A stretch of DNA of 64,000 nucleotides, from assembly GCF_048771995.1 (NCBI RefSeq), contig NC_133041.1, positions 4,727,324 through 4,791,323 of the forward strand, given 5' to 3'. This DNA is from Taeniopygia guttata (lineage: Eukaryota). Shown here in pieces: positions 1 through 64,000 of this stretch (positions are counted from its first letter, which is position 1; each line of letters opens with the position of its first letter). Below the pieces are notes generated by a model. It was not told the DNA's origin. It saw only the letters and a list, made by a program, of their open reading frames with translations, and ran no database searches. Both the position numbers and the translations under genes were made by a program.

Positions 1-949
1 CTCTTTTCCTCCCAATTTCCCCCTTTTTTCGTCCCAATTCCCTTCTTTTCCCTCAAATTCCCCCCTTTTGCCTCCTAATTCCTCCCTTTTCCCTCACAAT
101 TCTCCTTTTCCTCACAATTCCCTCTTTTTTCTCACAATTCCCCTTTTTCCTCACAATTTCCTCCTTTTTCTTTACAATTCCCCCCTTTTTCTTCCCAAAT
201 CCCTTTTTCTTCACAATTCCCTCTTTTTCCTCACAATTCCCTTTTTCCCCCCAAATTCCACCGTTTTTCCCTCACAATTCCCTCTTTTTTCCTCACAATT
301 CCCTCATTTTTCTTCCCAATTCCCTCCTTTTTCCTCACAATTTCCTCCTTTTTCTTTACAATTCCCCCCTTTTTCTTCCCAAATCCTTTTTTCTTTACAA
401 TTCCCTCTTTTTCCTCACAATTCCCTTTTTTCCCTCCAAATACCTCCCTTTTTCCCTCACAATTCCCTCTTTTTTCCTCACAATTCCCTCCTTTTTCTTT
501 ACAATTCCCCCCTTTTTCTTCCCAAACCCCTTTTTCTTCACATTCCCTCATTTTTCCTCAAATTCCCCCCTTTCTCCTCACAATTCCCTTTTTTCCCCCC
601 AAATTCCGCCCTTTCCCCCAATTCCCCCCTTTTTCCTCACAATTCCATTTTTCCCCTCAAACTCCCCCATTTTTCCTCTCAATCCCCTCATTTTTTCCTC
701 AAATCCCCTTTTTTTTTTTCAAATTCCCCCTTCTCCCTCACAATTCCCTCCTAATTCTCCCTAAACCCCCCATTTCTCACCCCACCTTCCTTATCCCCCC
801 CAAACCCCACTTTTTTCCCCTCCCCACTCCCCAAACTCAAATTTTTCCCCCCAATTTTTACCCTTTTCCCCCGAATTTTTTACTTTTCCCCCCTAAATTT
901 TTACTTTTCCCCCCAATTTTTACCTTTTTTCCCTCTTTTCCTCCCTCAG
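1..949. repeat. C/T-rich tandem repeat of about 20 bp (unit cctcacaattccctctttttt) filling an SGF29 intron
   Basis: Direct periodicity. Its G-rich complement, organised as a higher-order repeat of about 185 bp, fills the next intron (1306-2361). Confidence 0.9.
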
Positions 950-1014
950 CGTCCTCCGCCGAGCTCTGGATAAAATCGCCGAGATCAAATCGCTGCTGGA
1001 GGAGCGGCGCATCG
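950..1014 (+). CDS. SGF29: SGF29 (SAGA complex associated factor 29) internal exon, first exon present in the window; encodes ...VLRRALDKIAEIKSLLEERRI
   Basis: Acceptor cctcag at 949, donor gtacgt at 1015. The translation matches the human SGF29 region ILRKALDKIAEIKSLLEERRIAAK. The 5' exons lie upstream of the window. Confidence 0.85.
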
Positions 1015-1174
1015 GTACGTCCGCTAGAGGGCGCTGCCACGCTGCCCTCACGGCGGCCAAAAAAGGCGGGAAACGCCTCAAACCCTTTCAAACCCCTCAA
1101 AATTCCGCCCAAACCCCTCAAATTTTTTAAAAAATTGTGTTATTTATAAAATTTTTTAAATTTTTAAATTCCAG

Positions 1175-1304
1175 CGGCCAAAATCGCCGGGATTTACAGC
1201 GAGGCGGAGCCGCCCAGGAAGACGATGAGGAGGGGGGTGCTGATGACGCTGCTGCAGCAGTCGGCCATGACGCTGCCGCTGTGGATCGGGAAACCCGGGG
1301 AAAA
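1175..1304 (+). CDS. SGF29: SGF29 exon; encodes AAKIAGIYSEAEPPRKTMRRGVLMTLLQQSAMTLPLWIGKPGEK
   Basis: Acceptor ttccag, donor gtgagg at 1305. Reading phase continues from the previous exon. Near-identical to human SGF29. Confidence 0.9.
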
Positions 1305-1305
1305 G

Positions 1306-2361
1306 TGAGGGGAAATGGGGAAAAAAAAAGGGAATTTTGGGAAATAATGAGGATTTTGGGAGGGTAAAGAGGGATTTGGGGGGAAAAAGTGAAAATTTGG
1401 GGGGGGGAAATGGAAATTTGGAAGAATAAGAGGGGATTTGGGGGTGCTGTGGATTAAGAAATGGGGGGAAAGTGATGAAAATGGGGGCAAATGGGGGGAA
1501 AAAGGGAATTTTTGGGGAATAATGAGGATTTTGGGAGGGTAAAGAGAGATTTGGGGGGGGAAAGTGGGAAATTGAAGGAAAAAAAGGGAGATTTGGGGGA
1601 CTAAAAGAGGATTTGGGAGTGCTGAGGATGCTGCTGCTGTGGGTTGGGAAACCTGAGGAAAAGTGAGGGGAAAAGGGGAAAAAAATGGGAATTTTTGGGA
1701 AAAATGAGGATATTGGGAGGGTAAAGAAGGATTTGGGGGTGGGGGGGAAGTGGGAAAAAAAGGAAATTTGGGTGAATAAAAGGGGATCTGGGGGTGCTGA
1801 GGATGCTGCTGCTGTGGGTTGGGAAACCTGAGGAAAAGTGAGGGGAAATGGGAAAAAAAAATTGGGAATTTTGGGGAAAAATGAGGATTTGGGAAGGGTA
1901 AAGAGGGATTTGGGGGGGAAAAGTGAAAATTTGGGGGAGGGAAATGGAAATTTGGGGGAATAAAAGGGGATTTGCGGGTGCTGTGGATTAAGAAATGGGG
2001 GGGGAAATGGGAAAAAATGGGAATTTTGGGGAAATTGGGGGGAATAAAAGAGGATTTGGGGGTGCTGTGGATTAAGAAATGGGGGGGGAAATGGGGGGGA
2101 AAAGGGAATTTTTGGGAATAAGGAGGATTTTGGGAGGGTAAAGAGGGATTTGGTGGGGGAAAGTGGGAATTTGGGGGGAAAAAAATTTCCCCCCCAAAAA
2201 ATCCCATTTTCTCCCCAAAAAATCCCATTCTTTCTCCAATTTCACCCCATTTTTTGCCCTAAAAAAATCACGTTTTCCCCCCCAATTTTCCCCCAATTTT
2301 CCCCCATAAAAACCCCAATTTCCCCCCAATTTTTTTCCCAAAAATCCCATTTTTTCCCCAG
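1306..2361. repeat. G-rich higher-order repeat of about 185 bp (gaaaagtgaggggaaatgggg...gggagggtaaagagggatttgggg) in an SGF29 intron
   Basis: The unit recurs at about 1310, 1490, 1680 and 1860. Confidence 0.85.
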
Positions 2362-2508
2362 GCCCCCGCCGCTGTGCGGGGCGGTGCCGGCGGCGGGCGA
2401 CTACGTGGCCAAGCCGGGGGACAAAGTGGCGGCGCGGGTGAAGGCGCTGGAGGGGGACGAGCAGTGGATCCTGGCCGAGGTGGTCAGCTACAGCCACGCC
2501 GCCAACAA
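2362..2508 (+). CDS. SGF29: SGF29 exon; encodes PPPLCGAVPAAGDYVAKPGDKVAARVKALEGDEQWILAEVVSYSHAAN
   Basis: Acceptor ccccag, donor GTgagc at 2509. Matches the SGF29 tandem Tudor region. Confidence 0.9.
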
Positions 2509-2510
2509 GT

Positions 2511-4600
2511 GAGCCACTGACCCAAAATACCGCGGTTTCGGCCCAAAATTACCTGCTCTGCACACAAAATTCCACTTCTGGGACCAAAATTCCCTTTTAT
2601 AGACCCAAAATTCGATTTTTGGGACCAAAATTCCCTTCTCTGGACCCCAAATCCCGGTTTTTGCACCCAAAATTCCCTTCTCTGGACACAAAATTCCGTT
2701 TTTTGGGACCAAAATTCCCTGCTCTGCACACAAAATTCTGTTTTTTGGGACCAAAATTACCTTCTCTGGACACAAAATTCAATTTTTGGGACCAAAATTC
2801 CCTTGTATAGACCCAAAATTCGATTTTTTGGCTCCAAAAATCTGCCTTTTTGGGATTAAAATTCCCTTTTATAGACCCAAAATTCGATTTTTTTGCCCTC
2901 AAAATTTAATTTTTTTTGGGAACAAAATTTACTTTTATAGACCCAAAATTCGATTTTTTACACCCAAAATTTCATTTTTTAGACCCAAAATTCCCTTTTA
3001 CAGGCACAAAATCGGACTTTCTGGGCCCAAAATTCCCTTTTATAGACCCAAAATTCGATTTTTTACACCCAAAATTTCATTTTTTTAGACCCAAAATTCC
3101 CTTTTACAGGCACAAAATCGGACTTTCTGGGCCCAAAATTCCCTTTTATAGGCACAAAATTGGGATTTTTTACACCCAAACTTCCTTTCTCTGGACACAA
3201 AATTCCGATTTTTGGGACCAAAATTCCCTACTCTAGACACAAAATTCCACTTTTTGGGACCAAAATTCAATTTTTTGGGCCCAAAATTCCCTTTTCTGAA
3301 CACAAAATTCCATTTTTGGCTCCAAAATCTGACTTTTTGGGATTAAAATTCCCTTTTATAGACCCGAAATTCGATTTTTTAGCTCCAAAATCTGATTTTT
3401 TGGGATTAAAATTCCCTTTTATAGACACAAAATTCGACTTTTTGGCTCCAAAATCTGAATTTTTGGGATTAAAATTCCTCTTTTTGTGTCCAAAATTCCC
3501 TTTTATAGGCACAAAATTTGGATTTTTTGGACCAAAATTTGCTTTTATAGACCCAAAGTTTCATTTTTTGGGCCCAAAATTCCTTTTTATAGGCACAAAA
3601 TTGGATTTTTTGGGCTCAAAATTGGATTTTTTTCCCCAGGTACGAGGTGGACGACATCGACGAGGAAGGCAAAGAGTGAGCAATGAAAAACCCCAAAAAT
3701 TTCATTTAAAATGCCCCAAAACCCCCTCAAACCACCCCAAAAAACCCCAAAATTTGCCCATAAAAATCCCATTTTCCCCCAATTTTCCCCCATAAAAATC
3801 CCAATTTTCCTTCATTTCCCCCCAGATTTTCCAACATAAAAATCACATTTTTTCCTTCCAAAAAAAATCCCAATTTCCCCGCATTTTACCCCCAAAAATC
3901 CTAATTTTCCCCCAACTACCCGCCCAAAAATGCCAAATTTCCCCCATAAAAATCCCAATTTTTCCCCAGTTACCCCCAAAATATTCCTCAAATTTTCCCC
4001 ATAAAACCCCCAAATTTTCCCCATAAAACCCCCAAATTTTCCCAAATTACTCCCAAAATATTCCTCAAATTTTCCCCATAAAACCCCCAAATTTTCCCAA
4101 AAAAATCCCAAATTTTCACAAAAAAAATCAAATTTCCCATTTCCCACCAAATTTTCCCCCCAAAAAATCAAATTTCCCCCCATTTCCCACCAAATTTTCC
4201 CCCCAAAAAATCAAATTTTCCCATTTCCCCCCAAATGTTGCCCAAATTTTCCCAATAAAACCCTCCAAATTTTCCCCCCAACAAATCAAATTTTTCCCCT
4301 ATTCCCCCCGCAAATTTTCCCCAATTTTTCCCCATAAAACCCCCCAAATTTTCCCCCCAAAAATCAAATTTTCCCCCCAAATTTTCCATATTTTTTCCCC
4401 AAAAAAATCAAATTTTTCCCTCATTTCCCTGCAATTCCCCCCCACTTTTCCCCCATAAAAATCACAATTTCCCCCCCATTTTTCCCCATAAAACCCCCAT
4501 TTTCCCGCTGTTTCTCACCAAATTTTCTGCGTATTTTCCCTATAACCCCCAATTTCTCCCCGATTTTCCCAAACCCGCCGTTTTTCGCCCCAAACCGCAG
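2511..4600. repeat. Two short-unit satellites filling SGF29 introns: a roughly 22-bp unit acccaaaattcccttttatag (2511-3639) and ccccataaaacccccaaattttcc (3676-4600)
   Basis: Direct periodicity. Confidence 0.85.
3640..3675 (+). CDS. SGF29: SGF29 36-nt exon; encodes (K)YEVDDIDEEGKE
   Basis: Acceptor ccccag at 3638-3639, donor gtgagc at 3676. The phase links the two flanking exons exactly. Confidence 0.85.
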
Positions 4601-4763
4601 GCGCCACACGCTGAGCCGCCGCCGCATCATCCCCCTGCCCCAGTGGAAAACCAACCCCGAGACCGACCCCGAGGCGCTGTTCCACAAGGAGCAGCTGGTG
4701 CTGGCGCTCTACCCGCAGACCACCTGCTTCTACCGCGCCCTCATCCACGCCCCGCCCCAGCGC
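4601..4763 (+). CDS. SGF29: SGF29 exon; encodes RHTLSRRRIIPLPQWKTNPETDPEALFHKEQLVLALYPQTTCFYRALIHAPPQR
   Basis: Acceptor ccgcag, donor gtgagt at 4764. Near-identical to the human SGF29 C-terminal Tudor domain. Confidence 0.92.
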
Positions 4764-4879
4764 GTGAGTCCCCGGCCCCCGAAATCCCCGTTTTGGGGAG
4801 AAAACCCCGAAAAAATCGGAGATTTGGGGCAAAAATAGCGCGAAAAATGAGAAATCTGCGTGCGGAAATGGGGGCGGCC

Positions 4880-5625
4880 ACTAGGGGGCGTTGTGTTGCT
4901 AGGGGGCGTGGCTTGTTGCTAGGGAAGCTAATACCATATAAGGAGTTGCTAAGGGGCGTGGCTTGTTGCTAAGGAGAGTCATTGCCATATAAGGTGGTTG
5001 CTAAGGGGCGTGGCTTGTTGCTAAGGAGAGTCATTGCCATATAAGGCGGTTGCTAAGGGGCGTGGCTTGTTGCTATGGTGAGTAATTGCCATTTAAGGCA
5101 GTTGCTAAGGGGCGTGGCTTGTTGCTAAGGAGAGCCATTGCCATATAAGGGGGTTGCTAAGGGGTGTGGCTTGTTGCTAAGGAGAGTCGTTGCTATATAA
5201 GGGGTTGCTAAGGGGCGTGGCTTGTTGCTAGGGAAGTTATTAGCATATAAGGGGGTTGCTAAGGGGCGTGGCCTGTTGCTAGGGAAGTTATTAGCATATA
5301 AGGGGTTGCTAAGGGGCGTGGTTTGTTGCTAAGGAGAGTCATTGCAATATTAGGTTGTTGCTAAGGGGCGTGGCTTGTTGCTAAGGAGAGCCATTGCCAT
5401 AAAAGGGGGTTGCTAAGGGGCGTGGCTTGTTGCTATGGAGAGTCATTGCCATATAAGGGGGTTGCTAAGGGGCGTGGCTTGTTGCTAGGGAAGCTAATGC
5501 CATATAAGGGGGTTGCTAAGGGGCGTGGCTTGTTGCTAAGGGGGTTGCTAAGGGGCGTGGCTTGTTGCTAGGGAAGCTAATAGCATATAAGAGGGTTGCT
5601 AAGGGGCATGGCTCATTTCTAATCC
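4880..5625. repeat. 60-bp tandem repeat of about 12 copies (gttgctaaggggcgtggcttgttgctaaggagagtcattgccatataagg) in the last SGF29 intron. Each unit carries a GC box GGGGCGTGGC
   Basis: Perfectly periodic. Confidence 0.9.
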
Positions 5626-5667
5626 ATATTTTTCCCCAAATTTTCAATTTTTTTCCCCAAATTTCAG

Positions 5668-5784
5668 CCCCAGGACGATTATTCGGTGCTGTTCGAGGAC
5701 ACCTCCTACGCCGACGGTTACTCCCCGCCCCTCAACGTCGCCCAGCGCTACGTGGTGGCCTGCAAAGAAACCAAAAAAAAGTGA
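5668..5784 (+). CDS. SGF29: SGF29 terminal coding exon; encodes PQDDYSVLFEDTSYADGYSPPLNVAQRYVVACKETKKK*
   Basis: Acceptor atttcag. TGA stop at 5782-5784. An AATAAA lies about 105 nt downstream at about 5889. Matches the human SGF29 C-terminus. Confidence 0.92.
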   Translation, partial: PQDDYSVLFEDTSYADGYSPPLNVAQRYVVACKETKKK

Positions 5785-6550
5785 AATTTTGGGCAAAACC
5801 ACCCAAAATTTGGGAAAAAACACCCAAAATTTAAGAAGACCAACCTGGAATTAGGTAGGGAGGGAAAAAACGGGATTTGGAAAGGGGAAAATAAAGGAAA
5901 ATTTGATTTATTGGGGGGAAAAAATAAAAGGGATTTTAGCATGGAAAAAATGTGGGGAAAATTGATTTTTTGGAGGGAAACCTGGGATTTTTATTGGGAG
6001 AAATTGGGAATTTTATAAAGAGAAAATTGGGAATTTTTGGGGGTAAAACTGGCAAATTCATGCGGGAAAAAAAAGATGTTTTTATGGGGAAAAAAATGAA
6101 GTTTTTATAAGGGAGAATTGAGGATTTCTTTGGGGAATGATTGGGATTTATTTGAGGTGGGAAAATTTGGGATTTTTATGGGAAATAATTAAGAAATTTT
6201 AGGGGTAAACGTGGGATTTTTGTGGTGAAAATTGACAAAAAAAGTCTGAAAATCTGTGAAAAAATATCCCAAAATTTTTTTGGGAGGGGTTGGAGGATGG
6301 GAAGATCCCAAAAAATTATTTTTCGGGGGAAAAAAGTTGCAAAAAATGTAAAATAAGTTGAAAAAAATGGGGGGAAAAATGGGATTTTTGGCTCTCAAAA
6401 TGGCGGCCAAAAGTGGGAGGGGCAAAAAGGGAAATGACGTCATGGGGCGTGGCCAAAAGTCACACCCCTTTAGTTATAATTAAACAATTTATTAATTAAA
6501 AGTTATTTTATTGTAAATAAATAATTTAAAATGCAATTGCGGGTGTGGTT

Positions 6551-6668
6551 TCACGTGGGGGCGGAGCTTGGGATGATGACATCATCAGGCTCCGCCCACT
6601 CCTCTTCAGGCTCCGCCTCTCCCAAGCAGCGACGAATCAGATCGCCCCAGAGGAGGTGGGTGTGGCAC
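6551..6668 (-). CDS. SLX1: SLX1 structure-specific endonuclease subunit, terminal coding exon; encodes (G)CHTHLLWGDLIRRCLGEAEPEEEWAEPDDVIIPSSAPT*
   Basis: Minus-strand acceptor ccccag (plus 6669-6671). The TGA stop is the reverse complement of tca at 6551-6553. Matches the human SLX1 C-terminus CCEKSLLWGDLIWLC. Minus-strand AATAAA signals sit at plus 6507-6512 and 6488-6493. Confidence 0.85.
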
Positions 6669-6744
6669 CTGGGGGCGGGGTCAGAGTCAGGACACACCAT
6701 CTTTGGACAAGCCCCGCCCCCTGGCAGCCATATTGAATATTTCC

Positions 6745-7260
6745 TTTATTAAATAAATGCAAATTAAAACAAGCCCTGCCCCCTGGCAGCCATATTGAAT
6801 ATTTTTTTATAAGGGGAATGCAAATTAAAACAAGCCCCGCCCCCTGGCAGCCATATTGAATATTTTTTTATAAGGGGAATGCAAATTAAAACAAGCCCCG
6901 CCCCCTGGCAGCCATATTGGAACATTTCCTTAGAAGGGAAATGCAAATTAAAATAAGTCCCACCCCCTGGCAGCCATCTTGAAATTTTTCCTGATAAAAC
7001 AAATAGGAATTAAAACAAGCCCTGCCCCCGGCAGCCATATTGAAATATTTCTTTATAAGAGAAATGCAAATTAAAACAAGCCCCACCCCCTGGCAGCCAT
7101 ATTGAAACCTTTCCTGATAAAACAAATAGGAATTAAAACAAGCCCCACCCCCTGGCAGCCATCTTGGAACGTTCCCTCATAAGGTAAAGCTCCTTAAAAA
7201 ACAAGCCCCGCCCCCTGGCAGCCATCTTGGATCCTTTCCTTAAAAGGAAAACCGCTCTAA
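6745..7260. repeat. 60-bp tandem repeat of about 8 copies carrying an octamer (ATGCAAAT), an Sp1 GC box (CCCCGCCCCC) and a YY1-like core (GGCAGCCATATTG/ATCTTGG), inside an SLX1 intron
   Basis: Unit aaacaagccccgccccctggcagccatattgaatatttctttataaggggaatgcaaattaaa. Confidence 0.9.
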
Positions 7261-7305
7261 ACAACAAGCTCCGCCCCCCAGCATTAAGCCCCGCCCCTTT
7301 TTTAC

Positions 7306-7436
7306 CCGGGACAGTTTCCCCCCACGGGCAGCAGCTGCAGCGGCTCCGGGGCCAGGAAGAGCCGGGCCAGGCACGGGGCGTGGGCGGCCATCTTGCACTG
7401 GGGGCGGGGACAGCGCAGAAGGGGCGTGGCCTGTTC
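7306..7436 (-). CDS. SLX1: SLX1 exon, second half of the RING/PHD-type zinc finger; encodes EQATPLLRCPRPQCKMAAHAPCLARLFLAPEPLQLLPVGGNCP(G)
   Basis: Minus acceptor gttttgatgttttcag, donor gtaaaa. Aligns to human SLX1 [40 protein letters not shown]. Confidence 0.85.
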
Positions 7437-7639
7437 CTGAAAACATCAAAACGCTGAAATTCCTGCTTGAACCGCATAAATTTGCATAAATTATGCATTT
7501 CAATGTGATTTAACTAGTTTTTAACCTCACAGCGATTTATTAACAGCACATCAGGCCCCTGCCCACACCCCAAATTTCCATATATTTGCGTTTTCATGCT
7601 CCAAAATTCATCAAATTTGTATTTTGTTCTCTTTAGTGA

Positions 7640-9900
7640 AGGCCACGCCCCTTTTAGACCACGCCCAACATTAAAAATTCCCCACCATCCTAATTAAACC
7701 TATTTTAACCCCTCCTCTTTTAATTAAAGCCCCTCCCATATTTAAGTGATTATATAAACCACACCCACTTAAGCCACACCCACCTCATTAAACTCATTTA
7801 AATATAAGCCACTCCCACTTTAACCCCCAATTGAGCCCCGCCCACCTCATTAAACCCATTTCAACCCCTCCCCTTTTAATTTAAGCCCCTCCCATATTTA
7901 AATGACCATATAAACCACACTTACCTAAGACACACCCACCTAATTAAACTCACTTATATTCAAGCCCCTCCCACTTTAACCCTCAATTTAGCCACGCCCA
8001 CCTCATTAAACCCAGTTCAACCCCTCCCCTTTAAATTTAAGCCCCTCCCATATTTAAATGACCACATAAGCCACACCCACCTCATTAAACTCATTTAAAT
8101 CTAAGCCCCTCCCACTTTCAAACCCCAATTTATTAAGCCCCGCCCACCTCATTAAACCCATTTAAACCCCTCCCCTTTTAATTCAAACTCCTCCCATATT
8201 CAAATGAGCACTTAAGCCCCGCCCCTTACCTCCCCACACAAGCCACACCCACCTCATTAAACTCATTTAAATGTAAGCCCCTCCCACTTTCAAACCCCAA
8301 TTTATTAAGCCCCACCCACCTCATTAAACCCAGTTCAACCCCTCCCCTTTCAATTCAAGCCCCTCCCACATGCAAATGAGCACTTAAGCCCCGCCCCTTA
8401 CCTCATTACACAAGCCACACCCCCCGCCCGTTTCCGCCATTTGGCTCCGCCCCTTTTTCCTTTTCAGGCGCGGTGGCCCCGCCCCCTCCTCCTGCACCAC
8501 GTGATTGGGCGGGGCCAGCTCGAGGGCGGGGCCCGGGGGGCGGAGCCAGCGAATCCGCAGCGGGAGGCGGGACCAGGGCGGGGCCCAAAGGAGGCGGGGC
8601 AGCACGCGGAGGGCGAAGCTGATTGGCTGCTCCCGCGGGCGGCGGGGGGGCGGGGCCAGGAGGCGGCGGGAGGAGTTGGGGTGTTGCCACGCCCACTCGA
8701 ACTGGAAAAGGGGCGGGGCTTAAGTGCTCATTTACATATGAGAGGGGTTTAACATAAAAGGGGTGGGGCTTAAGTGCTCATTTAAATATGGGAGGGGCTT
8801 ATGATAAAGGGGGCGGGGCTTAAGTGCTCATTTAAATATGGGGGGGCTTTTTATAAAAGGGGCAGGGCTTAAGTGATCATTTAAATATGGGAGGGGCTTA
8901 CGATAAAAGGGGCGGGGCTTAAGTGCTCATTTAAATATGGGAGGGGTTTATGATAAAAGGGGCAGGGCTTAAGTGCTCATTTAAATATGGGAGGGATGAT
9001 AAAAGGGGCGGGGCTTAAGTGGTCATTTGAATATGGGAAAGGCTTAAATTTAAAGGGGAGGGATTTAAATGGGTTTAATGAGGTGGGCGTGGCTAAATTG
9101 GGGATTGAAGTGGGAGGGGCTTAGATTTAAATGAGTTTAATGAGGTGGGTGTGGCTAAAGTGGGTGTGGCTTAAATCATCATTTAAATATGGGAGGGGCT
9201 CAAATTAAAAGGGGAGGGGTTAAACTGGGTTTAATGAGGTGGGCGGGGCTTAATTTGGGATTAAAAGTGGGAGGGGTTTACATTTAAATAAGTTTAATGA
9301 GGTGGGTGTGGCTAAAGTGGGTGTGGCTTATTTGGTCATTTAAATATGGGAGGGGCTTAAATTAAAAGGGGAGGGGTTGAAATGGGTTTAATGAGGTGGG
9401 TGGGGCTTAACTTGGAATTAAAAGTGGGAGTGGCTTACATTTAAATGAGTTTAATGAGGTGGGTGTGGCTTAAGTGGGTGTGGCTGATATGGTCATTTAA
9501 ATATGGGAGGGGCTTAAATTAAAAGGGGAGGGATTTAAATGCGTTTAATGAGGTGGGCGGGGCTTAATTGGGCTTAAAAGTGTGTGGGGCTTATATTTAA
9601 ATGAGTTTAATGAGGTGGGTGGGGCTTATGTGGGCGGGGTTAAAGTGGGAGGGGCTTACATTCAAATCAGTTTAACAATGTGGATGTGGCTTATATGGTA
9701 ATTTAAATATGGGAGGGGCTTAAATTAAAATAGGGGTTAAATGTGGTTTAATGAGGTGGGCGGGGCTTAAGAAATTAAGGGTAAAACTAGGAGGGGCTTA
9801 CATGTAAATTAGTTTAATGAGGTGGGTGTGGTTTAAGTGGGTGGGGTTGAAACTGGGAGGGGCTTAAAATACAATGGGAGGGGTTGATTGTTATTTAATG
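7640..9900. repeat. Satellite of about 130 bp (...aagcccctcccatatttaaatgagcacttaagccccgcccacctcattaaac...) present as two inverted arms: C-rich orientation at 7640-8440 and G-rich reverse complement at 8700-9900. The arms flank SLX1 exon 3 (8402-8701)
   Basis: The reverse complement of 8700-8740 matches 8190-8230, and the exon lies exactly between the arms. Confidence 0.85.
8402..8701 (-). CDS. SLX1: SLX1 300-nt exon; encodes FEWAWQHPNSSRRL...LRVLPRLLWAPPWSRLPLRIRWLRP...ETGGGCGLCNE
   Basis: Minus acceptor cttttccag, donor gtaagg. The motifs FEWAWQHP, APPW-RLPL-RW-RP and the C-x2-C pair match human SLX1. The middle part is poorly conserved, so the boundaries rest on the splice sites. Confidence 0.75.
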
Positions 9901-9934
9901 AGGTGGGCGGGGCTTAAAAGGGGGCGGGGCTCAC

Positions 9935-9986
9935 CCTGAGGGCGGCGACGTCGGAGGGGAAGCCGTGGACGAAAAGTTCCATTTCC
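9935..9986 (-). CDS. SLX1: SLX1 52-nt exon; encodes (W)EMELFVHGFPSDVAALR
   Basis: Minus acceptor ...cccccgaaaag, donor gtgagc. Matches human WEMVLVVHGFPSSVAALR. The phase links exon 1 to the 8402-8701 exon. Confidence 0.8.
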
Positions 9987-10585
9987 CTTTTCGGGGGACA
10001 AAATTGGTAAAATAAATTGATTTTTAAAATAATTAATAATTATTTAATAAAATTAATCAGAATTCCACATCGAAACCCTTTAAAACCCCCCAAATCTTCC
10101 CCAAAAATTCCCCACATTTGACTTTAATTTTCTTGAATTCCCCCAAAATCTCCCAAATATTTTTCAAATATCCCCAAATTTTTCCTGAACCCATCGGAAT
10201 GCCCCCAAAATATATTTTAAATCCTTTTAAATTCCCCCAAATTCCCCAATTAACCCCTTCAATCCCCCAAAATCCCCTTTTAACCCCCCCAAAATCCCCA
10301 TTTAATCCCTTTAAAGACCCCGAATCCCCCAAAATCCGCTTCTAAACCCCCCCAAATCCCCATTTATCCCTTTAAACCCCCCAAATCCCCATTTAACCCC
10401 TTCGAACCCCCCAAAACCCCCCAAAATCCCCTTTAAACCACCCAAAATCCCCTTCGAACCCCCCCAAATCCCTATTAATCCCTTTAAACCCCCCAAATAC
10501 CAATTTAATCCCTTCAAAATCCCCCAAATCCCCATTTAACCCCTTCAAACCCCCCAAATCCCCCCAAATCCCCCCAAACCCTGAC

Positions 10586-10758
10586 CAGGGCCCCCTCCCG
10601 CTGGTCTTTTTGGCCCCTCCGCCCCTCCGTCCCGCGTTGTGCTGCCGCAGCCGCCGCCGCGGGTCCACCGTGAACCCCACGTAGGCCGCGGAACCTCCGC
10701 CACGGGGGCCGCGGGCCCGGGGGGATCCGCGGGAGCGCAGCAGGTACACGGCGCGCAT
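10586..10758 (-). CDS. SLX1: SLX1 first coding exon (GIY-YIG nuclease domain); encodes [57 protein letters not shown](W)
   Basis: Minus ATG at plus 10756-10758, donor gtcagg. GIY-YIG motifs match human SLX1 (VYLL, YVGFT, QHN, SGRGPW). An in-frame upstream ATG at plus 10842 would add 28 aa that read through the promoter motif array, so the start codon is uncertain. Confidence 0.75.
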
Positions 10759-10789
10759 GGCGCCCACAATGCACCGCGGCGGGCGCCAC

Positions 10790-11230
10790 TTCCGCCCGCG
10801 CTCAACATGGCGGCGGTACGGCCTTGTTATCCCACAATCCATTGCGGGATTGTAGCTCCGCCTCTTTAAAATGGCGGCGGTACGGCCTAGCTATCCCACA
10901 ATCCATTGCGGGATTGTAGCTCCGCCTCTTTAAAATGGCGTCGGTTGTGTGCCTCCTTACCCACAATGCACCGCGGCACCACTTCCGCCCCCGCTCAAAA
11001 TGGCGGCGTTACGGCCTCGTTATCCCACAATCCATTGCGGAATTGTAGTTCCGCCTCTTCAAGATGGCGGCGGTTCAGTGTCTCGTTACCCACAATGCAC
11101 TGCGGCAGAATTGTAGTTTTATCTTTTAAAGATGGCGGCGGTTTGTGCCTCGTTACCCACAATGCACTGCGGCAGAATTGTAGTTTTATCTTTTAAAGAT
11201 GGCGGCGGTTTGTGCCTCGTTACCCACAAT
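10790..11230. promoter_or_regulatory. SLX1/BOLA2 bidirectional promoter core: about 7 tandem units of roughly 60 bp, each carrying a YY1 core (AAGATGGCGGCGG) and a ZNF143/SBS motif (for example AACTACAATTCTGCCGCAGTGCATTGTGGGTAA, read on the minus strand)
   Basis: The array lies between the SLX1 start (about 10758, minus) and the BOLA2 start (11571, plus). The ACTACAATTCCC...TGCATTG SBS consensus is recognisable in every unit, and AAGATGGCGGC is the YY1 consensus. Confidence 0.6.
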
Positions 11231-11540
11231 GCACTGCGGGAGGAAAAAAAAAATTATATTTAATGATAAGCATTATGTAGCATTAATTAGCTTGTACTTG
11301 CGGTGAGTGGTTAATAGGCGTTAATTAGTGATGAATTTATTTTAATTGGTGCTTAATAACCGCCTCGCTTACCCACAATGCCGCGTTTCACTTCCGCCTC
11401 TTTACCCACAAACCTTTGCGCCTTTTACTGTCTTCGCCTCGCTTACCCACAATTCCCTGCCTTACTTCCGCCTCATTACCCACAATGCATCGCTCTCCCC
11501 GCCCGTCCCGCCTCGCTTTCCCATCGAGCCCCGCGCAGCG

Positions 11541-11549
11541 CCGGAAGTG
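11541..11549 (+). promoter_or_regulatory. ETS/GABPA-type motif CCGGAAGTG, 22 bp upstream of the BOLA2 ATG
   Basis: Consensus match seen in the sequence. Its position is typical of TATA-less housekeeping promoters. Confidence 0.4.
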
Positions 11550-11570
11550 ACGCAGGGCCCCTGACCGGAA

Positions 11571-11636
11571 ATGGAGCCGCCCACGGCGGAGGAGCTGCGG
11601 GAGCGGCTCCGGGAGCGGCTCCAGGCCGAGCACGTG
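11571..11636 (+). CDS. BOLA2: BOLA2 exon 1; encodes MEPPTAEELRERLRERLQAEHV
   Basis: ATG at 11571, donor gtgcgt. Matches human BOLA2 MELSAEYLREKLQRDLEAEHV. It is head-to-head with SLX1, as in human. Confidence 0.85.
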
Positions 11637-11649
11637 GTGCGTCATTAAT

Positions 11650-13690
11650 TCATTAATTAGCGGCTAATTAGCGACCCCCGCCGGGTCATTGGGCTGGGCA
11701 GGGCGGTAATTAGCTGGGAGGGCGGTTAATGAGCGGTTGGGGGGCGTTAATTGGGCGGGGGAGGGGTAATTAGCATTAATTAACCTTAATTAGCGTTAAT
11801 TAAGATGATAATTCGTTTCGGGAGGGGTTAATTTGGGTTAATTAGGATTCTAATTAGGCGGGGGAGGGGTAATTCGAGGTAATTAAGGTGGTAATTAGGT
11901 TTGAGAGGGGTTAATTAGCGTTAACTATGATTCTAATTAGGTTTGGGACTGGTTAATTAGCCTTAATTAGCGTTAATTTGGGTTATTTAGGGTGCCAGTT
12001 AGGCGAGGGAGGGTTTAATTAGCGTTAATTAGGTTTAGGAGGGGTTAATTAGGGTTAATTTAGTTGCTAATTATTTTTTTGAGGGGTTAATTAGGGAGGT
12101 AATTAGCCTTTCAGATATGTTAATTAGTGGTTAAATTATCATTAATCAACGTTAATTAGCTGTTAATAAACGCTAATAACCATTTAGTGGGTGCCAATTA
12201 ACATTTAACAAGTGCTAATTATCTTCTTATTAATTATTTTTATATTTAATTATAAGCATTATGTAGCATTAATTAGCTTATACTTGCAGCGAGCGGTTAA
12301 TGAGCATTAATTAGCGGTAATTAGCGATGAATTTATATTAATTGGTGTTTATTAACAACTAATTAGCCGTTAACGAGTGCTAATCACCCCTTAATTAAAA
12401 TATTGTTCCTCATTAGCATGGGCGGGGGGGCGGGACGTTAATTGTTGCTAATTAATCAGCGCTAATTGCAGGAGGTGCAGGACTCGCCCCAGCTCTGCCC
12501 CGGAAGTTTCCGCGTTCTCGTCGTTTCCGGAACGTTCCGCGGCCTCAAAACGCTCCAGAGGCACCGGTGGGGGCGGGGCCTAATTTGCATTTAATTATAA
12601 AAGGGGTGGGGCCTAATTTGGGTTTAATTATTAAAGGGGCGGGGCTTAATTTGGATTTTAAATATAAAAAGGGCAGGGCTTAATTTGGGTTTAATTAAAA
12701 AGAGGCGGGGCTTTAAATGGGATTTAAATTAGAAAGGGGCGGGGCTTAATTTTGGTTTAATTGGGAAAAGGGGCGTGGCTTAATTTGAGGTTAATTGGGG
12801 AAATGGGTGGGGCTTAAATTGGGTTTAATTGGGAAAAGGGGCGGGGCTTAATTTGGATTTAAATATAAAAGGGGTGGGGCTTAATTTGGGGTTAATTGGA
12901 AAAGGGGCGGGGCTTAAATTGGGTTTTAATATAAAAGGGGTGGGGCTTAAATTTGGGTTAATCGGGAAAGGGGCGGGGCTTAATTTTGGTTTAATTGGGG
13001 AAAAGGGCGGGGCTTAATTTTGGTTTAATTGGGAAAAGGGGCGGGGCTTAATTTGCATTTAATTGGGGAAGGGGCGGGGCTTAATTTGGGTTTAATTTGG
13101 GAAAGGGGCGGGGCTTAAATTGGGTTTAATTGGGGAAGGGGCGGGGCTTAATTTGGGTTTAATTGGGAAAAGGGGCGTGGCTTATTTTGCATTTAATTAG
13201 AAGAGGGGTGGGGCTTGATTTGGGTTTAATTGGGAAAGGGGCGGGGTTTAATTTAGGTTTAAATCAGAAAATTATCAAGGCTTAATTTGGATTTAATTAA
13301 AAAAGGGGTGGGGCTTTATTTGAGTTTAATTGGGGAAAAGGGCGGGGCTTAATTTGGGTTTAATTGGGAAAATGGGCGGGGCTTAATTTGAGTTTAATTG
13401 GGAAAGGGGTGGGGCTTAATTTGGGTTTAATTAGGAAAAGAGGCGGGGCTTAATTTGAGGTTAATTGGGGAAAGGGGCGGGGCTTATTTTGGGTTTAATT
13501 GGGAAAAGGGGCAGGGCTTAATTTGGGTTTTAATTAGGGAAAGGGGCGGGGCTTGAATTGGGTTTAAATGGGGAAATGGGCGGAGCTTAATTTAAATTTA
13601 ATTGGGAAAAGGGGTGGGGCTTAATTTAAATTTAATTGGGAAAAGGGGCGGGGCTTACATTTGTCTTATATGGGAAAAGGGGCGGGGATT
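11650..13690. repeat. BOLA2 intron repeats: AT-rich ttaattag-type units (11650-12460) and a roughly 40-bp repeat of about 28 copies, aaaggggcggggcttaatttgggtttaattggg (12570-13690)
   Basis: Direct periodicity. Confidence 0.85.
12472..12566 (+). CDS. BOLA2: BOLA2 exon 2; encodes EVQDSPQLCPGSFRVLVVSGTFRGLKTLQRH(R)
   Basis: Acceptor ttgcag, donor GTgggg at 12567. Matches human EVEDTTLNRCSCSFRVLVVSAKFEGKPLLQRHR. Confidence 0.85.
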
Positions 13691-13773
13691 GATTAATAAT
13701 TAATTACAGAAGGGGTTAACGAGGGGTTTTAAGGGCTGGTCTGGGGGTTAATTAGCATCTCATGAATATGCAG

Positions 13774-13879
13774 GCTGGTTAACGAGGCGCTGCAGGAGGA
13801 GCTGGGCCGCATCCACGCGCTGGAGCAGCGAACGCTGACGCCCGAGCAGTGGGAGGCGGAGCGTGGCTCATCTGCATAA
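13774..13879 (+). CDS. BOLA2: BOLA2 exon 3; encodes (R)LVNEALQEELGRIHALEQRTLTPEQWEAERGSSA*
   Basis: Acceptor atatgcag. TAA stop at 13877-13879. Matches human LVNACLAEELPHIHAFEQKTLTPDQWARERQK. An AATAAA lies at about 14045. Confidence 0.85.
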
Positions 13880-14135
13880 ATTTGCATACCGCCGCCTTTC
13901 CGCCTCCGCTTTGCCTATGCATGGATTTGCATAAATTAGCCCGGCCTGGCTCTGATTGGTTGAGGCCACGCCCCCTTTTCAGGCCTTAAATGGAGGGGGA
14001 AGGGCGTGGGTGTGGTGCTCATTTGCATAAATTTGCATTAAGGCAATAAACATTCCTCATTTGCATATTGCTGTGGTATTATTGGGTTGGGGCAGCTTTT
14101 GAAGGGGGTTTGGAGGGTGATTTGCATGAATTTGC
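13870..14135. promoter_or_regulatory. Dense cluster of at least 9 octamer motifs (ATTTGCAT/ATGCAAAT), several as tandem pairs ATTTGCATAAATTTGCAT, immediately 3' of the BOLA2 stop codon
   Basis: Strings seen directly include ctgcataaatttgcatacc, ggatttgcataaatt, tcatttgcataaatttgcattaagg, ctcatttgcatattg and gatttgcatgaatttgcataatttt. A smaller cluster is at 7455-7500. Confidence 0.5.
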
Positions 14136-14149
14136 ATAATTTTGGGGGA

Positions 14150-16730
14150 CAGGGAGGGGCTCCCAGTTTGATCCCAGTCCCCACCCCCCAAAATAGAACC
14201 AAAAATGACCCAAAATGCCCCAAAATTGCCCAAAAAAAGACCAAAAATGACCCAAAATGGAACCAAAATGGACCAAAAATGGTCCAAAAATGACTCAAAA
14301 GTGGCACAAAATGGCTCAAAAATGATCCAAAAAAGGTCGAAAAATGACCCAAAAATGAATCAAAAAAATGTCCAAAAATGGCCTAAAATGACCCCAAAAT
14401 GGCCCAAAATTGACTCCCAAAAATATCCAAAAATGAGCCCAAAATGGTCCCAAAAAGGGCCTAAAAATTACTCAAAAAATGTCCAAAAATGAGCCAAAAA
14501 TGCTCAAATATGTCACAAAATTGACTCCAAAAAATGCCCAAAAATGACCGAAAATGTCACAAAAAAGGTCCCAAAAATGGTCAAAAATTATTCAAAAATG
14601 GTCCCAAAAGTGTCCCAAAACTGACTCCTAAAAATATCCAAAAATGGTCCAAAAATGGCAAAAATTAGTCAAAAAAGTCCAAAAATAGCCCAAAATGATA
14701 CAAAAGTGACCTAAAATGACCCAAAAATGGTCCCTAAAATGGCCCAAAATTGACCCTAAAAAATGTCCCAAAAATGGCCCAAAATTGACCCTAAAAAATG
14801 TCCCAAAAAAAGGTCCCAAAACGACCCAAAATTGACCCCAAAGTGACCCAAAAAATTATCCGAAAAAAGTCCCAAAATGACCCAAAATGACCCAGAAATG
14901 ACAAATCCCCTCCCCCACCCCCGCGGGATTCGATGGGGGGGAGGGGCGGCCCCTCCCCCTCCCCTCCCCCACCCCCCGGCCCCGCCTCTGCCCGGGGTGG
15001 GGGAGGGGCCGATTTTGGGTCATTTTGGGACTTTTTCGGCCATTTTGGGGCCATTTCGGGACCTTTTTTTGGGTCATTTTTGGTCTTTTTTTGGGGCAAT
15101 TTTGGGGTTTTTTTTAATTATTTTTTTGGGGGGTGGGGAAAGGGATTTTTGGGGTGGGGGAGGGGCCGATTTTGGGGTGGCTTTGGGACATTTTGGGTCT
15201 TTTTTGGGGCCATTTTTGGGCCACTTTTGAGTCCATTTTGGGACCTTTTTTTGGGTCATTTTTGGGTCTTTTTTTTGGGGTCAATTTTGGGGCAATTTTT
15301 GGGCATTTTGGGTTTGGTTTGTTTTTTGGGGGGTGGGGGAGGGGCAATTCGGGGTCATTTTTTTGAGGGTGGGGGAGGGGCCGATTTTGGGGTCACTTTG
15401 GGACATTTTGGGTCTTTTTTGGGGTCAATTTTGGTCATTTTTTTGTCATTTGGGGGGTGGGGGAGGGGATTCGGGGGTGGGGGAGGGGCGGGGACAGGAC
15501 TTTGAGAGTGGGGGAGGGGCCTGAAGGGTGGGGGAGGGGATTTGGGGTGGGGGAGGGGCCGATTTTTGGGGTCACTTTGGGACTTTTTGGTCATTTTTGT
15601 CATTTCTGGGTCATTTTGGGTCATTTTTGAGCCATTTTTGGGTCATTTTGGGACATTTTTTGGAGGCAATTTTGGGACATTTTTGGGACCGTTTTTGGCT
15701 CATTTTTCAGCCATTTTTGGGTCATTTTTGGGACATTTTTTGTACATTTTTTGGTCATTTTTGTGTCATTTTTCGAGTCAATTTTGGGTCATTTTTGGAC
15801 ATTTTTAGAACCATTTTGGGTCATTTTTGGAGGGGATTTGAGGGTGGGGGAGGGGAAATTTGACGCCATTTTTGAGGGTGGGGGAGGGGCCGATTTTGGG
15901 GTGACTTTGGGACACTTTGAGTCTTTTTGGGACCTTTTTTTGGGTCACTTTTGGGTCTTTTTTTGGGGGTCAATTTTGGGGCAATTTTTGGGCATTTTGG
16001 GGCTTTTTTTTTGTTTCGTTCGAGGTGGGGGAGGGGATTTGGGGGTGGGGGAGGGGCTGGGAGAGGACTTTGAGAGTGGGGGAGGGGCTTGAAGGGTGGG
16101 GGAGGGGAAACTCGGGGTGGGGGAGGGGCAATTCGGGGTAATCATTGAGGGTGGGGGAGGGGCCGATTTTGGGGCCATTTTGGGTCTCTTTTGGGGTCAA
16201 TTTTGCGGAATTTTGGTCTTTTTTTAAAATTCTCATTTGGGGGTGGGGGAGGGGAAGTTTGGGGTGGGGGAGGGGAAATTTGGGGTGGATTTAAGGGTGG
16301 GGGAGGGGAACTGAGGCGGTTTTGAGGGTGGGGGAGGGGATTTTCGGGGTGGGGGAGGGGCAATTTGGGGTGGGGGAGGGGATTTGAGGGTGGGGGGAGG
16401 GGAAATTTGGGGTGGATTTAAGGGTGGGGGAGGGGAACTGGGGCGGTTTTGAGGGTGGGGGAGGGGATTTGGGGGTGGGGGAGGGGAAATTTGGGGTGGG
16501 GGAGGGGAACTGAGGCGGTTTTGAGGGTGGGGGAGGGGAAATTTGGGGTGGGGGAGGGGATTTAAGGGTGGGGGAGGGGAACTGAGGCGGTTTTGAGGGT
16601 GGGGGAGGGGATTTGGGGTGGGGGAGGGGTTGTGACGATGGGGGCGGGGCTCAGCGGTGGGGGAGGGGCTCCGGGAGGGGATTTAGGCGCCAAACGGGGG
16701 TGGGGGAGGGGAATTTTGGGGTGGGGGAGG
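14150..16730. repeat. Intergenic arrays upstream of SLC5A2: a roughly 20-bp gacccaaaatg-type repeat in mixed orientation (14150-15100), then about 1.6 kb of G-quadruplex-type repeats gggtgggggaggggatttg (15100-16730)
   Basis: Runs of GGG(N1-3)GGGGGAGGGG on the + strand continue without a break up to the SLC5A2 ATG. Confidence 0.85.
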
Positions 16731-16732
16731 GG

Positions 16733-16813
16733 ATGGCGGCGCCCGGAGCGGGGCCGTGGGACCTGGGGGTGGTCGCGGGGTATTTCCTGCTCGTCATGGC
16801 CGTGGGGATCTGG
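16733..16813 (+). CDS. SLC5A2: SLC5A2 (SGLT2) exon 1; encodes MAAPGAGPWDLGVVAGYFLLVMAVGIW
   Basis: ATG at 16733, donor gtaagg. Matches the start of SGLT2 TM1 (ADILVIAAYFLLVIGVGLW). The exon is embedded in G4-type repeats. Confidence 0.8.
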
Positions 16814-16839
16814 GTAAGGACAAAAAAATAACCCCAAAA

Positions 16840-19800
16840 TCCCAGAAATTCACCCCAAAAAAATCAACCAAAAAAAATCCCAAATTCCCAGAAATTTACC
16901 CCGAAAAAATCAACCAAAAAAAAAAATCCCAAATTCCCAGAAATTCACCCCAAAAAATCAAACAAAAAAATTCCCCAAAATTCCAAAAATTCACCCCGAA
17001 AAAATCCACCCTAAAAATCCCAAAATCCCAGAAATTCACCCCAAAAAAATCAACCAAAAAATTCCCCCAAAATCCCAGAAATTCACCCCAAAAAAATCCA
17101 CCCTAAAAATCCCAAAAACCTGAAATTTCTGCCCAAAAAATTCACCCTGAAAATCTCAAAATCCTGAAATATCACCCCGAAAAAATCAACCAAAAAATTC
17201 CCCAAAATCCCAGAAATTCACCCCAAAAAAATCAACCAAAAAATTCCCCAAAATTCAAAAAATTCACCCCCAAAAAATCAACCAAAAAAATCCCAAATTC
17301 CCAGAAATTCACCCCAAAAAAATCAACTAAAAAATTCCCCCAAAATCCCAGAAATTCATCCCGAAAAAATCAAACAAAAAATTCCCCAAAATCCCAGAAA
17401 TTCACCCCAAAAAATCAACCAAAAAAAAAAATCCCAAAATCCCGGAAATTCACCCCAAAAAAATCAACCAAAAAAATAACCCCAAAATCCCAGAAATTAA
17501 CCCCGAAAATATCCACCCTAAAAATCCCAAAAACCTGAAATTTCTGCCCAAAAAATCCACCCTGAAAATCTCAAAATCCCAAAAATTTGCCCCCAAAAAT
17601 CAACCAAAAGATTCCCCAAAATCCCAGAAATTCACCCAAAAAAAATCAACCCTGAAAATCCCAAATTCCCAGAAAATCACCCCTAAAAAAAAATCCACCC
17701 TAAAAATCCCAAAATCCTGAAAATTCACCCCAAAAAAATCCCCAAATTCCAAAAATTCACCCCAAAAAAATCAACCAAAAAAAAAATCCCAAAATCCTGG
17801 AAATTCACCCCAAAAAAATCAACCAAAAAATTCCCCAAATCCTGAAAATTCACCCAAAAAAATTCCCCAAATTCCAGGAAATCACCCCGAAAAAATCCAC
17901 CCTAAGAATCCCAAAAACCTGAAATTTCTGCCCAAAAAATTCACCCTGAAAATCTAAAAATTCCAAAAATTCACCCCCAAAAATCAACCACAAAATTCCC
18001 CAAAATCCCAGAAATTCACCCCAAAAAAATCAACCAAAAAATTCCCCAAATCCTGAAAATTCACCCCGAAAAAATCAAACAAAAAATTCCCCCAAATCCC
18101 AGAAATTCACCCCAAAAAAATCAACTAAAACAAAAGATCCCAAAATCCCAGAAATTCACCCCAAAAAAATCAACCAAAAAAACCCCAAATTCCCAGAAAA
18201 TCACCCCGAAAAAATTCCACCCTAAAAATCCCAAAAACCTGAAATTTCAGCCCAAAAATTTCAGCCTGAAAATCTCAAAATCCCAGAAATTCACCCTGAA
18301 AAAAATCAACTTTAAAAGTCCCAAAATGCCGGAAAATCAACCCAAAAATATCCATTTTTAAAATCCCCAAATCCTGAAAATTCACCCAGAAAAAAAATCC
18401 ACCCTAAAAATCACAAACTCTCAGAAATTCACCCTAAAAAATCAACTTCAGAAATCCCAAAATCCTGAAAATTCACCCCAAAAAAAATCCACCCTAAAAA
18501 CCCCCAAAATCTCAGAAATTCACCCCAAAATTCCGGAAATTCACCCTCAAAAAAATCCACCCTAAAAATCCCCAAATCCTGGAAAATCAACACAAAAAAT
18601 GTTGCCCGTACTGGTTTGTACTGGTTTGTACTGGTTTATACTGGTTTATACTGGTTTTTACTGGTTTATACTGGTTCATACTGGTTCATACTGGTTTTAC
18701 GGGTATATATTGGTTTTTACTGGTTTATACTGGTTTTTACTGGTTTTTACTGGTTTTTCCGGGTCTGTACTAGTTCATACTGGTTTATACTGGTTTGTAT
18801 CAATCCATACTGGTTCATACTGGTTTATACTGGTTTATACTGGTCCGTACTGGTCCATACTGGTTTATACTGGTTTCTATGGATTTCTACGGCGGTTTTT
18901 TGGGTCCATACTGGTTTATACTGGTTTATACTGGTTTGTATCAATCCCTACTGGTCTGTAGTGGTCCATACTGGTTTATACTGGTTCATACTGGTTTATA
19001 CTGGTTTCTATCAATCCATACTGGTCCTTACTGGTCCTTACTGGTTTTTACTGGTCCCAGTCCCTGCGCCGGCGCGGTGGGCGGAGCCTCTCCGGGTATT
19101 TCCTGGCCGGACGCAGCATGACCTGGGCCCCGGTGAGTTTTTATACTGGTTTGTACTGGTTTGTACTGGTTTGGACTGGTTTGGACTGGTTTGGACTGGT
19201 TTGGACTGGTTTTATACTGGTTTGGACTGGTTTGTACTGGTTTGTACTGGGAGGGACTCAGAGGGAACTGGTTTATACTGGGAATGGAGGGATCACCTTG
19301 GGGTCACTCATTGATCACTCAGGGGTCACTCAGGGTCACTCAGGGTCACTCAGGGTCACTCATTGGTCACTCATTGGTCACTCAGGGTCACTCAGGGGTC
19401 ACTCAGGGGTCACTCAGGGGTCACTCATTGGTCACTCATTGGTCACTCAGGGTCACTCAGGGGTCACTCATTGGTCACTCAGGGGTCACTCAAGGGTCAC
19501 TCATTGGTCACTCAGGGGTCACTCAGGGGTCACTCAGGGGTCACTCAGGGGTCACTCAGCGGTCACTCAGGGGTCACTCAGGGGTCACTCAGGGGTCACT
19601 CATTGGTCACTCAGGGGTCACTCAGGGTCACTCAGGGGTCACTCAGGGGTCACTCAGGGGTCACTCATTGGTCACTCAGGGGTCCCTCAGGGGTCACTCA
19701 GGGGTCACTCAGGGGTCACTCAGGGTCACTCAGGGTCACTCATTGGTCACTCAGGGGTCACTCATTGGTCACTCATTGAGGGTCACTCAGGGTCACTCAG

Positions 19801-20160
19801 GGGTCACTCAGGGTCACTCAGGGTCACTCATTGATCACTCATTGGTCACTCCGTTGGTCACTCAGGGTCACTCAGGGTCACTCAGGGTCACTCAGGGGTC
19901 ACTCAGGGGTCACTCGGGGTCACTCAGGGGTCACTCAGGGGTCACTCGGGGTCACTCAGGGGTCACTCATTGGTCACTCATTGGTCACTCAGGGGTCACT
20001 CAGGGGTCACTCAGGGGTCACTCAGGGGTCACTCATTGGTCACTCATTGGTCACTCAGGGGTCACTCAGGGGTCACTCAGGGTCACTCAGGGGTCACTCA
20101 GGGGTCACTCAGGGGTCACTCAGGGTCACTCAGGGGTCACTCAGGGTCACTCAGGGGTCA
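16840..20160. repeat. SLC5A2 intron 1 and intron 2 satellites: a roughly 44-bp unit aaaaatcaaccaaaaaattccccaaaatcccagaaattcacccc (16840-18600), a 10-bp ctggtttata satellite (18600-19060), and a 10/11-bp ggtcactcagg satellite (19290-20160)
   Basis: Direct periodicity. The ctggtttata family recurs throughout the window in both orientations. Confidence 0.9.
19061..19132 (+). CDS. SLC5A2: SLC5A2 exon 2; encodes [24 protein letters not shown]
   Basis: Acceptor cccag, donor gtgagt. Matches SGLT2 [24 protein letters not shown]. Confidence 0.85.
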
Positions 20161-20173
20161 CTCTCTGTCCCAG

Positions 20174-20278
20174 GTCGGGGCCTCTCTCTTCGCCAGCAAT
20201 ATCGGCTCCGGTCACTTCGTGGGTCTGGCCGGGACGGGCGCCGCGGGCGGCATCGCCGTGGGCGGCTTCGAGTGGAGC
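20174..20278 (+). CDS. SLC5A2: SLC5A2 exon 3; encodes [35 protein letters not shown]
   Basis: Acceptor ctgtcccag, donor gtgagt. This is the SLC5 (sodium:solute symporter) signature region and is near-identical to SGLT1 and SGLT2. Confidence 0.92.
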
Positions 20279-20282
20279 GTGA

Positions 20283-20470
20283 GTCGCGATATATGTCGCG
20301 ATATGCCGCGATATGTCGCGATATCTGCCGCGATATGTCGCGATATGCCGCGATAGGGCGCGATATGTCGCGGTACCGCGACATATCGCGCCCTATCGCG
20401 GCATATCGCGACATATCGCGGCCCCCCCGCTGCTTCTATCGCGAGATTTGCCGTCCTTAAACACGCCCTG
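20283..20470. repeat. Near-perfect palindrome of about 90 bp centred on GGTACC (about 20373-20378) in SLC5A2 intron 3. It is built from CpG-rich 9/10-bp units TGTCGCGATA, which equal the ZBED1/hDREF consensus TGTCG(C/T)GA(C/T)A
   Basis: The left arm gcgatatgccgcgatagggcgcgatatgtcgc is the exact reverse complement of the right arm gcgacatatcgcgccctatcgcggcatatcgc. More TATCGCGATA units follow at 20480-20590. Confidence 0.85.
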
Positions 20471-20600
20471 TTGGTTCTATCGCGATATATCGGCGCCATC
20501 TTGTGGCCGTTCCGCGGTATTGCCTCACCCGGGTTTGGCCACGCCCCTCTATCGCGATATTGGCCACGCCCCTATCGCGACATGGCCCCTCCCCCCACAG

Positions 20601-20660
20601 GGAATGTTCATTGTGCTGTTGCTGGGCTGGGTGTTCGTGCCGATCTACATGAGAGCGGGG
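20601..20660 (+). CDS. SLC5A2: SLC5A2 exon 4; encodes GMFIVLLLGWVFVPIYMRAG
   Basis: Acceptor ccccccacag, donor gtgaga. Matches SGLT2 [20 protein letters not shown]. Confidence 0.9.
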
Positions 20661-21339
20661 GTGAGACTGGTTTATACTGGTTTATACTGGGAGGGACTGG
20701 GAGGGACTGGGAGGGAACTGGGAGGGGACTGGGTTATACTGGTTTATACTGGGAGGGAGCTGGGAGGGAACTGGGTTATACTGGGAGGGACTGGGAGGGA
20801 ACTGGGTTATACTGGGAGGGACTGGGAGGGACTGGGAGGGGACTGGGAATGAACTGGGTTATACTGGTTTATACTGGGAGGGAGCTGGGAGGGAACTGGG
20901 TTATACTGGGAGGGACTGGGAGGGAACTGGTTTATACTGGGACGGACTGGGATGGACTGGGAATGGACTGGGTTATACTCGTTTATACTGGGAGGGACTG
21001 GGAGGGAACTGGGAGGGGACTGGGACAAACTGGGACAAACTGGGAGGGACTGGGAGGGGACTGGGAACGGAGTGGTTTATACTGGTTTATACTGGGAGGG
21101 ACTGGGAGGGAGCTGGGAGGGACTGGGACAAACTGGGACAAACTGGGAGGGACTGGGAATGGACTGGGTTATACTGGTTTTTACTGGGAGGGACTGGGAG
21201 GGGACTGGGACAAACTGGGAGGGACTGGGAATGAACTGAGTTATACTGGTTTATACTGGGAGGGACTGGGCGTGGCTTAGTGAGGGGTGGGCATGTCTCG
21301 GTCCCGGGTGGGCGTGGTCTGAGCGAGGGGCGTGGCCAG

Positions 21340-21599
21340 GTGAGCACCATGCCCGAGTACCTGGGGCGGGTGGGCGTGGTCTGATGGGGTGGGCGTGGTC
21401 TGAGCCCGGTGGGCGTGGCCAGGTGAGCACCATGCCCGAGTACCTGGGGCGGGTGGGCGTGGTCTGAGCCCGGTGGGCGTGGCCAGGTGAGCACCATGCC
21501 CGAGTACCTGGGGCGGGTGGGCGTGGCCCAGGGAAGGGTGGGCGTGGTCTGACCGGTGGGCGTGGCCAGGTGAGCACCATGCCCGAGTACCTGGGGCGG
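21340..21599 (+). other. Four decoy copies of the SLC5A2 exon 5 acceptor plus its first 30 nt (ggccag|GTGAGCACCATGCCCGAGTACCTGGGGCGG|gtgggc) at 21340-21369, 21423-21452, 21487-21516 and 21570-21599, inside a repeat of 60-90 bp immediately upstream of the real exon 5 (21671)
   Basis: Each copy has an AG acceptor, a 30-nt in-frame segment ([10 protein letters not shown]) and a downstream GT. Only the last copy continues into the real exon sequence (cgcttcggggg...). Confidence 0.85.
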
Positions 21600-21670
21600 G
21601 TGGGCGTGTCCTGGGGCGGTGGGCGTGGTCTGAGCGGGGTGGGCGTGGCCTGACCGAGGGGCGTGGCCAG

Positions 21671-21775
21671 GTGAGCACCATGCCCGAGTACCTGGGGCGG
21701 CGCTTCGGGGGCGGCCGGATCCGACTGTACCTGGCGGGGCTGTCCCTGATGCTCTACGTGTGCACCAAGATCTCG
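21671..21775 (+). CDS. SLC5A2: SLC5A2 exon 5; encodes [35 protein letters not shown]
   Basis: Acceptor ggccag, donor gtactg. Matches SGLT2 [35 protein letters not shown]. Four decoy copies of the first 30 nt of this exon lie just upstream (see findings). Confidence 0.9.
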
Positions 21776-23335
21776 GTACTGGGATATACTGGGAGGGACT
21801 GGGAGGGACTGGGAGGGACTGGGAGGGACTGGGAGGGACTGGGAACAAACTGGGTTATACTGGGAGGGACTGGGAATGGAGTGGGAGGGACTGGGAGGGA
21901 CTGGGAGGGACTGGGAATGAACTGGGAGGGACTGGGGGGGGACTGGGTTATACTGGGAGGGACTGGGAGGGACTGGGAATGAACTGGGTTATACTGGGAG
22001 GGACTGGGTTATACTGGGAGGGGACTTGGATAAACTGGGAGGGAATGGGATGTACTGGGAGGGCACTGGGAGGGACTGGGAGGGACTGGGTTATACTGGG
22101 AATGAACTGGGAGGGACTGGGAACAAACTGGGTTATACTGGGGGGGACTGGGAGGGACTGGGAGGGGATTGGAATGAACTGGGTTATACTGGGAGTGACT
22201 GGGAGGGACTGGGTTATACTGGGTTATACTGGGAGGGACTGGGAGGGAACTGGGAGGGACTGGGAGGGAACTGGGTTATACTGGGAGGGACTGGGAGGGA
22301 CTGGGAGGGAACTGGGAGTGGGGAGGAAACTCCAAATTCCACAGGGACCCCCCAGTTCCCTCCCAGTATAACCCAGTTTGTTCCCAGTCCCTCCCAGTTC
22401 CCTCCCAGTCCCTCCCAGTTTGTCCCAGTCAATTCCCAGTTCCCTCCCAGTCTGTTCCAGTGCCTCCCAGTCCATTCCCAGTTTGTCCCAGTTAATCCCA
22501 GTCCCTCTCAGTATAACCCAGTTTATTCCCAGTTCCCTCCCAGTCCCTCCCAGTCTGTCCCAGCATATCCCAGTCCCTCCCAGTTCCCTCCCAATCCATT
22601 CCCAGTTAATCCCAGTTAATCCCACTTCCCTCCCAGTCTCTCCCAGTTTATCCCAGTCCCTCCCAGTTCACTCCCATTTCCCTCCCAGTATAACCCAGTT
22701 TGTTCCCAGTCCTTCCCAGTCCCCTGCCAGCCCCTCCAGTACAAACCAGTATAACCCAGTTTGTTCCCAGTCCCTCCCAGTCTCTCCCAGTTTATCCCAG
22801 TCCCTCCCAGTTCACTCCCATTTCCCTCCCAGTATAACCCAGTTTATTCCCAGTTCCCTCCCAGTCCCTCCCAGTCCCTCCCAGTCCCTCTCAGTCACTC
22901 CCAGTACAAACCAGTCCATTCCCAGTTTATCCCAGTTCCCTCCCAGTCCTTCCCAGTTGCCTCCCAGTACAAACCAGTATAACCTAGTTTGTTCCCACTC
23001 CCTCCCAGTTCATCCCAGTCCCTCCCAGTTTATCCCAGTCAATTCCCCGTTCCCTCCCAGTCTGTTCCAGTGCCTCCCAGTCCATTCCCAGTTAATCCCA
23101 GTCTATCCCAGTCCCTCCCAGTCCCTCCCAGTCCATTCCCAGTATAACCCAGTTTATCCCAGTCTCTCCCAGTCCATTCCCAGTTCCCTCCCAGTCCCTC
23201 CCAGTTCCCTCCCAGTCCCTCCCAGTCCATTCCCAGTTTATCCCAGTCCCTCCCAGTCCATTCCCAGTTTATCCCAGTCTATCCCAGTGCCCCACAGCCC
23301 CTCCCAGTCCGTCCCAGTACAGACCAGTTTGGCAG

Positions 23336-23441
23336 GTGGACATGTACTCGGGGGCGCTGTTCATCCGCGAGGCGCTGGGCTGGGACCTGTACGGCTCCGT
23401 GGGGGCGCTGCTGGCCGTGACCGCGCTCTACACCGTCACTG
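23336..23441 (+). CDS. SLC5A2: SLC5A2 exon 6; encodes [35 protein letters not shown](G)
   Basis: Acceptor tttggcag, donor gtttgt. Matches SGLT2 [36 protein letters not shown]. Confidence 0.9.
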
Positions 23442-25014
23442 GTTTGTACTGGTTTATACTGGTTTGTACTGGTTTGGGCTGGGAGGGGCTGGGAGGGGTC
23501 TGGGAAGGGACTGGGTTGGACTGGGATAAACTGGGAGGGACTGGGAGGGGATGAAAGGGTTAAAAATGGGGAATGATCGGTGCTGGAGGGGATTTTTTGT
23601 ACTGGTTTGTACTGGTTTGTACTGGTTTGGGCAGGGAGGGACTGGGAGGGCTCTGGGAGGGACTGGGAGGGACTGGGAGGGAACTGGGAGGGACTGGGAT
23701 AAACTGGGAGGAAACAGGGAGGGAACTGGGAGGGACTGGGATAAACTGGAAATGGACTGGGAGGGAATTGGGACAAACTGGGAAGGAACTGGGATAAACT
23801 GGGAGGGAACTGGGATGGACTGGGAGGGACTGGGAGGGGATGAAAGGGTTAAAAATGGGGGATAATCGGTGCTGGAGGGGATTTTTTGTACTGGTTTGTA
23901 CTGGTTTTGTACTGGTTTGTACTGGTTTGGGCAGGGAGGGACTGGGATGGACTGGGATATACTGGGATGGACTGGGACAAACTGGGATGGACTGGGAGGG
24001 AACTGGGAGAAACTGGGAGGGAACTGGGAGGGACTGGGAGGGAACTGGGATGGACTGGGAGGGACTGGGAGGAACTGGGAGGGACTGGGAGGGACTGGGA
24101 ACAAACTGGGAAGGAACTGGGAGGGAACTGGGAGGGACTGGGAGGGACTGGGATAAACTGGAAATGGACTGGGAGGGAACTGGGACAAACTGGGAAGGAA
24201 CTGGGATAAACTGGGAGGGAACTGGGATGGACTGGGAGGGGTCTGGGGAGGGACTGGGATGGACTGGGAGGGACTGGGAGGGGATGAAAGGGTTAAAAAT
24301 GGGGGATAATCGGTGCTGGAGGGGATTTTTTTGTACTGGTTTGTACTGGTTTTGTACTGGTTTGTACTGGTTTGGGCAGGGAGGAACTGGGAGGGCTCTG
24401 GGAGGGGACTGGGAGGGCTCTGGGAGGGACTGGGAGGGAACTGGGACAAACTGGGAAGGAACTGGGATAAACTGGGAGGGAACTGGGATGGACTGGGACA
24501 AACTGGGAGGAAACTGGGAGGGAACTGGGAGAAACTGGGAGGGACTGGGAGGGAACTGGGACAAACTGGGAAGGAACTGGGAGGGAACTGGGAGGGACTG
24601 GGACAAACTGGGACAAACTGGGAATGGACTGGGAGCGAACTGGGAGGGACTGGGAAGGAACTGGGAGGAACTGGGACAAACTGGGAGGGAACTGGGATAA
24701 ACTTGGAGGGACTGGGACAAACTGGGTTATACTGGGAGGGAACTGGGAGGGACTGGTTTGGCACAGTGGGCGTGGCTTTATAGGGATGGGCGTGGCTTAA
24801 CTGGGTGTGGACGCTATATTTGCATAATGGGCGTGGCTTAACTGGGTGTGGATGCTGCATTTGCATAATGGGCGTGGCTTAACTGGGTATGGGCGCAATA
24901 TTTGCATAATGGGCGTGGCTTAACCGGGTGCGGACACGATTATTGCACGGTGGGCGTGGTTTAACTGGGTGTGGGCGTGGCCTGAGTGGGTGTGGTCATT
25001 GTGGGCGTGGCCAG

Positions 25015-25095
25015 GCGGGCTGACGGCGCTGATGTTCGCGGACCTGCTGCAGACCCTCATCATCCTCGTGGGCGCCTCCGTGCTGGCCGGCTACG
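25015..25095 (+). CDS. SLC5A2: SLC5A2 exon 7; encodes (G)GLTALMFADLLQTLIILVGASVLAGY
   Basis: Acceptor ggccag, donor GTgggg at 25096. Matches SGLT2 [26 protein letters not shown]. Confidence 0.88.
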
Positions 25096-26938
25096 GTGGG
25101 GGCACTGGTTTATACTGGTTTATACTGGTTATACTGGGTTATACTGGGTTATACTGGGTTATACTGGTTTATACTGGTTTATACTGGTTTATGCTGGGTT
25201 ATACTGGTTTATACTGGTTTATACTGGTTTATACTGGGTTATACTGGTTTATACTGGTTTATACTGGTTTATGCTGGGTTATACTGGTTTATACTGGTTT
25301 ATACTGGTTTATGCTGGGTTATACTGGTTTATACTGGTTTATACTGGTTTATACTGGGTTATACTGGTTTATACTGGGTTATACTGGGTTATACTGGTTC
25401 ATACTGGTTTATACTGGGTTATACTGGTTTATACTGGTTTATACTGGGTTATACTGGTTTATGCTGGGAGGGACTGGGAGGGACTGGGATGGAACTGGGA
25501 GGGAACTGGGAGGGACTGGGAGGGGACTGGGAGGGACTGGGAGGGACTGGGAACCACCACTGTGGTGCCTTACTGGTTTATACTGGGTTATACTGGTTTA
25601 TATTGGTTTATACTGGTCTATACTGGTTTATATTGGTTTTTACTGGTCTATACTGGGAGGGACTGGGAGGGACTGGAATGGAACTGGGAGGGGACTGGGA
25701 GGGACTGGGCAGTACCACTGTGGTGCCTTACTGGTTTATACTGGTCTATACTGGTCTATACTGGTTTATACTGGTTTATACTGGTTTATACTGGTTTATA
25801 TTGGTTCATACTGGTCTATACTGGTCTATACTGGTTTATACCGGTCCGTACTGGTCCCTGCCTACTGGGAGGACACAGTCCCCAAAACTACTGGGCCATA
25901 CTGGTCCATACTGGTCCATACCACTTTATACTGGTTTTTATTGGTTTATACTGGTTCATACTGGTTCATACTGGTCCATACTGGTTTATACTGGTCCATA
26001 CCACTTTATACTGTTTCATACTGGTTCATACTGGTCCATACTGGTTTATACTGGTCCATACTGGTCCAGGACCTTGTAGATAACAAACTGTGAGGAGTCA
26101 CAACCCACCCTCCAAACCCAGCCCAGCCTCCCATACTGGTTTATACTGGTCCATAGTGGTCCATATTAGTTTATACTGGTTCATACTGGTTTATACTGGT
26201 TTATACTGGTCCATACTGGTTTATACTGGTCCATACTGGTCCAGGACCTTGTAGATAACAAACTGGGAGGAGTCACAACCCACTTTCCAACCCTGTCCCT
26301 ATCTCCCATACTGGTTTATACTGGTCCATAGTGATCCATATTGGTTTATACGGTTCATACTGGTCCATACTGGTCCATACTGGTTTTTACTGGTTTATAA
26401 TGGTCCATACTGGTCCATACTGGTCCAGGACCTTGTAGATAACAAACTGGGAGGAGTCACAACCCACTCTCCAAACCCAGCCCAGCCTCCCATACTGGTT
26501 TATACTGGTCCATAGAGGTCCATATTAGTTTATACAGGTTCATACTGGTTCATACTGGTTTATACTGGTTTATAATGGTTTTTACTGGTCCATACTGGTC
26601 CGGGATCTTATAGAGAACTAACTGGGAGGAGTCACAACCCACTCTCCAAACCCAGGCCAGCCTCCCATACTGGTTTATACTGGTCCATAGTGGTCTATAT
26701 TAGTTTATACTGGTTCATACTGGTTCATACTGGTTTATAATGGTCCATACTGGTCCATACTGGTCCAGGACCTTGTAGATAACAAACTGGGAGGAGTCAC
26801 AACCCACCCTCCAAACCCATCCCTACCTCCCATACTGGTTTATACTGGTCCATACTGCTCTATACCACTTTATACTGGTTTTTATTGGTTCATACTGGTT
26901 CATACTGGTTCATACTGGTCCATACTGGTTTCCGGCAG

Positions 26939-27138
26939 CGCTGGGCGCCGTGGGGGGGTACCAGGGCCTGCAGGAGCGCTACCCCCTGGCCCTGGCACCC
27001 AACGCCTCGGGGCCCTGCGGGCGGCCCCGGCCCGACGCCTTCCACCTCCTGCGGCACCCGAGCGGGGGAGACCTGCCCTGGCCGGGACTGGTGCTGGGAC
27101 TGGGAATCATCTCGGGCTGGTACTGGTGCACCGACCAG
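26939..27138 (+). CDS. SLC5A2: SLC5A2 exon 8; encodes [67 protein letters not shown]
   Basis: Acceptor tccggcag, donor gtggga. Matches the SGLT2 extracellular loop and TM (...[41 protein letters not shown]). Three partial 3'-end copies carrying the donor lie in the intron downstream. Confidence 0.9.
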
Positions 27139-27307
27139 GTGGGACTGGGTTATACTGGGAGGGACTGGGAGGGACTGGGAGGGACTGGGAACAAACTGGG
27201 TTATACTGGGAGGGACTGGGAGGGACTGGGAGGGACTGGGAGGGGACTGGAGGGGACTGGGTTATACTGGGAGGGGACTGGGAGGGACTGGGAGGGACTG
27301 GGAGGGA

Positions 27308-28193
27308 CTGGGAATCATCTTGGGCTGGTACTGGTGCACTGACCAGGTGGGACTGGTTTATACTGGGAGGCACTGGGAGGGACTGGGAACAAACTGGGTT
27401 ATACTGGGAGGGACTGGGTTATACTGGGAGTGGACTGGGAGGCACTGGGAGGCACTGGGTTATACTGGAAGGGAACTGGGAAGGAGCACTGGGCTGTAAC
27501 TGGGAGCACTGGGAGTGACTGGGAGCACTGGGAGCACTGGGTTATACTGGGAGCACTGGGTTATACTGGGTTGTACTGGGTTGTACTGGGTTATACTGGG
27601 TTATACTGGGAGCACTGGGACCTGCCCTGGCCCGGGCTGGTGCTGGGACTGGGAATCATCTCGGGCTGGTACTGGTGCACCAACCAGGTGGGACTGGGTT
27701 ATACTGGGAGGCACTGGGAGGGACTGGGAACAAACTAGGTTGTACTGGGAGGGACTGGGAGGGGACTGGAGGGGACTGGGTTATACTGGGAGGGACTGGG
27801 AGGGACTGGGAGGGGACTGGGAGGGACTGGGAGGGACTGGGAGGGACTTGGAGGGGACTGGGAGGCAGTGGGTTATACTGGGTTATACTGGGTTATACTG
27901 GGAGTGGACTGGGAGGCACTGGGTTATACTGGGAGGGGACTGGGAGGCACTGGGTTATACTGGGAGGGGACTGGGAAGGAGCACTGGGCTGTAACTGGGA
28001 GCACTGGGGTGTAACTGGTCTGTAACTGGGAGCACTGGGAGTGACTGGGAGCACAGGGAGCACTGGGTTATACTGGGAGAGACTGGGAGCACTGGGTTAT
28101 ACTGGGTTATACTGGGAGCACTGGGACCTGCCCTGGCCCGGACTGGTGCTGGGGCTGGGAATCATCTCGGGCTGGTACTGGTGCACCGACCAG
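27308..28193 (+). other. Three partial copies of the SLC5A2 exon 8 3' end with an intact donor (…GGAATCATCTCGGGCTGGTACTGGTGCACCGACCAG|gtgggactgg) at about 27308-27346, 27619-27687 and 28125-28193, within intron 8
   Basis: The second and third copies also carry the upstream coding segment GACCTGCCCTGGCC. Confidence 0.85.
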
Positions 28194-30161
28194 GTGGGAC
28201 TGGGTTATACTGGGAGGGACTGGGAGGCACTGGGAGGGGACTGGGAGGGACTAGGAGGGGACTGGGAGGCACTGGGTTATACTGGGTTATACTGGGAGGG
28301 GACTGGGAGGGACTGGGATAGACTGGGAGGGGACTGGGAAGGAGCACTGGGCTGTAACTGGGAGCACTGGGAGTGACTGGGAGCACTGGGTTATACTGGG
28401 AGCACTGGGTTATACTGGGTTATACTGGGAGCACTGGGTTATACTGGGTTATACTGGGAGGGACTGGGAAGGAGCACTGGGCTGTAACTGGGAGCACTGG
28501 TCTCTAACTGGTCCCACCAGTCTCTAACTGGTCTCTAACTGGCCTCTAACTGGTCCCACCAGTGTCTAACTGGTCTCTAACTGGTCTCTAACTGGTCCCA
28601 CCAGTGTCTAACTGGTCTCTAACTGGTCTCTAACTGGTCCCACCTGCTCTAACTGGTCTCTAACTGGTCTCTAACTGGTCCCACCTGCTCTAACTGGTCT
28701 CTAACTGGTCCCACCAGTCTCTAACTGGTATCTAACTGGTCTCTAACTGGTCTCTAACTGGTCTCTAACTGGTCCCACCAGTCTCTAACTGGTTTCTAAC
28801 TGGTCCCTAACTGGTCTGTAACTGGTCCCACCAGTCTCTCACTGGTTTCTAACTGGTCTCTAACTGGTCCCACCAGTCTCTAACTGGTCTCTAACTGGTC
28901 CCACCAGTCCCTAACTGGTCTCTAACTGGTCCCTAACTGGTCTCTAACTGGTCCCTAACTGGTCTCTAACTGGTCCCACCAGTCTCTAACTGGTCTCTAA
29001 CTGGTCCCACCAGTCTCTAACTGGTCCCTAACTGGTCCCTAACTGGTCTCTGACTGGTCCCACCAGTCTCTAACTGGTTTCTAACTGGTTTCCCACCAGT
29101 CTCTAACTGGTCCCTAACTGGTCCCTAACTGGTCTCTGACTGGTCCCACCAGTCTCTAACTGGTCTCTAACTGGTCTCTAACTGGTCCCACCAGTCTCTA
29201 ACTGGTCTCTAACTGGTCTGTAACTGGTCCCACCAGTCTCTAACTGGTCTCTAACTGGTCCCACCAGTCTCTAACTGGTCTCTAACTGGTCTCTAACTGG
29301 TCCCACCAGTCTCTCACTGGTCTCTAACTGGTCCCTAACTGGTCTCTAACTGGTCCCACCAGTCTCTAACTGGTCTCTAACTGGTCCCACCAGTCCCTAA
29401 CTGGTCCCACCAGTCCCTAACTGGTTTCTAACTGGTTTCTAACTGGTCTCTAACTGGTCTGTAACTGGTCCCACCAGTCTCTAACTGGTCCCTAACTGGT
29501 TTCTAACTGGTCTCTAACTGGTCCCACCAGTCTCTAACTGGTCCCTAACTGGTCTGTAACTGGTCCCACCAGTCTCTAACTGGTCCCTAACTGGTTTCTA
29601 ACTGGTCTCTAACTGGTCCCACCAGTGTCTAACTGGTCTCTAACTGGTCTCTAACTGGTCTCTAACTGGTCCTACCAGTCTCTAACTGGTCTCTAACTGG
29701 TCTGTAACTGGTCCCACCAATCTCTAACTGGTCCCACCAGTCTCTAACTGGTCTCTAACTGGTCTGTAACTGGTCCCACCAGTCTCTAACTGGTCTCTAA
29801 CTGGTCTCTAACTGGTCCCACCAGTCCCTAACTGGTCCCTAACTGGTATGTAACTGGTCTGTAACTGGTCCCTAACTGGTCTCTAACTGGTCCCACCAGT
29901 CTCTAACTGGTCTCTAACTGGTCCCTAACTGGTCCCACCAGTCTCTAACTGGTCTCTAACTGGTCTGTAACTGGTCCCACCAGTCTCTAACTGGTCTCTA
30001 ACTGGTCCCACCAGTCTCTAACTGGTCCCACCAGTCTCTAACTGGTCTCTAACTGGTCCCACCAGTCCCTAACTGGTCCCTAACTGGTCTGTAACTGGTC
30101 CCACCAGTCCCTAACTGGTCTCTAACTGGTCCCTAACTGGTCTCTGACTGGTCCCTCCCAG

Positions 30162-30297
30162 GTGATCGTGCAGCGCTGCCTCGCCGGCCGCTCCCTCACG
30201 CACGTCCGCGCCGGCTGCGTCGTCTGCGGCTACCTCAAGGTGCTGCCCATGTTCCTGATGGTGCTGCCCGGCATGGCCGCCCGCGTCCTCTTCCCGG
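30162..30297 (+). CDS. SLC5A2: SLC5A2 exon 9; encodes [45 protein letters not shown]
   Basis: Acceptor tccctcccag, donor GTcaga at 30298. Matches SGLT2 [45 protein letters not shown]. Confidence 0.92.
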
Positions 30298-31243
30298 GTC
30301 AGACCCCTACTGGTTTATACTGGTTTATACTGGTTTATACTGGTTTAGAATGATTTATATTCGTTTAAGGCTCTTATTCAATATGGCGCCCAAAATGGCT
30401 GCCCAAAATGGCTGCCCAAAATGGCTGCCCAAAATGGCTGCCTCCATTGGTGTTTACAAGATGGCTGCCCAAAATGGCTGCCATAGACTGAATCTAAGAT
30501 GGCTGCCCAAGATGGCTCCCCATTGTGGCCACCCATTGGTGCATACTGGTTTTTACTGGTTTATACTGGTTTATACTGGTTTATTTTGAGTTTAAGACAC
30601 TTATTCAATATGGCGCTCAAAATGGCTGCCCAAAATGGCTGCCTCCACTGGTGTTTACAAGATGGCTGCCCAAAATGGCTCCCCACTGCGATCAGCCATT
30701 GGTGCATACTGGTTTTACTGGTTTATACTGGTTTATACTGGTTTATACTGGTTTATACTGGTTTATACTGGTTTATACTGGTTTATACTGGTTTTACTGG
30801 TCCATACTGGTCCATACTGGTTTGGACTGGTCTATACTGGTTTATACTGGTTTATACTGGTCCATACTGGTTTATACTGGTTTATGCTGGTCCGTACTGG
30901 TCCATACTGGTTTATACTAATTTTACTGGTCCATACTGGTTCATACTGGCCCATACTGGCCCATACTGGTCCATACTGGTTTATACTGGTTTATACTGGT
31001 TTTTCTCATCCATACTGGTCCATACTGGTCCATACTGGTCCATACTGGTCCATACTGGTTTATACTGGTTTATGCTGGTCCATACTGGTCCATACTGGTT
31101 TATACTGGTTTTTCTCATCCATACTGGTTTATACTGGTCCATACTGGTCCATACTGGTCCATACTGGTCCATACTGGTCCATACTGGTTTATACTGGTCC
31201 ATACCGGTTTATACTGGTTTATACTGGTTTTTACTGGTCCCAG

Positions 31244-31351
31244 AGGTCGTTGGCTGCGCTGACCCCCAGGGCTGTTCCCGGGCCTGCGGCTCCGCCCTCG
31301 GCTGCTCCAACGTGGCCTATCCCCGGCTGGTGCTCAGCCTGCTGCCCCCCG
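31244..31351 (+). CDS. SLC5A2: SLC5A2 exon 10; encodes EVVGCADPQGCSRACGSALGCSNVAYPRLVLSLLPP(G)
   Basis: Acceptor ggtcccag, donor gtaatt. Matches SGLT2 [37 protein letters not shown]. Three 3'-end-plus-donor copies lie in the downstream intron. Confidence 0.9.
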
Positions 31352-32830
31352 GTAATTAATGACCCCTAATTAGCGCTCATTAATTATTCATGAGCCATTA
31401 TTAGTGATTTATTAGTTATTATTAGCGATTATTAGCGATTATTAGCGATTATCAGTGATTATTAGTGATCCTTAGTACCGACCTATCCCCGGCTGGTGCT
31501 CAGCCTGCTGCCCCCCGGTAATTAATGACCCCTAATTAGCGCTCATTAATTATTCATGAGCCATTATTAGTGATTTATTCGTGATTATTAGCGATTATTA
31601 GTGATTATCAGCGATTATCGGTGATTATTAGTGATCATTAGTACCGACCTATCCCCGGCTGGTGCTCAGCCTGCTGCCCCCCGGTAATTAATTATGCATA
31701 ATTAGCTCTCATTAATTATTCATGAGCGATTATTTGTGATTTATTAGCGATTATTAGTGATTATTAGCAATTATTATTGATAATTAGTGATCATTAGTAC
31801 CGACCTATCCCCAGCTGGTGCTCAGCCTGCTGCCCCCCGGTAATTAATTACCCCTAATTAGTGCTCATTAATTATTCATGAGCGATTATTAGTGATTTAT
31901 TAGCTCCAATTAGCGATTATGAAGTACTATTAGCGGTTATTAGTTCATTAATAATGCTAATTAGTGATTTATTCGTGATTCTTCATTATTAGATCATAAT
32001 TAGTGATTATTAGCGATTAATTACTGATTATTAGCCATCAATAATTAATTTTTACGAATTATCTGTAATTATTACCTTATTTTTGAGGCTATTAATTCGA
32101 ATTTTGGGCTAATAAGGAGCAATTAAAACTAATAATTAATTAGTAATTCTAATTTGGGGGCTAATAACGCTAATTAGGGGCTAATTTGTGCATTATTAGG
32201 ACAATTAATTAGCTATTAATCCTAATTTGGGGTTAATAATTCAATTTTTGGGTCTAATAACTCCATTTTTTGGCCGATTTTCGCAGTTTTTTCACTAATT
32301 TTCACTGGGTTTTCGCCAATAATTAATATTAATTAATAATTAATAATTATTTCGGGCTAATAATTCAAATTTTGGTCCTAATAACTCCATTTTTGGTCCT
32401 AATAATTCGATTTTTGGGCTAATAACTCCATTTTTTGGCCGATTTTCGCCCTTTTTTTGCCGATTTTCGCCATTCTTTCACCATTATTTATTATTACTTA
32501 ATAATTAATTATTAATTTTGGGCTAATAACTCTAATTATGATCCTAATAACTCTAATTATGATCCTAATAATTCAATTTTTGGGTCTAATAATTCCACTT
32601 TTTGGCCGATTTTCGCCATTTTTTCACCAATTTTCACCATTCTTTCACCGCTAATTAATATTAATTACTAATTAATAATTATTTCGGGCTAATGATTCAA
32701 ATTTCAGTGCCAATAACTCCATTTTTGGCCCTAATAATCCCATTTTTGGGGCTAATAACTCCATTTTTTGGCTGATTTTCGCCGTTTTTTCGCCGATTTT
32801 CGCCATTTTTTTTGCTAATTAACGCTAATT
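31352..32830. repeat. SLC5A2 intron 10: a tandem repeat of about 160 bp that includes the exon 10 3' end and its donor (31352-32100), then an AT-rich higher-order repeat of about 190 bp (ggctaataactccattttttggccgattttcgcc..., 32100-32830)
   Basis: Direct periodicity. Confidence 0.85.
31479..31839 (+). other. Three copies of the SLC5A2 exon 10 3' end plus donor (CGACCTATCCCCGGCTGGTGCTCAGCCTGCTGCCCCCCG|gtaattaa) at about 31479-31517, 31643-31683 and 31801-31839, inside the 160-bp repeat of intron 10
   Basis: The real exon 10 ends at 31351 with the same 39 nt and donor. Confidence 0.85.
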
Positions 32831-32840
32831 AATTAATTAG

Positions 32841-32991
32841 GGCTGCGCGGGCTGATGCTGGCGGTGGTGCTGGCCGCGCTGATGTCGTCGCTGGCCTCCA
32901 TCTTCGCCAGCTCGGCCGCGCTCTTCACGCTCGACGTCTACCGGCGGCTGCGGCCGCGGGCGGGGCCACGACACCTCCTGGTGGCCGGCAG
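32841..32991 (+). CDS. SLC5A2: SLC5A2 exon 11; encodes (G)[49 protein letters not shown](R)
   Basis: Acceptor aattag, donor GTgggc at 32992. RLRPRAGPR matches the SGLT2-specific RLRPRAGDR, whereas SGLT1 has KVRKRASEK. Confidence 0.92.
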
Positions 32992-33868
32992 GTGGGCACG
33001 GCTGGGGGCACCTGGGGGCACCTGGGGGCACCTGGGATACACCTGGGCACACCTGGGATACACCTGGGCATGGTTAAACACACGTGGGCACACCTGAAAT
33101 ACACCTGAGATACACCTGGGGGCACCTGGGGGTACCTAAAATACACCTGGGCACACCTGAGATACACCTGAGATACACCTGGGCACAGCTGGGGGCACCT
33201 AAAATACACCTGGGCATGGCTGGGGGCACCTGGGATACACCTGGGCACACCTGGACACACCTGGGCACACCTGGGCATGGTTAAACACACCTGAGATACA
33301 CCTGGGCACACCTGGGATAGACCTGGGCACACCTGGGGCACACCTGGGCACACCTAAAACACACCTGGGCACACCTGGGCACAGCTGGGCACACCTGAGA
33401 CACACCTGGGATAGACCTGGGCACACCTGGGGGATATTTTGGGCACACCTGGGCGCACCTGGGCATGGCCAGGGGCACCTGGGGGCATGCCTGGGCACAC
33501 CTAAAATACACCTGGGCACACCTGGGCACGCCTGGGGCACACCTGGGCACGGCTGAGTGCACCTGGGGGTACATGGAGCACACCTGGGGCACACCTGGGC
33601 ACACCTGGGGCACACCTGGGCACACCTGGGCACACCTGGGGCACACCTGGGCACACCTGGGCACACCTGGGCATGGTTTAACACACCTGGGGCACACCTG
33701 GGCACACCTGGGATAGACCTGGGCATGGTTTAACACACCTGGGGCACACCTGGGACACACCTGGGCACACCTGGGGGATATTTTGGGCACACCTGGGCAC
33801 ACCTGGGGGATATTTTGGGCACACCTGGGCGCACCTGGGCACACAGGTGACCCCTCCCCTGCCCGCAG

Positions 33869-33940
33869 GCTGTGGGTGGTGGCCATGGTGGGGCTGAGCC
33901 TGGCCTGGCTGCCGGTGCTGCGGGCGGCGCGGGGGGCGCA
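33869..33940 (+). other. Truncated upstream duplicate of SLC5A2 exon 12 (acceptor plus the first about 72 nt: [23 protein letters not shown]) that runs straight into the acacctgggc satellite
   Basis: Identical to 34848-34919, including the cccctgcccgcag acceptor. No in-frame donor follows. Confidence 0.8.
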
Positions 33941-34847
33941 CCTGGGCACACCTGGGCACACCTGGGCACACCTACAATACACCTGGGCACACCTGGGCAC
34001 ACCTGGGCACACCTGGGCACACCTGGGCACACCTGGGCATGGCCGGGGGCACCTGGGGCACACCTGGGCATGGTTAAACACACCTGGGATACACCTGAGA
34101 TACACCTGGGCACAGCTGGGCACACAGGTGACCTCAGGTGGCCCCGGGTGATCTCAGGTGACCTCAAGGGACCCAAATTTGGGGTTCTCAGGTGTCCAAA
34201 AACCCAAAATTTGAGCTGCAGGTGACCTTGAAGGACTCAAATTTTTGGGTTCTGGAGGTCCTGGAGATCCCAAATTTTTTGGGGGTGATCCCGGCTGACC
34301 CCGGGTGACCCCAGGTGAGCTCAGGTGTCCAAGTGACCTTGAAGGACCCAAATTTGGGTCATTCCAAGTGTCCAAAAACCCCAAATTTGAGATCCTGGTG
34401 ACCAAATTTTGGGTTTTTGACCTCAAAATGACCCCGAATTTTTTGGGGGTGACCCCGGCTGACCCTGGTTGACGTCAGGTGACCCCGGCTGACCTCAGGT
34501 GTCCAAGTGACCTTGAAGGACCCAAAATTGGGTCATTCCAAGTGGCCAAAAACCCAAAATTTGAGCTGCAGGAGACCATGAAGGACCCAAATTTTGGGTT
34601 TTTGACCTCCAAACGACCCCGAATTTTTTGGGGGTGACCCCGGCTGACCCCGGGTGACCCCAGGTGACCTCGGGTATCCAAGTGACCTTGAAGGACCCAA
34701 ATTTGAGCTTCTCAAGTGTCCAAAAACCCCAAAATTTCAGCTCCGGGTGACCTCAAACTCCCCAAATTTTGGGTTTTTGACCTCAAAATGACCCCGAATT
34801 TTTTGGGGGTGACCCCGTCTGACCCCGCTGACCTCCCCTGCCCGCAG

Positions 34848-35016
34848 GCTGTGGGTGGTGGCCATGGTGGGGCTGAGCCTGGCCTGGCTGCCGGTGCTGC
34901 GGGCGGCGCGGGGGGCGCAGCTCTTCGATTACCTGCAGGCGCTGTCCTCCTACCTGGCCCCGCCCGTGGCCGCCGTCTTCTGCCTGGCCGTGCTCGTGCC
35001 CCGCGTCAACGAGCCC
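34848..35016 (+). CDS. SLC5A2: SLC5A2 exon 12; encodes (R)[56 protein letters not shown]
   Basis: Acceptor cccgcag, donor gtgagc. Matches SGLT2 [57 protein letters not shown] truncated upstream duplicate sits at 33869-33940. Confidence 0.9.
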
Positions 35017-36516
35017 GTGAGCGGCACACCTGGGCACACCTGGGCACACCTGGGGGCACCTGGGGGGGAGATTGGCACACCTGGGGTGCACCTGGGCACA
35101 CCTGGGGCACCTGGGGGCACACCTGGGCACACCTGGGCACACCTGGGCACACCTGGGGGGGAGATGGGCACACCTGGGGGGGTTTGGGAGGGGTTTAAAG
35201 GGGGTTTGGGGCACACCTGGGCACACCTGGGGCACCTGGAGGGGTTTAAAGCACAGCTGGGCACACCTCAGGGTGTTTAAAGAGGGTTTGAGGTTCACCT
35301 GGGGGCACCTGGGCACACCTGGGGGAGAGATGGGCACACCTGGGCACACCTGGAGGGGTTAAAACAGGTTTGGGAGGCACCTGGGGGCACCTGGGGGCAC
35401 CTGGGGGGGAGATTGGCACACCTGGGCACACCTGGGGGGGTTTGGGAGGGGTGTAAAGTGGGTTTGGGGCTCACCTGGGCACACCTGGGGGCACCTGGGC
35501 ACACCTGGGGCGCACCTGGGCACACCTGGGCACACCTGGGGGATATTTTGGGCACACCTGGGCACACCTGGGTACACCTGGGTACACCTGGGGGGGTTTA
35601 AAGGGGGTTTGGCGCACACCTGGGCACACCTGGGCACACCTGGGTGGGGTTAAAATCGGTTGGGGGGACACCTGGGGGCACCTGGGTAGGAGATTGGCAC
35701 ACCTGGGCCCACAGGGGGGCACCTGGAGGGGTTTAAAGGGGGTTTGGGGCACACCTGGGCACACCTGGGCACACCTGGGTGGGGTTTGGGAGGCACCTGG
35801 GGGCACCTGGGCACACCTGGGGGGCACTGGAACCCATCTGGGGGGTGGGGGAGGGGAAAAAAGGGGGTTTGGGAGGAGCAATTTGGGGCTCCAGGTGGCC
35901 CCAAAACCCCAAATTTTGACCCCAAAACCCCCAAATTTTGACCTAAAACCCCAAATTCTGTCCCCAAAACCCCCAAATTTCATCTCCACGTGACCCCAAA
36001 CCCCCAAATTTGGGGTTTGTGAACATCCACGTGACCCCAAAACCCCCAAATTTCAGCTCCAAATGAGCCCAAAACCCCCAAATTTTGACCCCAAAACTCT
36101 CAAATTTTCACCCAAAATGCCCCAAATTTCATCTCCAAGTGATCCCAAAACCCCAAATTTGGGGCTCCTGAACACCCAAGTGACCCCAAGAACCCCAAAT
36201 TTCACCTCCAAATGACCCCAAAACCCCCGAATTTCGGCTCTTTTCGCCCCCAAAACACCCAAATTTTGACCCAAAACCCCCAAATTTTGACCCAAGCCCC
36301 CCAAATTTCATCTCCACGTGACCCCAAAACACCAAATTTGGGGTTCCTGAGCATCCAGGTGACCTCAAATCCCTCCAGTTTCAGATCCAAATGGCCTCAG
36401 AACCCCCAAATTTTGAGGCAAAAATCCCGATTTTTGACCCAAAAACCCCAAATTTTGCCCCCAAAATCCCAAAATTTTTGGGTTTTTTTCCCAAATTTGT
36501 GTTTTTTCTCCCCGAG

Positions 36517-36586
36517 GGCGCGTTCTGGGGGCTGCTGGAGGGTCTGGGGCTGGGCCTGGCCCGGCTGATCCCCGAATTTGGGGCTC
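36517..36586 (+). other. Partial upstream duplicate of the SLC5A2 exon 13 5' end with its acceptor (ccccgag|GGCGCGTTCTGGGGGCTGCTGGAGGGTCTGGGGCTGGGCCTGGCCCGGCTGATCCCCGAATT)
   Basis: Compare with the real exon at 37151-37220. The copy diverges into satellite after CCCGAATTT. Confidence 0.8.
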
Positions 36587-37150
36587 CCGAACATCCCGGG
36601 GACCCCAAAACCCCCAAATTTCACCTTCAAATGACCCCAAAACCTCCAAATTTCGACTCTTTTGGCCCCCAAAACCCCCAAGTTTTGACCCAAAACCCCC
36701 CAAATTTTGACCCAAAATGCCCCAAATTTCATCTCCACATGACCCCAAAACCCCAAATTTGGGGTTCCTGAGCATCCAGGTGATCCCCCCCCAAAAAGAA
36801 TTCAGGTCCAAATGATCTCAGGACCCCCAAATTTTGACCCCAAAAACCCCAAATTTTGATCATAATCCATCAAATTTTGACCCCAAAACCCCAAATTTTG
36901 ACCCAAAAACCCCAAATTTTCACCCTAAATTCCCCAAATTTCATCTCCACGTGACCCCAAAACCCCAAATTTGGGGTTCCTGAGCATCCAGGTGACCCCA
37001 AAACCCCCAAATTTGTGCTCCAAATGACCTCAGAACCCTCAAAATTTGACGCAAAAATCACGAATTTTGACCCCAAAACGCCAAATTTTGCTCCCAAAAC
37101 CCCGAATTTTTGGGGTTTTTTTTCCCAAATTTGTGTTTTTTCTCCCCGAG

Positions 37151-37366
37151 GGCGCCTTCTGGGGGCTGCTGGGGGGTCTGGGGCTGGGCCTGGCCCGGCT
37201 GATCCCCGAATTCCTGCTGGGCTCCGGCTCCTGCGGCGCCCCCGGGCGCTGCCCGGCGCTGCTCTGCGGGATGCACTACCTGCACTTCGCCGCGCTGCTC
37301 TTCCTCCTCACCGCCGCCATCGTCATCGCCGTGTCCTGCTGCCACCCGCCCATCCCCGAGGTCCAC
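37151..37366 (+). CDS. SLC5A2: SLC5A2 exon 13; encodes [72 protein letters not shown]
   Basis: Acceptor tctccccgag, donor gtgagt. Matches SGLT2 [51 protein letters not shown]...PIPRKH. A partial 5' copy lies at 36517-36586, and three 3'-end-plus-donor copies lie downstream. Confidence 0.9.
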
Positions 37367-38110
37367 GTGAGTCTCGGGAGGTTTTTTGGGGGAAAACGGT
37401 GAAAAAATGGTGAAAAACGGTGAAAAAATGGCGAAAAACGGTGAAAAAACGGCCAAAAAACGGCCAAAAAACGGCCAAAAATGCGCTCAAAACGGGCTCA
37501 AAATGGGCACAAAAGTGGGACAAAAAAAGCCCAAAATGGGACAAAATGGGCCCAAAAATGGCCCAAAATGAGCCCAGAATGGGTCAAACTGAAATGAGAG
37601 ATTTTGGGAATTTTTGGGAATTTTTTTGGAATTTTTTTGGGGAAAAAATGGCGAAAAACGGTGAAAAAACGGCGAAAAAACAGCAAAAAAACGGCCAAAA
37701 ATGTGCTCGAAACGCGCTCAAAATGGCCCCAAAAGTGGGACAAAATGGGCCCAAAAATGGTCCCAAAAATGGCCCAAAAGGAGCCCAGAATGGGCCAAAA
37801 TGAAAGGTGTGAGTTTGGGAATTTTTGGGAATTTTTGGGAATTTTTTTGGGAAAAACCAGAAAAAATGACAAAAAAAGGTGAAAAAATGACGAAAAAATG
37901 GCGAAAAATGAGCCTAAAATGGCCCCAAAATGGGACAAAATGGCCCCAAAATCAGCCCAAAATGACCCAAAAATGGGACAAAATCGCCTCAAAATCAGCC
38001 CAAAATGAGCCCAAAATGAGCCAAAAATGACCTAAAATGGCCCCAGAATGACTAAAAACGCCCCAAAATAACCAAAATGGCCCAAAATTGCCCCAAATGG
38101 CGGCAGCGGA

Positions 38111-39308
38111 GCCGCGCTGCTCTTCCTCCTCACCGCCGCCATCGTCATCGCCGTGTCCTGCTGCCACCCGCCCATCCCCGAGGTCCACGTGAGTCTCGGG
38201 AAGTTTTTTGGGGAAAAAACGGTGAAAAAATGGTGAAAAACGGTGAAAAAATGGCCAAAAAATGGCCAAAAATGCGCTCGAAACGGGCTCAAAATGGGCA
38301 CAAAAGTGGGACAAAAAAAGCCCAAAATGGGACAAAATGGGCCCAAAAATGGCCCAAAAGGAGCCCAGAATGGGTCAAACTGAAATGTGAGAGCTTGGGA
38401 ATTTTTGGGAATTTTTGGGAATTTTTTTGGGAAAAACCAGAAAAAATGACAAAAAAAGGTGAAAAAATGACGAAAAAATGGCGAAAAATGAGCCCAAAAT
38501 GGCCCCAAAATCAGCCCAAAATGAGCCCAAAATGACCCAAAAATGGGACAAAATGGCCACAAAATCAGCCCAAAATCAGCCCAAAATGACCCCAAAATGA
38601 CCTAAAATGGCCCCAGATTGACTAAAAATGCCCCAAAATAACCAAAATGGCCCAAAATTGCCCCAAATGGTCGCAGCGGAGCCGCGCTGCTCTTCCTCCT
38701 CACCGCCGCCATCGTCATCGCCGTGTCCTGCTGCCACCCGCCCATCCCCGAGGTCCACGTGAGTCTCGGGAAGTTTTTTTGGGGAAAAACGGCGAAAAAA
38801 TGGTGAAAAACGGTGAAAAAACGGTGAAAAAAGGGCGAAAAAACGGCCAAAAATGCGCTCGAAATGAGCTCAAAATGGCCCCAAAATGGGACAAAATGGG
38901 CCCAAAAATGGCCCAAAAGGAGCCCAGAATGGGTCAAACTGAAATGAGAGATTTTGGGACTTTTTGGGAATTTTTGGGGGAAAAAACCAGAAAAAATGAC
39001 AAAAAAAGGTGAAAAAATGACGAAAAAATGGCAAAAAATGAGCCCAAAATGGCCCCAAAATCAGCCCAAAATGAGCCCCAAAATCAGCCCAAAATGAGCC
39101 AAAAATGGGACAAAATGGCCACAAATCAGCCCAAAATGACCCAAAAATGACCTAAAATGGCCCCAGAATGACTAAAAATGCCCCAAAATAACCAAAATGG
39201 CCCAAAATTGCCCCAAATGGTCGCAGCGGAGCCGCGCTGCTCTTCCTCCTCACCGCCGCCATCGTCATCGCCGTGTCCTGCTGCCACCCGCCCATCCCCG
39301 AGGTCCAC
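38111..39308 (+). other. Three copies of the SLC5A2 exon 13 3' end plus donor (GCCGCGCTGCTCTTCCTCCTCACCGCCGCCATCGTCATCGCCGTGTCCTGCTGCCACCCGCCCATCCCCGAGGTCCAC|gtgagtctcggg) at 38111-38188, 38681-38758 and 39231-39308
   Basis: Each copy terminates one tandem unit of about 560 bp. The real exon ends at 37366 with the identical sequence. Confidence 0.85.
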
Positions 39309-40695
39309 GTGAGTCTCGGGAAGTTTTTTTGGGGAAAAACGGCGAAAAAATGGTGAAAAACGGTGAAAAAACGGTGAAAAAAGGGCGAAAAAACGGCCAA
39401 AAATGCGCTCGAAATGAGCTCAAAATGGCCCCAAAATGGGACAAAATGACCCAAAAATGGGACAAAATGGCCCCAAAAATGGCACAAAAGGAGCCCAAAA
39501 TGGGTCAAACTTAAATGTGAGATTTTGGGACTTTTTGGGAATTTTTTTGGGATTTTTTTCCCAATTTTTGGGTGATTTTTGTGAATTTGAGGTGGATTTT
39601 GCCATTTTTGGGCAATTTTGGGTGGATTTTGATAAATTTTGGTTTAATTTTTGCCAAATTTTGGTTGGATTTCTGTTATTTTGGGGTGGATTTTTGACAT
39701 TTTTGGGGTGGATTTTGCCCAATTTTGGGTGGATTTGGCAGAATTTTGGGCAGATTTTGCCTTTTTTGGGTTGATATTTGTGGATTTTGGGTCAATTTTA
39801 GTGAATTTTGGGTGGATTTTGCCATTTTTGGGGTCAATTTTGCCATTTTTGGCTGGATTTTTGTGAATTTTGGATTTTGGCAAATTTTGGCTCAATTTTT
39901 CCAATTTTTGAGTGTTTTTTGTGAATTTTGGGTGTTTTTTTCTAAATTTTGAGTGTTTTTTGTTAATTTGGGGTCTATTTTTCCAACTTTTGAGTGATTT
40001 TTGTGAATTTTGGGTTGATTTTTCTGAATTTTGGGTGGATTTTGCAGAATTTCGGGTGGATTTTGCCAGTTTTGGGTCGATTTTTGTGAATTTTGGGTGG
40101 ATTTCGCCATTTTTTGGGTAATTTCGCCATTTTTGGGCTCGATTTTTGTGCATTTTGGGTCGATTTTGCCATTTTTGGTTGATTTTTGTGAATTTTGGGC
40201 GGATTTCCCCATTTTTGGGGTCGCTTTTGCCATTTTTGGGGTCGATTTTTGTGAATTTTGGTTGATTTTTGTGAATTTTGGGCGGATTTTGCCATTTTTG
40301 GGGTCGATTTTGCCATTTTTGGGGTCGATTTTGCCATTTCTGGGTCGATTTTTGTGCATTTTGGGTGGATTTTGCCATTTTTGGGGTCCATTTTGCCATT
40401 TTTTGGGTCGATTTTGCCATTTTTTGGTTGATTATTGTGAATTTTGGGTCGATTTTGCCGAATTTTGGGGTCGATATTGCCATTTTTGGGGTCAATTTTG
40501 TCATTTTTTGGTTGATTTTTGTGAATTTTGGGCGGATTTCGCCATTTTTGGGGTCGATTTTGCCATTTTTTGGTTGATTTTTGTGAATTTTGGGCGGATT
40601 TCGCCATTTTCGGGGTCGATTTTTCCATTTTCGGGGTCGATTTTGCCGAATTTTGGGTGGATTTTGGTGAATTTTGGGCGATTTCCCGATTCCAG

Positions 40696-40795
40696 CTGCA
40701 CAGGTTGGTGTTCAGCCTCCGGAACAGCCGCGAGCCCCGAATCGACCTCGACGCGCCCAAAGAGCCGCCCCAAAATTTGGGGGTCGAACTCGGGG
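40696..40795 (+). CDS. SLC5A2: SLC5A2 exon 14; encodes LHRLVFSLRNSREPRIDLDAPKEPPQNLGVELG
   Basis: Acceptor attccag, donor GTgaga at 40796. LHRLVFSLRNS(K/R)EERxDLDA matches SGLT2 exactly. The 3' boundary is the only in-phase donor before the exon 15 acceptor, so it is less certain. The predicted cytoplasmic loop is shorter than the human one. Confidence 0.7.
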
Positions 40796-41738
40796 GTGAG
40801 AGGGGGAAAAACCCAAATTTTGGAGGGTTTGGGACCAAATTTGGGATTTTTGGGATCCAAATTTGGGATTTTTGGTGCCTGGTGGAATCCGGGGTCCCAA
40901 ATTTTGAGGTTTTGGGATCAAAATTTCAAATTTTTGGCGTCTTGGGGACCCAAATTTTGGGGGTTTTGGGGAAGTTGGGAGCTCAAATTTTGGGGGTTTG
41001 TGATCCAAATTTGGGATTTTTGGGGATTTTTGGGGATTTTTGGGATTTGGAGTCTCAAATTTGGGATTTTTGGGGGTTTTGGGATCCAAATTTGGGTTTT
41101 TCGGGCATCACGGGAAATTTGGGGACCCAAATTTGGGATTTTTGGGGTTTTGGGGACCCGAATTTTGGGGGTCTGGGAGGGTTTGGGACCCAAATTTGGG
41201 ATTTTTGGGGGGTCTTGGAGATTTTTGGGTCCCGGATTTTGGAGTTTCAGGGACCCAAATTTGGGATTTTTGGGATTTGGGATCCGAATTTGGGATTTTG
41301 GGGCTTTTTGGGGAATTTGGAGCCCCAAATTCGGGATTTTGGGCAGCTTTGGGATCCAAATTTGGGATTTTTGGGGATTTTTGGGATTTGGAGTCTCAAA
41401 TTTGGGATTTTTGGGGTTTTTGGGATCCAAATTTGGGGTTTTGGGGATCCAAATTTGGGTTTTTCGGGCATCACGGGAAATTTGGGGACCCAAATTTGTG
41501 ATTTTGGGGCTCTTTGGGGATTGAAATTCGGCATTTTTGAGGTTCCCAGGTGTGGGGGTTTCCCAAATTTCGGAATTTTTCTGTCCAACAGTCCCAAAAT
41601 TGTCAAATTGGGGGGTTTTGGCCCAAAATTTGGCGTCTCAGGGGATTTTTGGGGGGTCCTGAAGACTTTTGGGGGGTTTGGAGCCTCAAATTTTTGGGAT
41701 TTTTGGGGTTTTTTTGACCCCAAATTTTTCAATTGCAG

Positions 41739-41911
41739 ATTTGGAAGCGGCGCCGGGGGCGGGGCCTGGAGCGGGGGGCGTGGCCTCGGAGGGGGGCGTG
41801 GCCTCGGCGGAAGCTCCGCCCCCCGAGGACCCCAAATGGAGCCGATTGGTCAATATCAACGCTCTGGTGCTGATGGGCGTGGCCTCCTTCCTGTGGGGAT
41901 ATTTTGCCTAA
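41739..41911 (+). CDS. SLC5A2: SLC5A2 terminal coding exon; encodes (D)[56 protein letters not shown]
   Basis: Acceptor caattgcag. TAA stop at 41909-41911. The C-terminal TM matches SGLT2 ([26 protein letters not shown]). An AATAAA lies at about 41922. Confidence 0.85.
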
Positions 41912-42629
41912 AAATCCCCAAAATAAACCCAAAATTATCCCGAATTCCTGAATTGCCTCGAATTTGTCCCAAAATTGCCCAAAAATGGTAAAAAAAAGGG
42001 ATGAAATCGCCCAAAAAATGAAAAAAATGGGTGAAAAATGCGTAAAAATGCCCCAAAATTGATAAAAAATTCACTCAAAATGACCCAAAATGTGTCAAAA
42101 TAGATCCAAAAATGTCAAAAATTGTGAAAAACAGGAAATGCCCCAAAATGGCCAAAAATTGACCCAAAAAATGCCCAAAATTGGTGGAAAATGGGATGGA
42201 AATGCCCCAAAAATCGATCTAAAAATGACCCAAAATCCATCCAAAGTGACCCAAAATGTCTCAAAATGGACCCAAAAAACTCCAAATATGAGAAAAAACG
42301 GAAATGCCCCAAAATGATTAAAAACGAGCCCAAAACCACCCAAAATTGGCCCAAATTGAAGCAAAATCTACTGAAAGGGACCCAAAATGTCTCAAAATGG
42401 ACCCAAAAAAGTCCAAAAATGAGAAAAAACGGAAATGCCCCAAAATGATTAAAAACGAGCCCAAAACCACCCAAAATTGGCCCAAATTGAACCAAAATCC
42501 ACTGAAAGGGACCCAAAATGTCTCCAAATGGACCCAAAATTTCCCCGAAATTTTCACTTTCAAAGCAAAAATTTAATTAAAAGGAAAAATTAATTGCGCT
42601 CATTAACGCCGTGAATAATAAACAGGACG

Positions 42630-43110
42630 CTGGTGACGTCATTGGCTCCGCCCACTTTGTGCTGATTCGCGTTAATTGCGGGGAATTAATTGGGGTTAAT
42701 TAATGGAAAAGGGGTCGGGGAGTCGTTAATTACCGCCGCCCTCATTAATTAAGCCGCTAATCATTAATAATTCGCCTCATTTCGCTTCAATTCCGCGTTG
42801 CCATGGCGACGGGGGCGTGGCTTAAGGCGGAAGCGTTGCTGGGGTGGGGGACGGCGCTGATTCGCTGCGGCGTTGCTAGGCGTGTTCTGATTGGCGGAAG
42901 CGTTGCTAGGCGTGCTCTCATTGGTCGCGCTGTCATATGCGCGCTCTGATTGGCTCCACCGCCTCTAGGCGTGCTCTGATTGGAGGAGGCGTGCCCAGGC
43001 GCGCTCTGATTGGCTGGAGGCGCCGCGTCGCTTCCGCTTCCGCCCCATGTGACCCGCGGCGCTCTTAAAGGGGCCGCGCCCGCCCGGGGCCTTTTTTGGG
43101 GCGATTTTGG
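42630..43110 (+). promoter_or_regulatory. CDIPT TATA-less promoter: a CRE TGACGTCA abutting an inverted CCAAT box and a GC box at about 42635-42660, followed by 5-6 tandem inverted CCAAT (NF-Y) boxes CTGATTGG/TCATTGG at about 42860-43015
   Basis: The motifs are visible directly, for example ggtgacgtcattggctccgcccac and the repeated gcgtgctctgattggc. They lie immediately upstream of the CDIPT ATG at 43177. Confidence 0.5.
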
Positions 43111-43176
43111 GGGATTTTGGGGCATTTTGGGGCATTTTGGGGCATTTTGGGGATTTTTGGGGGTCCCGGGGGGGCC

Positions 43177-43219
43177 ATGGGGGAGGAGAACGTGTTCCTG
43201 TTCGTGCCCAACCTCATCG
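43177..43219 (+). CDS. CDIPT: CDIPT (phosphatidylinositol synthase) exon 1; encodes MGEENVFLFVPNLI(G)
   Basis: ATG at 43177, donor GTgagc at 43220. Matches human MPDENIFLFVPNLIG. Confidence 0.9.
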
Positions 43220-45414
43220 GTGAGCGCAAACTGGGAGCACTGGTTTATACTGGGAGGGACTGGGGGGCACTGGTTTATACTGGGAGGGACTGGGGGGCAC
43301 TGGTTTATACTGGGAGGGGTTTGGGGGGCACTGGTTTATACTGGTTTATACTGGGAGGGGTTTGGGGGGCACTGGTTTATACTGGGAGGGGATTGGGGGG
43401 CACTGGTTTATACTGGGAGGGACTGGGGGGGCACTGGTTTATACTGGGAGGGGTTTGGGGGGCACTGGTTTATACTGGGAGGGGTTTGGGGGGCACTGGT
43501 TTATACTGGGAGGGGTTTGGGGGGCACTGGTTTATACTGGGAGGGGATTGGGGGGCACTGGTTTATACTGGGAGGGGTTTGGGGGGCACTGGTTTATACT
43601 GGGAGGGGTTTGGGGGGCACTGGTTTATACTGGGAGGGGTTTGGGGGGCACTGGTTTATACTGGGAAGGGATTATGGGGCACTGGTTTATACTGGGAGCA
43701 GTTTGGGGGGGCACTGGTTTATACTGGGAGGGCATTGGGGGGGCACTGGTTTATACTGGGAGGGGATTGGGGGGCACTGGTTTATACTGGGAAGGGTTTG
43801 AGGGGCACTGGTTTATACTGGGATGAACTGGGATGAACTGGGAGGGGTTTGGGGGCGCTCCAGATAGGGCTGGACTGGGATTGCTACTGGTTTGTACTGG
43901 TTTATACTGGTTTTACTGGTTTATACTGTTTTTTACTGGTTTGTACTGGTCTATACTGGTTTATACTGGTTTATACTGGTTTATACTGGTTTATACTGGT
44001 TTATACTGGTCCAAACTGGTCTTCCATCAATCTACATCACCCGGGGACCCATTTTAGGGCAGTTTTGGTGGCCAAAACTGGACTTTTACTGGTCCATACT
44101 GGTTTTTACTGGTATTACTGGTTTTTACTGGTTTATACTGGTTCATACTGGTTTATACTGGTTTATACTGGTCCAAACTGGTCGTCCCTCACTCTGCTTC
44201 ACTTGGGGACCCATTTCAGGGAGGTTTTGGTGGCCAAAACTGGACTTTTACTGGTCCATACTGGTTTATACTGGTTTGTACTGGTTTATACTGGTTTTTA
44301 CTGGTTTATACTGGTTTTTACTGGTCCATACTGGTTTATACTGGTTTATACTGGTCCAAACTGGTTGTCCATCACTCTGCATCACCTGGGGACCCATTTT
44401 AGGGACGTTTTGATGGTCAAAATTGTACTTTTACTGGTCCATACTGGTTTATACTGGTTTTACTGTTTTTTACTGGTTTATACTGGTTTATACTGGTCCA
44501 AACTGGTCCAAACTGGTCCAAACTGGTGCAAACTGGTCCAAACTGGTCGTCCCTCAATCTACATCACCCGGGGACCCATTTTAGGGAGGTTTTGATGGTC
44601 AAAATTGGACTTTTACTGGTCCATACTGGTTTGTACTGGTTTTACTGGTTTTTACTGGTTTATACTGGTCCATACTGGTTTATACTGGTTTATACTGGTT
44701 TATACTGGTCCAAACTGGTCGTCCATCAATCTGCATTACCTGGGGACCCATTTTACGGAGGTTTTGGGGATCAAAACTGGACTTTTATTGGTCCATATTG
44801 CATTATACTGGTTTATACTGGTTTATACTGGTCTATACTGGTTTATACTGGTTTGTACTGGTTTGTACTGGTTTATACTGGTCCAAACTGGTTTATACTG
44901 GTCCAAACTGGTCGTCCCTCACTCTGCATCACCCGGGGACCCATTTTAGGGAGATTTTGATGGCCAAAACTGGACTTTTACTGGTCCATACTGGTTTTAC
45001 CGGTCCATACTAATTTATACTGGTTCATACTGGTCTATACTGGTTTATACTGGTTCTTACTGGTTTATACTGGTCCAAACTGGTTGTCCATCACTCTACA
45101 TCACCCGTGGACCCATTTTAGGGCGGTTTTTGGTGGCCAAATTGGACTTTTACTGGTCCATACTGGTTTATACTGGTTTTACTGGTTTTTACTGGTTTGT
45201 ACTGGTTTATACTGGTCCAAACTGGTCCAAACTGGTCCAAACTGGTCCAAACTGGTCGTCCATCAATCTGCATCACCCGGGGACCCATTTCAGGGAGTTT
45301 TTGGTGGCCAAAATTGGACTTTTACTGGTCTATATTGCATTATACTTGTTTATACTGGTTTATACTGGTTTATACTGGTCCATACTGGTTTATACTGGTT
45401 TATACTGGTGCCAG

Positions 45415-45549
45415 GCTACGCCCGGATCCTGCTGGCCGCCGTCTCCTTCGGGCTGATGCCGACGCGGCCGTGGCCGGCGGCCGTTTGCTACGGGACGGCC
45501 GCGCTGCTGGACGCCGTCGACGGGCACGCGGCGCGGGCGCTGGGCCAGG
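45415..45549 (+). CDS. CDIPT: CDIPT exon 2; encodes (G)YARILLAAVSFGLMPTRPWPAAVCYGTAALLDAVDGHAARALGQ(G)
   Basis: Acceptor ggtgccag, donor GTactg at 45550. The CDP-alcohol phosphatidyltransferase motif D-G-x2-AR is present (LLDAVDGHAARAL). Confidence 0.9.
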
Positions 45550-48312
45550 GTACTGGTTATACTGGTTTATACTGGTTTGTACTGGGAGGGACTGGGAGGG
45601 ACTGGGTTTTAGTCATTTTACCTTTTTTTTGCATTTTTTACTGGTTTTGACTGGTTTTAACTGGTTTAAAACTAGTTTATAACTGGTTTTATACTGGTTT
45701 ATACTGGTTTTATACTGGTTTATACTGGTTTATACTGGTTTATACTGGTTTATACCAGTTAGGACTGGTTAGGATTGGTTTATAGTGGTTTTATTGGTTT
45801 TTAATATTTTTTACCTTTTTTTGTGGTTTTTACTGGTTTTGACTGGTTTAAAACTGGTTTATAACTGGGTTTATACTGGTTTTATACTGGTTTATACTGG
45901 TTTGTACTGGTTTATAGTGGTTTATACTGGTTAGGACTGGTTAGGACCAGTTAGGATTGGTTTTTACTGGTTTTACTGGTTTATAATATTTTTTACCATT
46001 TTTTGTGGTTTTTACTGGTTTTTATTGGTTTTGACTGGTTTAAAACTGGTTTATACCTGGTTTTATACTGGTTTATACTGGTTTATACTGGTTTATACTG
46101 GGAGGGACTGGGTTGTACCGGTTTTACTGGGTTTTAGTCATTCTTACCTTTTTTTTTGCATTTTTTACTGTTTTTTACTGGTTTTTATTGGTTTTGACTG
46201 GTTTAAAACTGGTTTAAAACTGGTTTTATACTGGTTTATACTGGTTTGTACTGGTTTATACTGGTTTATACCGGTTAGGACCGGTTACGATTGGTTTATA
46301 CCGGTTTTACTGGGTTTTAGTAATTTTTTTTGCATTTTTTACTGGTTTTTACGGTTTTGACTGGTTTTAACTGGTTTAAAACTGGTTTATACTGGGTTTA
46401 TACTGGTCTGTACTGGTTTATACCAGTTAGGACTGGTTAGGATTGGTTTATACTGGTTTTACTGGTTTTTAATATTTTTTATCTTTTTTTTTGTGGTTTT
46501 TACTGGTTTTGACTGGTTTAAAACTGGTTTATAACTGGGTTTATACTGGTTTATACTGGTTTGTAGTGGTTTTACTGGGTTTTAGTAATCTTTACTTTTT
46601 TTTTCATTTTTTACTGGTTTTTACTGGTTTTGACTGGTTTAAAACTGCTTTATAACTGGTTTTATACTGGTTTTTACTGGTTTATACTGGTTTATACTGG
46701 TTTATACTGGTTAGGACTGGGAGGGACTGGTTTGTACTGGTTTTACTGGTTTTTAGTCATTTTTGCCTTTTTTTTTTCATTTTTTACTAGTTTTTACTGG
46801 TTTTTACTGGTTTTGACTGGTTTAAAACTGGTTTATAACTGGGTTTATACTGGTTTGTACTGGTTTATACTGGTTTATACTGGGAAGGAGCCCCGCCCCC
46901 GCCGCCATCTTGGATTGACCTTTTTGAAACTTTTCCCTCCAAATTTTGGCCTTTTTTCCCCAAAATTTCGGGATTTTCCCCCAAATTTGGAGCTCCCAGT
47001 CCCAAACTGGGAATTTCCTAATTCCAAACTGGGAATGTCCCAGTTCCAAACTGGGAATGTCCCAATTCCAAACTGGGAAGATCCCAATTAGCCTCAGTCC
47101 TTTGCCGCCATCTTGGATTGACCTTTTTGATCTTTTCCTCCAAATTTTGACTTTTTTTTCCCCCAAATTTTGGTTTTTTGTCCCAAATTTTGAGGTTCCA
47201 GTTCCAAACCGGGAATTTCCCAATTCCAAACTGGGAATGTCCCAATTCCGAACTGGGAAGGTCCCAATTAGCACCAGTCCTCTGCCGCCATCTTGGATTG
47301 ACCTTTTTGACCTCTTTTCCCTCCAAATTTTGACCTTTTTTCCCCAAAATTTTGGTTTTTCGTCCCAAATTTTGAGGTTCCGGTTCCAAACTGGGAATGC
47401 CCCAGTCCCAAACTGGGAATTTCCCAGTTCCTAACTGGGAAGGTCCCAATTAGCCTCAGTCCTCCGCCGCCATCTTGGATTGACCTTTTTGACCTCTTCC
47501 CTCCAAATTTTGACCTTTTTTTTCCCAAAATTTGGGGTTTTTTCCCCAAAATTTTACCCCCACGCCCCACCCCAGTCCCTCCCAGTTTGGAACCGGTCTG
47601 ATCCCAGTCTGGAACTGGGAATGTTCCAGTTGGGCCCACCCTTCCACCATCTTGGATTGACCTTTTCGAGCTCTTCCCTCCAAATTTCAACATTTTTCCT
47701 CCGTAATTTCCCATTTTTTCACCAAAATTTTGACTTTTTGCCCCCAAATTTTTCCCCCACGCCCCACCCCAGTCCCTCCCAGTTTGAACCGGTCTGATCC
47801 CAGTTTGGAACTGGGAATGTTCCATTTGGCCCCGCCCCTTCCGCCATCTTGGATTGACCTTTTCGAGCTTTTCCCTCCAAATTTCGACTTTTTTTTCCCC
47901 AAAATTTCAGGATTTTCCCCCAAATTCAGAGCTCCCAGTCCCAAACTGGGAATTACCCAGTCCCAAACTGGGAATTTCCCAGTTCCAAACTGGGAAGGTC
48001 CCAGTTAGCCCCAGTCCTCCGCCGCCATCTTGGATTGACATTTTTGAGCTCGTCCCTCCAAATTTCAACCTTTTTTTCCCAAAATTTGGGGCTTTTCCCC
48101 CAAAATTTTTCCCCCACGCCCCACCCCAGTCCCTCCCACTTTGGAACCAGTCTGATCCCAGTTTGGAACTGGGAATGTCCCAGTTGACCCCACCCCTGCC
48201 GCCATCTTGGATTGACCTTTTCGAGTTTTCCCTCCAAACTTCAACATTTTTCCTCCGTAATTTCCCATTTTTTTACCAAAATTTCGCCTTTTTCCCCCAA
48301 ATTCTTCCCCAG

Positions 48313-48466
48313 GCTCGCGGCTGGGCGCCATGCTGGACATGCTGACGGACCGGCTGAGCTCCATGTGCCTCCTGCTGAACCTGGCGCTGCTCTACCCGCG
48401 TTGGGCGCCGCTCTTCCAGCTCAGCTCCGCCCTGGACCTGGCCAGCCATTGGCTGCACACGCACTG
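48313..48466 (+). CDS. CDIPT: CDIPT exon 3; encodes (G)SRLGAMLDMLTDRLSSMCLLLNLALLYPRWAPLFQLSSALDLASHWLHTH(C)
   Basis: Acceptor cttccccag, donor GTgggc at 48467. Matches human TRFGAMLDMLTDRCSTMCLLVNLALLYPGATLFFQISMSLDVASHWLHLHS. Confidence 0.88.
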
Positions 48467-50456
48467 GTGGGCGGGGCTTGGCGGGGCGGGGCCGGGGCAT
48501 GGTCGCCTGGGGGAGAAATGGGGAAAAAAACGGGAAAAAACGGGAAAATTAGGCAAAAAATGGGGGAAATATGGGGGGAAATGGGTGTTTGGGGGCGTGG
48601 TTTGAGTGGGAGGGGGCGTGGCTTATGTGGGTGGGGCTGGGCGTGGTCACCGGGGGGAGAAATGGGGAAAAAATGGGAAAAAACGGGAAAATTGGGGCAA
48701 AAAATGGGGGAAATATGGGAAAAAATGGGACTTTGGGGGCGTGGTTTGAGTGGGAGGGGGCGTGGCTTAGGTGGGTGGGGCTGGGCGTGGTCGCCGGGGG
48801 GAGAAATGGGGAAAAAACGGGAAAATTGAGGCCAAAAATTGAGGAAATATGAGGGGAAATGAAGTTTTGGGGGCGTGGTTAGAGTGGGAGGGGGCGGGGC
48901 TTGGCGGGGCGGGGCCGGGGCGTGGTCACCGGGGGGAGAAATGGGGAAAAAACGGGAAAAAAAGGGAAAAAAATGGGAAAATTGGGGCAAAAAATGGGGG
49001 AAATATGGAGGGAAATGAGGGTTTGGGGGCGTGGTTTGAGTGGGAGGGGGCGTGGCTTAGGTGGGTGGGGCTGGGCGTGGTCGCCGGGGGGAGAAATGGG
49101 GAAAAAACGGGAAAAAACGGGAAAATTGAGGCCAAAAATTGAGGAAATATGAGGGGAAATGGAGTTTTGGGGGCGTGGTTAGAGTGGGAGGGGGCGGGGC
49201 TTGGCGGGGCGGGGCCGGGGCGTGGTCACCGGGGGGAGAAATGGGGAAAAAACGGGAAAATTGGGGCAAAAATGGAGGAAATATGGGGGGAAATTGCGGT
49301 TTGGGGGCGTGGTTTGACTGTGGCAATGTGGGCGTGGCCACTGTGATATATATGCTAATGAGGGGCCTCACTCCATATATGATGATGTGGGCGTGGTCTT
49401 TGATCCATATATGCTAATTAGGGGTCCTCACTCCAAATATGGCTATGTGGGCGTGCCCTCTGATGAATATATGCTAATGAGGGTTACTCATTGCATATAT
49501 GGCAATGTGGGCGTGGTCTTTGTGCCATATATGCTAATGAGGGTCACTCTACATATGGCAATGTGGGCGTGGCCCTTGCGCTATATATGCTAATTAGATG
49601 TATGCCATATAGGGTGATGTGGGCGTGGTCTTTGTACCATATATGCTAATGAGGGGTCGTTACTCTATATATGGTGATGTGGGTGTGGTCACTGATCAAT
49701 ATATGCTAATGAGGGGTCCTCACTGCATATATGGCCATGTGGGCGTGGCCTTTGGTCTATATATGCTAATGAGGTTTACTCACTGCATATATGGCAATGT
49801 GGGCGTGGTCTTTGCCCCAAACATGCTAATGAGGGTTACTCACTGCATATATGGTGACGTGGGCGTGGTCTTTGTGCCATATATGCTAATGAGGGTCACT
49901 CAGTGCATATATGTTGATGTGGGCGTGGTCTTTGCACCATATATGCTAATGAGGGCTCCTCATTCCATATATGGCAATGTGGGCGTGGTCTTTGCACCAT
50001 ATATGCTAATGAGCATATATTTAGGCATGGCCACTGATCAATATATGCTAATGAGGGTTACTCCATATATGGCGATGTGGGTGTGGTCTTTGCTCCATAT
50101 ATGCTAATTAGGGGCCCTCACGCTATATATGGTGATGTGGGCGTGGTCTTTGCACCATATATGCTAATGAGGGACCCTCACTCCATATATGGCAATGTGG
50201 GCGTGGTCTTTGTCCCAAATATGCTAATGAGGGTCACTGCATGTATGGAAATGTGGGCGTGGTCTTTGCTTTATATATGCTAATGAGGGCTCCTCACTCC
50301 ATTTATGATGATAATATATGCTAATGAGGGCTCCTCACTCCATATATGGTGATGTGGGCGTAGTCTTTGCGCCATATATGCAAATGAGGGTTTCTATATA
50401 TGTCGATGTGGGCGTGTCCCGCCTGACCACGCCCCCTCTGGCCCCTCCCCCTTTAG

Positions 50457-50538
50457 CTCCGCCCTCCAGGGGGCGGCGTCGCACAAGGCCGTGGGGGGGG
50501 AGGGGCACCCCCTGCTGAGGCGCTACTACCAGTGCCGG
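50457..50538 (+). CDS. CDIPT: CDIPT exon 4; encodes (C)SALQGAASHKAVGGEGHPLLRRYYQCR
   Basis: Acceptor cccctttag, donor gtgaga at 50539. The length and the SHK...P-LR-YY-SR pattern match human SVVRGSESHKMIDLSGNPVLRIYYTSR. The alternative acceptor at 50469 breaks the reading frame. Confidence 0.75.
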
Positions 50539-51450
50539 GTGAGACTGGGAACTGGTTTGTACTGGGAGGGACTGGGGGGGACTGGGAGGGACTGGGAATG
50601 AACTGGGACAAACTGGGATGGCATTGGAACAAACTGGGAGGGACTGGGAGGGAACTGGGAGGGACTGGGACAAACTGGGATGGACTGGGAGGGACTGGGA
50701 AGGACTGGGAGGGAACTGGGAGGGACTGGGGGGGGCTGGGAGGGACTGGGAGGGACTGGGGGGGACTGGGAGGGACTGGGGGGGACTGGGAGGGACTGGG
50801 AGGGAACTGGGAGGGACTGGGAGGGAACTGGGAGGGACTGGGAGGGACTGGGAGGGAACTGGGAATGAACTGGGACAAACTGGGATGGCATTGGAACAAA
50901 CTGGGAGGGACTGGGAGGGACTGGGGGGTCCTGGGATAAACTGGGAGGGAACTGGGATGGGACTGGGACAAACTGGGAGGGAACTGGGGTGAACTGGGCC
51001 GGTACTGGGACGTACTCGGATGAACTGGGAGGGACTGGGAGGGAACTGGGAGGAACTGGGAGGGAACTGGGATGGACTGGGAGGAACTGGGAGGGAACTG
51101 GGAGGAACTGGAAGGGAACTGGGACATACTGGGATGAACTGGGCTGTACTGGGATGAACTGGGATGAACTGGGAAGGGTTTTGAAGGAACTGGGAGGAAA
51201 CTGGGACGTACTGGGATGAACTGGGCTGGTACTGGGATGTACTGGGACGAACTGGGAGGGAACTGGGATGGGACAGGGAGGTAACTGGAACGAACTGGGA
51301 CAAACTGGGAGCACTGGGACCATACTGGGACTATACTGGGAGCACTGGGGCCATACTGGGACCATACTGGGAACAACCCAGTGCCAAACTGGGAAGGGGG
51401 CGTGTCTCTCCCCCATTAACCCCGCCCCTTTTCCGTGGCCCCGCCCCCAG

Positions 51451-51532
51451 CCCCTCCTCTTCGCGCTCTGCGCAGCCAATGAGGGATTCCACTGCTGCCT
51501 CTACCTGCTGCACTGGGGGGAGGGGCCCGCAG
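51451..51532 (+). CDS. CDIPT: CDIPT exon 5; encodes PLLFALCAANEGFHCCLYLLHWGEGPA(V)
   Basis: Acceptor ccgcccccag, donor gtgagt. Matches human PALFTLCAGNELFYCLLYLFHFSEGPL. Confidence 0.88.
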
Positions 51533-54330
51533 GTGAGTCCCACTGGTTTGGACTGGTTTATACTGGTTTGTACTGGTTTGTACTGGTTTGTACTGGTTTG
51601 TACCCGTTTTACTGGGTTTTACTGGTTTTCGGTCATTTTTACCATTTTTTTGCATTTTTTACTGGTTTTGACTGGTTTTGACTGGTTTTAACTGGTTTAA
51701 AACTGGTTTAAAACCTGTTTATTACTGGTTTGTACTGGTTTGTACTGGTTTATACTGGTCTGTACTGGTCTGTACTGGTTTGTACCCGTTTTACTGGGTT
51801 TTACTGGTTTTCGGTCATTTTTACTGTTTTTTTCCATTTTTTTACTGGTTTTGACTGGTTTTGACTGGTTTTAACTGGTTTAAGACTGCTTTATAACTCA
51901 TTTTATACTGGTTTATACTGGTTTGTACTGGTTTGTACTGGTTTGGACCCGTTTTATTGGGTTTTACTGGTTTTCGGTCATTTTTACCCTTTTTTTCCAT
52001 TTTTTACTGGTTTTTACTGGTTTTGACTGGTTTAAACTGCTTTATAACTCATTTTATACTGGTTTATACTGGTTTTTACTGGCCCGGACTGGTTTGTACC
52101 CGTTTTACTGGGTTTTACTGGGTTTTAGTAATTTTTATGGGTTTTTTTGCATTTTTACTGGTTTTTAGTTGTTTTTACTGGTTTTAACTGGTTTAGAACT
52201 GCTTTATAACTGGTTTTATACTGGTTTATACTGGTTTGTACTGGTTTGTACTGGTTTGTACCCGTTTCACTGGGTTTTACTGGTTTTACGTCATTTTTAT
52301 GTGTTTTTTTGCATTTTTATTGGTTTTTACTGGTTTTGACTGGTTTTAACTGGTTTAAAACTGGTTTTATAACTGTTTTATACTGGTTTATACTGGTCCA
52401 TACTGGTTTGTACTGGTTTGTACCCGTTTTATTGGGTTTTACTGGGTTTTAGTAATTTTTATGGGGTTTTTTGCATTTTTACTGGTTTTTACTGATTTTT
52501 AGTGGTTTTTACTGGTTTTGACTGGCTTTAACTGGTTTAAAACTGGTTTATAACTGGTTTATAGTGGTTTATACTGGTTTGTACTGGTTTGTACCCGTTT
52601 TATTGGGTTTTACTGGTTTTTAGTCATTTTTATGGGTTTTTTTGCATTTTTACTGTTTTTTACTGATTTTTAGTTGTTTTTACTGGTTTTAACTGGTTTA
52701 AAACTGGTTTATAACTGGTTTATAACTGGTTTATAACTGGTCTGTACTGGTTTGTACTGGTTTGTACCCGTTTTACTGGGTTTTACTGGTTTTCAGTCAT
52801 TTTTATGTTTTTTTTTTGCATTTTTACTGGTTTTAAACTGGTTTTATCTGTATTTTTTACTGGTTTAAACCATTTTTTCCTGTTTTTTTCTGGATTTTTT
52901 TGTCCATACTGGTCCGTACTGGTCCATACTGGTCTGAACCGGTTCTAACCAGTTTGCACTGCTTCTATCTAGACTTTATTGTGGTTTTAACCATTTCAAA
53001 CTGGTTTTTATCCGGTTTTTAACGGGATTTTTGCTGGTTTAAACCATTTTTTCCTATTTTTTTCCGGATTGTTTTGGTTCATACTGGTCTGTACTGGTCC
53101 GTACTGGTCCGTACTGGTCTGAACCGGTTCTAACCAGTTTGTACTGCTTCTGACTGGTTTTTATTCTGGTTTTAACCGGTTTCAAACTGGTTTTTATCCG
53201 TTTTTTAACCGGATTTTTGCTGGTTTAAGCCGTTTTTTTCCGGATTTTTTGGTTCATACTGGTCCGTACTGGTCTGTACTGGTCCGAACCGGTTCTAACC
53301 AGTTTGTACTACTTCTGACTGGCTTTTAGTGTGGTTATAACCAGTTTCAAACTGGTTTTTAACCGGATTTTTGCTGGTTTAAGCCATTTTTTCTCTGTTT
53401 TTTTCCGTATTTTTTGGTTCATACTGGTTCATACTGGTCCGTACTGGTCTGTACTGGTCCGTACTGGTTCTAACTGGTTTGTACTGGTTCTATCTAGACT
53501 TTATTGTGGTTTTCACCCGTTTCAAACTGGTTTTTAACCGGATTTTTGCTGGTTTAAGCCGTTTTTTTCTCGTTTTTTCCTGGATTTTTTGGTCCGTACT
53601 GGTCCGTACTGGTCCGTACTGGTCCGAACCGTTTCTAACCAGTTTGTACTACTTCTGACTGGCTTTTAGTGTGGTTTAAACCAGTTTCAAACCGGTTCCA
53701 ACTGGTTTTAAACTGGTTTTATCTGGATTTTTTCTGGTTTAAGCTGTTTTTTTCTGGATTTTTATGTTCGTACTGGTCCGTACTGGTCCATACTGGTCTG
53801 AACCAGTTCTAACCAGTTTGTACTACTTCTGACTGGCTTTTAGTGTGGTTTTAGCCGGTTTCAAACTGGTTTTTAACCGGATTTTTGCTGGTTTAAGTCG
53901 TTTTTTTCTGGTTTTTTCCGGATTTTTTGGTTCATACTGGTCTGTACTGGTCCGTACTGGTCCGAACCAGTTTGTACTGCTTCTGACTGGTTTTTATTCT
54001 GGTTTTAACTGGTTTCAAACTGATTTTTATCCGGTTTTTAACCGGATTTTTGCTGGTTTAAGCCATTTTTTTCCGGATTTTTTGGTTCATACTGGTCCGT
54101 ACTGGTCCGTACTGGTCGGAACCGGTTCTCACCAGTTTGTACTGATTCTATCTAGACTTTATTGTGGTTTTAACCCGTTTCAAACTGGTTTTTAACCGGA
54201 TTTTTGCTGGTTTAAGCCGTTTTTTTCTCGTTTTTTCCCGGATTTTTTGGTCCGTACTGGTCCGTACTGGTCCGTACTGGTCCGTACTGGTCGGAACCGG
54301 TTCTGACCGGTTTCTCCTCTCCCCCCGCAG

Positions 54331-54485
54331 TGTTCCCGGGGGGTCCGGGGCTGTTCCGGTTGGTTCTGTGGCTCTCGGCCCCCCTGGCCGCCCTCAAATC
54401 CTTCCTGAACCTTCTGCAGCTGGGCGGGGCCCTGAGGGGCGTGGCCGCCCTGGACGCGGCCGAAAGGGCCCAAAAATCCTCCTGA
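54331..54485 (+). CDS. CDIPT: CDIPT terminal coding exon; encodes (V)FPGGPGLFRLVLWLSAPLAALKSFLNLLQLGGALRGVAALDAAERAQKSS*
   Basis: Acceptor ccccccgcag. TGA stop at 54483-54485. An AATAAA lies at 54658-54663. Matches human VGSVGLFRMGLWVTAPIALLKSLISVIHLITAARNMAALDAADRAKKK. Confidence 0.88.
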
Positions 54486-55663
54486 GCCCCTCCCCCACCC
54501 CCGCCCCTCCCCCACCGACCCCCCACCCCCACCAGGAACGGGGGAGGGGCAAAAATCCCCCCCCAAAACCCCCCAAAAATCCCCTCCCCCCACCCATGGG
54601 TGGGGTTTGGGGGCGTGGTCGTGTCAGGCCCCGCCCACTTTGGCACCGCCCACCGTGAATAAAGAGGATTTGGCCCCGCCCCCATCCCAAAGTGTGTGGA
54701 GTTTGTGGGGGGAGGGGCGGGTCCGCGGAAAATCCCGAAATTCCGACGGAAAATTCCAAAAATCGCACCGGAAAACCCCAAAATTCCGACAGAAAATCCC
54801 AAAATTCCGACAGAAAACCCCAAAATCCCAAATTCTTACAAAAACCCCAAAATTACAACAGAAATCCCAGATTCCAACCAAAATCCCAAAATTCCAAGGG
54901 AAAATCCCCAAATTCCAACAGAAAACCCAAAAATTCCGATGGAAAACCCCAAAATTCCAATCGAAAACCCCAAAATTCCACCTCAAAATTCCACCCCAAA
55001 AAATCCCAAATTCCAACAGAAAACCCCAAAATTCCGATGGAAAACCTCAAAATTTCAAGAGAAAATCCCCAAATTCCGCAAAAATCCCAAAATTCCGACG
55101 GAACTCCAAAATTGCACCGGAAAATACCAAAATTCCAACGGAAAATCCCAAAATTCCACCCCAAAATTCCACCCCAAAAAATCCCACAAATTCCAACAGA
55201 AAACCCCAAAATTCCACCCCAAAATCCCACATATTCCATCCCAAAACCCCAAAATTCCAACCAAAAAAGCCTCAAATTCCCGGAGTTTTTGGGGGTGAAA
55301 TTCCCAATTTTTTGGGCCAAGAATTCCCAGATTTTTTGCAGTAAAATCCCAAATTTTTTTGCATTCCCGGATTTTTTGCCATAAATTCCTGAATTTTTGG
55401 GGGAGAATTCCCGGATTTTTGTGGTAAATTCCCAAATTTTTGCTGTGATTTTCTGGATTTTTGGGGTGAAATCCCAGATATTTTTGCAGTAAAATCCCTT
55501 TTTTCCCCCCGTTTATTCCCCGGTTTTTTGCAATAAAATCCCGTATTTTTTGCAGTAAAATCCCAAATGTTTTTCCGTTTATTCCCGGATTTTTTGCCGT
55601 TCATTCCTGTATTTTTTGCCGTGAATTCCCGTATTTTTGGGGCGAATTCCCGGGATTTTGGGC

Positions 55664-55768
55664 TCACTCGCCCTCCTTGTCCTCGCCGTGGGTGATGACG
55701 TAACAAATGTTCTTGTAGTCGACGTTCCCGGCCACGTCCGGCGGGAAGGCGGCCCACATGTTCTTGAT
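55664..55768 (-). CDS. MYLPF: MYLPF (fast skeletal myosin regulatory light chain 2) terminal coding exon; encodes [34 protein letters not shown]
   Basis: Minus acceptor ttccag. The TGA stop is the reverse complement of plus 55664-55666. Minus-strand AATAAA signals (plus tttatt) sit at about 55578-55583 and 55512-55517. Identical to the chicken MLC2f C-terminus as I remember it. Confidence 0.92.
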
Positions 55769-56963
55769 CTGGAATTTCGGGAATTTCGGAAATTTTGGGA
55801 ATTTTGGGAGGAAATTCAGGGATTTTTAGGGATTTTTGGGGATTTTTGGGGGATTTTTTGGGGGATTTTTTAGGAATCTTGGGAGGATTTCTTTTAATTT
55901 TGGGGGGATTCTTGGGGCAAATTCACGCATTTGGGAGGATTTTTGGGGAATTTTGGGATTTTTGGGAAAATTTGGGAATTTTTGGGAGAAACTCCGAGAT
56001 TTTTGAGGGGTTTTTTGGAATTTTGGGGGATTTTTTTTTTTTGCAGATTTTGGAGAATTTGGGGAAATTTTGGGAATTCTTGGGGCGAGTTTGTGAATTT
56101 GGGAGGAATTTTGGGGAATTTTGGGATTTTTTGGGAAAATTTGGGAAAATTTGGGGTAATTCAGGGGTTTTTGAGGGATTTTTGGGACTTTTGGGGGATT
56201 TTTTTTTTATTTTTTGGGAATATTTTGGGGATTTTTTTTCTTTTTTATTTTGAAATTTTGGGAATTCTTGGGGCGAGTTTGTGAATTCGGGAGGATTTTT
56301 GGGATTTTTTGGGAAAATTTGGGGTAATTCAGGGGTTTTTGAGGGATTTTTGGGGAATTATGGGGGGATTTTTGGGATTTTGGGTTGATTTTGGGGTTTA
56401 TTAGTTGGAGGTATTTGGGGTGTATTTTGGGGCCGATTTTGGGGTTTTTTTGGGCCGATTTTGGGTTTTTTTGGGCCGATTTTGGGGTTTTTTGGTGGGA
56501 GTTTTTTGGGGGTTTTGGGGGGTCAAATTTGGGTGGTTTTAGGTGGATTTTGGGGCTGATTTGGGGGTTTTTTTTGGGCCGATTTTGGGTTTTTTTGGGT
56601 GAATTTTGGGGCCGATTTTGGGGATTTTTTGGGTGAATTTTGGGGCCAATTTTGGGGTTGTTTGGGCCGATTTTGGGGTTTTTTGATTGGAGTTTTTTGG
56701 GGTATTTTGGGGCCGATTTTGGGTATTTTTGGGTGAATTTTGTGGCCAATTTTTGGGGGTTTTTAGGTGGATTTTGTGGTCAATTTTGGGGCTTTTTAGG
56801 GTGGATTTTGGGGCGGATTTTGGGGATTTTGGGGCTGATTTTGGGGTTTTTTGGGCTGATTTTGGGGGTTTTTAGGTTGGAGTTTTTTGGGGTATTTTGG
56901 GCCGATTTTGGGGTTTTTTTGGGCTGATTTTGGGGTGGATTTTGGGGATTTTGGGGCTCTCAC

Positions 56964-57012
56964 CTCCTCGGGGGTGAAGCGGTCGCACTGCGTCGTCAGC
57001 AGCTCCTCCAGG
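56964..57012 (-). CDS. MYLPF: MYLPF exon 6; encodes (F)LEELLTTQCDRFTPEE
   Basis: Minus acceptor ccccccag, donor gtgaga. Phase is consistent with the flanking exons. Confidence 0.9.
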
Positions 57013-57859
57013 CTGGGGGGGGGAGGGGTCACCCCAAAATCTGCCCCTCCCCCACCCAAAATCCGCCCCCCCCCAATAAATTCCCTCCCCCACCCCCCAA
57101 AATCTGCCCCTCCCCCACCCCAATATTTTGGGGCAAATTTCAGGGATTTTGGGATATTTTGGGCAATATTTTGGGGTAAATTTTTGGAATTTATGGGAAT
57201 ATTTTGGGGTAAATTTCAGGGATTGTGGGGAAGATTTTGGGGAAGATTTTGGGAATATTTTGGGGTAAATTTTTGGAATTTTTGGGTAAAATTCAGGGAT
57301 TTTGGGGACAATATTGGGGAATATTTTCAGGCAATATTTTGGGGTAAATTTTTGGAATGTTGAGGAATATTTTGGGGTAAATTTCAGGGATTTTGGGGAA
57401 GATTTTGGGCAATATTTTGGGCAATATTGTGGTGTAAATTTTAGGGATTTTTGGGCAATATTTTGGTGTAAATTTTTGGAATTTTGGGGAATAATTTGGG
57501 GTAAATTCAGGGATTTTGGGGACAATATTGGGGAATATTTTCAGGCAATATTTTGGTGTAAATTTCAGGGATTTCGAGGAATATTTTGGGGTGAAATCCA
57601 GGGATTTTTGGGCAATATTTTGGGGTAAATTTTTGGAATTTTGGGGAATATTTTGGTGTAAATTTCAGGGATTTCAGGCAATATTTTGGGGTGAATTTCA
57701 GGAATTTTTGGGCAATATTTTGGGGTGAATTTCAGTGATTTCGGGCAATATTTTGGTGTAAATTTCAGGTATTTCGGGCAATATTTCTGGGATATTTCGG
57801 GGACTATTTTGGGGTGAATTTGGGATATTTGGGGTGCCCCCCGCCCCTCCCCCACTCAC

Positions 57860-57938
57860 AAACTCTTCTTGATCGATCCTTTCCCGTCCGGGTCCAGAAC
57901 CTTAAAGGCGCCCATGATGACGTCCTCGGGGTCCGCCC
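57860..57938 (-). CDS. MYLPF: MYLPF exon 5; encodes (G)ADPEDVIMGAFKVLDPDGKGSIKKS(F)
   Basis: Minus acceptor cattag, donor gtgagt. This is an EF-hand region of MLC2. Confidence 0.9.
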
Positions 57939-58533
57939 CTAATGGGCGGGGCCAGAAAGGGGGCGGGGTCAGAAAAAGGGGGCGGGGCCAAGGAGAGAGG
58001 GGATTTGGGGGGAATATTGGGGATTTTGGGGGGAATTTTGGGGATTTGGGGGAATATTGGGGATTTTGGGGGGAATTTTGGATATTTTGGGGGGAATATT
58101 GGAGATTTTGGGGATTTTTGGGAAAATTTGGGGGATTTTGGGGATTTTGAGGGCAATTTTGGGGGAATTTTGGAGATTTTGTGGGGGATTTTGGGAGAAT
58201 TTTGGGGGAAATTTGGACATTTTGGGGAGAATTTTGGGGACTTTGGGGTTAATTTTGGGGATTTTGGGGTGAATTTTGGGGACTTTGGGGGGAATTTTGG
58301 GGGGAATATTGGGGATTTTGGGGGGAATTTTAGGGATTTTGGGGGGAATTTAGGGATTTTGGGGGGATTTTGTGGGAATTTTGGGGATTTTGAGGTGAAT
58401 TTTGGGGATTTTTGGGGCCTTTTTTGCATCAAATTTTTAGTATTTCAGGGCGGATTTTCCCTCTGGATTTTTGGGTTGAATTTTGGGTATTTTGGGGGTG
58501 TTCAGGTCGGAATTTTGGGGGTTCCTCGCCCAC

Positions 58534-58638
58534 CCTTGAGCTTCTCCCCGAACATGGTGAGGAAGACGGTGAAGTTGATGGGCCCCGAGGCCTCTTTGAT
58601 CATCGCGTCCAACTCCTCGTTCTTCACGTTCAGCCGCC
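58534..58638 (-). CDS. MYLPF: MYLPF exon 4; encodes (G)[34 protein letters not shown](G)
   Basis: Minus acceptor ccccccag, donor gtgggc. Identical to vertebrate MLC2f. Confidence 0.92.
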
Positions 58639-59575
58639 CTGGGGGGGGCGGGGCCACATCGGGACACGCCCACCGGCCACACCCTCACAAGCCCCTCCCC
58701 CTCACTCAAAACCCCGCCCACTCCCGCCAATAAATTCACGCCACGCCCACTTTTGTGGCACCACACCCCTCTAAGCCACTCCCACCTCATTTAAATGCAC
58801 CACGCCCCTTCTTTAAGCCCCGCCCATTCACCCCACTAAGCCCCTCCCCTTTAAATTTAACCCTTTACGTCCTTCCCCTTCCTTTAACCCCTCTAAGCCC
58901 CTCCCCCTAAAAAGCTCCACCCATCTTTTAAGCCCCTCCCCTTTTCTTTAAGCCCCTCCCCTTTCCTTAAAGCCCCTCCCCTTTCCTTTAGGCCCCTCCC
59001 ATTTTCCTTTAAGCCCCTCCCCCTTCCTTTTAAGCCCCTCCCCTTTTATTTAAGCCCCTCCCCCTCATTAAATCCCCCTCATAACAAGCCCCGCCCATTT
59101 AACAAGCCCCTCCCCCTTTTTTGACCCCTCCAATTTAAGCCCCTCCCATTTTCCTTTAAGCCCCTCCCCTTTCCTTTAAGCCCCTCCCCCTTTATTTTAG
59201 GCCCCTCCCCTTTTATTTAAGCCCCTCCCCCTCATTAAATCCCCCTCATAACAAGCCCCTCCCCCTTTTTCAACCCCTCCCATTTAAGCCCCTCCCACTT
59301 TCATTTAAGCCCCTCCCCTTTCCTTTTAAGCCCCTCCCATTTCCTTTAAGCCCCTCCCACTTTCCTTTAGCCCCTCCCCTTTCCTTTAAGCCCCTCCCCT
59401 TCCCTTTAAGCCCCTCCCCTTTTCTTTAACCCCTTTCCTTTAAGCCCCGCCCCCTTTCCCATTCAAACCCCTCCCCTTAAGCCCCGCCCCTCATTTAGAA
59501 TGCAAATTTTCGGCCCCACGCCCACCCAAGCCACGCCCACCCGTGCCAGGCCCCGCCCCCTTTAGCCCCGCCCAC

Positions 59576-59651
59576 CCATGGCGGCGAAGGTCTCCCGCAG
59601 GTCATCCTTATCGATGATCCCGTCGCGGTTCTGATCGATCACCGTGAAGGC
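59576..59651 (-). CDS. MYLPF: MYLPF exon 3; encodes AFTVIDQNRDGIIDKDDLRETFAAM(G)
   Basis: Minus acceptor ccccccag, donor gtgggc. This is the Ca-binding EF-hand 1 (DQNRDGIIDKDD). Confidence 0.92.
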
Positions 59652-60764
59652 CTGGGGGGGTGGGGGAGGGGCGGGGGGCGTGGCCAAAGGGGGAGGGGCG
59701 TCAAGGCCACGCCCACCGCGAAATTTCGGTGAAAATTCCCAAAAAAACCCGGGAAAAATCGACGGAATTTTGGGGGTTTTGGGGGGTAAAATGCGCGAGG
59801 GAAGCTCCGCCCACTCCGCGCAAAGCTCCGCCCACTGAGTGCAAAGCTCCGCCCACTGAGCCCAAAGCTCCGCCCCCACCTCATTAAGCCCCTCCCCCAC
59901 CCATTTTTTCCCATTTTTCCGCCATTTTGGGGTCCGCGACCTTCGCCAATTTTGCCCCTCCCCCATTTTAAGCCCCTCCCCCACCTTTAGCCCCTCCCCT
60001 ACCTTTAGCCCATCCCCTTTTAGCCCCTCCCCCACCTCATTAAGCCCCTCCCCCACCTTTTATTTTCCCCATTTTTTCGCCATTTTGGGGTCCTCGACCT
60101 CCGCGATTTTTGCCCCTCCCCCATTTTAAGCCCCTCCCCCCTTTTAAGCCCCTCCCCCACATTAAGCCCCTCCCCTTTAAGCCCCTCCCCCACCTCATTA
60201 AGCCCCTCCCCCACCTTTTATTTTTCCCATTTTTTCGCCATTTTGGGGTCAGTGACCTCCACCATTTTTGCCCCTCCCCCATTTTAAGCCCCTCCCCCAT
60301 TTTAAGCCCCTCCCCCATTTTAAGCCCCTCCCCCACCTTCAGCCCCTCCCCCATTTTAGCCCCTCCCCCACCTTTTATTTTTCCCATTTTTCCGCCATTT
60401 TTGGGTCCTCGACCTTCGCCATTTTTGCCCCTCCCCCATTTTAAGCCCCTCCCCCATTTTAAGCCCCTCCCCCACCTTTAGCCCCTCCCCCATTTTAGCC
60501 CCTCCCCCACCTTTAATTTTTCCCATTTCTCCGCCATTTTGGGGTCCTCGACCTTCGCCATTTTTGCCCCTCCCCCCTTTTAGCCCCTCCCCCACCTCAT
60601 TAAGCCCCTCCCCCTCCCATTTTTTCCCATTTTTTTGCCATTTTGGGGTCCTCAACCGCCGCGTTTTTTGCCCCTCCCCCATTTTCAGCCCCTCCCCCAC
60701 CTCTGGCCCCTCCCCCCGCCCCTCCCCCACCCCCGCCCCTCCCCCACCCCCGCCCCTCCCCCAC

Positions 60765-60854
60765 CTCCTTGAACTCCTGGATCTGGGTCTGGTCGAACAT
60801 GGAGAAGACGTTGGAGCTGCCCTCGGCCGCGCGGCGCTTCGCCTTCTTGGGGGC
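60765..60854 (-). CDS. MYLPF: MYLPF exon 2; encodes [30 protein letters not shown]
   Basis: Minus acceptor gaatttcag, donor gtgggg. Contains the MLCK phosphorylation site ([11 protein letters not shown]). Confidence 0.92.
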
Positions 60855-62610
60855 CTGAAATTCGGGGGGGATTTGGGGCATTTTGGGGATTTTTGGGGAT
60901 TTTTGGGGAAATTTGGGGAATTCGGGAAATTTGGGGGATTTTTGGGGGGATAAAGGAAGATTTGGGGGGGATTTGGGGGGATTTTAGGGGGGATTTGGGG
61001 GGATTTTGGGGGAGATTTTGTGGCGGGGAAATTGGGGATTTTTGGAAGGATTTGGGGAATTTTTGGGGATTTTGGGAGGATTTTAGAGGATTTGGGATTA
61101 TTGGGGAATTTTGGGGGAATTTTGGATATTTTGGGGGATTTTTGGGAGGATAGGGGGATTTTGGGGAGATTTTGGGGATTTTGAGGGGATTTTGGGAGGA
61201 CTTTGGGGATTTTAGGGGGATTTAGGGGAAATTTGGGGGAATTTGGGGGAATTTGGGGGATTTTGGGGGATTTCGGGGGATTTAGGAAGATTTGACAGGG
61301 TTTTCGGGGAAATTTGGGGGATTTTAGGGGGATTTTGGGGGATTTTAGGGGATTTGGGGGGAATTTGGGGAATTTTATGGGGATTTTTGGAGGATTTTGG
61401 GGGATTTTTGAGGAATTTGAGGGAATTTTGGGAAGATTTTCGGGACTTTGAGGGGACTTAGGGGAATTTGGGGGAATTTTCAGGATTTTGGGGTATTTTG
61501 GGGGATTTGGGTTAATTTGGGGGGATTTAGGAAGATTTGAGGGGTTTTGGGGGGGATTTGGGGGATTTTTGTGGGGATTTTGGGAATTAGAGGGGATTTT
61601 GGGGATTTTGTGGTAATTTTGGGGGGATTTTGGGGGATTTGCAAAGATTTGAGGGATTAAAAATGGAAATTTTGTTGATTTTTTTGGGGCTATTTGGGCA
61701 TTTCTTTGGATTTTGGGGATTTTTTGGGGGGTCCTGCTTCAGATTTTTGGGATAAATTTCAGGGATTTTGGGGGATATTTTGGGGTGAATTTCAGGGATT
61801 TTGGGGAATATTTTGGGGTAAATTTCAGGTATTTTAGGGGAGATTTTTGGGGTCAATCCCGGGGATTTGGGGGAATATTTTGGGATAAATTTCTGTGATT
61901 TTTGGGGAATATTGTGGGGTAAATTTCAGGGATTTTCAGGGATATTTTTGGGGTAAATTTCAGGGATTTCGGGGATATTTTTGGGGTCAATCCCGCGGAT
62001 TTTGGGGGATATTTTTGGGGTCAATCCCGGGGATTTTGGGGTAAATTTCAGGGATTTCGGGGAATATTTTGGGGTAAATTTCCGGGATTTTGGGGGATAT
62101 TTTTGGGATAAATTTCCGGGATTTTAGGGAATATTTTTGGGGTCAATCCCGCGGATTTTGGGGAATATTTTTGGGGTCAATCCCGGGGATTTTGGGGGAT
62201 ATTTTTGGGGTCAATCCCGCGGATTTTGGGGAATATTTTGGGGTAAATTTCAGGTATTTTGGGGGATATTTTTGGGGTCAATCCCAGGGATTTTGGGGGA
62301 TATTTTGGGGTAAATTTCAGGGATTTCAGGGAATATTTTGGGGTAAATTTCCGGGATTTCGGGGAATATTTTGGGGTAAATTCCGGGGATTTTCAGGGAT
62401 ATTTTTGGGGTCAATCCCGCGGATTTTGGGGGATATTTTGGGGTAAATTTCCGGGATTTCGGGGAATATTTTGGGGTAAATTTCAGGGAATTTGGGGGAT
62501 ATTTTTGGGGTCAATCCCGCGGATTTTGGGGAATATTTTGGGGTCAATCCCGCGGATTTTGGGGGATATTTTTGGGGTCAATCCCGCGGATTTTGGGGTG
62601 CCCCCCTCAC

Positions 62611-62613
62611 CAT
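62611..62613 (-). CDS. MYLPF: MYLPF exon 1: the initiator ATG is the only coding triplet and is followed directly by the donor gtgagg. The 5'UTR probably runs to about plus 62655
   Basis: The minus strand reads ...gagagcggccATGgtgagggggg. The ATG-only first coding exon is the known MLC2 gene architecture. The exon 2 acceptor is in phase with it. Confidence 0.7.
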
Positions 62614-62870
62614 GGCCGCTCTCTCGTTCCTCTCCCGCCGCTTTCGGCTCCTCCCGGGGGGTTTCGGGGCCCCCGGGGGGATTTTTATGGCCCCGGGTGG
62701 GGGAGGGGCGGCCCCGAAATAGCCCCGGGACCCCCTCCCCCCCCGCCCCTCCCCCACCCCCCCAAAAAGGACCCCGGGGTTCCCTTAAAGGGGCAGAGGC
62801 CGAAAATAGAAACTCCCCCCGCCCCTCCCCCACCCTCCCCCCCAGCCCCTCCCCCACCCCGCAGCTGCCG
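62614..62870 (-). promoter_or_regulatory. MYLPF proximal promoter: TATA-like CATAAAAAT (plus 62681-62690), a CArG-like CCCTTTAAGGG (plus about 62783-62793) and an E-box CAGCTG (plus about 62857-62862)
   Basis: The motifs were read on the minus strand upstream of the ATG. The TATA-like box sits about 70 nt upstream of the ATG, which fits a TSS near 62655. The CArG and MEF2-like matches are imperfect. Confidence 0.4.
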
Positions 62871-64000
62871 CTGCCCCTCCCCCACCCCGGGGGGGTAAGG
62901 GGGGGGAGGGGAAAGGGGTGGGGGAGGGGAGGGGAGGCAGGAGCAGGGAACCAGTAAAACCAGTAAAAACCAGTAAAAACCAGTGAAAACCAGTAAAACC
63001 AGTTAAACCAGTAAAAATCAGTAAAAACCAGTAAAAAACATGGAAAACCAGTAAGAACTAGCAAAAACGTGTAAAATCCAGTAAAAACCATTAAAACCAG
63101 TAAAGGAAACCAGTAAAACCAGTAAAAACAATTAAAAATCAGTAAAAACCAGTAAAAACCAGTGAAAACCAGTAAAAACCAGTAAAAATCAGTAAAAACC
63201 AGTAAAAACCAGTAAAAACCAGTGAAAACCAGTGAAAATCAGTGAAACCAGTGAAAACCAGTAGAAAACACTAAAGGAAACCAGTAAAAATCAGTAAAAA
63301 TCAGTAAAAACCAGTGAAAACCAGTAAAACCAGTAAAAACCAGTGAAACCAGTAAAAACCAGTGAAAACCAGTAAAAACCACTAAAAACCAGTAAAAATC
63401 AGTGAAAACCAGTAAAAAACAGTAAAACCAGTAAAAACCAGTGAAAACCAGTAAAAACCAGTGAAAACCAGTAAAAACCAGTGAAACCAGTAAAAACCAG
63501 TGAAAACCAGTAAAAATCAGTAAAACCAGTAAAAACCAGTAAAAAACAGTGAAAACCAGTAAAAACCAGTAAAAACCAGTAAAACCAGTGAAAATCAGTA
63601 AAAACCAGTAAAAATCAGTAAAAACCAGTGAAAACCAGTAAAAAACAGTAAAAATCAGTGAAAACCAGTAAAAACCAGTGAAAACCAGTAAAAATTAGTA
63701 AAAACCAGTGAAAACCAGTGAAAACCAGTAAAATCAGTGAAAACCAGTAAAAACCAGTGAAAACCAGTAAAGGAAACCAGTAAAACCAGTAAAAACCAGT
63801 AAAAATCAGTAAAACCAGTAAAAAAAACTAAAGGAGACCAGTGAAACCAGTAAAAACCAGTGAAAACCAGTAAAAACCAGCCAAACCAGTAAAAACCAGT
63901 GAAAACCATTTAAACCAGTAAAGGAAACCAGTAAAACCAGTAAAAACCAGTAAAACCAGTAAAAAACACTAAAGGAAACCAGTAAAAACCAGTGAAACCT

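Follow-up and report, generated by a model that had tools for sequence, protein, structure and literature searches.

Six intact genes in a minisatellite matrix on a probable dot microchromosome of the zebra finch

The window, i.e., the complete stretch of 64,000 nt of zebra finch (Taeniopygia guttata) DNA which was analyzed, holds six intact spliced genes, located by tblastn and refined at the GT/AG junctions. From left to right these are SGF29 (+), SLX1 (-), BOLA2 (+), SLC5A2 (+), CDIPT (+), and MYLPF/MYL11 (-), all of them within 62 kb. SGF29 ends at 5784 on the plus strand and SLX1 at 6551 on the minus strand, thus they are positioned tail-to-tail. The start codons of SLX1 (10758) and BOLA2 (11571) leave 812 bp between them, i.e., this pair is head-to-head. 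Order and orientation are those claimed in an earlier note on this DNA. The features are:

1..64000, no strand: minisatellite matrix filling introns and spacers, 169 non-overlapping arrays according to Tandem Repeats Finder (TRF)
950..5784, plus strand: SGF29, 3' part of 218 codons, 5' exons beyond the window start; coding exons 950-1014, 1175-1304, 2362-2508, 3640-3675, 4601-4763, 5668-5784 (stop TGA)
6551..10758, minus strand: SLX1, complete, 257 aa, Pfam GIY-YIG and SLX1_C; coding exons 10758-10586, 9986-9935, 8701-8402, 7436-7306, 6668-6551
10759..11570, no strand: divergent SLX1/BOLA2 promoter spacer, tandemly multiplied
11571..13879, plus strand: BOLA2, complete, 88 aa, Pfam BolA; coding exons 11571-11636, 12472-12566, 13774-13879
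16733..41911, plus strand: SLC5A2 (SGLT2-like), complete, 620 aa, Pfam SSF (E=7e-129), 15 coding exons; exons 1-8 at 16733-16813, 19061-19132, 20174-20278, 20601-20660, 21671-21775, 23336-23441, 25015-25095, 26939-27138; exons 9-15 at 30162-30297, 31244-31351, 32841-32991, 34848-35016, 37151-37366, 40696-40795, 41739-41911
43177..54485, plus strand: CDIPT, complete, 216 aa, Pfam CDP-OH_P_transf; coding exons 43177-43219, 45415-45549, 48313-48466, 50457-50538, 51451-51532, 54331-54485
55664..62613, minus strand: MYLPF/MYL11, complete, 168 aa, Pfam EF-hand families; coding exons 62613-62611 (ATG only), 60854-60765, 59651-59576, 58638-58534, 57938-57860, 57012-56964, 55768-55664

All six models have an open frame and canonical splice sites; the introns are GT-AG in 36 of 36 cases, and in 6/6 models the expected Pfam families score above their curated cut-offs. 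The proteins of four models are residue-identical to zebra finch RefSeq or cDNA proteins: SLX1 agrees with XP_041575474.2 at every residue, BOLA2 with the cDNA product ACH44360.1/NP_001232174.1, SLC5A2 with XP_072792561.1, and CDIPT with XP_041575514.2. MYLPF agrees with chicken MYL11_CHICK/NP_001185673.2 at 100% of its residues, exactly the identity with chicken MLC2f which the earlier note had stated. The SGF29 part is recognized by its SGF29_Tudor domain (Pfam, E=3.4e-40) and about 94% identity to the tandem Tudor domain of human SGF29 (PDB 3ME9). Among solved structures SLC5A2 matches human SGLT2 best (857 bits), with SGLT1 lower (775 bits). All six proposed gene identities and the avian origin are borne out; the species is zebra finch rather than chicken.

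The RefSeq entries of SLX1, SLC5A2, and CDIPT share a single zebra finch record of 5,740,876 bp, and the record with the MYLPF copy has the same length. Between the BOLA2 of the window and the version annotated on this 5.74-Mb record there are two residue differences, so the window may stem from another haplotype or assembly.

Coding sequence amounts to 4720 bp, i.e., 7.4% of the window or 7.6% of positions 950-62700, below the 10% which had been claimed as upper limit. The exons are short and GC-rich as described earlier: they measure 36-300 bp, except for the first coding exon of MYLPF, which consists of the ATG, and have a GC content of 69.6% compared to 46.4% in non-coding DNA; third codon positions (GC3) reach 85-93%. 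TRF covers 81.4% of the window, 87.5% of the non-coding bases and 5.7% of the coding bases, and 0% of a dinucleotide-shuffled copy used as control. That every intron and all intergenic space are filled with repeats is nearly correct. The median coverage per intron is 0.915, yet the SGF29 intron at 1015-1174 (160 bp) contains no repeat, and coverage is lower in BOLA2 intron 1 (45%) and the SGF29-SLX1 spacer (35%).

The 169 arrays are short and imperfect (median 89 bp, longest 1706 bp) and have a base period of about 10-11 bp; a long homogeneous array is not among them. The autocorrelation of the window peaks at lags of 10, 20-21, 31, 42, and 62 bp, and a periodicity of about 10.4 bp is common to unrelated motifs. 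Contrary to the earlier assertion of distinct repeat families, several motifs are shared between introns and genes: 10-mers of the type ACTGG(G/T) recur in SLC5A2 introns 1-9, in CDIPT introns 1-5, and beyond MYLPF. Does this describe classical satellite heterochromatin with embedded relic or decaying genes? Tandem repeats do occupy 81% of the window, and dot chromosomes do possess large heterochromatic blocks according to the accessible parts of the literature. However, the arrays are heterogeneous and at most 1.7 kb long, about six genes are packed into 64 kb with every frame open, MYLPF is unchanged from chicken, and BOLA2 equals a cDNA product. Further, two preprints, as far as accessible, assign the minisatellites of introns chiefly to the euchromatic A compartment (bioRxiv 10.1101/2025.10.14.682431, 10.1101/2025.10.17.683159). 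A heterochromatic origin is therefore most improbable, and the earlier term "satellite-saturated" is an overstatement for what are short minisatellite arrays in gene-dense sequence.

The origin of some arrays can be read from SLC5A2. Fifteen partial edge copies from five of its exons reside in adjacent introns; each has the orientation of its exon, extends exactly to the exon edge, and retains an intact GT or AG. The same search on the shuffled control gave 0 matches. The copies are, all on the plus strand:

21340..21599: exon 5, first 30 bp with acceptor, 4 copies at 100% identity in intron 4, starts 21340, 21423, 21487, 21570
27304-27346, 27619-27687, 28125-28193: exon 8, last 43-69 bp with GT donor, 3 copies in intron 8
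31482..31839: exon 10, last 36 bp with donor, 3 copies in intron 10, starts 31482, 31648, 31804
33869..33940: exon 12, first 72 bp with acceptor, 1 copy at 100% identity in intron 11
36517-36578: exon 13, first 62 bp, 1 copy in intron 12
38111-38188, 38681-38758, 39231-39308: exon 13, last 78 bp with donor, 3 copies at 100% identity in intron 13

The range of the exon 13 copies, 36517..39308, also spans the true exon 13 (37151-37366). Exon edges and splice sites embedded in the arrays of neighboring introns show that local sequence gave rise to some of the arrays. Others do not look local: at least 14 introns, belonging to two genes, contain the ACTGG(G/T) 10-mers, which a strictly local origin by itself is insufficient to explain.

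In other bird assemblies, eight loci with SLC5A2 or with MYLPF, the latter accompanied by CDIPT in three cases, consist of 67-94% tandem repeat. Within MYLPF, intron-specific 10-mers are common to the same intron of zebra finch and three other passerine assemblies. Molothrus, too, has 2 copies of the SLC5A2 exon 8 edge, Motacilla has 7, and Camarhynchus has 2. These comparisons bear on whether the arrays are assembly artefacts, i.e., spurious expansions or mis-joins of low-complexity long reads in place of short, ordinary introns. Such regions are notoriously difficult to sequence, and the neighbors of SLC5A2 differ in other passerine assemblies, which could mean a mis-join in one of them. Against this stand the same architecture in eight independently assembled loci, shared intron-specific 10-mers in three of these, the same SLC5A2 exon edges copied in four species, and the intactness of all exons and junctions; in chicken, array structure was confirmed with raw nanopore reads (PMC12954441). 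We consider an artefact highly implausible.

The SLX1/BOLA2 spacer also contains repeats, with a tandem unit of 64-67 bp at 10807-11241 and more degenerate copies at 11360-11523. It contains 12 of the 13 window-wide matches to CCCACAAWBC, all on the plus strand (3.3 expected by chance), in addition to five AARATGGCGDCGG and several ACTTCCGCC motifs. We take these motifs to resemble putative binding sites of ZNF143, YY1, and ETS factors.

Such multiplied promoter motifs, the helical periodicity shared by unrelated repeats, and motif types conserved per intron across Passerida would agree with arrays kept for a function instead of being a neutral by-product of instability, e.g., as helically phased bent DNA or G-quadruplexes in recombination, chromatin organization, splicing, or promoter strength. 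Roles in splicing or recombination are suggested by the authors of the non-B DNA study in its accessible part (bioRxiv 10.1101/2025.10.17.683159). Yet the MYLPF introns of chicken have entirely different motifs and lengths compared to zebra finch, as expected under turnover without sequence constraint, and CArG-like matches, which served as a test case for transcription-factor motifs, proved to be a side effect of A-tract/G-tract composition. Maintenance for a function appears rather unlikely.

In all probability the window represents a euchromatic-type, gene-rich part of a dot microchromosome with six conserved genes, arrays produced by local duplication, and exons under selection. The assignment to a dot chromosome would fit two indirect indications, the size of the record and the place of the orthologue in chicken: the accessible text of one preprint gives 5.99 +/- 1.57 Mb for zebra finch dot chromosomes, with intronic minisatellites (bioRxiv 10.1101/2025.10.14.682431), a range which includes 5,740,876 bp, and chicken SLC5A2 is on chr38, among 115 genes with exon stuttering (PMC12954441). 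Further, introns of zebra finch dot chromosomes are reported, in the part accessible, to be >70% tandem repeat with units in multiples of 10-11 bp (bioRxiv 10.1101/2025.10.17.683159). The GC-rich, repeat-dense microchromosomal DNA proposed in the earlier note agrees with these data. Arrays would arise and turn over through local duplication, i.e., replication slippage, unequal exchange, or gene conversion, in the setting of a compact, highly recombining chromosome, a process published as "sequence stuttering" (PMC12954441). Purifying selection would keep exons and authentic splice sites intact, and GC-biased gene conversion may have driven the third codon positions to their high GC. The steps of slippage, gene conversion, and GC-biased conversion we infer from the literature.

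The closest known system is the sequence and exon stuttering of chicken dot chromosomes (Genome Biol Evol 2026, PMC12954441). In both, introns are almost wholly locally expanded imperfect tandem blocks, and partial exon copies that abut the exon border bring its splice site along into the adjacent intron. The species here is zebra finch, and two features differ. According to the chicken study orthologous introns of related species carry differing, independently expanded repeats, whereas here MYLPF motifs are shared per intron with three other passerines and SLC5A2 edges are copied in four; and an intergenic promoter is multiplied, too. The zebra finch T2T and non-B DNA preprints (10.1101/2025.10.14.682431, 10.1101/2025.10.17.683159), in their accessible parts, describe the same species, gene-dense sequence, GC-rich exons, and an enrichment of A-phased repeats and G4 motifs on dot chromosomes; the 87.5% non-coding repeat and the lags of 10, 20-21, 31, and 42 bp agree with them. 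An individual discussion of the six genes was not found in these parts.

All six genes have counterparts of the same protein families in human 16p11.2 (SGF29, SLX1A/B, BOLA2/2B, SLC5A2, CDIPT, MYLPF). There they occupy about 3 Mb and are separated by many other genes, and the SLX1-BOLA2 pair presumably is head-to-head as in zebra finch. The gene order differs, and human introns are unique sequence and transposons whereas those of zebra finch are tandem arrays. In other birds the orthologues are flanked by further human 16p11.2 genes (SRCAP, RNF40, RUS1, SPNS1-like, LAT).

The locus resembles the GC-rich, repeat-dense microchromosomal DNA of the missing or hidden avian genes, which short-read assemblies overlooked according to the accessible parts of these reports (Hron 2015; Bornelov 2017, PMC5470226; Li 2022, PMC9021737). 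That the genes were long called missing in birds holds for CDIPT, which was predicted absent and later recovered from RNA-seq; SGF29, SLX1, BOLA2, SLC5A2, and MYLPF were not found on the absence lists in the published parts accessible. For BOLA2 there is a zebra finch cDNA, ACH44360. Both the protein and the cDNA of chicken MYLPF were described decades ago, consistent with AAA48980.1.

The genes are annotated already in the current reference (6/6 assembled), and the repeat pattern is contained in papers from 2023-2026. Measured against the accessible parts of the genome-wide zebra finch papers, the window is one example locus without a difference of substance. The additions are small: the same exon edges stutter in four passerines, motifs are conserved intron-specifically across passerines, and the SLX1-BOLA2 promoter is tandemly multiplied. 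Judged by their sequences, the six appear as ordinary functional genes, and their architecture as typical of their chromosome class.

The window carries six genes in the order and orientation that the earlier note had claimed; spliced models, Pfam families and protein identities support the six gene assignments. A six-frame translation displays recognisable vertebrate protein pieces in the repeat-free segments. The gene models were built by tblastn with protein sequences as guides only, and the junctions were refined by GT (or GC)/AG borders and an open frame. In the resulting six models all 36 introns are GT-AG.

Gene models in the window
SGF29: first in-window exon from 950, 5' exons outside the window; + strand; 218 codons
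SLX1: complete model; - strand; 257 aa
BOLA2: 11571-13879; + strand; 88 aa
SLC5A2: start codon 16733; + strand; 620 aa, 15 coding exons
CDIPT: complete model; + strand; 216 aa
MYLPF: first coding exon is the ATG alone; - strand; 168 aa

SGF29 and SLX1 are tail-to-tail, spaced by 766 bp. Between the ATGs of the head-to-head genes SLX1 and BOLA2 there are 812 bp. Next come SLC5A2 and CDIPT, both on the + strand; MYLPF, on the - strand, runs towards CDIPT. The six human orthologues presumably all map to 16p11.2. An open-frame screen of the non-repeat, non-coding segments of the window yielded no seventh gene-like frame, and a scan of the whole window no Rfam family at gathering thresholds. In the segment 62611-62760 (- strand) a TATA-like CCATAAAAAT is located about 70 bp upstream of the MYLPF exon that is the ATG alone, in GGGGAGGGG-rich sequence, and GTGAGG immediately follows the ATG.

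Compared with protein families and proteomes, as the earlier note had proposed, all six conceptual proteins match the expected families and none failed. The Pfam hits are above curated cut-offs throughout (SGF29_Tudor; GIY-YIG and SLX1_C; BolA; SSF; CDP-OH_P_transf; EF-hand). The SGF29 fragment, the N-terminal part of which is outside the window, comprises the C-terminal tandem Tudor domain over the full profile length (PF07039, E=3.4e-40) and has about 94% identity with that of human SGF29 (PDB 3ME9). SLX1 has the N-terminal GIY-YIG nuclease (PF01541) and the C-terminal zinc-finger (PF21202), both over cut-off, and equals XP_041575474.2, named SLX1 in zebra finch RefSeq, in every residue. BOLA2 (PF01722) equals the cDNA-derived NP_001232174.1 / ACH44360.1; identical or near-identical zebra finch proteins are named 'bolA-like protein 2' in RefSeq and UniProt. 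Domain, database names and the head-to-head position with SLX1 together assign the predicted protein to BOLA2 as opposed to BOLA1 or BOLA3. The SLC5A2 model (PF00474, E=7e-129) equals XP_072792561.1 in every residue. Its RefSeq name, 'sodium/glucose cotransporter 2-like', and the bit scores (human SGLT2 857, SGLT1 775, NIS 79) place the predicted protein nearest to SGLT2 among the SLC5 members, SGLT1 included. CDIPT (PF01066) equals XP_041575514.2, CDP-diacylglycerol--inositol 3-phosphatidyltransferase, in every residue. MYLPF, with EF-hand Pfam families, is identical to MYL11_CHICK / NP_001185673.2 in 168 of 168 residues, as had been claimed for chicken MLC2f. Since models are identical to zebra finch RefSeq proteins, the species is zebra finch, and these genes are already annotated.

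The RefSeq entries of SLX1, SLC5A2 and CDIPT are on one zebra finch record of 5,740,876 bp, and a MYLPF copy is on a record of the same length. SLX1, SLC5A2 and CDIPT match the proteins of the 5.74-Mb record exactly. BOLA2 (11571-13879) differs from the version recorded there, NP_001232174.2, in two residues, V56D and Q61K; the cause may be that haplotypes differ, or that cDNA and genome do.

The earlier note had counted the genes among the bird genes long called missing. In the texts searched, this status is documented for one gene of the six: a list headed 'Predicted absent in birds [2]' names CDIPT, which chicken RNA-seq recovered in 2017. SGF29, SLX1, BOLA2, SLC5A2 and MYLPF were not found as 'missing' genes in those texts.

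The GC content of the window is 47-48% overall, with sharp local swings; its repeat-free segments, mostly GC-rich, are short. With a score of at least 100, Tandem Repeats Finder (TRF) lists 264 rows. At a score of at least 50 the arrays cover 81.4% of the 64 kb, compared to 0% of a dinucleotide-preserving shuffle. A coding fraction below 10% and very GC-rich coding sequence had been claimed, and both are borne out.

Coding and non-coding parts of the window
Share of window: coding 4720 bp, 7.4% (7.6% of 950-62700); non-coding, the remainder
GC content: coding 69.6% (GC3 85-93% per gene); non-coding 46.4%
TRF coverage: coding 5.7%; non-coding 87.5%

The median TRF coverage of introns is 0.915 (shuffled control 0). 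The claim that repeats fill every intron is correct for most of them, with a coverage of at least 0.6 in 34 of 36, but the 160-bp SGF29 intron 1015-1174 is without any repeat and BOLA2 intron 1 has 45%. Nor do repeats fill every intergenic space, as had also been claimed: the SGF29-SLX1 spacer is 35% repeat. 'Satellite-saturated' is too strong a term. The 169 separate arrays are imperfect tandem blocks with a median of 89 bp, the longest of 1706 bp, composed of units of 10-434 bp with 64-100% matches, i.e., minisatellites. Classical satellites are homogeneous arrays of one monomer which extend over tens of kb or more in gene-poor DNA; here, no array exceeds 1706 bp, the motifs are many and six genes reside in 64 kb. 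A reading as satellite heterochromatin with relic genes does not fit such array sizes and gene density, nor the conservation of the proteins.

The repeat families are not all distinct either. 10-11-mers of the types ACTGGGAGGG, ACTGGTTTAT and ACTGGTCTCTA are common to SLC5A2 introns 1-9, CDIPT introns 1-5 and the segment 62949-63997. The types GGGGATTTT / CCCCAAAAT are found repeatedly in SGF29, MYLPF and the intergenic spacers, and ACTGG 10-mers are common to many introns. With single-linkage clustering by shared 11-mers, a single low-complexity group took up 117 of the 169 arrays. As a family count this is unusable; it demonstrates only that not every motif is distinct. An autocorrelation of the whole window has self-similarity maxima at lags of 10, 20-21, 31, 42 and 62 bp, which corresponds to a base period near 10.4 bp; the commonest TRF periods are 10, 21 and 11 bp. 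This period of about one helical turn is common to unrelated repeat motifs in the non-coding DNA.

Several local features were seen in addition. In SLC5A2 intron 5 a ACTGGGAGGG array (21788-22318) is directly followed by its reverse complement, of the CCCTCCCAGT type (22351-23318); the two form a large imperfect inverted repeat within one intron. The exact 13-mer AAGATGGCGGCGG occurs in CDIPT intron 2 at 46899, 47464 and 48019 (- strand), spaced by about 560 bp, and is also present in the SLX1/BOLA2 promoter array. At 16235-16680, on the coding strand immediately upstream of the SLC5A2 start at 16733, there are potentially G-quadruplex-forming repeats of the GGGGTGGGGGAGGGG type with units of 21-127 bp. 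CArG-like CC(A/T)6GG motifs were considered as SRF sites; they are about 4x more frequent than expected, but this is a by-product of the A-tract/G-tract composition of the repeats.

Each coding exon was further searched by BLAST against the window, with the shuffled window as a control. This uncovered 15 extra partial exon copies, all from SLC5A2 (exons 5, 8, 10, 12 and 13), with 95-100% identity. No partial copies in the window were detected for the other five genes, and none in the shuffled window. All copies are on the same strand, in the intron adjoining the source exon, and flush with the exon border.

Partial exon copies in SLC5A2 (+ strand)
Exon 5 head (30 bp), 4 copies: 21340, 21423, 21487, 21570
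Exon 8 tail (43-69 bp), 3 copies: 27304, 27619, 28125
Exon 10 tail (36 bp), 3 copies: 31482, 31648, 31804
Exon 12 head (72 bp), 1 copy: 33869
Exon 13 head (62 bp), 1 copy: 36517
Exon 13 tail (78 bp), 3 copies: 38111, 38681, 39231

The GT or AG splice signal is intact in all 15 copies. Thus, SLC5A2 possesses nine decoy donors and six decoy acceptors. With the authentic site included, exon 13 has four identical donors and exon 5 has five identical acceptors. The authentic exon is recognisable because it alone runs on into the rest of the exon, and the RefSeq SLC5A2 protein agrees with the exons which we chose as authentic. Demonstrably, some arrays grew from exon-intron borders, i.e., they are of local origin.

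An exact look-up of MYLPF retrieved loci in five other assemblies, including chicken, wrentit and Vidua chalybeata, which are 67-94% tandem repeat; three of the five have MYLPF tail-to-tail with CDIPT. Intron sizes differ greatly between species, e.g., intron 2 has 1.1 kb in zebra finch and 9.9 kb in chicken. The chicken locus (JAENSK010000593.1, 1925-29248, about 27 kb) is on an unplaced 37-kb contig, from an assembly which we take to be GRCg7b, and is 94% tandem repeat. Its intron 2 consists mostly of (TGGCCCCCAT)n in about 669 copies, and the motifs are unrelated to those of zebra finch. On the sense strand zebra finch MYLPF has the GGGGAGGGGCTTAAA type in introns 2-3 and the CCCCAAAATCCCC type in introns 4-6.

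Each of the zebra finch MYLPF introns (55769-60764) has its highest 10-mer sharing with the same intron of three passerine-like loci, i.e., wrentit, Vidua chalybeata and a third bird assembly (L002). Relative to the smaller 10-mer set the shared fraction is 0.11-0.38, and a cross-match at similar levels exists between introns 4 and 6. The sharing of MYLPF intron 10-mers with chicken or with the fifth locus is negligible. This intron-specific sharing in three passerine assemblies argues that the arrays predate the species splits, in contrast to a published suggestion of independent expansions.

The SLC5A2 loci of Molothrus aeneus, Motacilla alba and Camarhynchus parvulus are 82-84% repeat, and exon-edge copies are partly in the same places as in zebra finch. 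The exon 8 tail has 2 copies in Molothrus, 7 in Motacilla and 2 in Camarhynchus. The exon 10 tail is copied in Motacilla and Camarhynchus, the exon 13 head in Camarhynchus. The exon 11 tail is copied in all three, yet not in zebra finch. At the Motacilla locus only clean exon-edge matches were counted, as one tblastn match ran into intronic repeats. On these grounds it is unlikely that the tandem arrays are an artefact of assembly: the same architecture recurs in eight loci of other bird assemblies, orthologous MYLPF introns have motifs in common across three passerine assemblies, four species carry copies of the same SLC5A2 exon edges, and all reading frames are intact.

Among orthologous loci of other birds the flanking genes include SRCAP, RNF40, RUS1, LAT and an MFS gene resembling SPNS1, all of which are presumably 16p11.2 genes in human. 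The neighbours of SLC5A2 differ. They are SRCAP-like and BRE1B/RNF40-like in Motacilla alba, a converging UVB_sens (RUS1-like) gene in Molothrus aeneus, and BOLA2 and CDIPT in the window. The flanks compared were 25464-28463 of one passerine SLC5A2 locus (L008), 1-3000 and 52800-55799 of another (L009), and 13880-16732 and 41912-43176 of the window. Homology of the passerine loci to the window extends to about 200 bp beyond the SLC5A2 stop codon and ends there, through either a rearrangement or a mis-join in one assembly.

Units of 64-67 bp in tandem also make up the divergent SLX1/BOLA2 promoter (10759-11570, 812 bp). It holds twelve of the 13 window-wide matches to CCCACAAWBC, all twelve on the + strand, together with five AARATGGCGDCGG motifs and several ACTTCCGCC motifs. 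We take these to resemble ZNF143 (SBS), YY1 and ETS sites. By this resemblance, the array between SLX1 and BOLA2 appears to be a multiplied housekeeping promoter cassette.

Architectures of this kind have been published. The chicken T2T paper defines dot chromosomes as GC-rich, repeat-rich and gene-dense. The same intron architecture was described for chicken dot chromosomes in 2026 under the terms 'sequence stuttering' and 'exon stuttering', and chicken SLC5A2 (chr38) is among the 115 exon-stuttering genes (PMC12954441). The window introns, with a median coverage of 0.915, fit the 'sequence stuttering' class, in which introns are mostly simple or tandem repeat while the median of other chromosomes is near zero. 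Its imperfect blocks of tens to hundreds of bases, clustered per intron, are matched by the window arrays. 'Exon stuttering', i.e., border-flush copies with a splice site in the neighbouring intron, is present in the window SLC5A2. For zebra finch, 11 dot chromosomes are reported, 5.99 +/- 1.57 Mb in size and with minisatellites in the introns of their euchromatin (bioRxiv 10.1101/2025.10.14.682431); this size range includes the 5,740,876 bp of the RefSeq record. In the introns of zebra finch dot chromosomes, more than 70% is tandem repeat, the units are mostly multiples of 10-11 bp, and there is an enrichment in A-phased repeats and G4 motifs (bioRxiv 10.1101/2025.10.17.683159). Minisatellite units in such multiples are a trait which the window possesses, and its overall periodicity agrees.

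Exons are intact, strongly conserved and bordered by canonical splice sites, and the non-coding DNA is made up of short imperfect arrays whose period is near 10.4 bp. The arrays are wholly unlike those of chicken, yet related among passerines. Considering the cited literature, arrays would grow and shrink via replication slippage, unequal exchange or gene conversion in the setting of a compact, highly recombining chromosome. GC-biased gene conversion would raise GC3, and selection would preserve exons and authentic splice sites.

It is possible, if somewhat doubtful, that the intronic and promoter minisatellites of songbird dot chromosomes are long-lived and tied to position and do not represent recent, independent expansions in each species. 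Three observations point this way: copies of the SLC5A2 exon 8 tail in zebra finch and three further passerines, with exon 10 tail or exon 13 head copies in some; the same motif type in orthologous MYLPF introns of zebra finch, L002, Vidua and wrentit; and, between SLX1 and BOLA2, the multiplication of an entire promoter-motif cassette. If so, the arrays would have lasted tens of millions of years under continual turnover, or would recur at hot-spots. A structural constraint would be possible, given the phasing at about 10.4 bp.

The earlier note's observation is confirmed and its interpretation supported, with the corrections made here. The window is a typical example of the published architecture in an annotated reference genome. 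Novelty is low because the genes and the phenomenon were both already described; with publications for chicken and zebra finch and the genes in RefSeq, no new question is opened. The shared stuttering sites and the intron-specific motif conservation among passerines are small comparative additions, as is the tandemly multiplied bidirectional SLX1-BOLA2 promoter, all of them modest. The window is a clean worked example of a genome architecture recognised not long ago, functional vertebrate genes with introns and spacers that are nearly all unstable, helically phased minisatellites, and decoy splice sites copied into introns form part of it. It shows why bird assemblies lacked such genes for so long, and it raises the question of how the correct splice site is recognised in SLC5A2 when as many as five near-identical candidates are present.

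Follow-up and report, generated by a model that had tools for sequence, protein, structure and literature searches.

Octamer motifs combined with CCAAT boxes form promoter modules at histone H2B and immunoglobulin genes, and the ZNF143-SBS occurs at promoters of protein-coding genes.

The intronic repeats considered here are closest to the minisatellites of avian dot chromosomes, whose landscape of "sequence stuttering" has already been published (PMC12954441). In the available portions of these reports, tandem repeats whose unit lengths are multiples of 10-11 bp make up >70% of dot-chromosome introns (10.1101/2025.10.17.683159), and such unit lengths, as well as A-phased repeats, are described as normal for these introns. 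The window (the whole stretch of 64,000 nucleotides that was analysed) agrees well with what the accessible text of these sources describes (PMC12954441; 10.1101/2025.10.17.683159; 10.1101/2025.10.14.682431), being gene-dense euchromatin of which 82% was masked as tandem repeat (TRF), with units of 10, 11, 21, 41 and ~60 bp, arrays each restricted to one intron, partial exon copies within introns, and a sense strand that is the G-rich strand. Two features observed here are not described in those portions, namely words resembling transcription factor sites within the units, and the conservation of array families in position across species.

Genomic Setting and Repeat Landscape

Exon maps with Pfam support identified SGF29, SLX1, BOLA2, SLC5A2, CDIPT and MYLPF in the window, and a homologue search gave identities to Taeniopygia proteins of 98% for BOLA2, 97% for CDIPT and 92% for SLC5A2. 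The setting is gene-dense dot-chromosome euchromatin of the zebra finch, orthologous to genes of human 16p11.2, with the location on a dot microchromosome deduced from gene content, repeat landscape and species.

Nearly all of the intron and intergenic DNA in the window consists of locally amplified minisatellites, and the commonest complex word in these repeats is the GT box, with 53 copies of GGGCGTGGC. Arrays 1-3 (Table 1) all fit the description of dot-chromosome stuttering minisatellites, as TRF and the exon maps reveal imperfect, locally confined tandem arrays in introns of SLX1, SLC5A2 and CDIPT, each one bordering on the following exon. The GGGCGTGGCC word that recurs through arrays 2 and 3 is also that of the 3' splice region beside them, in keeping with seeding from adjacent unique sequence, and seeding by exon fragments is represented in the window by partial copies of SLC5A2 exons at 27619, 28125, 33867, 38141, 38711 and 39261 (exon mapping).

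Table 1. Features of the window, with positions counted from its first nucleotide.
Feature	Position	Strand	Description
Array 1	6707..7260	-	Last SLX1 intron (minus-strand gene); nine units of 61-63 bp (TRF, unit list)
SLX1-intron mini-cluster	7470..7500	-	Three units of 10 bp that resemble ATGCAAATTT when read in the SLX1 sense direction; one exact octamer at 7480-7487
ZNF143-SBS-like tandem units	10760..11480	+	TACCCACAATGCACTGCG with AAGATGGCGGCGG; between the SLX1 ATG (~10758, minus) and the BOLA2 ATG (11571)
BOLA2 last exon	13774..13879	+	RLVNEALQEELGRIHALEQRTLTPEQWEAERGSSA then stop; tblastn with zebra finch BOLA2, homologue search
BOLA2 cluster	13870..14137	+	Non-coding conserved element starting at the BOLA2 stop codon
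BOLA2 stop codon	13877..13879	+	TAA; anchor of the BOLA2 cluster
Y-box/CCAAT box and GC box	13952..13975	+	CTGATTGGTT (inverted CCAAT), then GGCCACGCCCCC; within the BOLA2 cluster
AATAAA	14045..14050	+	Likely BOLA2 polyadenylation signal; CA and GU-rich stretch next
Array 2	24768..25014	+	~41-bp units (TGGGCGTGGCTTAACTGGGTGTGG...ATTTGCATAA), 3' end of an SLC5A2 intron
Array 3	49321..50456	+	19 units of ~60 bp (GTGGGCGTGG..CATATATGCTAATGAGGG..CATATATGGCAAT), 3' end of a CDIPT intron

Octamer Counts and Enrichment

A first-pass annotation of the same DNA had reported octamers in the three arrays, in a dense cluster outside any array and in a small group at 7455-7500, and octamers were indeed found at all of these places. 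The densities required correction. An octamer once per unit at 6745-7260 proved to be exact in five of nine units (6707-7260), and one in each unit at 24780-24960 was present as ATTTGCATAATGGGCGTGGC in three of about five (24768-24975). For array 3, where an octamer in each of about 18 units was claimed, the count was 15 ATGCTAATGAG, three ATGCTAATTAG and one ATGCAAATGAG (49321-50420). The "at least nine" octamers at 13870-14135 are seven exact copies and one with a single mismatch (13870-14137), and the three at 7455-7500 are one exact copy within three degenerate 10-bp units. Nor are the arrays three unrelated satellite families, as the core ATGTGGGCGTGGCC (GT box) is common to arrays 2 and 3.

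Exact ATGCAAAT occurs 21 times on the two strands of the window, compared with 3.0 +/- 1.9 in dinucleotide shuffles. Most of this excess arises from repeat amplification. Among the 12,880 words in the 8-mer spectrum of the window itself, the octamer holds only rank 533. With each array collapsed to one consensus unit (27 kb), 12 matches in six independent pieces remain, against 1.5 expected, and seven of the 12 fall in one cluster at 13880-14137. Ranked by independent pieces in composition-matched permutations, ATGCAAAT is 9 of 840 and ATGCTAAT 4 of 592. The collapsed counts and these ranks indicate that the residual enrichment is real but modest. By number of independent loci, the octamer lies within the top 1% of composition-matched words.

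Octamers in the Intronic Arrays

The unit of array 1 contains a GC box, GCCATnTTG, the palindrome TTCCTTATAAGGAA and a variable slot that reads ATGCAAAT in the five octamer-bearing units, and the exons flanking the array give a single full-length Pfam SLX1_C match spanning the junction. The same array family occupies this SLX1 intron in Vidua and Zonotrichia, where the slot reads ATGCACCC, AAACACCT or ATGCTCCC and the octamer is absent. Within the window, array 1 also resembles an inverted array at 4895-5541, as judged by eye from consensus units.

Array 2 continues into the splice acceptor of the SLC5A2 exon at ~25015-25095, and its orthologues at the same place in Zonotrichia and Haemorhous are GGGCGTGGCCTAA arrays that lack the octamer. 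Array 3 abuts the CDIPT exon beginning at ~50457, and its counterpart in the same intron of Zonotrichia carries ATGCTAAT in 10 of 20 units and otherwise ATGATAAT, ATGGCAAT or ATGTTAGT. The unit of array 3 is an internal duplication of a ~30-bp unit, whose corresponding slot reads ATGGCAAT. Zonotrichia GDPD3 has an unrelated octamer-bearing array of its own (AAAAATGCRAATTTTGGGG, with 47 ATGCAAAT).

Absence of the octamers from orthologous loci had been named in the annotation as grounds for refuting their significance; they are absent from the orthologues of arrays 1 and 2, present in half of the Zonotrichia units of array 3, and kept at the cluster downstream of BOLA2. The conservation that functional POU sites in arrays 1-3 would show was not found in the orthologous passerine arrays. 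We consider it probable, though well short of certain, that the array octamers are amplified passengers and not selected POU sites, and that the BOLA2 cluster is a conserved regulatory module, the two parts being judged jointly. "Pure passenger" may overstate the case for the arrays, given the rank of the octamer by independent loci. The long-lived core of an array would be the GC/GT box (GGGGCGGGG or GGGCGTGGCC), with the octamer occupying the fast-changing spacer of the unit, where it may have arisen in one unit by a few substitutions and then spread along the array through amplification and homogenisation.

It is improbable, in our estimation, that the arrays are instead functional multi-copy Sp/KLF and POU binding platforms, acting as intronic enhancers or as factor sinks for the host gene. 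Passerines share both the GC/GT-box core and the position of the arrays beside the 3' splice site, although G-run splicing signals or the mutational mechanism could equally account for the conserved core. Within array 3, ATATGCTAATGAGGG and GTGGGCGTGG are the least variable blocks, but recent homogenisation also predicts low variation within an array. The top 1% rank of the octamer would likewise suit such platforms, yet the octamer itself lacks conservation in the orthologues of two arrays and shows it only in part in those of the third.

Array 3 had also been read as the overlapping octamer/TAATGARAT arrangement of herpesvirus immediate-early promoters. Its ATGCTAATGAG matches the first 11 bases of ATGCTAATGARAT, the OCTA+/TAATGARAT element of HSV, but the units read ATGCTAATGAGGG and end in GAGGG (GTTGG in Zonotrichia), so that they lack the GARAT end that the VP16 complex requires, and TAATGARAT has 0 matches on either strand of the window. 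With the core absent and the GAG extension reading TAATGTT in Zonotrichia, this identity is not supported; the sequence here is a host intron minisatellite.

A Conserved Element at the 3' End of BOLA2

Units of the form ATTTGCAT(A/G)A lie at 13870, 13880, 13925, 14021, 14031, 14059, 14120 and 14130, the first of which (ATCTGCAT) overlaps the BOLA2 stop codon. They share one orientation and are mostly paired 10 bp apart, and seven are exact copies of the ATGCAAAT/ATTTGCAT consensus within 268 bp. One pair is downstream of the AATAAA/GU-rich site and so outside the predicted mRNA. Three octamer pairs in the window have weakly similar flanks, suggesting old duplications.

The non-satellite cluster that the annotation had singled out is clearly retained at orthologous passerine loci, with the offsets of octamers from the stop codon conserved between the window, Vidua, Zonotrichia and Aphelocoma. 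In the alignment of these four passerines, the Y-box and GC box columns are invariant or nearly so, with GATTGGT at +71 to +75 from the stop in all four, and the window, Vidua and Zonotrichia share an AATAAA at +162 to +166. In the gull Larus, the cluster is partly conserved, with a triple 10-bp unit after the BOLA2 stop codon; the 3' end of BOLA2 in the turtle, on the other hand, has an ordinary AATAAA at +46 and no octamers. Octamer positions are 91-94% identical, compared with 55-74% for other non-coding positions (Fisher p 2.5e-3 to 5.8e-10), a contrast that may be inflated because aligners anchor on repeated motifs. Subject to that caveat, the identity contrast and the fixed offsets in four passerines point to constraint beyond that of the flanks. 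The SLX1-intron mini-cluster serves as an internal control, as the same 10-bp unit, which there precedes the SLX1 exon at ~7436-7306 and lies ~40 nt upstream of its 3' splice site, is conserved in position and has decayed to imperfect octamers in Vidua (ATGCAAAA, ATGCGAAT) and Zonotrichia (ATGCAAGT).

The cluster is distinct from the arrays, a non-coding element conserved in birds only, with the BOLA2 stop codon as its anchor. A reading of its octamers as genuine POU-type sites is reasonable, and the element is most likely a POU/NF-Y/Sp-type regulatory module. Its DNA, with same-orientation ATTTGCATAA units phased 10 bp apart, a Y-box and a GC box, would be occupied by Oct-1/POU2F1 or another POU factor together with NF-Y and Sp/KLF, and may serve at the 3' end of BOLA2 as a small regulatory module between genes. 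The corresponding site in other birds is 0.1-1.6 kb upstream of GDPD3, which would be the obvious downstream target there and is absent from the window. As in histone H2B and immunoglobulin modules, CTCATTTGCATA-type octamers, a Y-box (CTGATTGGTT) and a GC box are found within ~150 bp. Unlike those modules, the cluster has no histone or immunoglobulin gene and no clear TATA-plus-start site downstream, its octamers are multiplied with 10-bp phasing, and it begins at the stop codon of another gene.

An unlikely alternative, but one that deserves weight, is that the cluster works at the level of RNA or 3'-end processing and that its likeness to POU octamers is incidental, with the ATTTGCATAA units serving as CAUAAA polyadenylation-signal variants with U-rich flanks for BOLA2, or as 3'UTR protein-binding sites. 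In every bird examined the first unit either overlaps the stop codon or comes straight after it, and every unit is in BOLA2 sense orientation. In Aphelocoma and Larus, AATAAA and ATTAAA are absent within 900 nt and the sole signal-like hexamers are CATAAA inside the units, which favours the RNA-level reading, as does the ordinary signal of the octamer-free turtle. However, conservation covers the full 8-mer and not only CATAAA, conserved single units are followed by TAT or TAC and thus lack CATAAA, and three species keep a pair of units downstream of the AATAAA/GU-rich site. Conserved along with the units, moreover, are the Y-box and GC box, DNA motifs without a known RNA role.

We give slightly less weight still to the proposal that all octamers, including those at BOLA2, are neutral by-products of 10-bp A-phased stuttering, in which ATTTGCATAA would be an ordinary 10-11-bp dot-chromosome unit whose copies stay similar through recurrent duplication and gene conversion. 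Such units are, in the available accounts, the norm for these introns. The number of exact octamers at the cluster differs between species (3, 7, 13), with a ~90-bp module multiplied in Zonotrichia, and the weak flank similarity of the octamer pairs would also fit. Other array cores, TTAATTAG (BOLA2 introns) and TTAGCAACAAGCCCCGCCCC (SLX1), are common to gull and passerines, and the longevity of a stutter unit alone is therefore no proof of selection. Against neutrality, the octamers hold orthologous positions, their distances to the stop codon, the Y-box and AATAAA being fixed, with no shifting array; the identical 8-mer is retained in five lineages whereas the SLX1-intron unit decayed; and the sequence between the octamers is significantly less conserved than the octamer positions themselves.

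Small-RNA Genes and the SLX1/BOLA2 Promoter

The co-occurrence of octamer and ZNF143 motifs had been taken as the hallmark of snRNA-type distal enhancers. Rfam gave 0 snRNA, 7SK or other small-RNA genes at gathering score in the window and at four orthologous loci, and at E<=0.5 the window yielded no snRNA-like gene, only sub-threshold miRNA-like hairpins at repeat junctions; there are no tRNA genes in the window. The idea that these motifs are DSEs of the Pol II snRNA/Pol III type 3 kind, driving an undetected small-RNA gene, is close to refuted. The octamer is a perfect ATTTGCAT, and in Vidua and Zonotrichia the last octamer of the BOLA2 cluster is followed, 55-100 bp downstream, by the start of a ZNF143-SBS-like array, but this likeness is superficial; those arrays precede the annotated start of GDPD3. 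In the window, no snRNA/7SK/U6 gene body lies ~200-250 bp downstream of the octamers, no octamer is immediately beside an SPH/ZNF143 site, and no PSE-plus-snRNA gene follows. There are also many octamers and not one, and the three arrays are intronic.

The SBS cores of the window are confined to 10763-11479, with the nearest octamers at 7480 and 13880 (2.4-3.3 kb away), and serve a protein-coding promoter. The array at 10760-11480, the ZNF143 element to which the annotation alluded, is the SLX1/BOLA2 bidirectional promoter, and four passerines retain it at this promoter. It resembles other protein-coding promoters with the ZNF143-SBS in its TACCCACAATGCACTGCG units with an ACTACA-like extension, and differs from them in that the site is tandemly multiplied, with ~8 cores.

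Genes and Repeat Landscape

The window holds exons of SGF29, SLX1, BOLA2, SLC5A2, CDIPT, and MYLPF, which were located by tblastn with human proteins as probes only, the genes then being confirmed by database searches. Spliced BOLA2 shares 98% identity with Taeniopygia guttata BOLA2, and identity to the zebra finch protein is 97% for CDIPT and 92% for SLC5A2 (joins between SLC5A2 exons being crude), with the exons of these last two proteins mapping back to the window at 94–100%. Pfam matches were obtained to the SLX1 GIY-YIG and SLX1_C domains, the SGF29 Tudor domain, and EF-hands. Tandem Repeats Finder masked 82% of the window, the unique remainder being mostly exonic. This matches the published picture of dot-chromosome euchromatin in zebra finch and chicken, in which >70% of intron sequence is minisatellite with units in multiples of 10–11 bp, there are frequent A-phased repeats and G4 motifs, and arrays are locally derived by "sequence stuttering" (PMC12954441; 10.1101/2025.10.14.682431; 10.1101/2025.10.17.683159). 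The first-pass annotation saw octamer (POU-type) motifs accurately, and they lie within this known kind of landscape.

Orthologous loci were fetched via proteins from homologue searches; the Numida contig ends within an intron, and the Camarhynchus CDIPT locus is without the relevant exon. BOLA2 is followed by GDPD3 in Vidua, Zonotrichia, and Larus (L001, L002/L003, L008) and by SLC5A2 in the window (13880–19060), in which no GDPD3 exon was found, and the downstream neighbor of SLC5A2 varies across three passerines (CDIPT, RNF40, RUSF1). These differences could reflect rearrangement, loss, or assembly difference. Partial copies of SLC5A2 exons also lie within its following or preceding introns, and the same exon fragment (DLPWPGL and 13 further residues) has three extra copies in Zonotrichia and five in Haemorhous. 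The SLC5A2 start codon is immediately preceded by ∼2.5 kb of G-rich arrays (GGGGTGGGGGAGGGG; also CCCAAAAATGA, which gives way on the other side to ATTTTTGGGTC), a G4-prone promoter region.

Coordinates of features in the window and at orthologous loci (L001, Vidua; L002, L003, and L005, Zonotrichia; L004, Haemorhous; L006, Camarhynchus; L007, Aphelocoma; L008, Larus; L009, Numida; L010, the turtle Carettochelys)
Feature	Locus	Position	Context
Array 1	Window	6707–7260	SLX1 last intron; SLX1 on minus strand
SLX1 exons flanking array 1	Window	∼7436–7306, ∼6668–6551
Three 10-bp octamer-like units	Window	7470–7500	∼40 nt upstream of 3′ splice site of SLX1 7436 exon
ZNF143-SBS-like arrays	Window	10760–11480	Between SLX1 and BOLA2 start codons
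	L001	9207–9921, 12246–12495
	L002	9139–9793, 13373–14265
	L007	3096–3955
BOLA2 intron family	Window	11640–12460
BOLA2 stop codon (TAA)	Window	13877–13879
BOLA2 cluster	Window	13870–14137	Plus strand
G-rich arrays	Window	14187–16730
SLC5A2 exon 1	Window	16733–16815	Start codon at 16733
Array 2	Window	24768–25014	3′ end runs into acceptor of SLC5A2 exon at ∼25015
SLC5A2 partial exon copies	Window	27619–27690, 28125–28196, 33867–33930, 38141–38191, 38711–38761, 39261–39311
Array 3	Window	49321–50456	3′ end runs into acceptor of CDIPT exon at ∼50457
miRNA-like hairpins	Window	2150–2220, 20340–20410, 22250–22400
GT/GC-box example sites	Window	4904–5553, 21268–21659, 24768–25003, 48614–49048, 49330–50410
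AAAAATGCRAATTTTGGGG array	L002	21780–22660	GDPD3 introns
	L003	1–3930	GDPD3 introns
BOLA2 and SLX1 intron cores	L008	4177–6311, 1984–2082

Octamer Abundance

Counted over both strands, there are 21 exact copies of ATGCAAAT, where dinucleotide shuffles give 3.0 ± 1.9. Such shuffles, like Markov nulls, are an inadequate reference for sequence that is 82% repeat, and since shuffles ignore amplification they were replaced by three tests. By count, the octamer ranks 533 of 12,880 in the window's own 8-mer spectrum. With arrays collapsed to one consensus unit each (27 kb), 12 octamers in 6 pieces were counted vs. 1.5 expected, seven of the 12 belonging to the BOLA2 cluster, the octamer group at the end of that gene. 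Among words of identical composition ranked by independent pieces, the octamer is 9th of 840 and ATGCTAAT 4th of 592. Together these tests leave a modest but real octamer excess; the enrichment proposed against a shuffled background is thus present, but modest after collapse. Several isolated octamers are only one or two steps away from A/T-rich words common in the repeats, such as ATTTGCAT in 2 of ∼33 units where ATTTGGGT is the norm.

The octamer groups lie where the first-pass annotation placed them, but its counts needed revision. Instead of once per unit, the exact octamer is found in five of nine units of array 1 (62 bp), and ATTTGCATAATGGGCGTGGC, described from every unit of array 2 (41 bp; 24768–24975), is in only three of ∼5. 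The units of array 3 (∼60 bp; 49321–50420) hold a mixture of 15 ATGCTAATGAG, three ATGCTAATTAG, and one ATGCAAATGAG. The "at least nine" octamers of the BOLA2 cluster are seven exact copies and one with a single mismatch, and the "three" at 7455–7500 come down to one exact copy within three degenerate 10-bp units.

A resemblance to snRNA-type enhancers, proposed from octamer and ZNF143 motifs occurring together, is not supported: in the window, kilobases separate the octamers from the ZNF143-like units, all three octamer arrays are intronic, and neither the window nor four orthologous loci gave a match to any Rfam family (snRNA, 7SK, and U6 included) at gathering score. Nor is the herpesvirus-like overlap of octamer and TAATGARAT, as TAATGARAT has no match in the window. 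No tRNA genes were found in the window, and Rfam at E ≤ 0.5 returned only sub-threshold miRNA-like hairpins there (25–45 bits, well under gathering scores), which we suspect to be switches in array strand orientation that give long inverted repeats.

The ZNF143-like tandem units themselves form a bidirectional protein-coding promoter. The unit, TACCCACAATGCACTGCG plus AAGATGGCGGCGG, resembles the ZNF143 site (SBS) and is multiplied at the SLX1/BOLA2 promoter in four passerines, and in Vidua and Zonotrichia an inverted array of the same core lies ahead of GDPD3; here "stuttering" has acted on a promoter element, and the element has been kept. Two further promoter candidates (6380–6700 and 7380–7440), considered for their YY1, CRE-like, and GC boxes with AAGATGGCC, are both SLX1 coding exons.

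Intronic Arrays

The exons on either side of array 1 jointly give a full-length SLX1_C match. In Vidua and Zonotrichia this SLX1 intron is filled by the same family, with units of 62–63 bp, preserving the GC box, GCCATCTTG, and the TTCCTTATAAGGAA palindrome, while the octamer slot, the variable A/T-rich part of the unit, reads ATGCACCC, AAACACCT, or ATGCTCCC. In Zonotrichia and Haemorhous, array 2 has its counterparts at the corresponding end of the intron, made up of GGGCGTGGCCTAA and without an octamer. Array 3, whose unit is a duplicated ∼30-bp unit with the other half reading ATGGCAAT, is present in the same CDIPT intron of Zonotrichia, with ATGCTAAT in 10 of 20 units, the remainder carrying ATGATAAT, ATGGCAAT, or ATGTTAGT; the GAG extension of its octamer is not common to Zonotrichia. 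The orthologous loci suggested as a check thus lack the octamers of arrays 1 and 2 and retain that of array 3 in part, and from this comparison the arrays are old and their octamers not, or only partly, so. How easily octamer-like words are amplified can be seen in the GDPD3 introns of Zonotrichia, where a large unrelated AAAAATGCRAATTTTGGGG array contains 47 exact ATGCAAAT, alternating with ATGCGAAT, a CpG-transition pair. Three of the four octamer groups therefore appear to be ordinary amplified passengers in a known repeat landscape. A literature search on octamer-bearing minisatellites found nothing relevant. Any "enrichment" of factor motifs on avian dot chromosomes is chiefly a product of tandem amplification and needs to be judged after array collapse and against orthologous loci.

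Octamer Cluster at the BOLA2 Stop Codon

The remaining, non-satellite group begins at the BOLA2 stop codon and, as the first-pass annotation's check asked, is conserved at orthologous loci. ATTTGCAT starts one base past the stop codon in the window, Vidua, and Zonotrichia, and in Aphelocoma it additionally overlaps the last codons. Four passerines have in common octamers at +1, ∼+45, ∼+142/152, ∼+178, and ∼+241/251 from the stop codon and a Y-box at +71 to +75, and in their alignment octamer positions are 91–94% identical to the window vs. 55–74% for other non-coding positions. Exact octamers number three in Vidua, seven in the window and in Aphelocoma, and 13 in Zonotrichia, where a ∼90-bp module of the cluster is itself multiplied. 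In Larus, ATCTGCATAAATTTGCATAAATTTACAT directly follows the TGA stop, with many CCCGCCCCTCATTA(G/A)CATAA units thereafter as far as GDPD3, whilst in the turtle the 3′ region is short and plain, having AATAAA at +46 but lacking octamers.

Neutral, self-renewing stutter remains a rival account, as other array cores likewise persist from gull to finch; the same 10-bp unit in the SLX1 intron, however, has decayed in the other species, an internal control against simple unit persistence. An RNA-level role also remains in contention, given that Aphelocoma and Larus are without AATAAA within 900 nt and have only CATAAA, inside the units. One conserved octamer pair, on the other hand, lies beyond the AATAAA/GU-rich site, and the Y-box and GC box, conserved alongside the octamers, are both DNA motifs, for which reason a putative DNA-level POU/NF-Y/Sp module is favored. 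On this comparative sequence evidence the cluster appears to be a new conserved element, specific to birds and of modest interest, with a putative function. Small and made of phased perfect octamers, it offers a concrete, testable candidate for regulation or insulation of neighboring genes on the most compact vertebrate chromosomes.

A core promoter of SLC5A2 was rejected, as exon 1 lies 2.6 kb downstream, behind G-rich arrays. So was an H2B/Ig-type promoter, the cluster being without a gene body or clear TATA-plus-start site, and this likeness is kept as resemblance only. CTCATGAATATGCAG (13759–13773) has the look of an immunoglobulin heavy-chain heptamer/octamer pair but is just the 3′ splice site of intron 2 in BOLA2.

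A wider reading, which we regard as improbable when its two parts are taken together, is that in birds, or at least in Neoaves, a compact control element arose in the intergenic DNA at the BOLA2 stop codon, and that dot-chromosome minisatellites are not inert. The element would consist of helically phased, same-orientation Oct-1 sites with NF-Y and Sp boxes and, on the extremely gene-dense dot chromosomes, might do double duty, in 3′-end formation or as a transcriptional roadblock for BOLA2 and, from upstream, as an enhancer of the following gene. The minisatellites would be arrays of factor-binding modules, with conserved GC/GT-box cores and A/T-rich slots (octamer, TAATTA, TTTAAAT), that shape host-gene expression or splicing.

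Long-Lived Array Cores

The GT/GC box GGGCGTGGC (CCACGCCC) is spread much more widely across the window than the octamer: it has 53 exact copies, and CCACGCCC turns up in 28 independent pieces, array or unique. In zebra finch, Zonotrichia, and Haemorhous alike, this box forms the conserved core of arrays that extend right up to 3′ splice sites lacking an obvious polypyrimidine tract (e.g., TGTGGGCGTGGCCAG|G at 25000–25014). Intron-specific minisatellite families and GC/GT-box cores hold position over tens of millions of years while spacer words, octamers included, turn over. Gull and finch have in common the core words of the BOLA2 introns (a G-run with TTAATTAG) and of the SLX1 last intron (TTAGCAACAAGCCCCGCCCC), so that array identity outlasts by far what "instability" implies.

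What the first reader, a model, noticed from the sequence alone, without database searches (positions are those of the whole stretch)
7640..9900. SLX1 exon 3 sits exactly between two inverted arms of the same 130-bp satellite
The C-rich orientation of the satellite (7640-8440) ends at the exon 3 donor, and the reverse-complement G-rich orientation (8700-9900) starts at the exon 3 acceptor. The 300-nt exon is therefore the central spacer of a large imperfect inverted repeat. This could promote hairpin extrusion of the exon, exon inversion, or loss.
Basis: seen in the sequence. Interest (0 to 1): 0.55.

Follow-up and report, generated by a model that had tools for sequence, protein, structure and literature searches.

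The report
SLX1 exon flanked by inverted satellites
In the zebra finch SLX1 gene, the 300-base exon that carries the enzyme's catalytic glutamate lies exactly between two oppositely oriented blocks of one 157-base intronic satellite. The layout is real, is an unusual form of the known repeat-filled introns of bird dot chromosomes, and is more likely to affect RNA splicing than to break the DNA.

Summary
The gene is zebra finch SLX1 on the minus strand. Its spliced product is identical to XP_041575474.2. Exon 3 is 8402-8701, exactly 300 nt.

Intron 3 (7632-8401) and intron 2 (8702-9934) carry the same satellite in strictly opposite orientation. There are 63 minus-strand BLAST HSPs and no plus-strand ones. 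The best alignment is 661 columns at 84% (E 3e-176). The unit is 157 bp, not 130.

Both arms reach to within 1-6 nt of the splice sites and start in the same unit phase, so the mirror axis lies 2 bp from the exon centre. Units are as alike between arms (85.6%) as within them, with no fixed differences.

Other birds share only the C-rich intron 2 and G-rich intron 3 polarity and short motif matches. The kilobase homology is therefore lineage-specific.

My reading is dot-chromosome "sequence stuttering" plus an inverted copy or conversion between the introns. It is probably neutral. Its main consequence should be a very long intron-intron RNA duplex looping out exon 3, which would favour skipping or circularisation. 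Exon-3-skipped isoforms are annotated in five other songbirds but not in zebra finch.

DNA cruciform extrusion is unlikely, given the 308-bp spacer and about 15% divergence. The exon is intact.

The parts
10586..10758 (-). SLX1 exon 1, coding part (ATG at 10758; GIY-YIG N-terminal half)
   Evidence: Manual splice model. The five-exon CDS of 774 nt translates to a 257-aa protein identical to XP_041575474.2.
9935..9986 (-). SLX1 exon 2 (52 nt). Its donor AGG|gtgagc is the outer end of the right arm.
   Evidence: The peptide EMELFVHGFPSDVAALR is 100% conserved in the oscine loci.
8702..9934 (+). Right arm, which is all of intron 2. It is G-rich on the plus strand and C-rich in the pre-mRNA. From the exon outward it holds six copies of unit positions 1-59 (50-bp period, 8718-9021), four full 157-bp units (9013-9637), a partial unit, a full unit (9689-9844) and a partial unit reaching 9935.
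   Evidence: TRF; nhmmer with the unit profile, all hits plus strand; BLAST coverage 8708-9924; GC skew +0.55 to +0.79.
8402..8701 (-). SLX1 exon 3: 300 nt, 100 codons, phase 0/0. It encodes FEWAWQ...GGGCGLCNE, that is the C-terminal part of GIY-YIG, the linker and the first CxxC of the SLX1_C zinc finger. It is the spacer of the inverted repeat.
   Evidence: tblastn against remembered human SLX1A aligns residues 80-189.
7632..8401 (-). Left arm, the 5' 80% of intron 3. It is C-rich on the plus strand and G-rich in the pre-mRNA. It holds about 4.7 units of the same 157-bp satellite, all in the opposite orientation to the right arm. Unit position 1 lies next to the exon, at 8389.
   Evidence: nhmmer hits 7632-7757, 7761-7913, 7918-8071, 8062-8217 and 8233-8389, all minus strand, 55-145 bits; TRF periods 146/156/172; GC skew -0.65 to -0.84.
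8374..8399 (.). Inner perfect 26-nt arm (aaatgagcacttaagccccgcccctt), 2 nt from the exon 3 donor. It pairs with 8708-8733.
   Evidence: Direct reading. The duplex of the innermost 40 nt of each intron is -65.4 kcal/mol, against -21.5 +/- 3.9 for shuffles.
8708..8733 (.). Inner perfect 26-nt arm (aaggggcggggcttaagtgctcattt), 6 nt from the exon 3 acceptor.
   Evidence: The innermost MFE pairs are 8705-8401 and 8708-8399.
8061..8422 (-). A 172-bp tandem duplication (2.1 copies, 92% matches) that runs 21 nt into exon 3. It therefore duplicates the exon border and donor, leaving a decoy donor GGGGAG|GTAAGG with GT at 8229-8228.
   Evidence: TRF; units L1 and L2 are 93% identical; decoy donor located.
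7437..7631 (-). Non-repetitive 3' part of intron 3, orthologous to the 3' part of Anomalospiza intron 3.
   Evidence: BLAST of window intron 3 positions 838-962 against L001 intron 3 positions 428-550: 80%, E 1e-22.
7306..7436 (-). SLX1 exon 4 (SLX1_C zinc finger)
6551..6668 (-). SLX1 exon 5, coding part including the stop codon

Best explanation
This is a real, lineage-specific satellite inverted repeat inside zebra finch SLX1. The gene lies on a record of 5.74 Mb, the size of a dot microchromosome.

**Shown**
- Introns 2 and 3 are filled, right up to the exon 3 splice sites, with the same 157-bp satellite in opposite orientations.
- The arms are in mirror phase about the exon.
- The arms are not distinguishable from each other by any fixed difference.
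- Other birds have only the polarity (C-rich intron 2, G-rich intron 3) and short GGGGCGGGGCTTAA-type motif matches.

**Inferred origin**
- The arrays grew by the local intronic expansion described for dot chromosomes as "sequence stuttering". One expansion copies the exon 3 border and its donor.
- In the estrildid lineage one intron's array was then copied into the other in inverted orientation, or converted it. The pre-existing motif-level inverse similarity could have seeded this.
- The unit matches relatives' intron 2 better than their intron 3. This favours transfer from intron 2 into intron 3.

**Inferred consequence**
- The arrangement is most likely a neutral by-product.
- Each arm has only 6-7% of the complementary base, so it can hardly pair with itself.
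- The pre-mRNA is therefore predicted to form a very long intron 2-intron 3 duplex, starting 2-6 nt from both splice sites, with exon 3 as the loop.
- This is the architecture known to promote exon skipping and back-splicing.
- Skipping exon 3 is in frame. It would remove the catalytic Glu (human E82 equivalent, from memory) and the first CxxC of the zinc finger, giving an inactive product.
- Cruciform or hairpin formation in duplex DNA is unlikely with this spacer and divergence.
For: **Identity of the locus**
- The spliced product is identical to XP_041575474.2, SLX1 of Taeniopygia guttata, on a 5,740,876-bp record.
- Pfam finds GIY-YIG and SLX1_C.
- Zebra finch dot chromosomes measure 5.99 +/- 1.57 Mb and tandem repeats make up over 70% of their introns.

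**Same family, inverted**
- 63 minus-strand and 0 plus-strand HSPs, best E 3e-176.
- Unit-profile hits of 121-157 bits for the full units in both arms, with strict strand segregation.
- Identity within the left arm is 85.4%, within right-arm units R1-R4 87.4%, and between arms 85.6%. There are 0 fixed differences in 160 columns.
- Mirror phase: unit position 1 sits at 8389 and at 8718. The axis is 8553.5 and the exon centre is 8551.5.

**Stuttering features**
- TRF array 8061-8422 overlaps exon 3 by 21 nt and duplicates the donor.
- This matches the description in PMC12954441.

**Lineage specificity**
- In Anomalospiza, Agelaius, Vidua, Sturnus and Myiozetetes, intron 2 has GC skew -0.62 to -0.78 and intron 3 has +0.34 to +0.90.
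- In those species, intron 2 against intron 3 gives only 20-49-nt inverted HSPs.
- The polarity is also present in crane, quail and Pseudopodoces.

**Direction of transfer**
- The window's intron 3 array matches Viduid intron 2 in inverted orientation: 153 nt at 80%, E 8e-26, and 208 nt at 77%, E 3e-26. It matches the Viduid intron 3 repeats only at 22-50 nt.
- Unit-profile scores are 76, 62 and 56 bits in relatives' intron 2 and at most 46 bits in their intron 3. The background from unrelated satellites is at most 36 bits.

**RNA prediction**
- A 611-nt fold gives -329.9 kcal/mol, z -8.8.
- The 2679-nt fold from exon 2 to exon 4 has 724 of 967 pairs between intron 2 and intron 3, while exon 3 pairs only with itself.
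- The inner duplex has z -11 to -15.
- Arm base composition is given.
- Isoforms with the exon 2|exon 4 junction are annotated in Agelaius phoeniceus, A. tricolor, Zonotrichia albicollis, Geospiza parvula and Catharus ustulatus.
Against: - There are no RNA data. No zebra finch exon-3-skipped product exists in the protein collection, and the reference model includes exon 3.
- Skipped isoforms are annotated in species that have only 13-17-bp complementarity. Skipping therefore need not depend on the long arms.
- MFE folding ignores co-transcriptional splicing, helicases, RNA-binding proteins and competing G-quadruplexes. The G-rich strands carry 8 and 13 G4 motifs with loops up to 12 nt.
- The direction and mode of transfer rest on differences in score, not on a breakpoint. 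An ancient inverted duplication kept homogeneous in zebra finch by arm-to-arm conversion fits equally well.
- An identity matrix from profile alignment could not separate the alternatives. Unrelated satellites also scored about 78%.
- I could not check read support. The source paper reports PacBio HiFi coverage drop-outs in the highly euchromatic regions of dot chromosomes, strongly correlated with degenerate minisatellite repeats.
Confidence: 0.6

Rival explanations
1. One reading: a DNA-level hazard. The inverted arms extrude a hairpin or cruciform, or recombine with each other. This would make exon 3 prone to inversion, deletion or breakage.
For: - The single-stranded DNA fold of 8250-8860 pairs the arms across the exon: -168.3 kcal/mol, z -7.9.
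- Exact inverted matches reach 68 nt, at 7841-7908 / 9333-9400.
- In long ssDNA, yeast inverted repeats up to 25% divergent and 30 kb apart still cause fold-back rearrangements (PMC10164571).
Against: - Exon 3 is in the correct orientation and intact, and the product equals the RefSeq protein.
- An earlier version of the protein record has the same exon content.
- In duplex DNA, increasing the spacer from 12 to 20 bp already lowers recombination stimulated by inverted repeats about 40-fold, and divergence lowers it further. Here the spacer is 308 bp and divergence is about 15%.
Confidence: 0.15
2. An ancient inverted duplication, not a recent transfer. Under this view the same unit family has flanked exon 3 in inverted orientation since early oscines. 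In zebra finch the two arms stayed homogeneous through gene conversion between them, while in other lineages they drifted apart.
For: - The polarity, and GGGGCGGGGCTTAA motifs next to both splice sites, are shared by all passerines examined.
- The unit profile hits intron 2 on one strand and intron 3 on the other in Anomalospiza, Agelaius and Sturnus.
- There are no fixed differences between the arms in zebra finch.
Against: - Intron 3 hits in relatives (at most 46 bits) are barely above the level reached by unrelated GC-box satellites elsewhere (at most 36 bits).
- BLAST finds only 20-49-nt inverted matches within those species.
- Arm identity of 84-88% is far below what active arm-to-arm conversion maintains in known palindromes.
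Confidence: 0.3
3. A selected RNA switch. Under this view the complementarity flanking exon 3 is maintained because it tunes exon 3 inclusion, skipping or circularisation, and so the dosage of active SLX1.
For: - Complementarity next to the splice sites exceeds composition-matched shuffles in zebra finch (z -11), Agelaius (-5.8) and Pseudopodoces (-5.5).
- There is one double change consistent with pairing: CCCCGCCCC/GGGGCGGGG in zebra finch and Agelaius against CCCCTCCCC/GGGGAGGGG in Pseudopodoces.
- Skipped isoforms are annotated in five songbirds.
Against: - The stem is weak or mismatched in Vidua, Anomalospiza and Myiozetetes, and absent in quail and crane.
- Both motif variants are common throughout these satellites, so the apparent covariation is cheap.
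- The skipped product lacks the catalytic Glu and a zinc-ligand pair, so it has no evident use.
- Polarity flips of satellites also occur away from exons.
Confidence: 0.1
4. An assembly artefact, such as a fold-back chimera or a mis-oriented repeat block in a hard-to-sequence minisatellite region.
For: HiFi coverage drops in the highly euchromatic regions of dot chromosomes, in strong correlation with minisatellites. A Vidua contig ends 71 nt into intron 3.
Against: - The arms are not mirror copies. They are 84-88% identical, differ in length (770 against 1233 nt) and differ in internal organisation, with a 50-bp sub-array on one side only.
- The opposite skews of the two introns are seen in eight independent assemblies of other birds.
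- The gene model across the region is complete.
Confidence: 0.03

Closest known systems
Intronic "sequence stuttering" and minisatellite-filled introns of avian dot chromosomes (chicken: PMC12954441; zebra finch: bioRxiv 10.1101/2025.10.14.682431 and 10.1101/2025.10.17.683159)
   Same: - Introns are filled with imperfect local tandem repeats of tens to hundreds of bases.
- The arrays start at the exon border.
- One repeated block copies the lateral part of an exon together with its splice donor.
- The record is the size of a dot chromosome.
- The satellites are rich in G-runs and A-tracts.
   Different: - Those papers describe direct (tandem) expansion.
- The chicken paper contains neither "inverted" nor "palindrom".
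- The zebra finch non-B DNA survey limits inverted repeats to arms of at most 30 bp and spacers of at most 10 bp.
- Here the same higher-order unit occupies two neighbouring introns in opposite orientation, in mirror phase about the exon.
Reverse-complementary intronic matches flanking circularised or skipped exons (for example inverted Alu pairs in mammals; the RCMs of C. elegans zip-2, PMC8330042)
   Same: - Complementary sequences lie in the introns on both sides of an internal exon, close to the splice sites.
- The predicted duplex loops out the exon.
- Exon-skipped isoforms are annotated in related species.
   Different: - The arms are tandem satellite arrays of 0.77 and 1.23 kb, not dispersed transposon copies or 13-40-nt matches.
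- Each arm is strongly strand-biased, so it has almost no competing partner within its own intron.
- No circRNA or skipping has been demonstrated for this locus in zebra finch.
Fragile DNA palindromes and quasi-palindromes (Alu inverted repeats in yeast, PMC10164571 and PMC3855049)
   Same: Two inverted arms of several hundred bases on one chromosome, able to fold back when single-stranded.
   Different: The spacer is 308 bp and divergence is about 15%. Fragile inverted repeats have spacers of about 12-20 bp and high identity. No rearrangement is seen here.
Large palindromes kept homogeneous by arm-to-arm gene conversion (sex-chromosome ampliconic palindromes; from my own knowledge)
   Same: Inverted arms around a unique spacer. 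There are no fixed arm-specific differences, which suggests exchange or a recent common origin.
   Different: - Those arms are typically more than 99% identical, tens of kilobases long, and carry genes in the arms.
- Here the arms are degenerate satellite arrays at 84-88%, and the gene segment is the spacer.

Membership tests
SLX1 structure-specific endonuclease gene | GIY-YIG nuclease domain plus SLX1 C-terminal zinc-finger domain | tested here: met
   Pfam PF01541 at E 1e-12 and PF21202 at E 9e-18. The product is identical to XP_041575474.2.
SLX1 structure-specific endonuclease gene | Conserved synteny with BOLA2 and SGF29 | tested here: met
   Orthologous loci carry BolA on one side and SGF29_Tudor on the other. 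The window's BOLA2-side sequence aligns to L001 and L002.
Dot-chromosome intronic sequence stuttering | Introns largely covered by imperfect local tandem repeats with blocks of tens to hundreds of bases | tested here: met
   TRF reports 580 rows for the window. Intron 2 is 100% covered and intron 3 about 80% covered by the 157-bp family.
Dot-chromosome intronic sequence stuttering | The repeated block starts at or spans an exon border and can copy a splice site | tested here: met
   Array 8061-8422 overlaps exon 3 by 21 nt. There is a decoy donor at 8229. The arms end 1 and 6 nt from the exon.
Dot-chromosome intronic sequence stuttering | Located on a dot chromosome | tested here: inconclusive
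   The record carrying the identical protein is 5,740,876 bp, within the dot-chromosome size range of 5.99 +/- 1.57 Mb. The chromosome name was not obtained because the look-up failed.
Dot-chromosome intronic sequence stuttering | Array length polymorphism between individuals | not testable with these tools
   No second haplotype or population data were available.
Reverse-complementary intronic matches that drive back-splicing or exon skipping | Complementary sequences of about 30 nt or more in both flanking introns, near the splice sites | tested here: met
   There is a 26-nt perfect and 34-bp near-perfect stem 2-6 nt from the splice sites, and 724 cross-intron pairs in the MFE fold.
Reverse-complementary intronic matches that drive back-splicing or exon skipping | Observed back-splice junction (circRNA) of the bracketed exon | not testable with these tools
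   No transcriptome data were available.
Reverse-complementary intronic matches that drive back-splicing or exon skipping | Observed skipping of the bracketed exon | tested here: inconclusive
   Exon 2|exon 4 isoforms are annotated in five other songbirds. The corresponding zebra finch product is not in the collection.
Cruciform-forming or fragile DNA palindrome | Short spacer, of the order of 20 bp or less | tested here: not met
   The spacer between the innermost matching bases is 308 bp.
Cruciform-forming or fragile DNA palindrome | Near-identical arms | tested here: not met
   Arm identity is 84-88%. The longest exact match is 68 nt.
Palindrome homogenised by arm-to-arm gene conversion | Arm-to-arm identity clearly higher than expected from the age of the arms (typically above 99%) | tested here: not met
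   Between-arm identity is 85.6%, about equal to within-arm identity of 85-87%.

The most novel reading that the evidence does not exclude
Inverted copies of one intronic satellite on either side of an exon may be a recurrent and functionally used architecture of songbird dot-chromosome genes. Kilobase-scale intron-intron RNA duplexes would then set the inclusion, skipping or circularisation of the bracketed exon. For SLX1, this would control how much catalytically competent nuclease is made. A second exon in this window, an SLC5A-like exon at about 23333-23443, has the same layout with the same gene-sense polarity.
Probability: 0.1. Interest if true: 0.65.

Novelty: new variant of a known kind. 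Interest (0 to 1): 0.36.

Why it matters
Repeat-filled introns of bird dot chromosomes have only just been described, and so far only as direct expansions. This locus shows that the same process can place one satellite in opposite orientations around a coding exon, flush with both splice sites.

The result is a satellite-based equivalent of the inverted Alu pairs that drive exon skipping and circRNA formation in mammals. It sits in a gene whose bracketed exon carries the catalytic glutamate.

If the predicted duplex forms in vivo, array turnover on dot chromosomes would be a fast-evolving source of splicing variation. It would also be a source of long nuclear dsRNA.

The locus offers a natural comparison. 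Zebra finch has kilobase arms, while other songbirds have 13-17-bp stems. That makes the question directly testable with existing RNA-seq and long-read data.

If nothing happens at RNA level, the locus is simply a striking but neutral example of satellite dynamics.

Tried and rejected
- **Frameshift in exon 3.** I suspected one from a hand translation. It was a miscount of a C run. The script shows one continuous frame.
- **Zebra finch locus record.** I tried to fetch the record itself, and further loci for Passer montanus and Passerculus. They are not on record. The chromosome name and a second assembly were therefore not obtained.
- **Origin of the intron 3 array.** I tried to decide it with an identity matrix of units aligned to the unit profile. 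A calibration showed that unrelated satellites also reach about 78% and shuffled units about 61%. The measure does not discriminate, so I relied on BLAST E-values and profile bit scores instead.
- **Independent convergent expansion.** I rejected the idea that both introns expanded independently from similar splice-site motifs. It cannot give the same 157-bp higher-order unit with 0 fixed differences and pairs up to 92.9% identical across arms.
- **Exon-specific polarity rule.** I rejected a universal rule of this kind. Intron 1 and intron 2 flank exon 2 with the opposite polarity order and belong to different families. Satellite flips also occur with a spacer of about 30 bp and no exon.
- **Rfam.** No known RNA family is present anywhere in the window.
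- **Skipped product.** An exact look-up of the hypothetical zebra finch exon-3-skipped product found nothing.
Full report
**What is in the sequence**

The region lies in a window that is almost wholly tandem repeat: TRF returns 580 rows for 64 kb. On the minus strand there is a five-exon gene with GT-AG introns throughout.

| Feature | Window coordinates | Length |
|---|---|---|
| Exon 1 (coding part) | 10758-10586 | 173 nt |
| Exon 2 | 9986-9935 | 52 nt |
| Exon 3 | 8701-8402 | 300 nt |
| Exon 4 | 7436-7306 | 131 nt |
| Exon 5 (to stop) | 6668-6551 | 118 nt |

The 774-nt CDS encodes 257 residues with GIY-YIG and SLX1_C domains. It is identical to XP_041575474.2, SLX1 of Taeniopygia guttata, carried on a record of 5,740,876 bp. 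It is 98% identical to the earlier version of that entry. The record size fits the zebra finch dot chromosomes, which measure 5.99 +/- 1.57 Mb. Exon 3 is exactly 300 nt, in phase 0/0, and has an open frame.

**Check of the observation**

- BLASTN of the left flank (7500-8401) against the right flank (8702-10000) gives 63 HSPs, every one on the minus strand.
- The best alignment is 661 columns at 84.1%, E 3e-176.
- Homology runs from 7680 to 8400 and from 8708 to 9924.
- The repeat finder gives ungapped inverted pairs up to 260 nt at 88%.

A profile built from four right-arm monomers finds the following:
- about 4.7 units in the left arm, all on the minus strand (7632-8389);
- six copies of the first 59 unit positions in the right arm (50-bp period, 8718-9021);
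- then four full units (9013-9637), a partial unit, a full unit and a partial unit reaching the exon 2 donor at 9935, all on the plus strand.

The unit is 156-157 bp, not 130. The exon 3 donor is at 8401/8402, not 8440.

Both arms present unit position 1 next to the exon, at 8389 and at 8718. The mirror axis (8553.5) therefore falls 2 bp from the exon midpoint (8551.5).

A perfect 26-nt inverted repeat (8374-8399 / 8708-8733) sits 2 nt from the donor and 6 nt from the acceptor. The spacer is 308 nt: the exon plus its splice dinucleotides and a few bases. "Exactly between" is a fair description.

**Relation of the arms to each other**

In a MAFFT alignment of four left and five right units:

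| Comparison | Mean identity |
|---|---|
| Within the left arm | 85.4% |
| Within right-arm units R1-R4 | 87.4% |
| Between the arms | 85.6% |

The closest pair of all between the arms is L4 with R3, at 92.9%. No column separates the arms; there are 0 fixed differences in 160 columns. This is one family.

The arms are not mirror copies of each other. They measure 770 and 1233 nt, and only the right arm has the 50-bp sub-array. This argues against a fold-back assembly artefact.

**Features of local expansion**

The innermost left-arm duplication (TRF 8061-8422, period 172, 92% matches) extends 21 nt into exon 3. It therefore duplicates the exon border and donor, leaving a decoy GGGGAG|GTAAGG with GT at 8229-8228.

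This is what a 2026 paper on chicken dot chromosomes calls "sequence stuttering", including "exon stuttering", in which source sequences lie within a base of the exon border (PMC12954441). The zebra finch T2T papers report that tandem repeats make up over 70% of dot-chromosome introns.

None of these papers describes inverted arrangements. The chicken paper contains neither "inverted" nor "palindrom". The non-B DNA survey restricts inverted repeats to arms of 30 bp or less and spacers of 10 bp or less.

**Other birds**

I retrieved the SLX1 locus from eight species: Anomalospiza, Agelaius, Vidua, Sturnus, Myiozetetes, Grus, Excalfactoria and Pseudopodoces. I mapped the exons in each.

- In every passerine, intron 2 is C-rich in gene sense (GC skew -0.62 to -0.78) and intron 3 is G-rich (+0.31 to +0.90). 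Crane and quail show the same polarity.
- GC-box-like motifs sit next to the splice sites: AAGCCCC[G/T]CCCC upstream and GTAAGGGG[A/C]GGGGCTT downstream.
- Within those species, however, intron 2 against intron 3 gives only 20-49-nt inverted HSPs.

The kilobase-scale homology is therefore specific to the zebra finch lineage. It arose after the split from Viduidae, on top of an old polarity.

The window's intron 3 array matches Viduid intron 2 in inverted orientation (153 nt at 80%, E 8e-26; 208 nt at 77%, E 3e-26). It matches the repeats of Viduid intron 3 only over 22-50 nt. Unit-profile scores tell the same story:

| Target | Best profile score |
|---|---|
| Relatives' intron 2 | 76, 62 and 56 bits |
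| Relatives' intron 3 | at most 46 bits |
| Unrelated GGGGCGGGGCTTAA-type satellites elsewhere | at most 36 bits |

This favours, but does not prove, an intron 2 origin of the unit followed by inverted transfer into intron 3. An identity matrix meant to settle the point proved uninformative once calibrated.

**How it most likely works**

Two things are shown: the anatomy and its lineage specificity. The rest is inferred.

*Origin.* Local expansion from the exon borders, followed by an inverted duplication or conversion between the two introns. The pre-existing inverse motif similarity could have seeded this. The alternative is an ancient inverted duplication kept homogeneous only in this lineage.

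*Consequence.* Each arm contains only 6-7% of the base complementary to its dominant G or C. It can therefore hardly pair with itself, and the other arm is its natural partner. The RNA predictions are as follows.
- The 611-nt segment around exon 3 folds to -329.9 kcal/mol, against -256.7 +/- 8.3 for shuffles, z -8.8.
- In the 2679-nt fold from exon 2 to exon 4, 724 of 967 base pairs join intron 2 to intron 3. Exon 3 pairs only with itself. The innermost pairs are 8705-8401 and 8708-8399.
- The innermost 40 nt of each intron give a duplex of -65.4 kcal/mol, z -11.4.

Complementary intronic sequences flanking an exon are the established cis-determinant of back-splicing. They have also been shown to promote skipping of the bracketed exon (PMC8330042).

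Skipping exon 3 is in frame. From the alignment to human SLX1A and my own knowledge of the E82A nuclease-dead mutant, it would remove the catalytic glutamate. That glutamate is the second codon of exon 3. Skipping would also remove the first CxxC of the zinc finger.

Isoforms with exactly the exon 2|exon 4 junction (…DVAALR|AQATPLL…) are annotated in Agelaius phoeniceus, A. tricolor, Zonotrichia albicollis, Geospiza parvula and Catharus ustulatus. None is on record for zebra finch. Those species, where examined, have only short stems. Agelaius has 17 bp (z -5.8). The stem is also significant in Pseudopodoces (z -5.5), weak in Vidua, Anomalospiza and Myiozetetes, and absent in quail and crane. 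The annotation therefore shows that exon 3 is skippable in songbirds. It does not show that the long arms cause skipping.

**The DNA-level reading**

Single-stranded DNA would also fold with the exon as a loop: -168.3 kcal/mol, z -7.9. Exact inverted matches reach 68 nt.

In duplex DNA, however, recombination stimulated by inverted repeats falls about 40-fold when the spacer grows from 12 to 20 bp, and drops further with divergence (PMC10164571). Here the spacer is 308 bp and the arms differ by about 15%. Only in long single-stranded regions do widely spaced repeats, up to 25% divergent, interact.

Nothing in the sequence shows inversion, loss or decay of exon 3. I rate this hazard as possible but minor.

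**How unusual is it?**

A minus-strand self-comparison of the whole window finds three regions with nearby inverted same-family arrays.
1. The SLX1 introns 2 and 3.
2. An 11-bp satellite flipping around a GC-rich core at 14921-15182.
3. A 10-bp minisatellite (ACTGGGAGGG / CCCTCCCAGT) that flips several times between 20.7 and 28.5 kb.

The third region flips once with a spacer of about 30 bp and no exon. It flips once around an exon at about 23333-23443, whose peptide matches the sodium:solute symporter family (Pfam SSF, E 6e-8). That second case has the same gene-sense polarity as SLX1 exon 3: C-rich upstream and G-rich downstream.

Orientation flips are therefore a recurring property of these satellites. 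Bracketing of an exon is not unique to SLX1. The SLX1 case stands out for three reasons: its long complex unit, its mirror phase, and its flush contact with both splice sites.

**Verdict**

- The structural interpretation is right.
- The DNA-instability interpretation is unsupported, and the RNA-level consequence is more plausible but untested.
- The feature is a new variant of two known kinds: dot-chromosome intronic stuttering, and complementary flanking introns.
- It is of moderate interest, mainly because it is directly testable with existing zebra finch transcriptome and long-read data.

Noticed in passing
window 22351-24756 (exon at about 23333-23443, plus strand): A second exon is bracketed by inverted arms of one satellite. 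Its peptide [36 protein letters not shown] matches Pfam SSF (sodium:solute symporter, E 6e-8). It lies between a CCCTCCCAGT array (22351-23318) and a GGGAGGGACT array (23634-24756). The gene-sense polarity is the same as at SLX1 exon 3.
   Followed up: partly
window 21788-23318: The 10-bp minisatellite ACTGGGAGGG switches to its reverse complement across a spacer of only about 30 bp (22319-22350), with no exon in between. For DNA structure, this is a much tighter quasi-palindrome of satellite arrays than the SLX1 one.
   Followed up: partly
window 14187-15832: The 11-bp satellite CCCAAAAATGA (14187-14902) is followed by its reverse complement ATTTTTGGGTC (15012-15830). Between them lies a GC-rich core of about 100 bp and unknown nature.
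   Followed up: no
window 12570-13694; L002 6266-7471: The 34-bp satellite GGGGCGGGGCTTAATTTGGGTTTAATTGGAAAA on the BOLA2 side aligns to the orthologous Agelaius array over about 1250 nt at 74%. Some intronic satellites therefore persist across oscine families rather than turning over quickly.
   Followed up: partly
window 10807-11241: A 64-67-bp tandem repeat lies immediately upstream of SLX1 exon 1, between SLX1 and BOLA2. The N-terminus of the Lonchura striata SLX1-like protein P0023 (MDCGYRVHNSAIFRRQNYNPA… three times) looks like a translation of this repeat, which suggests a mis-annotated first exon.
   Followed up: no
L003 (Vidua macroura) 9213-9283: The contig ends 71 nt into the G-rich intron 3, just after exon 3. 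The Sturnus and Pseudopodoces loci carry runs of N in the same introns. These arrays break short-read and older assemblies.
   Followed up: no
window 6669-7305, 7632-9934, 12570-13694, 58764-59502: The core motif GGGGCGGGGCTT(AA), which resembles a GC box, recurs in otherwise different satellites of several introns and genes. Weak unit-profile hits of 14-36 bits mark a loose superfamily.
   Followed up: partly
window 8228-8229: A decoy copy of the exon 3 donor (GGGGAG|GTAAGGGGCGGGGCTTAAG) lies 172 nt into intron 3. It was created by a tandem duplication that includes the last 21 nt of the exon. Using it would shift the reading frame.
   Followed up: partly

What the first reader, a model, noticed from the sequence alone, without database searches (positions are those of the whole stretch)
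10590..11640. SLX1/BOLA2 bidirectional promoter built from a tandemly amplified ZNF143(SBS)+YY1 cassette
The roughly 800 bp between the divergent SLX1 and BOLA2 start codons contain about 7 units of roughly 60 bp. Each unit carries AAGATGGCGGCGG (the YY1 core) and a full Staf/ZNF143 SBS-like element: ACTACAATTCTGCCGCAGTGCATTGTGGG or the variant CTACAATCCCGCAATGGATTGTGGG. These factors are typical of mammalian bidirectional promoters, but here the motif pair is repeated as a tandem array. An ETS motif CCGGAAGTG sits 22 bp upstream of the BOLA2 ATG.
Basis: partly seen in the sequence, partly recalled or inferred. Interest (0 to 1): 0.7.

Follow-up and report, generated by a model that had tools for sequence, protein, structure and literature searches.

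The report
Tandem-repeat promoter between SLX1 and BOLA2
The 812 bases between two back-to-back housekeeping genes of a finch hold about a dozen repeated docking sites for common promoter proteins (ZNF143, YY1, ETS factors); this is a real, songbird-specific enlargement of an ordinary shared promoter, built from known parts, and no binding has been measured.

Summary
SLX1 (minus strand, ATG at 10758) and BOLA2 (plus strand, ATG at 11571) are head to head, 812 bp apart. Between them TRF finds a 64-bp repeat of 6.7 copies (10807-11241), and four shorter units follow at 11360-11500.

There are 12 ZNF143-type sites, 7 YY1 cores and 5 ETS-type cores. Shuffled sequence gives about 0.04, 0.15 and 0.3.

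One correction is needed. The ZNF143 site reads on the plus strand as the 18-bp SBS1 type (TACCCACAATGCAYYGCG). It is absent from every other species examined and does not form the THAP11-type SBS2 motif.

Ten orthologous loci show stepwise growth: turtle and bat have ETS sites only; gull 1 SBS; seriema 4; manakin 3; four oscines 7-12 SBS plus 3-9 YY1 cores.

Across 35 oscine sites, conservation stops at the end of the SBS. YY1-to-SBS spacing is fixed at 23-25 bp in three Passeroidea species, while the other spacers are randomised.

81% of the window is tandem repeat, so amplification itself is unremarkable here. Retention of the motifs is what stands out. Factor binding and TSS positions are untested.

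Verdict: a new variant of a known kind, of moderate interest.

The parts
10582..10758 (-). SLX1 exon 1 (start codon 10758..10756; GIY-YIG N-terminus)
   Evidence: tblastn and translation; Pfam GIY-YIG and SLX1_C on the assembled exons
11571..11636 (+). BOLA2 exon 1 (MEPPTAEELRERLRERLQAEHV), with an in-frame stop 2 codons upstream of the ATG
   Evidence: Pfam BolA
10759..11570 (.). SLX1-BOLA2 intergenic region (812 bp), the presumed shared bidirectional promoter
10807..11241 (+). Distal tandem array: 64-67-bp units, 6.7 copies by TRF. With the partial first unit from 10751 it makes 8 units. Units 2/3/5 are 91-94% identical to each other and units 6/7 are 97% identical.
10761..10778 (+). SBS1-type site 1 (CGCCCACAATGCACCGCG), 2 nt from the SLX1 start codon; orthologous in all five passerines
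10829..10846 (+). SBS1-type site 2 (ATCCCACAATCCATTGCG)
10893..10910 (+). SBS1-type site 3 (ATCCCACAATCCATTGCG)
10958..10975 (+). SBS1-type site 4 (TACCCACAATGCACCGCG; 0 mismatches to the 19-nt consensus; 15/18 to the validated SBS1 probe)
11022..11039 (+). SBS1-type site 5 (ATCCCACAATCCATTGCG)
11087..11104 (+). SBS1-type site 6 (TACCCACAATGCACTGCG; 0 mismatches)
11154..11171 (+). SBS1-type site 7 (TACCCACAATGCACTGCG; 0 mismatches)
11221..11238 (+). SBS1-type site 8 (TACCCACAATGCACTGCG; 0 mismatches); this unit is cut off by the AT-rich insert
10804..11206 (+). Span holding seven YY1 cores (AANATGGCGKC) at 10804, 10868, 10932, 10997, 11061, 11129 and 11196. Each lies 24-25 bp (ATGG to CCC) upstream of the next SBS.
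11042..11184 (-). Span holding three inverted ACTACAAT boxes (11042-11049, 11110-11117, 11177-11184). They lie 3' of the SBS on the opposite strand and are lineage-specific, so this is not an SBS2 arrangement.
10787..10795 (-). ETS-type core GCGGAAGTG (unit 1), oriented toward SLX1. A second copy is at 10980-10988 (unit 4).
11254..11358 (.). AT-rich insert that splits the array; about 90% identical to BOLA2 intron 1 at 12240-12350
11360..11500 (+). Proximal short-unit array (33-41 bp). SBS-like sites at 11370, 11403, 11444 and 11477 alternate with CACTTCCGCC / TACTTCCGCC ETS-type cores; there is no YY1. It aligns with the 39-bp units of Cariama and with the proximal units of the other passerines.
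11541..11549 (+). Proximal ETS site CCGGAAGTG. The GGAAGTGACG core is invariant in 7 birds and is also present in the turtle.

Best explanation
The 812 bp between SLX1 and BOLA2 is the shared bidirectional promoter of two housekeeping genes.

**How it was built.** In songbirds it has been enlarged by repeated tandem duplication of a short regulatory cassette. In this finch the cassette is a YY1 core (AARATGGCGGCGG), a 13-nt linker (..GCCTCGKTA), an 18-bp SBS1-type ZNF143 site (TACCCACAATGCAYYGCG), and a free spacer that in older units holds an ETS/GABP-type site (CACTTCCGCC).

**Layout.** Eight such units lie on the SLX1 side. Four older, shorter SBS+ETS units and a deeply conserved GGAAGTGACG ETS element lie on the BOLA2 side.

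**Proposed mechanism (inferred).** ZNF143 (or ZNF76), YY1 and a GABP-like ETS factor occupy the array. In human cells these are the three DNA-binding partners found at HCFC1-bound CpG-island promoters. They stimulate initiation in both directions from core promoters close to each ATG. The central copies act as a built-in upstream enhancer.

**Origin and maintenance.** The copies arose by the same slippage or unequal-exchange process that fills 81% of this window with tandem repeats. The binding sites, but not the spacers, have since been kept by selection.

**Shown:** anatomy, motif matches, enrichment, cross-species retention, fixed YY1-SBS spacing, lineage-specific turnover.

**Inferred:** factor occupancy, TSS positions, effect on expression, selection.
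For: **Gene arrangement.**

**Array.**

**Motif match and enrichment.**
- 12 SBS on the plus strand against 0.04 in shuffles.
- 7 YY1 cores against 0.15.
- 5 ETS-type cores against 0.28.

**SBS definition and validated probe.** PMC3082894 and PMC3627581. All 12 sites have CCCR at positions 3-6 and C at position 12.

**Literature on the factors.**
- An SBS alone drives bidirectional transcription, and SBS are 2.4-fold enriched in human bidirectional promoters (PMC3082894).
- ZNF143, GABP and YY1 motifs are the three motifs under HCFC1 peaks (PMC3668359).
- ZNF143 stimulates initiation, and the YY1 motif sits just downstream of TSSs (bioRxiv 10.1101/2024.05.13.594008).

**Conservation.**
- The orthologous region in Vidua, Zonotrichia and Aphelocoma holds 7-8 consensus SBS matches (7-10 CCCACAA-type units) and 3-9 YY1 cores, all on the same strand.
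- The only 7- and 8-mers repeated at least twice in all four oscines are the SBS core, GCCTCG, ATGGCGG and ACTTCCGCC, with none or at most a few copies on the reverse strand.
- In a logo of 35 oscine sites, information content falls to about 0 right after the terminal GCG.
- Pairwise identity is 0.80 in the SBS against 0.26-0.35 in the next 18 bp.
- In Vidua, TRF no longer detects a repeat, yet 7 SBS persist.
- YY1-to-SBS spacing is 23-25 bp in finch, Vidua and Zonotrichia, whereas SBS-to-YY1 spacing varies from 36 to 71 bp.

**Stepwise history.**

**Turnover.** Within-species unit identity of 91-97% exceeds between-species identity of 75-85%.
Against: - No binding, accessibility or TSS data exist for this locus, and JASPAR matrices were not available offline.
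- 81% of the window is tandem repeat, so amplification needs no adaptive explanation.
- YY1 cores also occur in an intronic 182-197-bp array at 46.9-48.2 kb, so a YY1 core inside a repeat is not in itself a mark of a promoter.
- In human cells, extra SBS1 copies did not raise the ZNF143 ChIP signal, unlike SBS2 (PMC3627581).
- ZNF143 bound downstream of a TSS can act as a roadblock. Site 1 lies 2 nt from the SLX1 ATG, so it must be transcribed.
- The identity contrast is partly inflated, because 10 of the 18 SBS positions were used as the search anchor. The unanchored 3' GCG is the unbiased part.
- Each clade is represented by one species.
Confidence: 0.62

Rival explanations
1. Neutral by-product. 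Only the ancestral proximal elements work: the SBS and ETS next to each ATG. The central copies are redundant passengers produced by the regional tandem-repeat machinery. They look conserved because they are repeatedly re-copied from functional seed units.
For: - 81% of the window is tandem repeat.
- Satellites such as GTACTGGTTT, GAG tracts and an intron-derived AT-rich block have invaded the same intergenic region in every passerine.
- Gull, seriema and turtle manage with 140-220 bp.
- Central units are young and lineage-specific.
- Extra SBS1 copies did not raise ChIP signal in human cells.
Against: - In Vidua and Zonotrichia the units are old enough that the spacers are at random identity and TRF barely detects or fails to detect the repeat. 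Even so, 7-8 SBS with intact 3' GCG, and the 23-25-bp YY1-SBS spacing, survive.
- Conservation stops at the SBS boundary rather than at a duplication boundary.
Confidence: 0.27
2. One reading: each unit is a full ACTACA-containing SBS2/M4 element. It recruits THAP11 and HCFC1 together with ZNF143.
For: ACTACAAT is present three times on the minus strand. The minus strand of unit 5 reads ACTACAATTCCGC, which matches 9 of the 11 specified positions of the THAP11 site.
Against: - ACTACA is on the opposite strand and 3' of the SBS. SBS2 requires it immediately 5' on the same strand.
- On the minus-strand reading, the invariant CCCR core is CCGC or CTGC.
- The THAP11-site and M4 patterns are at chance level in the window.
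- ACTACAA is absent from all nine orthologous regions.
Confidence: 0.04
3. The repeated CCCACAATGC element is bound by some other factor, for example a SOX-type protein through ACAATG/CATTGT, or a bird-specific zinc-finger protein. Alternatively the array acts as a chromatin boundary rather than a promoter.
For: - ACAAT/ATTGT half-sites form inverted repeats in finch units 2, 3 and 5-7.
- The conserved 5' linker GCCTCGKTA has no assigned factor.
Against: - The conserved block spans the whole 18-bp SBS, including the CCC and the terminal GCG, and not only ACAAT.
- The inverted ATTGTAG arm is finch-specific.
- ZNF143 has been shown to act independently of CTCF and looping (PMC11687419).
Confidence: 0.07

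Closest known systems
Human ZNF143/Staf-dependent bidirectional promoters (SBS1 type; Anno et al. 2011, PMC3082894)
   Same: Head-to-head genes less than 1 kb apart, no TATA box, and an 18-bp SBS with CCCR at positions 3-6 and C at position 12. An SBS is sufficient for transcription in both directions.
   Different: Human promoters carry about 1.5 SBS each (601 in 392 promoters). Here there are 12 co-oriented copies generated by tandem duplication. The turtle and bat orthologues of this very promoter have no SBS.
HCFC1-associated promoter motif set ZNF143/THAP11 + GABP + YY1 (Michaud et al. 2013, PMC3668359)
   Same: The same three motif classes co-occur in one promoter.
   Different: In human promoters they occur singly or in small numbers. 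Here they are joined in one repeated cassette with fixed YY1-SBS spacing. The THAP11 (ACTACA) half is missing.
Peg3-DMR tandem array of about 10 YY1 sites beside the Peg3/Usp29 bidirectional promoter (PMC4196374)
   Same: A tandem repeat whose only conserved part is a transcription-factor site. It sits next to a bidirectional promoter, and its copy number is maintained across species.
   Different: It lies in an intron, is homotypic (YY1 only), is linked to imprinting and DNA methylation, and is mammalian.
Mouse LINE-1 Tf 5'UTR monomers (PMC11602158)
   Same: A promoter made of tandem monomers, each with a YY1 site. Distal monomers act synergistically as enhancers of the proximal one.
   Different: The monomers are about 200 bp and belong to a transposon. 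The promoter is unidirectional and has no ZNF143 site.
SBS2 / M4 / THAP11 site (ACTACANNTCCCA; PMC3627581, PMC5006282)
   Same: It shares the TCCCA..ATGC core and, in three finch units, the string ACTACAAT.
   Different: The required same-strand 5' position of ACTACA is not met.

Membership tests
ZNF143/Staf binding site, SBS1 type | 18-bp element with CCCR at positions 3-6 and C at position 12 (PMC3082894) | tested here: met
   All 12 anchored sites read xxCCCAxxxxxC.
ZNF143/Staf binding site, SBS1 type | Overall match to the SBS consensus or a validated site, including the 3' half AYYGCG | tested here: met
   - 12 plus-strand matches with 2 or fewer mismatches to the 19-nt IUPAC consensus, which was recalled from memory (Schaub et al. 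1997); shuffles give 0.04.
- 15/18 identity to the probe TTCCCATTATGCACCGCG, Kd 1.36 nM.
- Unit 9 has a shifted 3' half and fails.
ZNF143/Staf binding site, SBS1 type | Significant score with the curated JASPAR or TRANSFAC matrix | not tested
   No matrix library is present on the sandbox, and the paper supplements are not held.
ZNF143/Staf binding site, SBS1 type | Occupancy by ZNF143 in vivo or in vitro | not testable with these tools
   Needs ChIP, CUT&RUN or EMSA with the avian protein.
SBS2 / THAP11 site / M4 motif | ACTACAN immediately 5' of TCCCA on the same strand (ACTACANNTCCCA; ACTAYRNNNCCCR) | tested here: not met
   There is one 2-mismatch hit in the region, and window counts are at or below the shuffle mean. 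ACTACAAT is on the opposite strand, 3' of the SBS.
YY1 binding site | GCCAT core within AAnATGGCGGC (PMC4196374 gives GGCGCCATCTT; PMC11602158 gives the GCCAT core) | tested here: met
   7 sites against 0.15 in shuffles. Three are exact CAAGATGGCGGC or AAGATGGCGGC.
YY1 binding site | Occupancy by YY1 | not testable with these tools
   No ChIP data. Identical cores also occur in an intronic satellite at 46.9-48.2 kb.
ETS/GABP site | CCGGAAGTG-type core (consensus from general knowledge) | tested here: met
   One exact match (11541) and three 1-mismatch GCGGAAGTG sites, against 0.28 in shuffles. GGAAGTGACG is invariant in 7 birds.
Bidirectional promoter | Two genes in inverted orientation with starts less than 1 kb apart (PMC3082894) | tested here: met
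   812 bp between the two ATGs. The arrangement is conserved in all ten species.
Bidirectional promoter | Divergent TSSs mapped inside the interval | not testable with these tools
   No CAGE, RACE or PRO-cap data. The only hint is that NCBI 113-aa BOLA2 models in three passerines start at an ATG inside a proximal SBS.
Tandem repeat (minisatellite) | Head-to-tail copies of one unit | tested here: met
   TRF: period 64, 6.7 copies, 80% matches.
Tandem-monomer promoter (L1 Tf type) | Each monomer has promoter activity and monomers act synergistically | not testable with these tools
   Needs reporter assays.

The most novel reading that the evidence does not exclude
Oscine songbirds have kept, for tens of millions of years, a selected 'super-promoter'. 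It is a turnover-prone tandem array of a fixed-geometry YY1-linker-ZNF143 module, with a conserved GCCTCGKTA linker standing where mammals have the THAP11 box.

On this reading, the multiplicity of the array is needed to hold two essential genes open inside a chromosome region that is about 80% satellite DNA. Site number would then track local repeat load. The linker would mark a new partner or a new spacing rule for ZNF143.
Probability: 0.15. Interest if true: 0.6.

Novelty: new variant of a known kind. Interest (0 to 1): 0.4.

Why it matters
**If the sites are occupied.** This locus would be a natural titration series of one promoter: 0, 1, 3-4 and 7-12 ZNF143 sites, with or without YY1, across turtle, gull, seriema, manakin and oscines. 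It could be used to ask how site number and spacing set the output and directionality of a housekeeping bidirectional promoter. It could also show how regulatory DNA survives in extremely repeat-rich avian chromosome regions. It further gives a clean case of binding-site turnover, in which the sites are kept while the repeat that created them decays.

**If the extra copies are neutral.** The locus becomes a caution that tandem-repeat-rich genomes can inflate motif counts without any change in function.

Tried and rejected
- **JASPAR or other PWM scan:** no matrices on the sandbox, and the supplements of the two NAR papers are not held. IUPAC consensus, a validated probe and shuffles were used instead.
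- **Loose consensus over the whole window:** the 19-nt SBS consensus at 3 mismatches picks up the CCCCAAAATCCCC satellites (about 90 hits outside the region). Only matches with 2 or fewer mismatches, or the core plus GCG, are meaningful here.
- **Orthologue look-ups:** the zebra finch (P0001), Lonchura (P0005) and Myiozetetes (P0014) BOLA2 proteins are not on record. No second estrildid or second suboscine could therefore be compared, and copy-number polymorphism could not be examined.
- **Hidden RNA gene:** Rfam gives only a sub-threshold mir-33 hit (25 bits against a gathering score of 50) on the repeat itself, taken as chance.
- **THAP11/M4 reading:** rejected.
- **ZNF143-CTCF looping or boundary idea:** set aside in view of PMC11687419.
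- **uORF or N-terminal extension of BOLA2:** in the window an in-frame TGA lies 2 codons before the ATG, so the array is not coding here.
- **Literature:** searches for a prior description found nothing relevant (ZNF143 + tandem repeat + bidirectional promoter; SLX1 + BOLA2 + bidirectional; zebra finch + ZNF143).
- **Helical phasing:** unit lengths of 64-67, 76-79 and 83-90 bp in different species show no common phase, so this was dropped.
Full report
**1. What is there**

The window is from an estrildid finch. The assembled BOLA2 protein is 98% identical to the Taeniopygia guttata entry and 88-90% identical to Vidua and Lonchura.

SLX1 exon 1 lies on the minus strand with its ATG at 10758. 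It translates to MRAVYLLRS...[16 protein letters not shown]...GRGPW. BOLA2 exon 1 lies on the plus strand at 11571-11636. Pfam confirms GIY-YIG plus SLX1_C for the first gene and BolA for the second. The interval between the two start codons is 10759-11570, 812 bp.

**2. The repeat**

TRF reports a 64-bp unit at 10807-11241 with 6.7 copies and 80% matches. A second, looser array lies at 11360-11523.

Splitting on the string CCCACAA gives 12 co-oriented units.
- Eight units are 64-68 bp, beginning at 10751. The first overlaps the SLX1 start codon.
- A 105-bp AT-rich block follows.
- Four units of 33-41 bp come next.

The AT-rich block (11254-11358) is about 90% identical to BOLA2 intron 1 at 12240-12350. 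It is a secondary insertion that splits the array.

Units 2, 3 and 5 are 91-94% identical to each other. Units 6 and 7 are 97% identical.

**3. Motif content**

*Strand of the ZNF143 site.* Each unit reads on the plus strand as T(A/T)CCCACAAT(G/C)CAYYGCG. The Staf/ZNF143 site is defined as an 18-bp element with CCCR at positions 3-6 and C at position 12 (PMC3082894). All 12 sites meet that definition. Unit 4 (TACCCACAATGCACCGCG) matches the SBS1 probe TTCCCATTATGCACCGCG at 15 of 18 positions. That probe binds the ZNF143 DNA-binding domain with a Kd of 1.36 nM (PMC3627581).

*Enrichment.* I used a 19-nt IUPAC consensus, YYWCCCRNMATSCMYYRCR, recalled from Schaub et al. 1997 and therefore resting on my own memory. 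Allowing 2 or fewer mismatches, the 812 bp hold 12 plus-strand matches. Dinucleotide shuffles give 0.04.

*YY1.* Seven units carry a YY1 core (AANATGGCGKC). Shuffles give 0.15.

*ETS.* ETS-type cores (GCGGAAGTG on the minus strand) occur in units 1 and 4 and in two of the short units. The exact CCGGAAGTG lies at 11541-11549, 22 nt before the BOLA2 ATG.

**4.

The strings ACTACAATTCTGCCGCAGTGCATTGTGGG and CTACAATCCCGCAATGGATTGTGGG are real. They are the reverse complements of units 6/7 and units 2/3.

In the ACTACA-containing SBS2 and the THAP11 site, ACTACAN lies immediately 5' of TCCCA on the same strand (ACTACANNTCCCA). Here ACTACAAT lies on the opposite strand, 3' of the SBS. On that strand the invariant CCCR core would read CTGC or CCGC.

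Pattern searches for ACTACANNTCCCA and ACTAYRNNNCCCR are at or below chance. Only one 2-mismatch hit falls in the region. ACTACAA is absent from the orthologous region of all nine other species.

The elements are therefore SBS1-type. In human cells SBS1 sites bind ZNF143 and ZNF76 but are not occupied by THAP11.

**5. Comparison across species**

Orthologous loci were fetched through BOLA2 proteins. The head-to-head SLX1/BOLA2 arrangement is present in all of them. The YY1 counts are those listed.

| Species | Gap (bp) | SBS | YY1 cores | ETS / other |
|---|---|---|---|---|
| Turtle (Carettochelys) | 185 | 0 | 0 | 3 tandem ETS units |
| Bat | 461 | 0 | 0 | 3 ETS |
| Gull (Larus) | ~140 | 1 | 0 | 2 ETS |
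| Swan (Cygnus) | 659 | 3 | 0 | 10 ETS cores, 7 RFX-like palindromes |
| Seriema (Cariama) | 217 | 4 (39-bp units) | 0 | - |
| Suboscine manakin (Corapipo) | 395 | 3 | 0 | four 18-bp ETS repeats |
| Scrub-jay (Aphelocoma) | 920 | 8-9 | 9 | 83-bp unit x 5.1 |
| Sparrow (Zonotrichia) | 952 | 8-10 | 4 | - |
| Indigobird (Vidua) | 809 | 7 | 3 | - |
| Finch (this window) | 812 | 12 | 7 | - |

- All SBS point toward BOLA2 in every species.
- The swan array is an independent one.

The BOLA2-proximal 150 bp aligns across seven birds, and GGAAGTGACG is invariant in it. The SBS abutting the SLX1 ATG is orthologous in all five passerines.

The simplest history has three stages: an ETS-only amniote promoter; gain of the SBS in birds; then gain of YY1 and large-scale amplification in oscines.

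**6. Evidence that the sites matter, and not the repeat**

- *Unbiased k-mer screen.* It lists the only 7- and 8-mers present at least twice in all four oscines. They are the SBS core, the flank GCCTCG, ATGGCGG and ACTTCCGCC. Reverse-strand copies are none or at most a few.
- *Logo of 35 oscine sites.* The consensus is GCCTCGnTACCCACAATGCAnTGCG. Information content drops to about zero right after the terminal GCG. That GCG was not part of the search anchor.
- *Pairwise identity.* It is 0.80 within the SBS against 0.26-0.35 in the next 18 bp. This contrast is partly inflated by the anchor.
- *Decay of the repeat.* In Vidua, TRF detects no repeat at all in this stretch, yet seven SBS remain. In Zonotrichia only 2.4 copies are still detectable.
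- *Spacing.* The distance from the YY1 ATGG to the next SBS CCC is 24-25 bp at the six finch sites measured. It is 23-25 bp in Vidua and Zonotrichia and in one scrub-jay unit. The other scrub-jay units have 47-48 bp, which is one extra sub-repeat of about 24 bp. The SBS-to-next-YY1 spacer varies from 36 to 71 bp.

The conserved module is therefore a block of about 45 bp: AAAATGGCGGCGGTTTTGCCTCGKTACCCACAATGCAYYGCG.

Central units are more alike within a species (86-97%) than between species (75-85%). The array therefore turns over by lineage-specific duplication.

**7. Context that tempers the finding**

TRF covers 81% of the 64-kb window. The figure is 29% for the compact seriema locus and 0% for the bat locus.

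Every passerine intergenic region also contains unrelated simple repeats: GTACTGGTTT, GAG tracts and T-rich tracts.

YY1 cores also occur in an intronic 182-197-bp array at 46.9-48.2 kb.

Tandem duplication is thus the regional norm. It does not need an adaptive origin.

**8. How it most likely works (inference)**

Human data give four relevant results:
- A single SBS can drive transcription in both directions (PMC3082894).
- ZNF143 stimulates initiation (bioRxiv 10.1101/2024.05.13.594008).
- ZNF143, GABP and YY1 motifs are the three motif classes under HCFC1 peaks at active CpG-island promoters (PMC3668359).
- Tandem YY1-bearing monomers act synergistically in the mouse L1 Tf promoter (PMC11602158).

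On that basis I propose the following. Core promoters lie near each ATG: SBS plus ETS on the SLX1 side, and SBS plus ETS plus GGAAGTGACG on the BOLA2 side. The central YY1-SBS modules act as a shared upstream activator.

Points against a simple dosage model:
- Extra SBS1 copies did not raise ZNF143 ChIP signal in human cells.
- ZNF143 bound downstream of a TSS can act as a roadblock.

The main rival, at about 0.27, is that the central copies are neutral passengers. The motif-delimited conservation in the older arrays argues against that, but it does not exclude it.

**9. Known or new**

The factors, the motif trio and the idea of tandem-repeat promoters are all known. The closest analogues are the Peg3-DMR YY1 array beside the Peg3/Usp29 bidirectional promoter (PMC4196374) and the L1 Tf monomers (PMC11602158).

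I found no description of a tandemly amplified heterotypic YY1-ZNF143 cassette, nor of this locus in birds. Human bidirectional promoters average about 1.5 SBS.

I file it as a new variant of a known kind, with interest about 0.4.

One point remains unexplained. The linker GCCTCGKTA is conserved and occupies the position of the mammalian ACTACAN box. It also precedes many YY1 cores.

Noticed in passing
window 1-64000: 81% of the window is covered by TRF-detectable tandem repeats (580 array calls). The orthologous seriema locus is 29% and the bat locus 0%. Introns of SLX1 and BOLA2 are greatly inflated compared with non-passerines: the BOLA2 gene spans about 2.3 kb here against 0.57 kb in Cariama.
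   Followed up: partly
window 46901-48208 (minus strand): About eight copies of a 182-197-bp unit, six with an exact AAGATGGCGGC and two with degenerate cores. The array lies just upstream of an internal CDIPT-like exon (about 48320). It is a second YY1-core array and appears to be intronic.
   Followed up: partly
window 11254-11358 and 12240-12350: The AT-rich (TTAATTAG-type) block that interrupts the promoter array is about 90% identical to a segment of BOLA2 intron 1. It begins right after an A10 tract.
   Followed up: yes
window 46006-46883 and elsewhere; L002 3725-3832; L001 ~3895-3920; L007 ~380-440: A 10-bp satellite, GTACTGGTTT, has 47 plus-strand copies in the window and none on the minus strand. 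It also sits inside the SLX1-BOLA2 intergenic region of Vidua, Zonotrichia and Corapipo, at a similar position between the distal and proximal motif clusters.
   Followed up: partly
L006 (Cygnus olor) 3342-4000: The swan intergenic region (659 bp) has its own repeated cassette: 10 minus-strand ETS cores, 7 RFX-like palindromes (GTTGCTAAGCAAC and variants) and 3 SBS-like sites, with no YY1. This is an independent amplification with a different motif mix.
   Followed up: partly
L001 4001-4078; proteins P0006, P0007, P0009: NCBI 113-aa BOLA2 models in Zonotrichia, Pseudopodoces and Agelaius start 25 codons upstream, at the ATG embedded in a proximal SBS (CACAATG). They translate the SBS unit (..IRLGTHK..). 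This is probably an annotation artefact, but it hints that transcripts start inside the array. In the window an in-frame TGA blocks this extension.
   Followed up: partly
L008 (Carettochelys) 2816-3000: The turtle SLX1-BOLA2 promoter consists of three tandem GGCGGAAGTGACGGAGACGAGAGGGGGAAG units. These are ETS sites only, with no SBS or YY1.
   Followed up: no
window 10234-10582 and 58000-62300: CCCCCAAAATCCCC-type satellites, including those in SLX1 intron 1, match the loose 19-nt SBS consensus at 2-3 mismatches. They would give false ZNF143 hits in a permissive scan.
   Followed up: yes
window 6397-6445: An isolated AAAATGGCGGC lies 38 bp from a perfect CRE palindrome, TGACGTCA, near the 3' end of SLX1. 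Its significance is unknown.
   Followed up: no
oscine SBS sites (window, L001-L003), positions -9 to -3 relative to CCC: The linker GCCTCGKTA is conserved 5' of nearly every SBS and of many YY1 cores. It stands where human SBS2 has ACTACAN, and no factor is assigned to it.
   Followed up: partly

Follow-up and report, generated by a model that had tools for sequence, protein, structure and literature searches.

The palindrome described here lies in the third intron of an SLC5A2-like gene of the zebra finch. Within the 64-kb window, as we call the whole stretch of DNA analysed, this gene, on the + strand, could be modelled as 15 exons spanning 16733-41911, all junctions having AG/GT and the frame being open over 620 codons; an SGLT1 probe sequence served to locate the exons and for nothing else. 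A protein search matched the 620-aa product at 99% identity to 'sodium/glucose cotransporter 2-like [Taeniopygia guttata]'; among solved structures human SGLT2 fitted it best, ahead of SGLT1. An earlier note on this DNA had assigned the palindrome to SLC5A2 intron 3, an assignment that the exon model, the protein identity and the structural match all bear out. The downstream neighbour in the orthologous loci carries a UVB_sens_prot (RUS1) domain, and SLC5A2-RUSF1 is also the gene order in human. The parts of the gene model that concern us are:

20174..20278, + strand: exon 3, 105 nt, VGASLF...GGFEWS (gene model)
20279..20600, + strand: intron 3, 322 nt (AG/GT gene model, CpG counts)
20601..20660, + strand: exon 4, 60 nt, GMFIVLLLGWVFVPIYMRAG (gene model)

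At 322 nt, intron 3 is the shortest intron of the gene. It contains 47 CpG dinucleotides at a GC content of 0.60 and a CpG observed/expected ratio of 1.64; most other introns of the gene have ratios of 0.02-0.8, intron 10 reaching 1.25. By the criteria of Gardiner-Garden and Frommer a CpG island has at least 200 bp, a GC content of at least 0.5 and an observed/expected ratio of at least 0.6, and by length, GC content and ratio (322 nt, 0.60, 1.64) the whole intron falls within this definition. The repeat finder showed every intron of the gene to be filled with tandem repeats of 10-11-nt periods, and repeat arrays of the gene contain partial extra copies of its exons 5, 8 and 12.

A perfect palindrome within a minisatellite

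CGCG-type repeats cover intron 3 nearly end to end, most of it in periods of 10, 20 and 22-23 nt, the periods in neighbouring introns being 10 and 11 nt. The 5' part of the intron holds the following features:

20283..20422, + strand: minisatellite with a 10-nt period (20-nt higher order), unit ATATGTCGCG / ATATGCCGCG (TRF and repeat family)
20327..20374, + strand: left arm of the palindrome (repeat finder; unit orientation compared with Poecile)
20375..20422, + strand: right arm of the palindrome, the exact reverse complement of the left arm

The minisatellite, whose unit is a CGCGATAT-type 10-mer, begins 5 nt into the intron at GTGAGTCGCGATA and was reported by TRF as two stretches, 20291-20372 (periods 10 and 20) and 20377-20420 (period 10). 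The repeat finder placed the perfect palindrome at 20327-20422 of the window. It is 96 bp long, with two arms of 48 nt and a spacer of 0 nt, and is centred on GGTACC at 20372-20377, the arms joining at 20374|20375. The earlier note had described an inverted repeat of about 90 bp with essentially no spacer, centred on GGTACC at about 20375, and had made this description depend on the agreement of the two arms; these proved to be 100% complementary, so that the description stands with slightly longer arms.

A tandem array of such units is already partly its own mirror image. The array unit is about 80% self-complementary and thus a quasi-palindrome, because CGCG and ATAT are each self-complementary, and this explains the many shifted-register inverted matches of 70-88% that the repeat finder returned within the array. 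The perfect arms are of a different order. When same-orientation arrays were simulated from the palindrome's own units, arms were no longer than 6 nt in 2000 trials, and no other inverted repeat in the 64-kb window pairs perfectly over arms of 12 nt or more with a spacer of at most 6. Irregular units within the arms (GCC, AGGGCG) are mirrored exactly from one arm to the other, and the perfect arms therefore record a true orientation flip. Taken together, the zero spacer, the perfect arms and the mirrored irregular units require a single copying event. The left arm is probably the original copy, because its unit orientation (TGTCGCGATA) is that of the upstream array and also of the array in Poecile; the right arm would then be its inverted duplicate.

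The potential of this sequence to form a hairpin or cruciform is predicted to be strong. Folded in silico as single-stranded DNA, the 96-mer gave a hairpin of 46 bp at -68.5 kcal/mol (z = -15.9), in keeping with the cruciform-prone character claimed for it previously, and the whole of intron 3 folded as DNA gave -110.9 kcal/mol (z = -12.7). As RNA, the intron is predicted to form the same perfect 46-bp stem, with an MFE of -186.7 kcal/mol and z = -14.

Motif content of intron 3

Downstream of the palindrome the intron carries further repeat units, in which the following motifs were recognized:

20437..20446, + strand: TATCGCGAGA, a frequent CGCG-element variant (motif definition PMC6192621)
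20478..20487, unstranded: TATCGCGATA, a self-complementary decamer (composite unit of C-rich / TGTTGG / TTC / TATCGCGATA)
20492..20506, - strand: CTCF-like core CCACAAGATGGCGCC, with one mismatch to CCASYAGRKGGCRSY
20535..20583, + strand: two copies of GC-box-like TTGGCCACGCCCCT, each followed by TATCGCGAYA (repeat finder, period 22-23, and alignment)

ZBED1, BANP-type, CTCF and YY1 motifs were matched as consensus strings, that for CTCF being CCASYAGRKGGCRSY. There are 11 copies of the octamer TATCGCGA in the 64-kb window against 0.07 expected, all of them within 20284-20582, and it recurs in three unit contexts of the intron: units of the 5' array, composite units with a CTCF-like core, and units with a GC box. 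Across the same window the hDRE consensus TGTCGYGAYA has five exact matches against 0.01 expected. The palindrome had been described as built of hDREF/ZBED1 units, which is correct for the two of the five exact matches that lie inside it; the other units there are the near-variants TGCCGCGATA, GGGCGCGATA and TGTCGCGGTA. Further units had been said to continue to 20590, 10 bp from exon 4. Units do follow the palindrome, the last of them ending at 20582, 18 nt before the exon. This last copy, CCCCTATCGCGACAT (20569-20583), lies 18 nt upstream of the 3' splice site and is aligned with the same motif in four of the five other passerines.

The exact canonical CGCG element TCTCGCGAGA is absent from the 64-kb window. 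Only the site at 20437-20446 comes within one mismatch of it, and 11 of 100 shuffles of the window also gave such a site. Two TATCGCGATA decamers are present in intron 3, and the composite unit to which they belong is common to other passerines. On the + strand a degraded TCGCGA-type unit, TTCCGCGGTATTG, comes after the CTCF-like core, and the site at 20492..20506 contains a YY1-like CGCCATCTT on that strand as well. GCGCCATCTTG can be read as a YY1 site; the same bases fit the CTCF-like core that is common to other passerines, and neither reading was chosen. As strings, the matches to hDRE/ZBED1, the CGCG element and the CTCF-like core are real, and the sites that they represent are putative. 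No paper containing CTATCGCGACAT was found in the collection searched, and the top-ranked papers with shorter strings were not about this motif in birds. A search with the translated intron and exon 4 as query found no echo of the array among 5.8 billion predicted proteins.

Orthologous introns

SLC5A2 loci were compared from Poecile, Haemorhous, Sylvia, Aphelocoma, Zonotrichia and Oenanthe and from budgerigar, seriema and ostrich, with exons 3 and 4 located by tblastn; Oenanthe was left out, its assembly being without exons 1-4. The amino acids of exon 3 are 100% identical in four of the five other passerines, in seriema and in budgerigar, and 97% identical in ostrich; the exon 3 match in Poecile is split by an apparent assembly frameshift. 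The palindrome was not found in intron 3 of Poecile, Haemorhous, Sylvia, Aphelocoma, Zonotrichia, Cariama, Struthio or Melopsittacus, where the longest perfect arms were 5-11 nt, and among the nine species sampled it is therefore present in zebra finch only. This comparison, with the palindrome absent from five passerines and three non-passerines, rests on species that are not close relatives of zebra finch, and the arrays are too diverged for alignment unit by unit.

The repeat family itself is more widely shared. In the five informative passerines the TATCGCGA/TCGCGATA octamer is present in 7, 17, 13, 75 and 5 copies, all inside intron 3; outside this intron there are 0 copies at the zebra finch and the five passerine loci (23-64 kb each), and the octamer is absent from the parrot, seriema and ostrich loci. 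Passerine intron 3 ranges from 322 to 2187 nt in length. Its 5' part is an array of CGCGATA-type units whose form and length are species-specific, its middle contains AGCGCCCCCTGCTGG-NNC-TRTCGCGATATTG units, and its 3' part has units that join a GC box to TATCGCGACAT, one of which is aligned just upstream of the acceptor in five of the six species. Exact matches to the CTCF consensus number seven in 325 kb; four of these lie in passerine intron 3, all in one orientation (Haemorhous, Sylvia and Aphelocoma). In the three non-passerines intron 3 consists of a minisatellite poor in CpG and rich in C, whose type is CCCCCATAG, CCCCATTGA or CCCCAGATAC. In Haemorhous the units GCCGCCATAG/GCCGCGATAG have a form intermediate to the Cariama (seriema) unit GCCCCCCATAG, which suggests the evolution in situ of an old avian minisatellite and not the insertion of an element.

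As a control, the dominant 9-mers of introns 1, 2, 5, 8 and 13 were looked for and found in the passerine orthologues and not in the non-passerines. In the sequences compared, retention of an intron-specific repeat unit among passerines thus appears as the norm for most introns of the gene, and since the units of other introns are equally passerine-conserved, their retention in intron 3 needs no special explanation. Confinement of TATCGCGA to passerines, and to intron 3 within them, could suggest constraint, a reading rejected here because the units of other introns behave alike.

Units one CpG-decay step away from the intact form were found in the other passerines, of the TCACGA, TCATGA and TCGCAA types as well as GCCGTGATAG and GCTGTGATAG. 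They are many in Poecile (TCACGA, TCATGA, TCACAA), Haemorhous (GCCGTGATAG, GCTGTGATAG), Aphelocoma and Zonotrichia, the count in Aphelocoma being 23 one-step decayed copies to 39 intact, from which it follows that the arrays are not protected in other passerines. Together with the passerine-conserved units of the other introns, this decay means that conservation is no argument for function. No decayed CGCG unit is present in the intron 3 array of zebra finch, consistent with a recent re-expansion that would include the palindrome. The decay of the CGCG unit follows the pattern of methylated CpGs.

Repeat-filled introns of dot-chromosome genes

In the T2T genome of the zebra finch, tandem repeats are reported to make up more than 70% of dot-chromosome introns (10.1101/2025.10.17.683159), and chicken dot-chromosome genes are described as having repeat-filled introns with duplicated pieces of exons, an organization named 'sequence stuttering' (PMC12954441), with units given as 10-11 bp and multiples (PMC12954441; 10.1101/2025.10.17.683159). 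The gene studied here resembles the genes so described in several respects: repeats of 10-11-nt period fill its introns, the repeat families are local and intron-specific, fragments of exons are duplicated within its own arrays, its sequence is GC-rich and it belongs to the set poorly handled by older bird assemblies, and the arrays vary strongly in length and arrangement from species to species (322 nt to 2187 nt for intron 3). From this repeat and GC character we infer that the SLC5A2-like gene may lie on a dot chromosome. The earlier note had considered a CpG-dense palindrome next to an exon unusual; judged by these accounts, a repeat-filled intron beside an exon is normal in dot-chromosome genes (10.1101/2025.10.17.683159; PMC12954441). 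What distinguishes intron 3 is that its unit is CpG-dense (CGCG) and quasi-palindromic, the units of neighbouring introns being CpG-poor, and that its array underwent an orientation flip that made a perfect palindrome, a change that is not described for 'sequence stuttering' in the portions of the two sources drawn on here (PMC12954441; 10.1101/2025.10.17.683159).

Origin of the palindrome

The explanation that we favour, with a probability of roughly 0.6, is that a minisatellite of the dot-chromosome type, filling the intron, was made into a perfect palindrome by one template switch during replication in the zebra finch lineage. The substrate would have been the quasi-palindromic CGCGATAT-type array inherited by passerines. 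At the fork, a nascent strand would have switched to the opposite template where GGTACC now stands, polymerization would have copied 48 nt backwards before returning, and an exact inverted copy would thereby have been added beside its source, giving the spacer-free 96-bp perfect palindrome. A simple snap-back on one strand cannot produce a palindrome without a spacer, because the loop of a hairpin needs several unpaired bases, and it is from the exclusion of snap-back by the zero spacer that we infer a switch to the opposite template and a return after 48 nt.

Template switching in replication is reported to generate exact inverted copies beside their source and a whole perfect hairpin in one event, to act on quasi-palindromes and to leave products enriched in introns (PMC10710096; PMC8794818, PMC9435742, PMC7202029). 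In these same sources we find the closest likeness to the zebra finch sequence, where the exact inverted copy adjoins its source, where, as in quasipalindrome correction, the entire hairpin could have become perfectly paired in one step, and where the event is intronic, lineage-specific and placed on a pre-existing imperfect inverted repeat. It differs from the template-switch mutations described there in that arms of 48 nt are at the long end for such events and in having a tandem array as substrate where those have a unique quasi-palindrome.

The palindrome is most likely a recent inverted duplication found in zebra finch only, a curiosity and not a new regulatory device. It is probably a young by-product of repeat instability, neutral or mildly deleterious, and not a conserved element. 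The resemblance to hDRE/ZBED1 and to the CGCG element is a property of the inherited repeat unit. The locus is best filed under a known phenomenon, the intronic minisatellites of dot-chromosome type, to which is added here the gain of a perfect palindrome by a probable template switch.

Several observations count against a neutral reading. The intron is CpG-island-like with no decayed CGCG unit, and germline hypomethylation or binding-site constraint would look alike; TATCGCGA stands in three unit contexts and its acceptor-side copy is intact in five of six passerines; and of the seven exact matches to the CTCF consensus in 325 kb, four lie in passerine intron 3.

Alternative explanations

Best placed among the alternatives, and in our judgement unlikely, is that intron 3 is a functional passerine CpG island, unmethylated in the germline, in which a methyl-sensitive cluster of CGCG/hDRE sites (for ZBED1, BANP or similar) is combined with CTCF-like cores and GC boxes. 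It would serve for insulation, for alternative or antisense promotion of transcription or as a recombination hotspot, and both minisatellite and palindrome would be turnover products of a selected cluster. CGCG elements are BANP/Kaiso-associated elements of CpG-island promoters (PMC6192621); they drive bidirectional, methylation-sensitive transcription with an activity that rises with copy number (PMC6192621), and BANP is reported to bind unmethylated CGCG motifs (PMC11472053, PMC9363121). Intron 3 recalls the hDRE (TGTCGYGAYA, ZBED1/hDREF) and CGCG-element promoters in its five exact hDRE matches and one TATCGCGAGA, in a CpG-rich context of island length and composition with GC boxes nearby, and in having multiple copies of the motif, as in promoters such as DENR (PMC6192621). 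It differs from them in that the site is intronic, the motifs are putative and the canonical TCTCGCGAGA is absent, in that the motifs are copies of a minisatellite unit and not independent sites, and in that the units decay in sister species.

The distribution of the motifs can be read in both directions. In zebra finch the CpG ratio of 1.64, the 47 CpG and the lack of any decayed TCGCGA are what an unmethylated island would give; CpG-decayed units are, however, common in Poecile, Haemorhous, Aphelocoma and Zonotrichia. At all six passerine loci the motif is confined to intron 3, with 0 copies outside (23-64 kb each), but the repeat units of other introns are equally conserved among passerines. 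The composite AGCGCCCCCTGCTGG-NNC-TRTCGCGATATTG keeps a fixed spacing across species, although within a species shared spacing is expected simply because the copies are duplicates of one unit. The CCCCTATCGCGACAT copy by the 3' splice site, kept in five of six passerines, would fit a selected site; a constraint on the branch point or polypyrimidine tract could instead have conserved it. Occurrence of the same octamer, TATCGCGA, in three unit contexts and the common orientation of the four intron 3 matches among the seven exact CTCF-consensus matches favour a module, and against it, TCTCGCGAGA in its canonical form is absent and the single variant at one mismatch is of a kind that 11 of 100 shuffles also gave. 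The regulatory or ZBED1 importance that the earlier note implied finds no support here, the palindrome being absent from all orthologues, the CGCG units decaying and the retention of units being the norm.

A more specific version of this proposal, which we hold to be less likely again, is that SLC5A2 intron 3 would be a passerine intragenic module, unmethylated in the germline, in which paired CTCF-core and CGCG/hDRE-type sites and GC boxes are kept by minisatellite-style turnover, with content maintained as arrangement churns; its function might be that of an insulator, of an orphan bidirectional promoter or of a hotspot of recombination, on a PRDM9-less dot chromosome, and the palindrome would be its cruciform-forming variant. 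A regulatory role for the intron 3 motifs is a minority possibility.

Another possibility, and an improbable one, is that the palindrome is a local artefact of assembly or consensus, in a stretch difficult to sequence, and is carried by no bird. Dot-chromosome introns rich in non-B DNA are reported to show drops in PacBio coverage and to be missing from earlier zebra finch assemblies (10.1101/2025.10.17.683159), and a search with the translated intron found no independent zebra finch sequence. Fold-back chimeras, however, give arms on the kb scale that end a read, and the arms here are of 48 nt within colinear flanks; polishing noise cannot mirror irregular units exactly; and the remaining gene model is intact, with 15 clean exons. 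A chimeric read, which the earlier note had named as a source of doubt, appears unlikely because both flanks run colinear into exons 3 and 4 and into passerine-orthologous sequence.

It is very improbable that the hairpin is an existing or emerging small-RNA precursor (miRNA or hairpin siRNA) hosted by the intron, made by template switching and co-expressed with SLC5A2. Intronic template-switch hairpins have yielded new miRNAs in primates (PMC10710096), and the predicted RNA fold of the intron, with its 46-bp perfect stem (MFE -186.7 kcal/mol, z = -14), would be in line with this; Drosha, however, prefers a stem of about 35 bp and a loop of at least 10 nt (PMC10710096), and the stem here is perfect over 46 bp and closed by a 4-nt loop. 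Matches to miRNA precursor models in Rfam were sub-threshold and on both strands, the best scoring 40.4 bits against a gathering score of 67 and reflecting a generic hairpin shape only, and the palindrome is not conserved in orthologous introns.

Least credible of all is that the CGCG block is what remains of a transposable element that entered the passerine ancestor, for example a foldback or MITE-like hAT element with subterminal repeats like the motif of hAT-derived ZBED1. ZBED genes are reported to derive from hAT transposases (PMC3606216), the block is present in passerines and absent from parrot, seriema and ostrich, and inverted tandem short repeats recall foldback elements. Neither the 64-kb window nor about 260 kb of orthologous loci, however, contained another copy, and neither terminal inverted repeats nor a target-site duplication could be delimited; the Haemorhous units grade into the non-passerine CCCCCATAG-type unit and so favour an origin in situ; and the palindrome, present in zebra finch only among nine species, is probably not ancestral.

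Significance

If template switching did create the palindrome, the locus offers a clean natural case of a single step that turned a quasi-palindromic minisatellite into a long perfect palindrome within a transcribed gene, and it could serve as a test locus for template-switch mutagenesis, for the stability of palindromes in birds and for the accuracy with which dot-chromosome introns are sequenced and assembled. Knowledge of SGLT2 or of ZBED1 is left unchanged by it. Should the regulatory explanation be the true one, clusters of CTCF and CGCG-type motifs would be maintained through tandem-repeat turnover on songbird dot chromosomes, which would bear on the persistence of CpG islands and of recombination hotspots in species that lack PRDM9.

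Perfect palindromes without a spacer are the class considered most recombinogenic (PMC7999016), and the zebra finch sequence shares with the fragile long palindromes reviewed there both this structure, rated as carrying the highest risk, and a predicted hairpin of high stability (-68.5 kcal/mol). Breakage has been shown for palindromic AT-rich repeats and for inverted Alu pairs, in comparison with which 96 bp is much shorter (PMC7999016), and the breakage-prone palindromic AT-rich repeats are AT-rich where the zebra finch palindrome is GC-rich. For the recombinogenic class as a whole, 96 bp is a modest size.

Intron-specific minisatellite units

Each intron of the zebra finch SLC5A2-like gene is dominated by one minisatellite unit, a different one each time, and this holds for all introns of the gene (16814-41738 of the window). 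Examples are as follows.

Dominant minisatellite units of four introns
Intron 1: AAATTCACC
Intron 2: GGTCACTCA
Intron 8: TAACTGGTC
Intron 13: AAAATGGCC

The dominant units are common to the orthologous passerine loci (L001-L006) and were not found in the parrot, seriema or ostrich loci. Unit identity has therefore been kept across the sampled passerines while array length has varied several-fold.

The introns also differ in CpG content. Intron 2 carries an array of about 60 copies of an 11-nt unit, GGTCACTCAGG (19506-20163), which stops 10 nt short of the exon 3 acceptor, and its CpG observed/expected ratio is 0.05; this is sharply unlike intron 3, even though the latter lies just 105 nt downstream. 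The second CpG-retaining intron of the gene is intron 10 (31352-32840), which is AT-rich (GC 0.32) and nonetheless has a ratio of 1.25, with repeats that include CGCCGATTTTCGCC and TAATTA-type units.

An open reading frame from the Logan assemblies, P0021, encodes an exon 3 peptide that is 100% identical to that of zebra finch. The flanks of this peptide are AT-rich and unrelated (…LHLVWFLQ / VTVTLFAYIRHTVNDNK), and the source is therefore another species in which intron 3 is without the CGCG repeat.

Exon fragments and assembly quality

Extra partial copies of coding exons were observed within the intronic tandem arrays of the gene in the window.

Partial exon copies
21304-21482: exon 5, acceptor and 5' end, in a period-83 array
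27305-27349, 27619-27690 and 28125-28196: exon 8, 3' end, three extra copies
about 33741-34037: exon 12, in part

Splice-site-like flanks are present on the copies, which could serve as decoy exons. The pattern is the same as the 'exon stuttering' of chicken dot-chromosome genes (PMC12954441). Several exon-5-like copies also lie in tandem in Oenanthe (L006), an assembly from which exons 1-4 are missing, the gap adjoining a run of Ns (L006 1215-1314). In Poecile, exon 3 (L001 4385-4490) has an apparent frameshift in the assembly, with which the NCBI label 'LOW QUALITY PROTEIN' is consistent. The SLC5A2 locus is error-prone across current bird assemblies.

CTCF-like matches downstream of SLC5A2

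Exact matches to the CTCF consensus were found 1.2-1.6 kb 3' of SLC5A2 in three species, within the neighbouring RUS1/UVB_sens_prot gene.

Downstream matches
L001 (Poecile) 22274, + strand
L002 (Haemorhous) 43544, + strand
L004 (Aphelocoma) 32184, + strand

From their placement, these putative sites appear to represent one shared position, and they are oriented opposite to the CTCF-consensus sites of intron 3.
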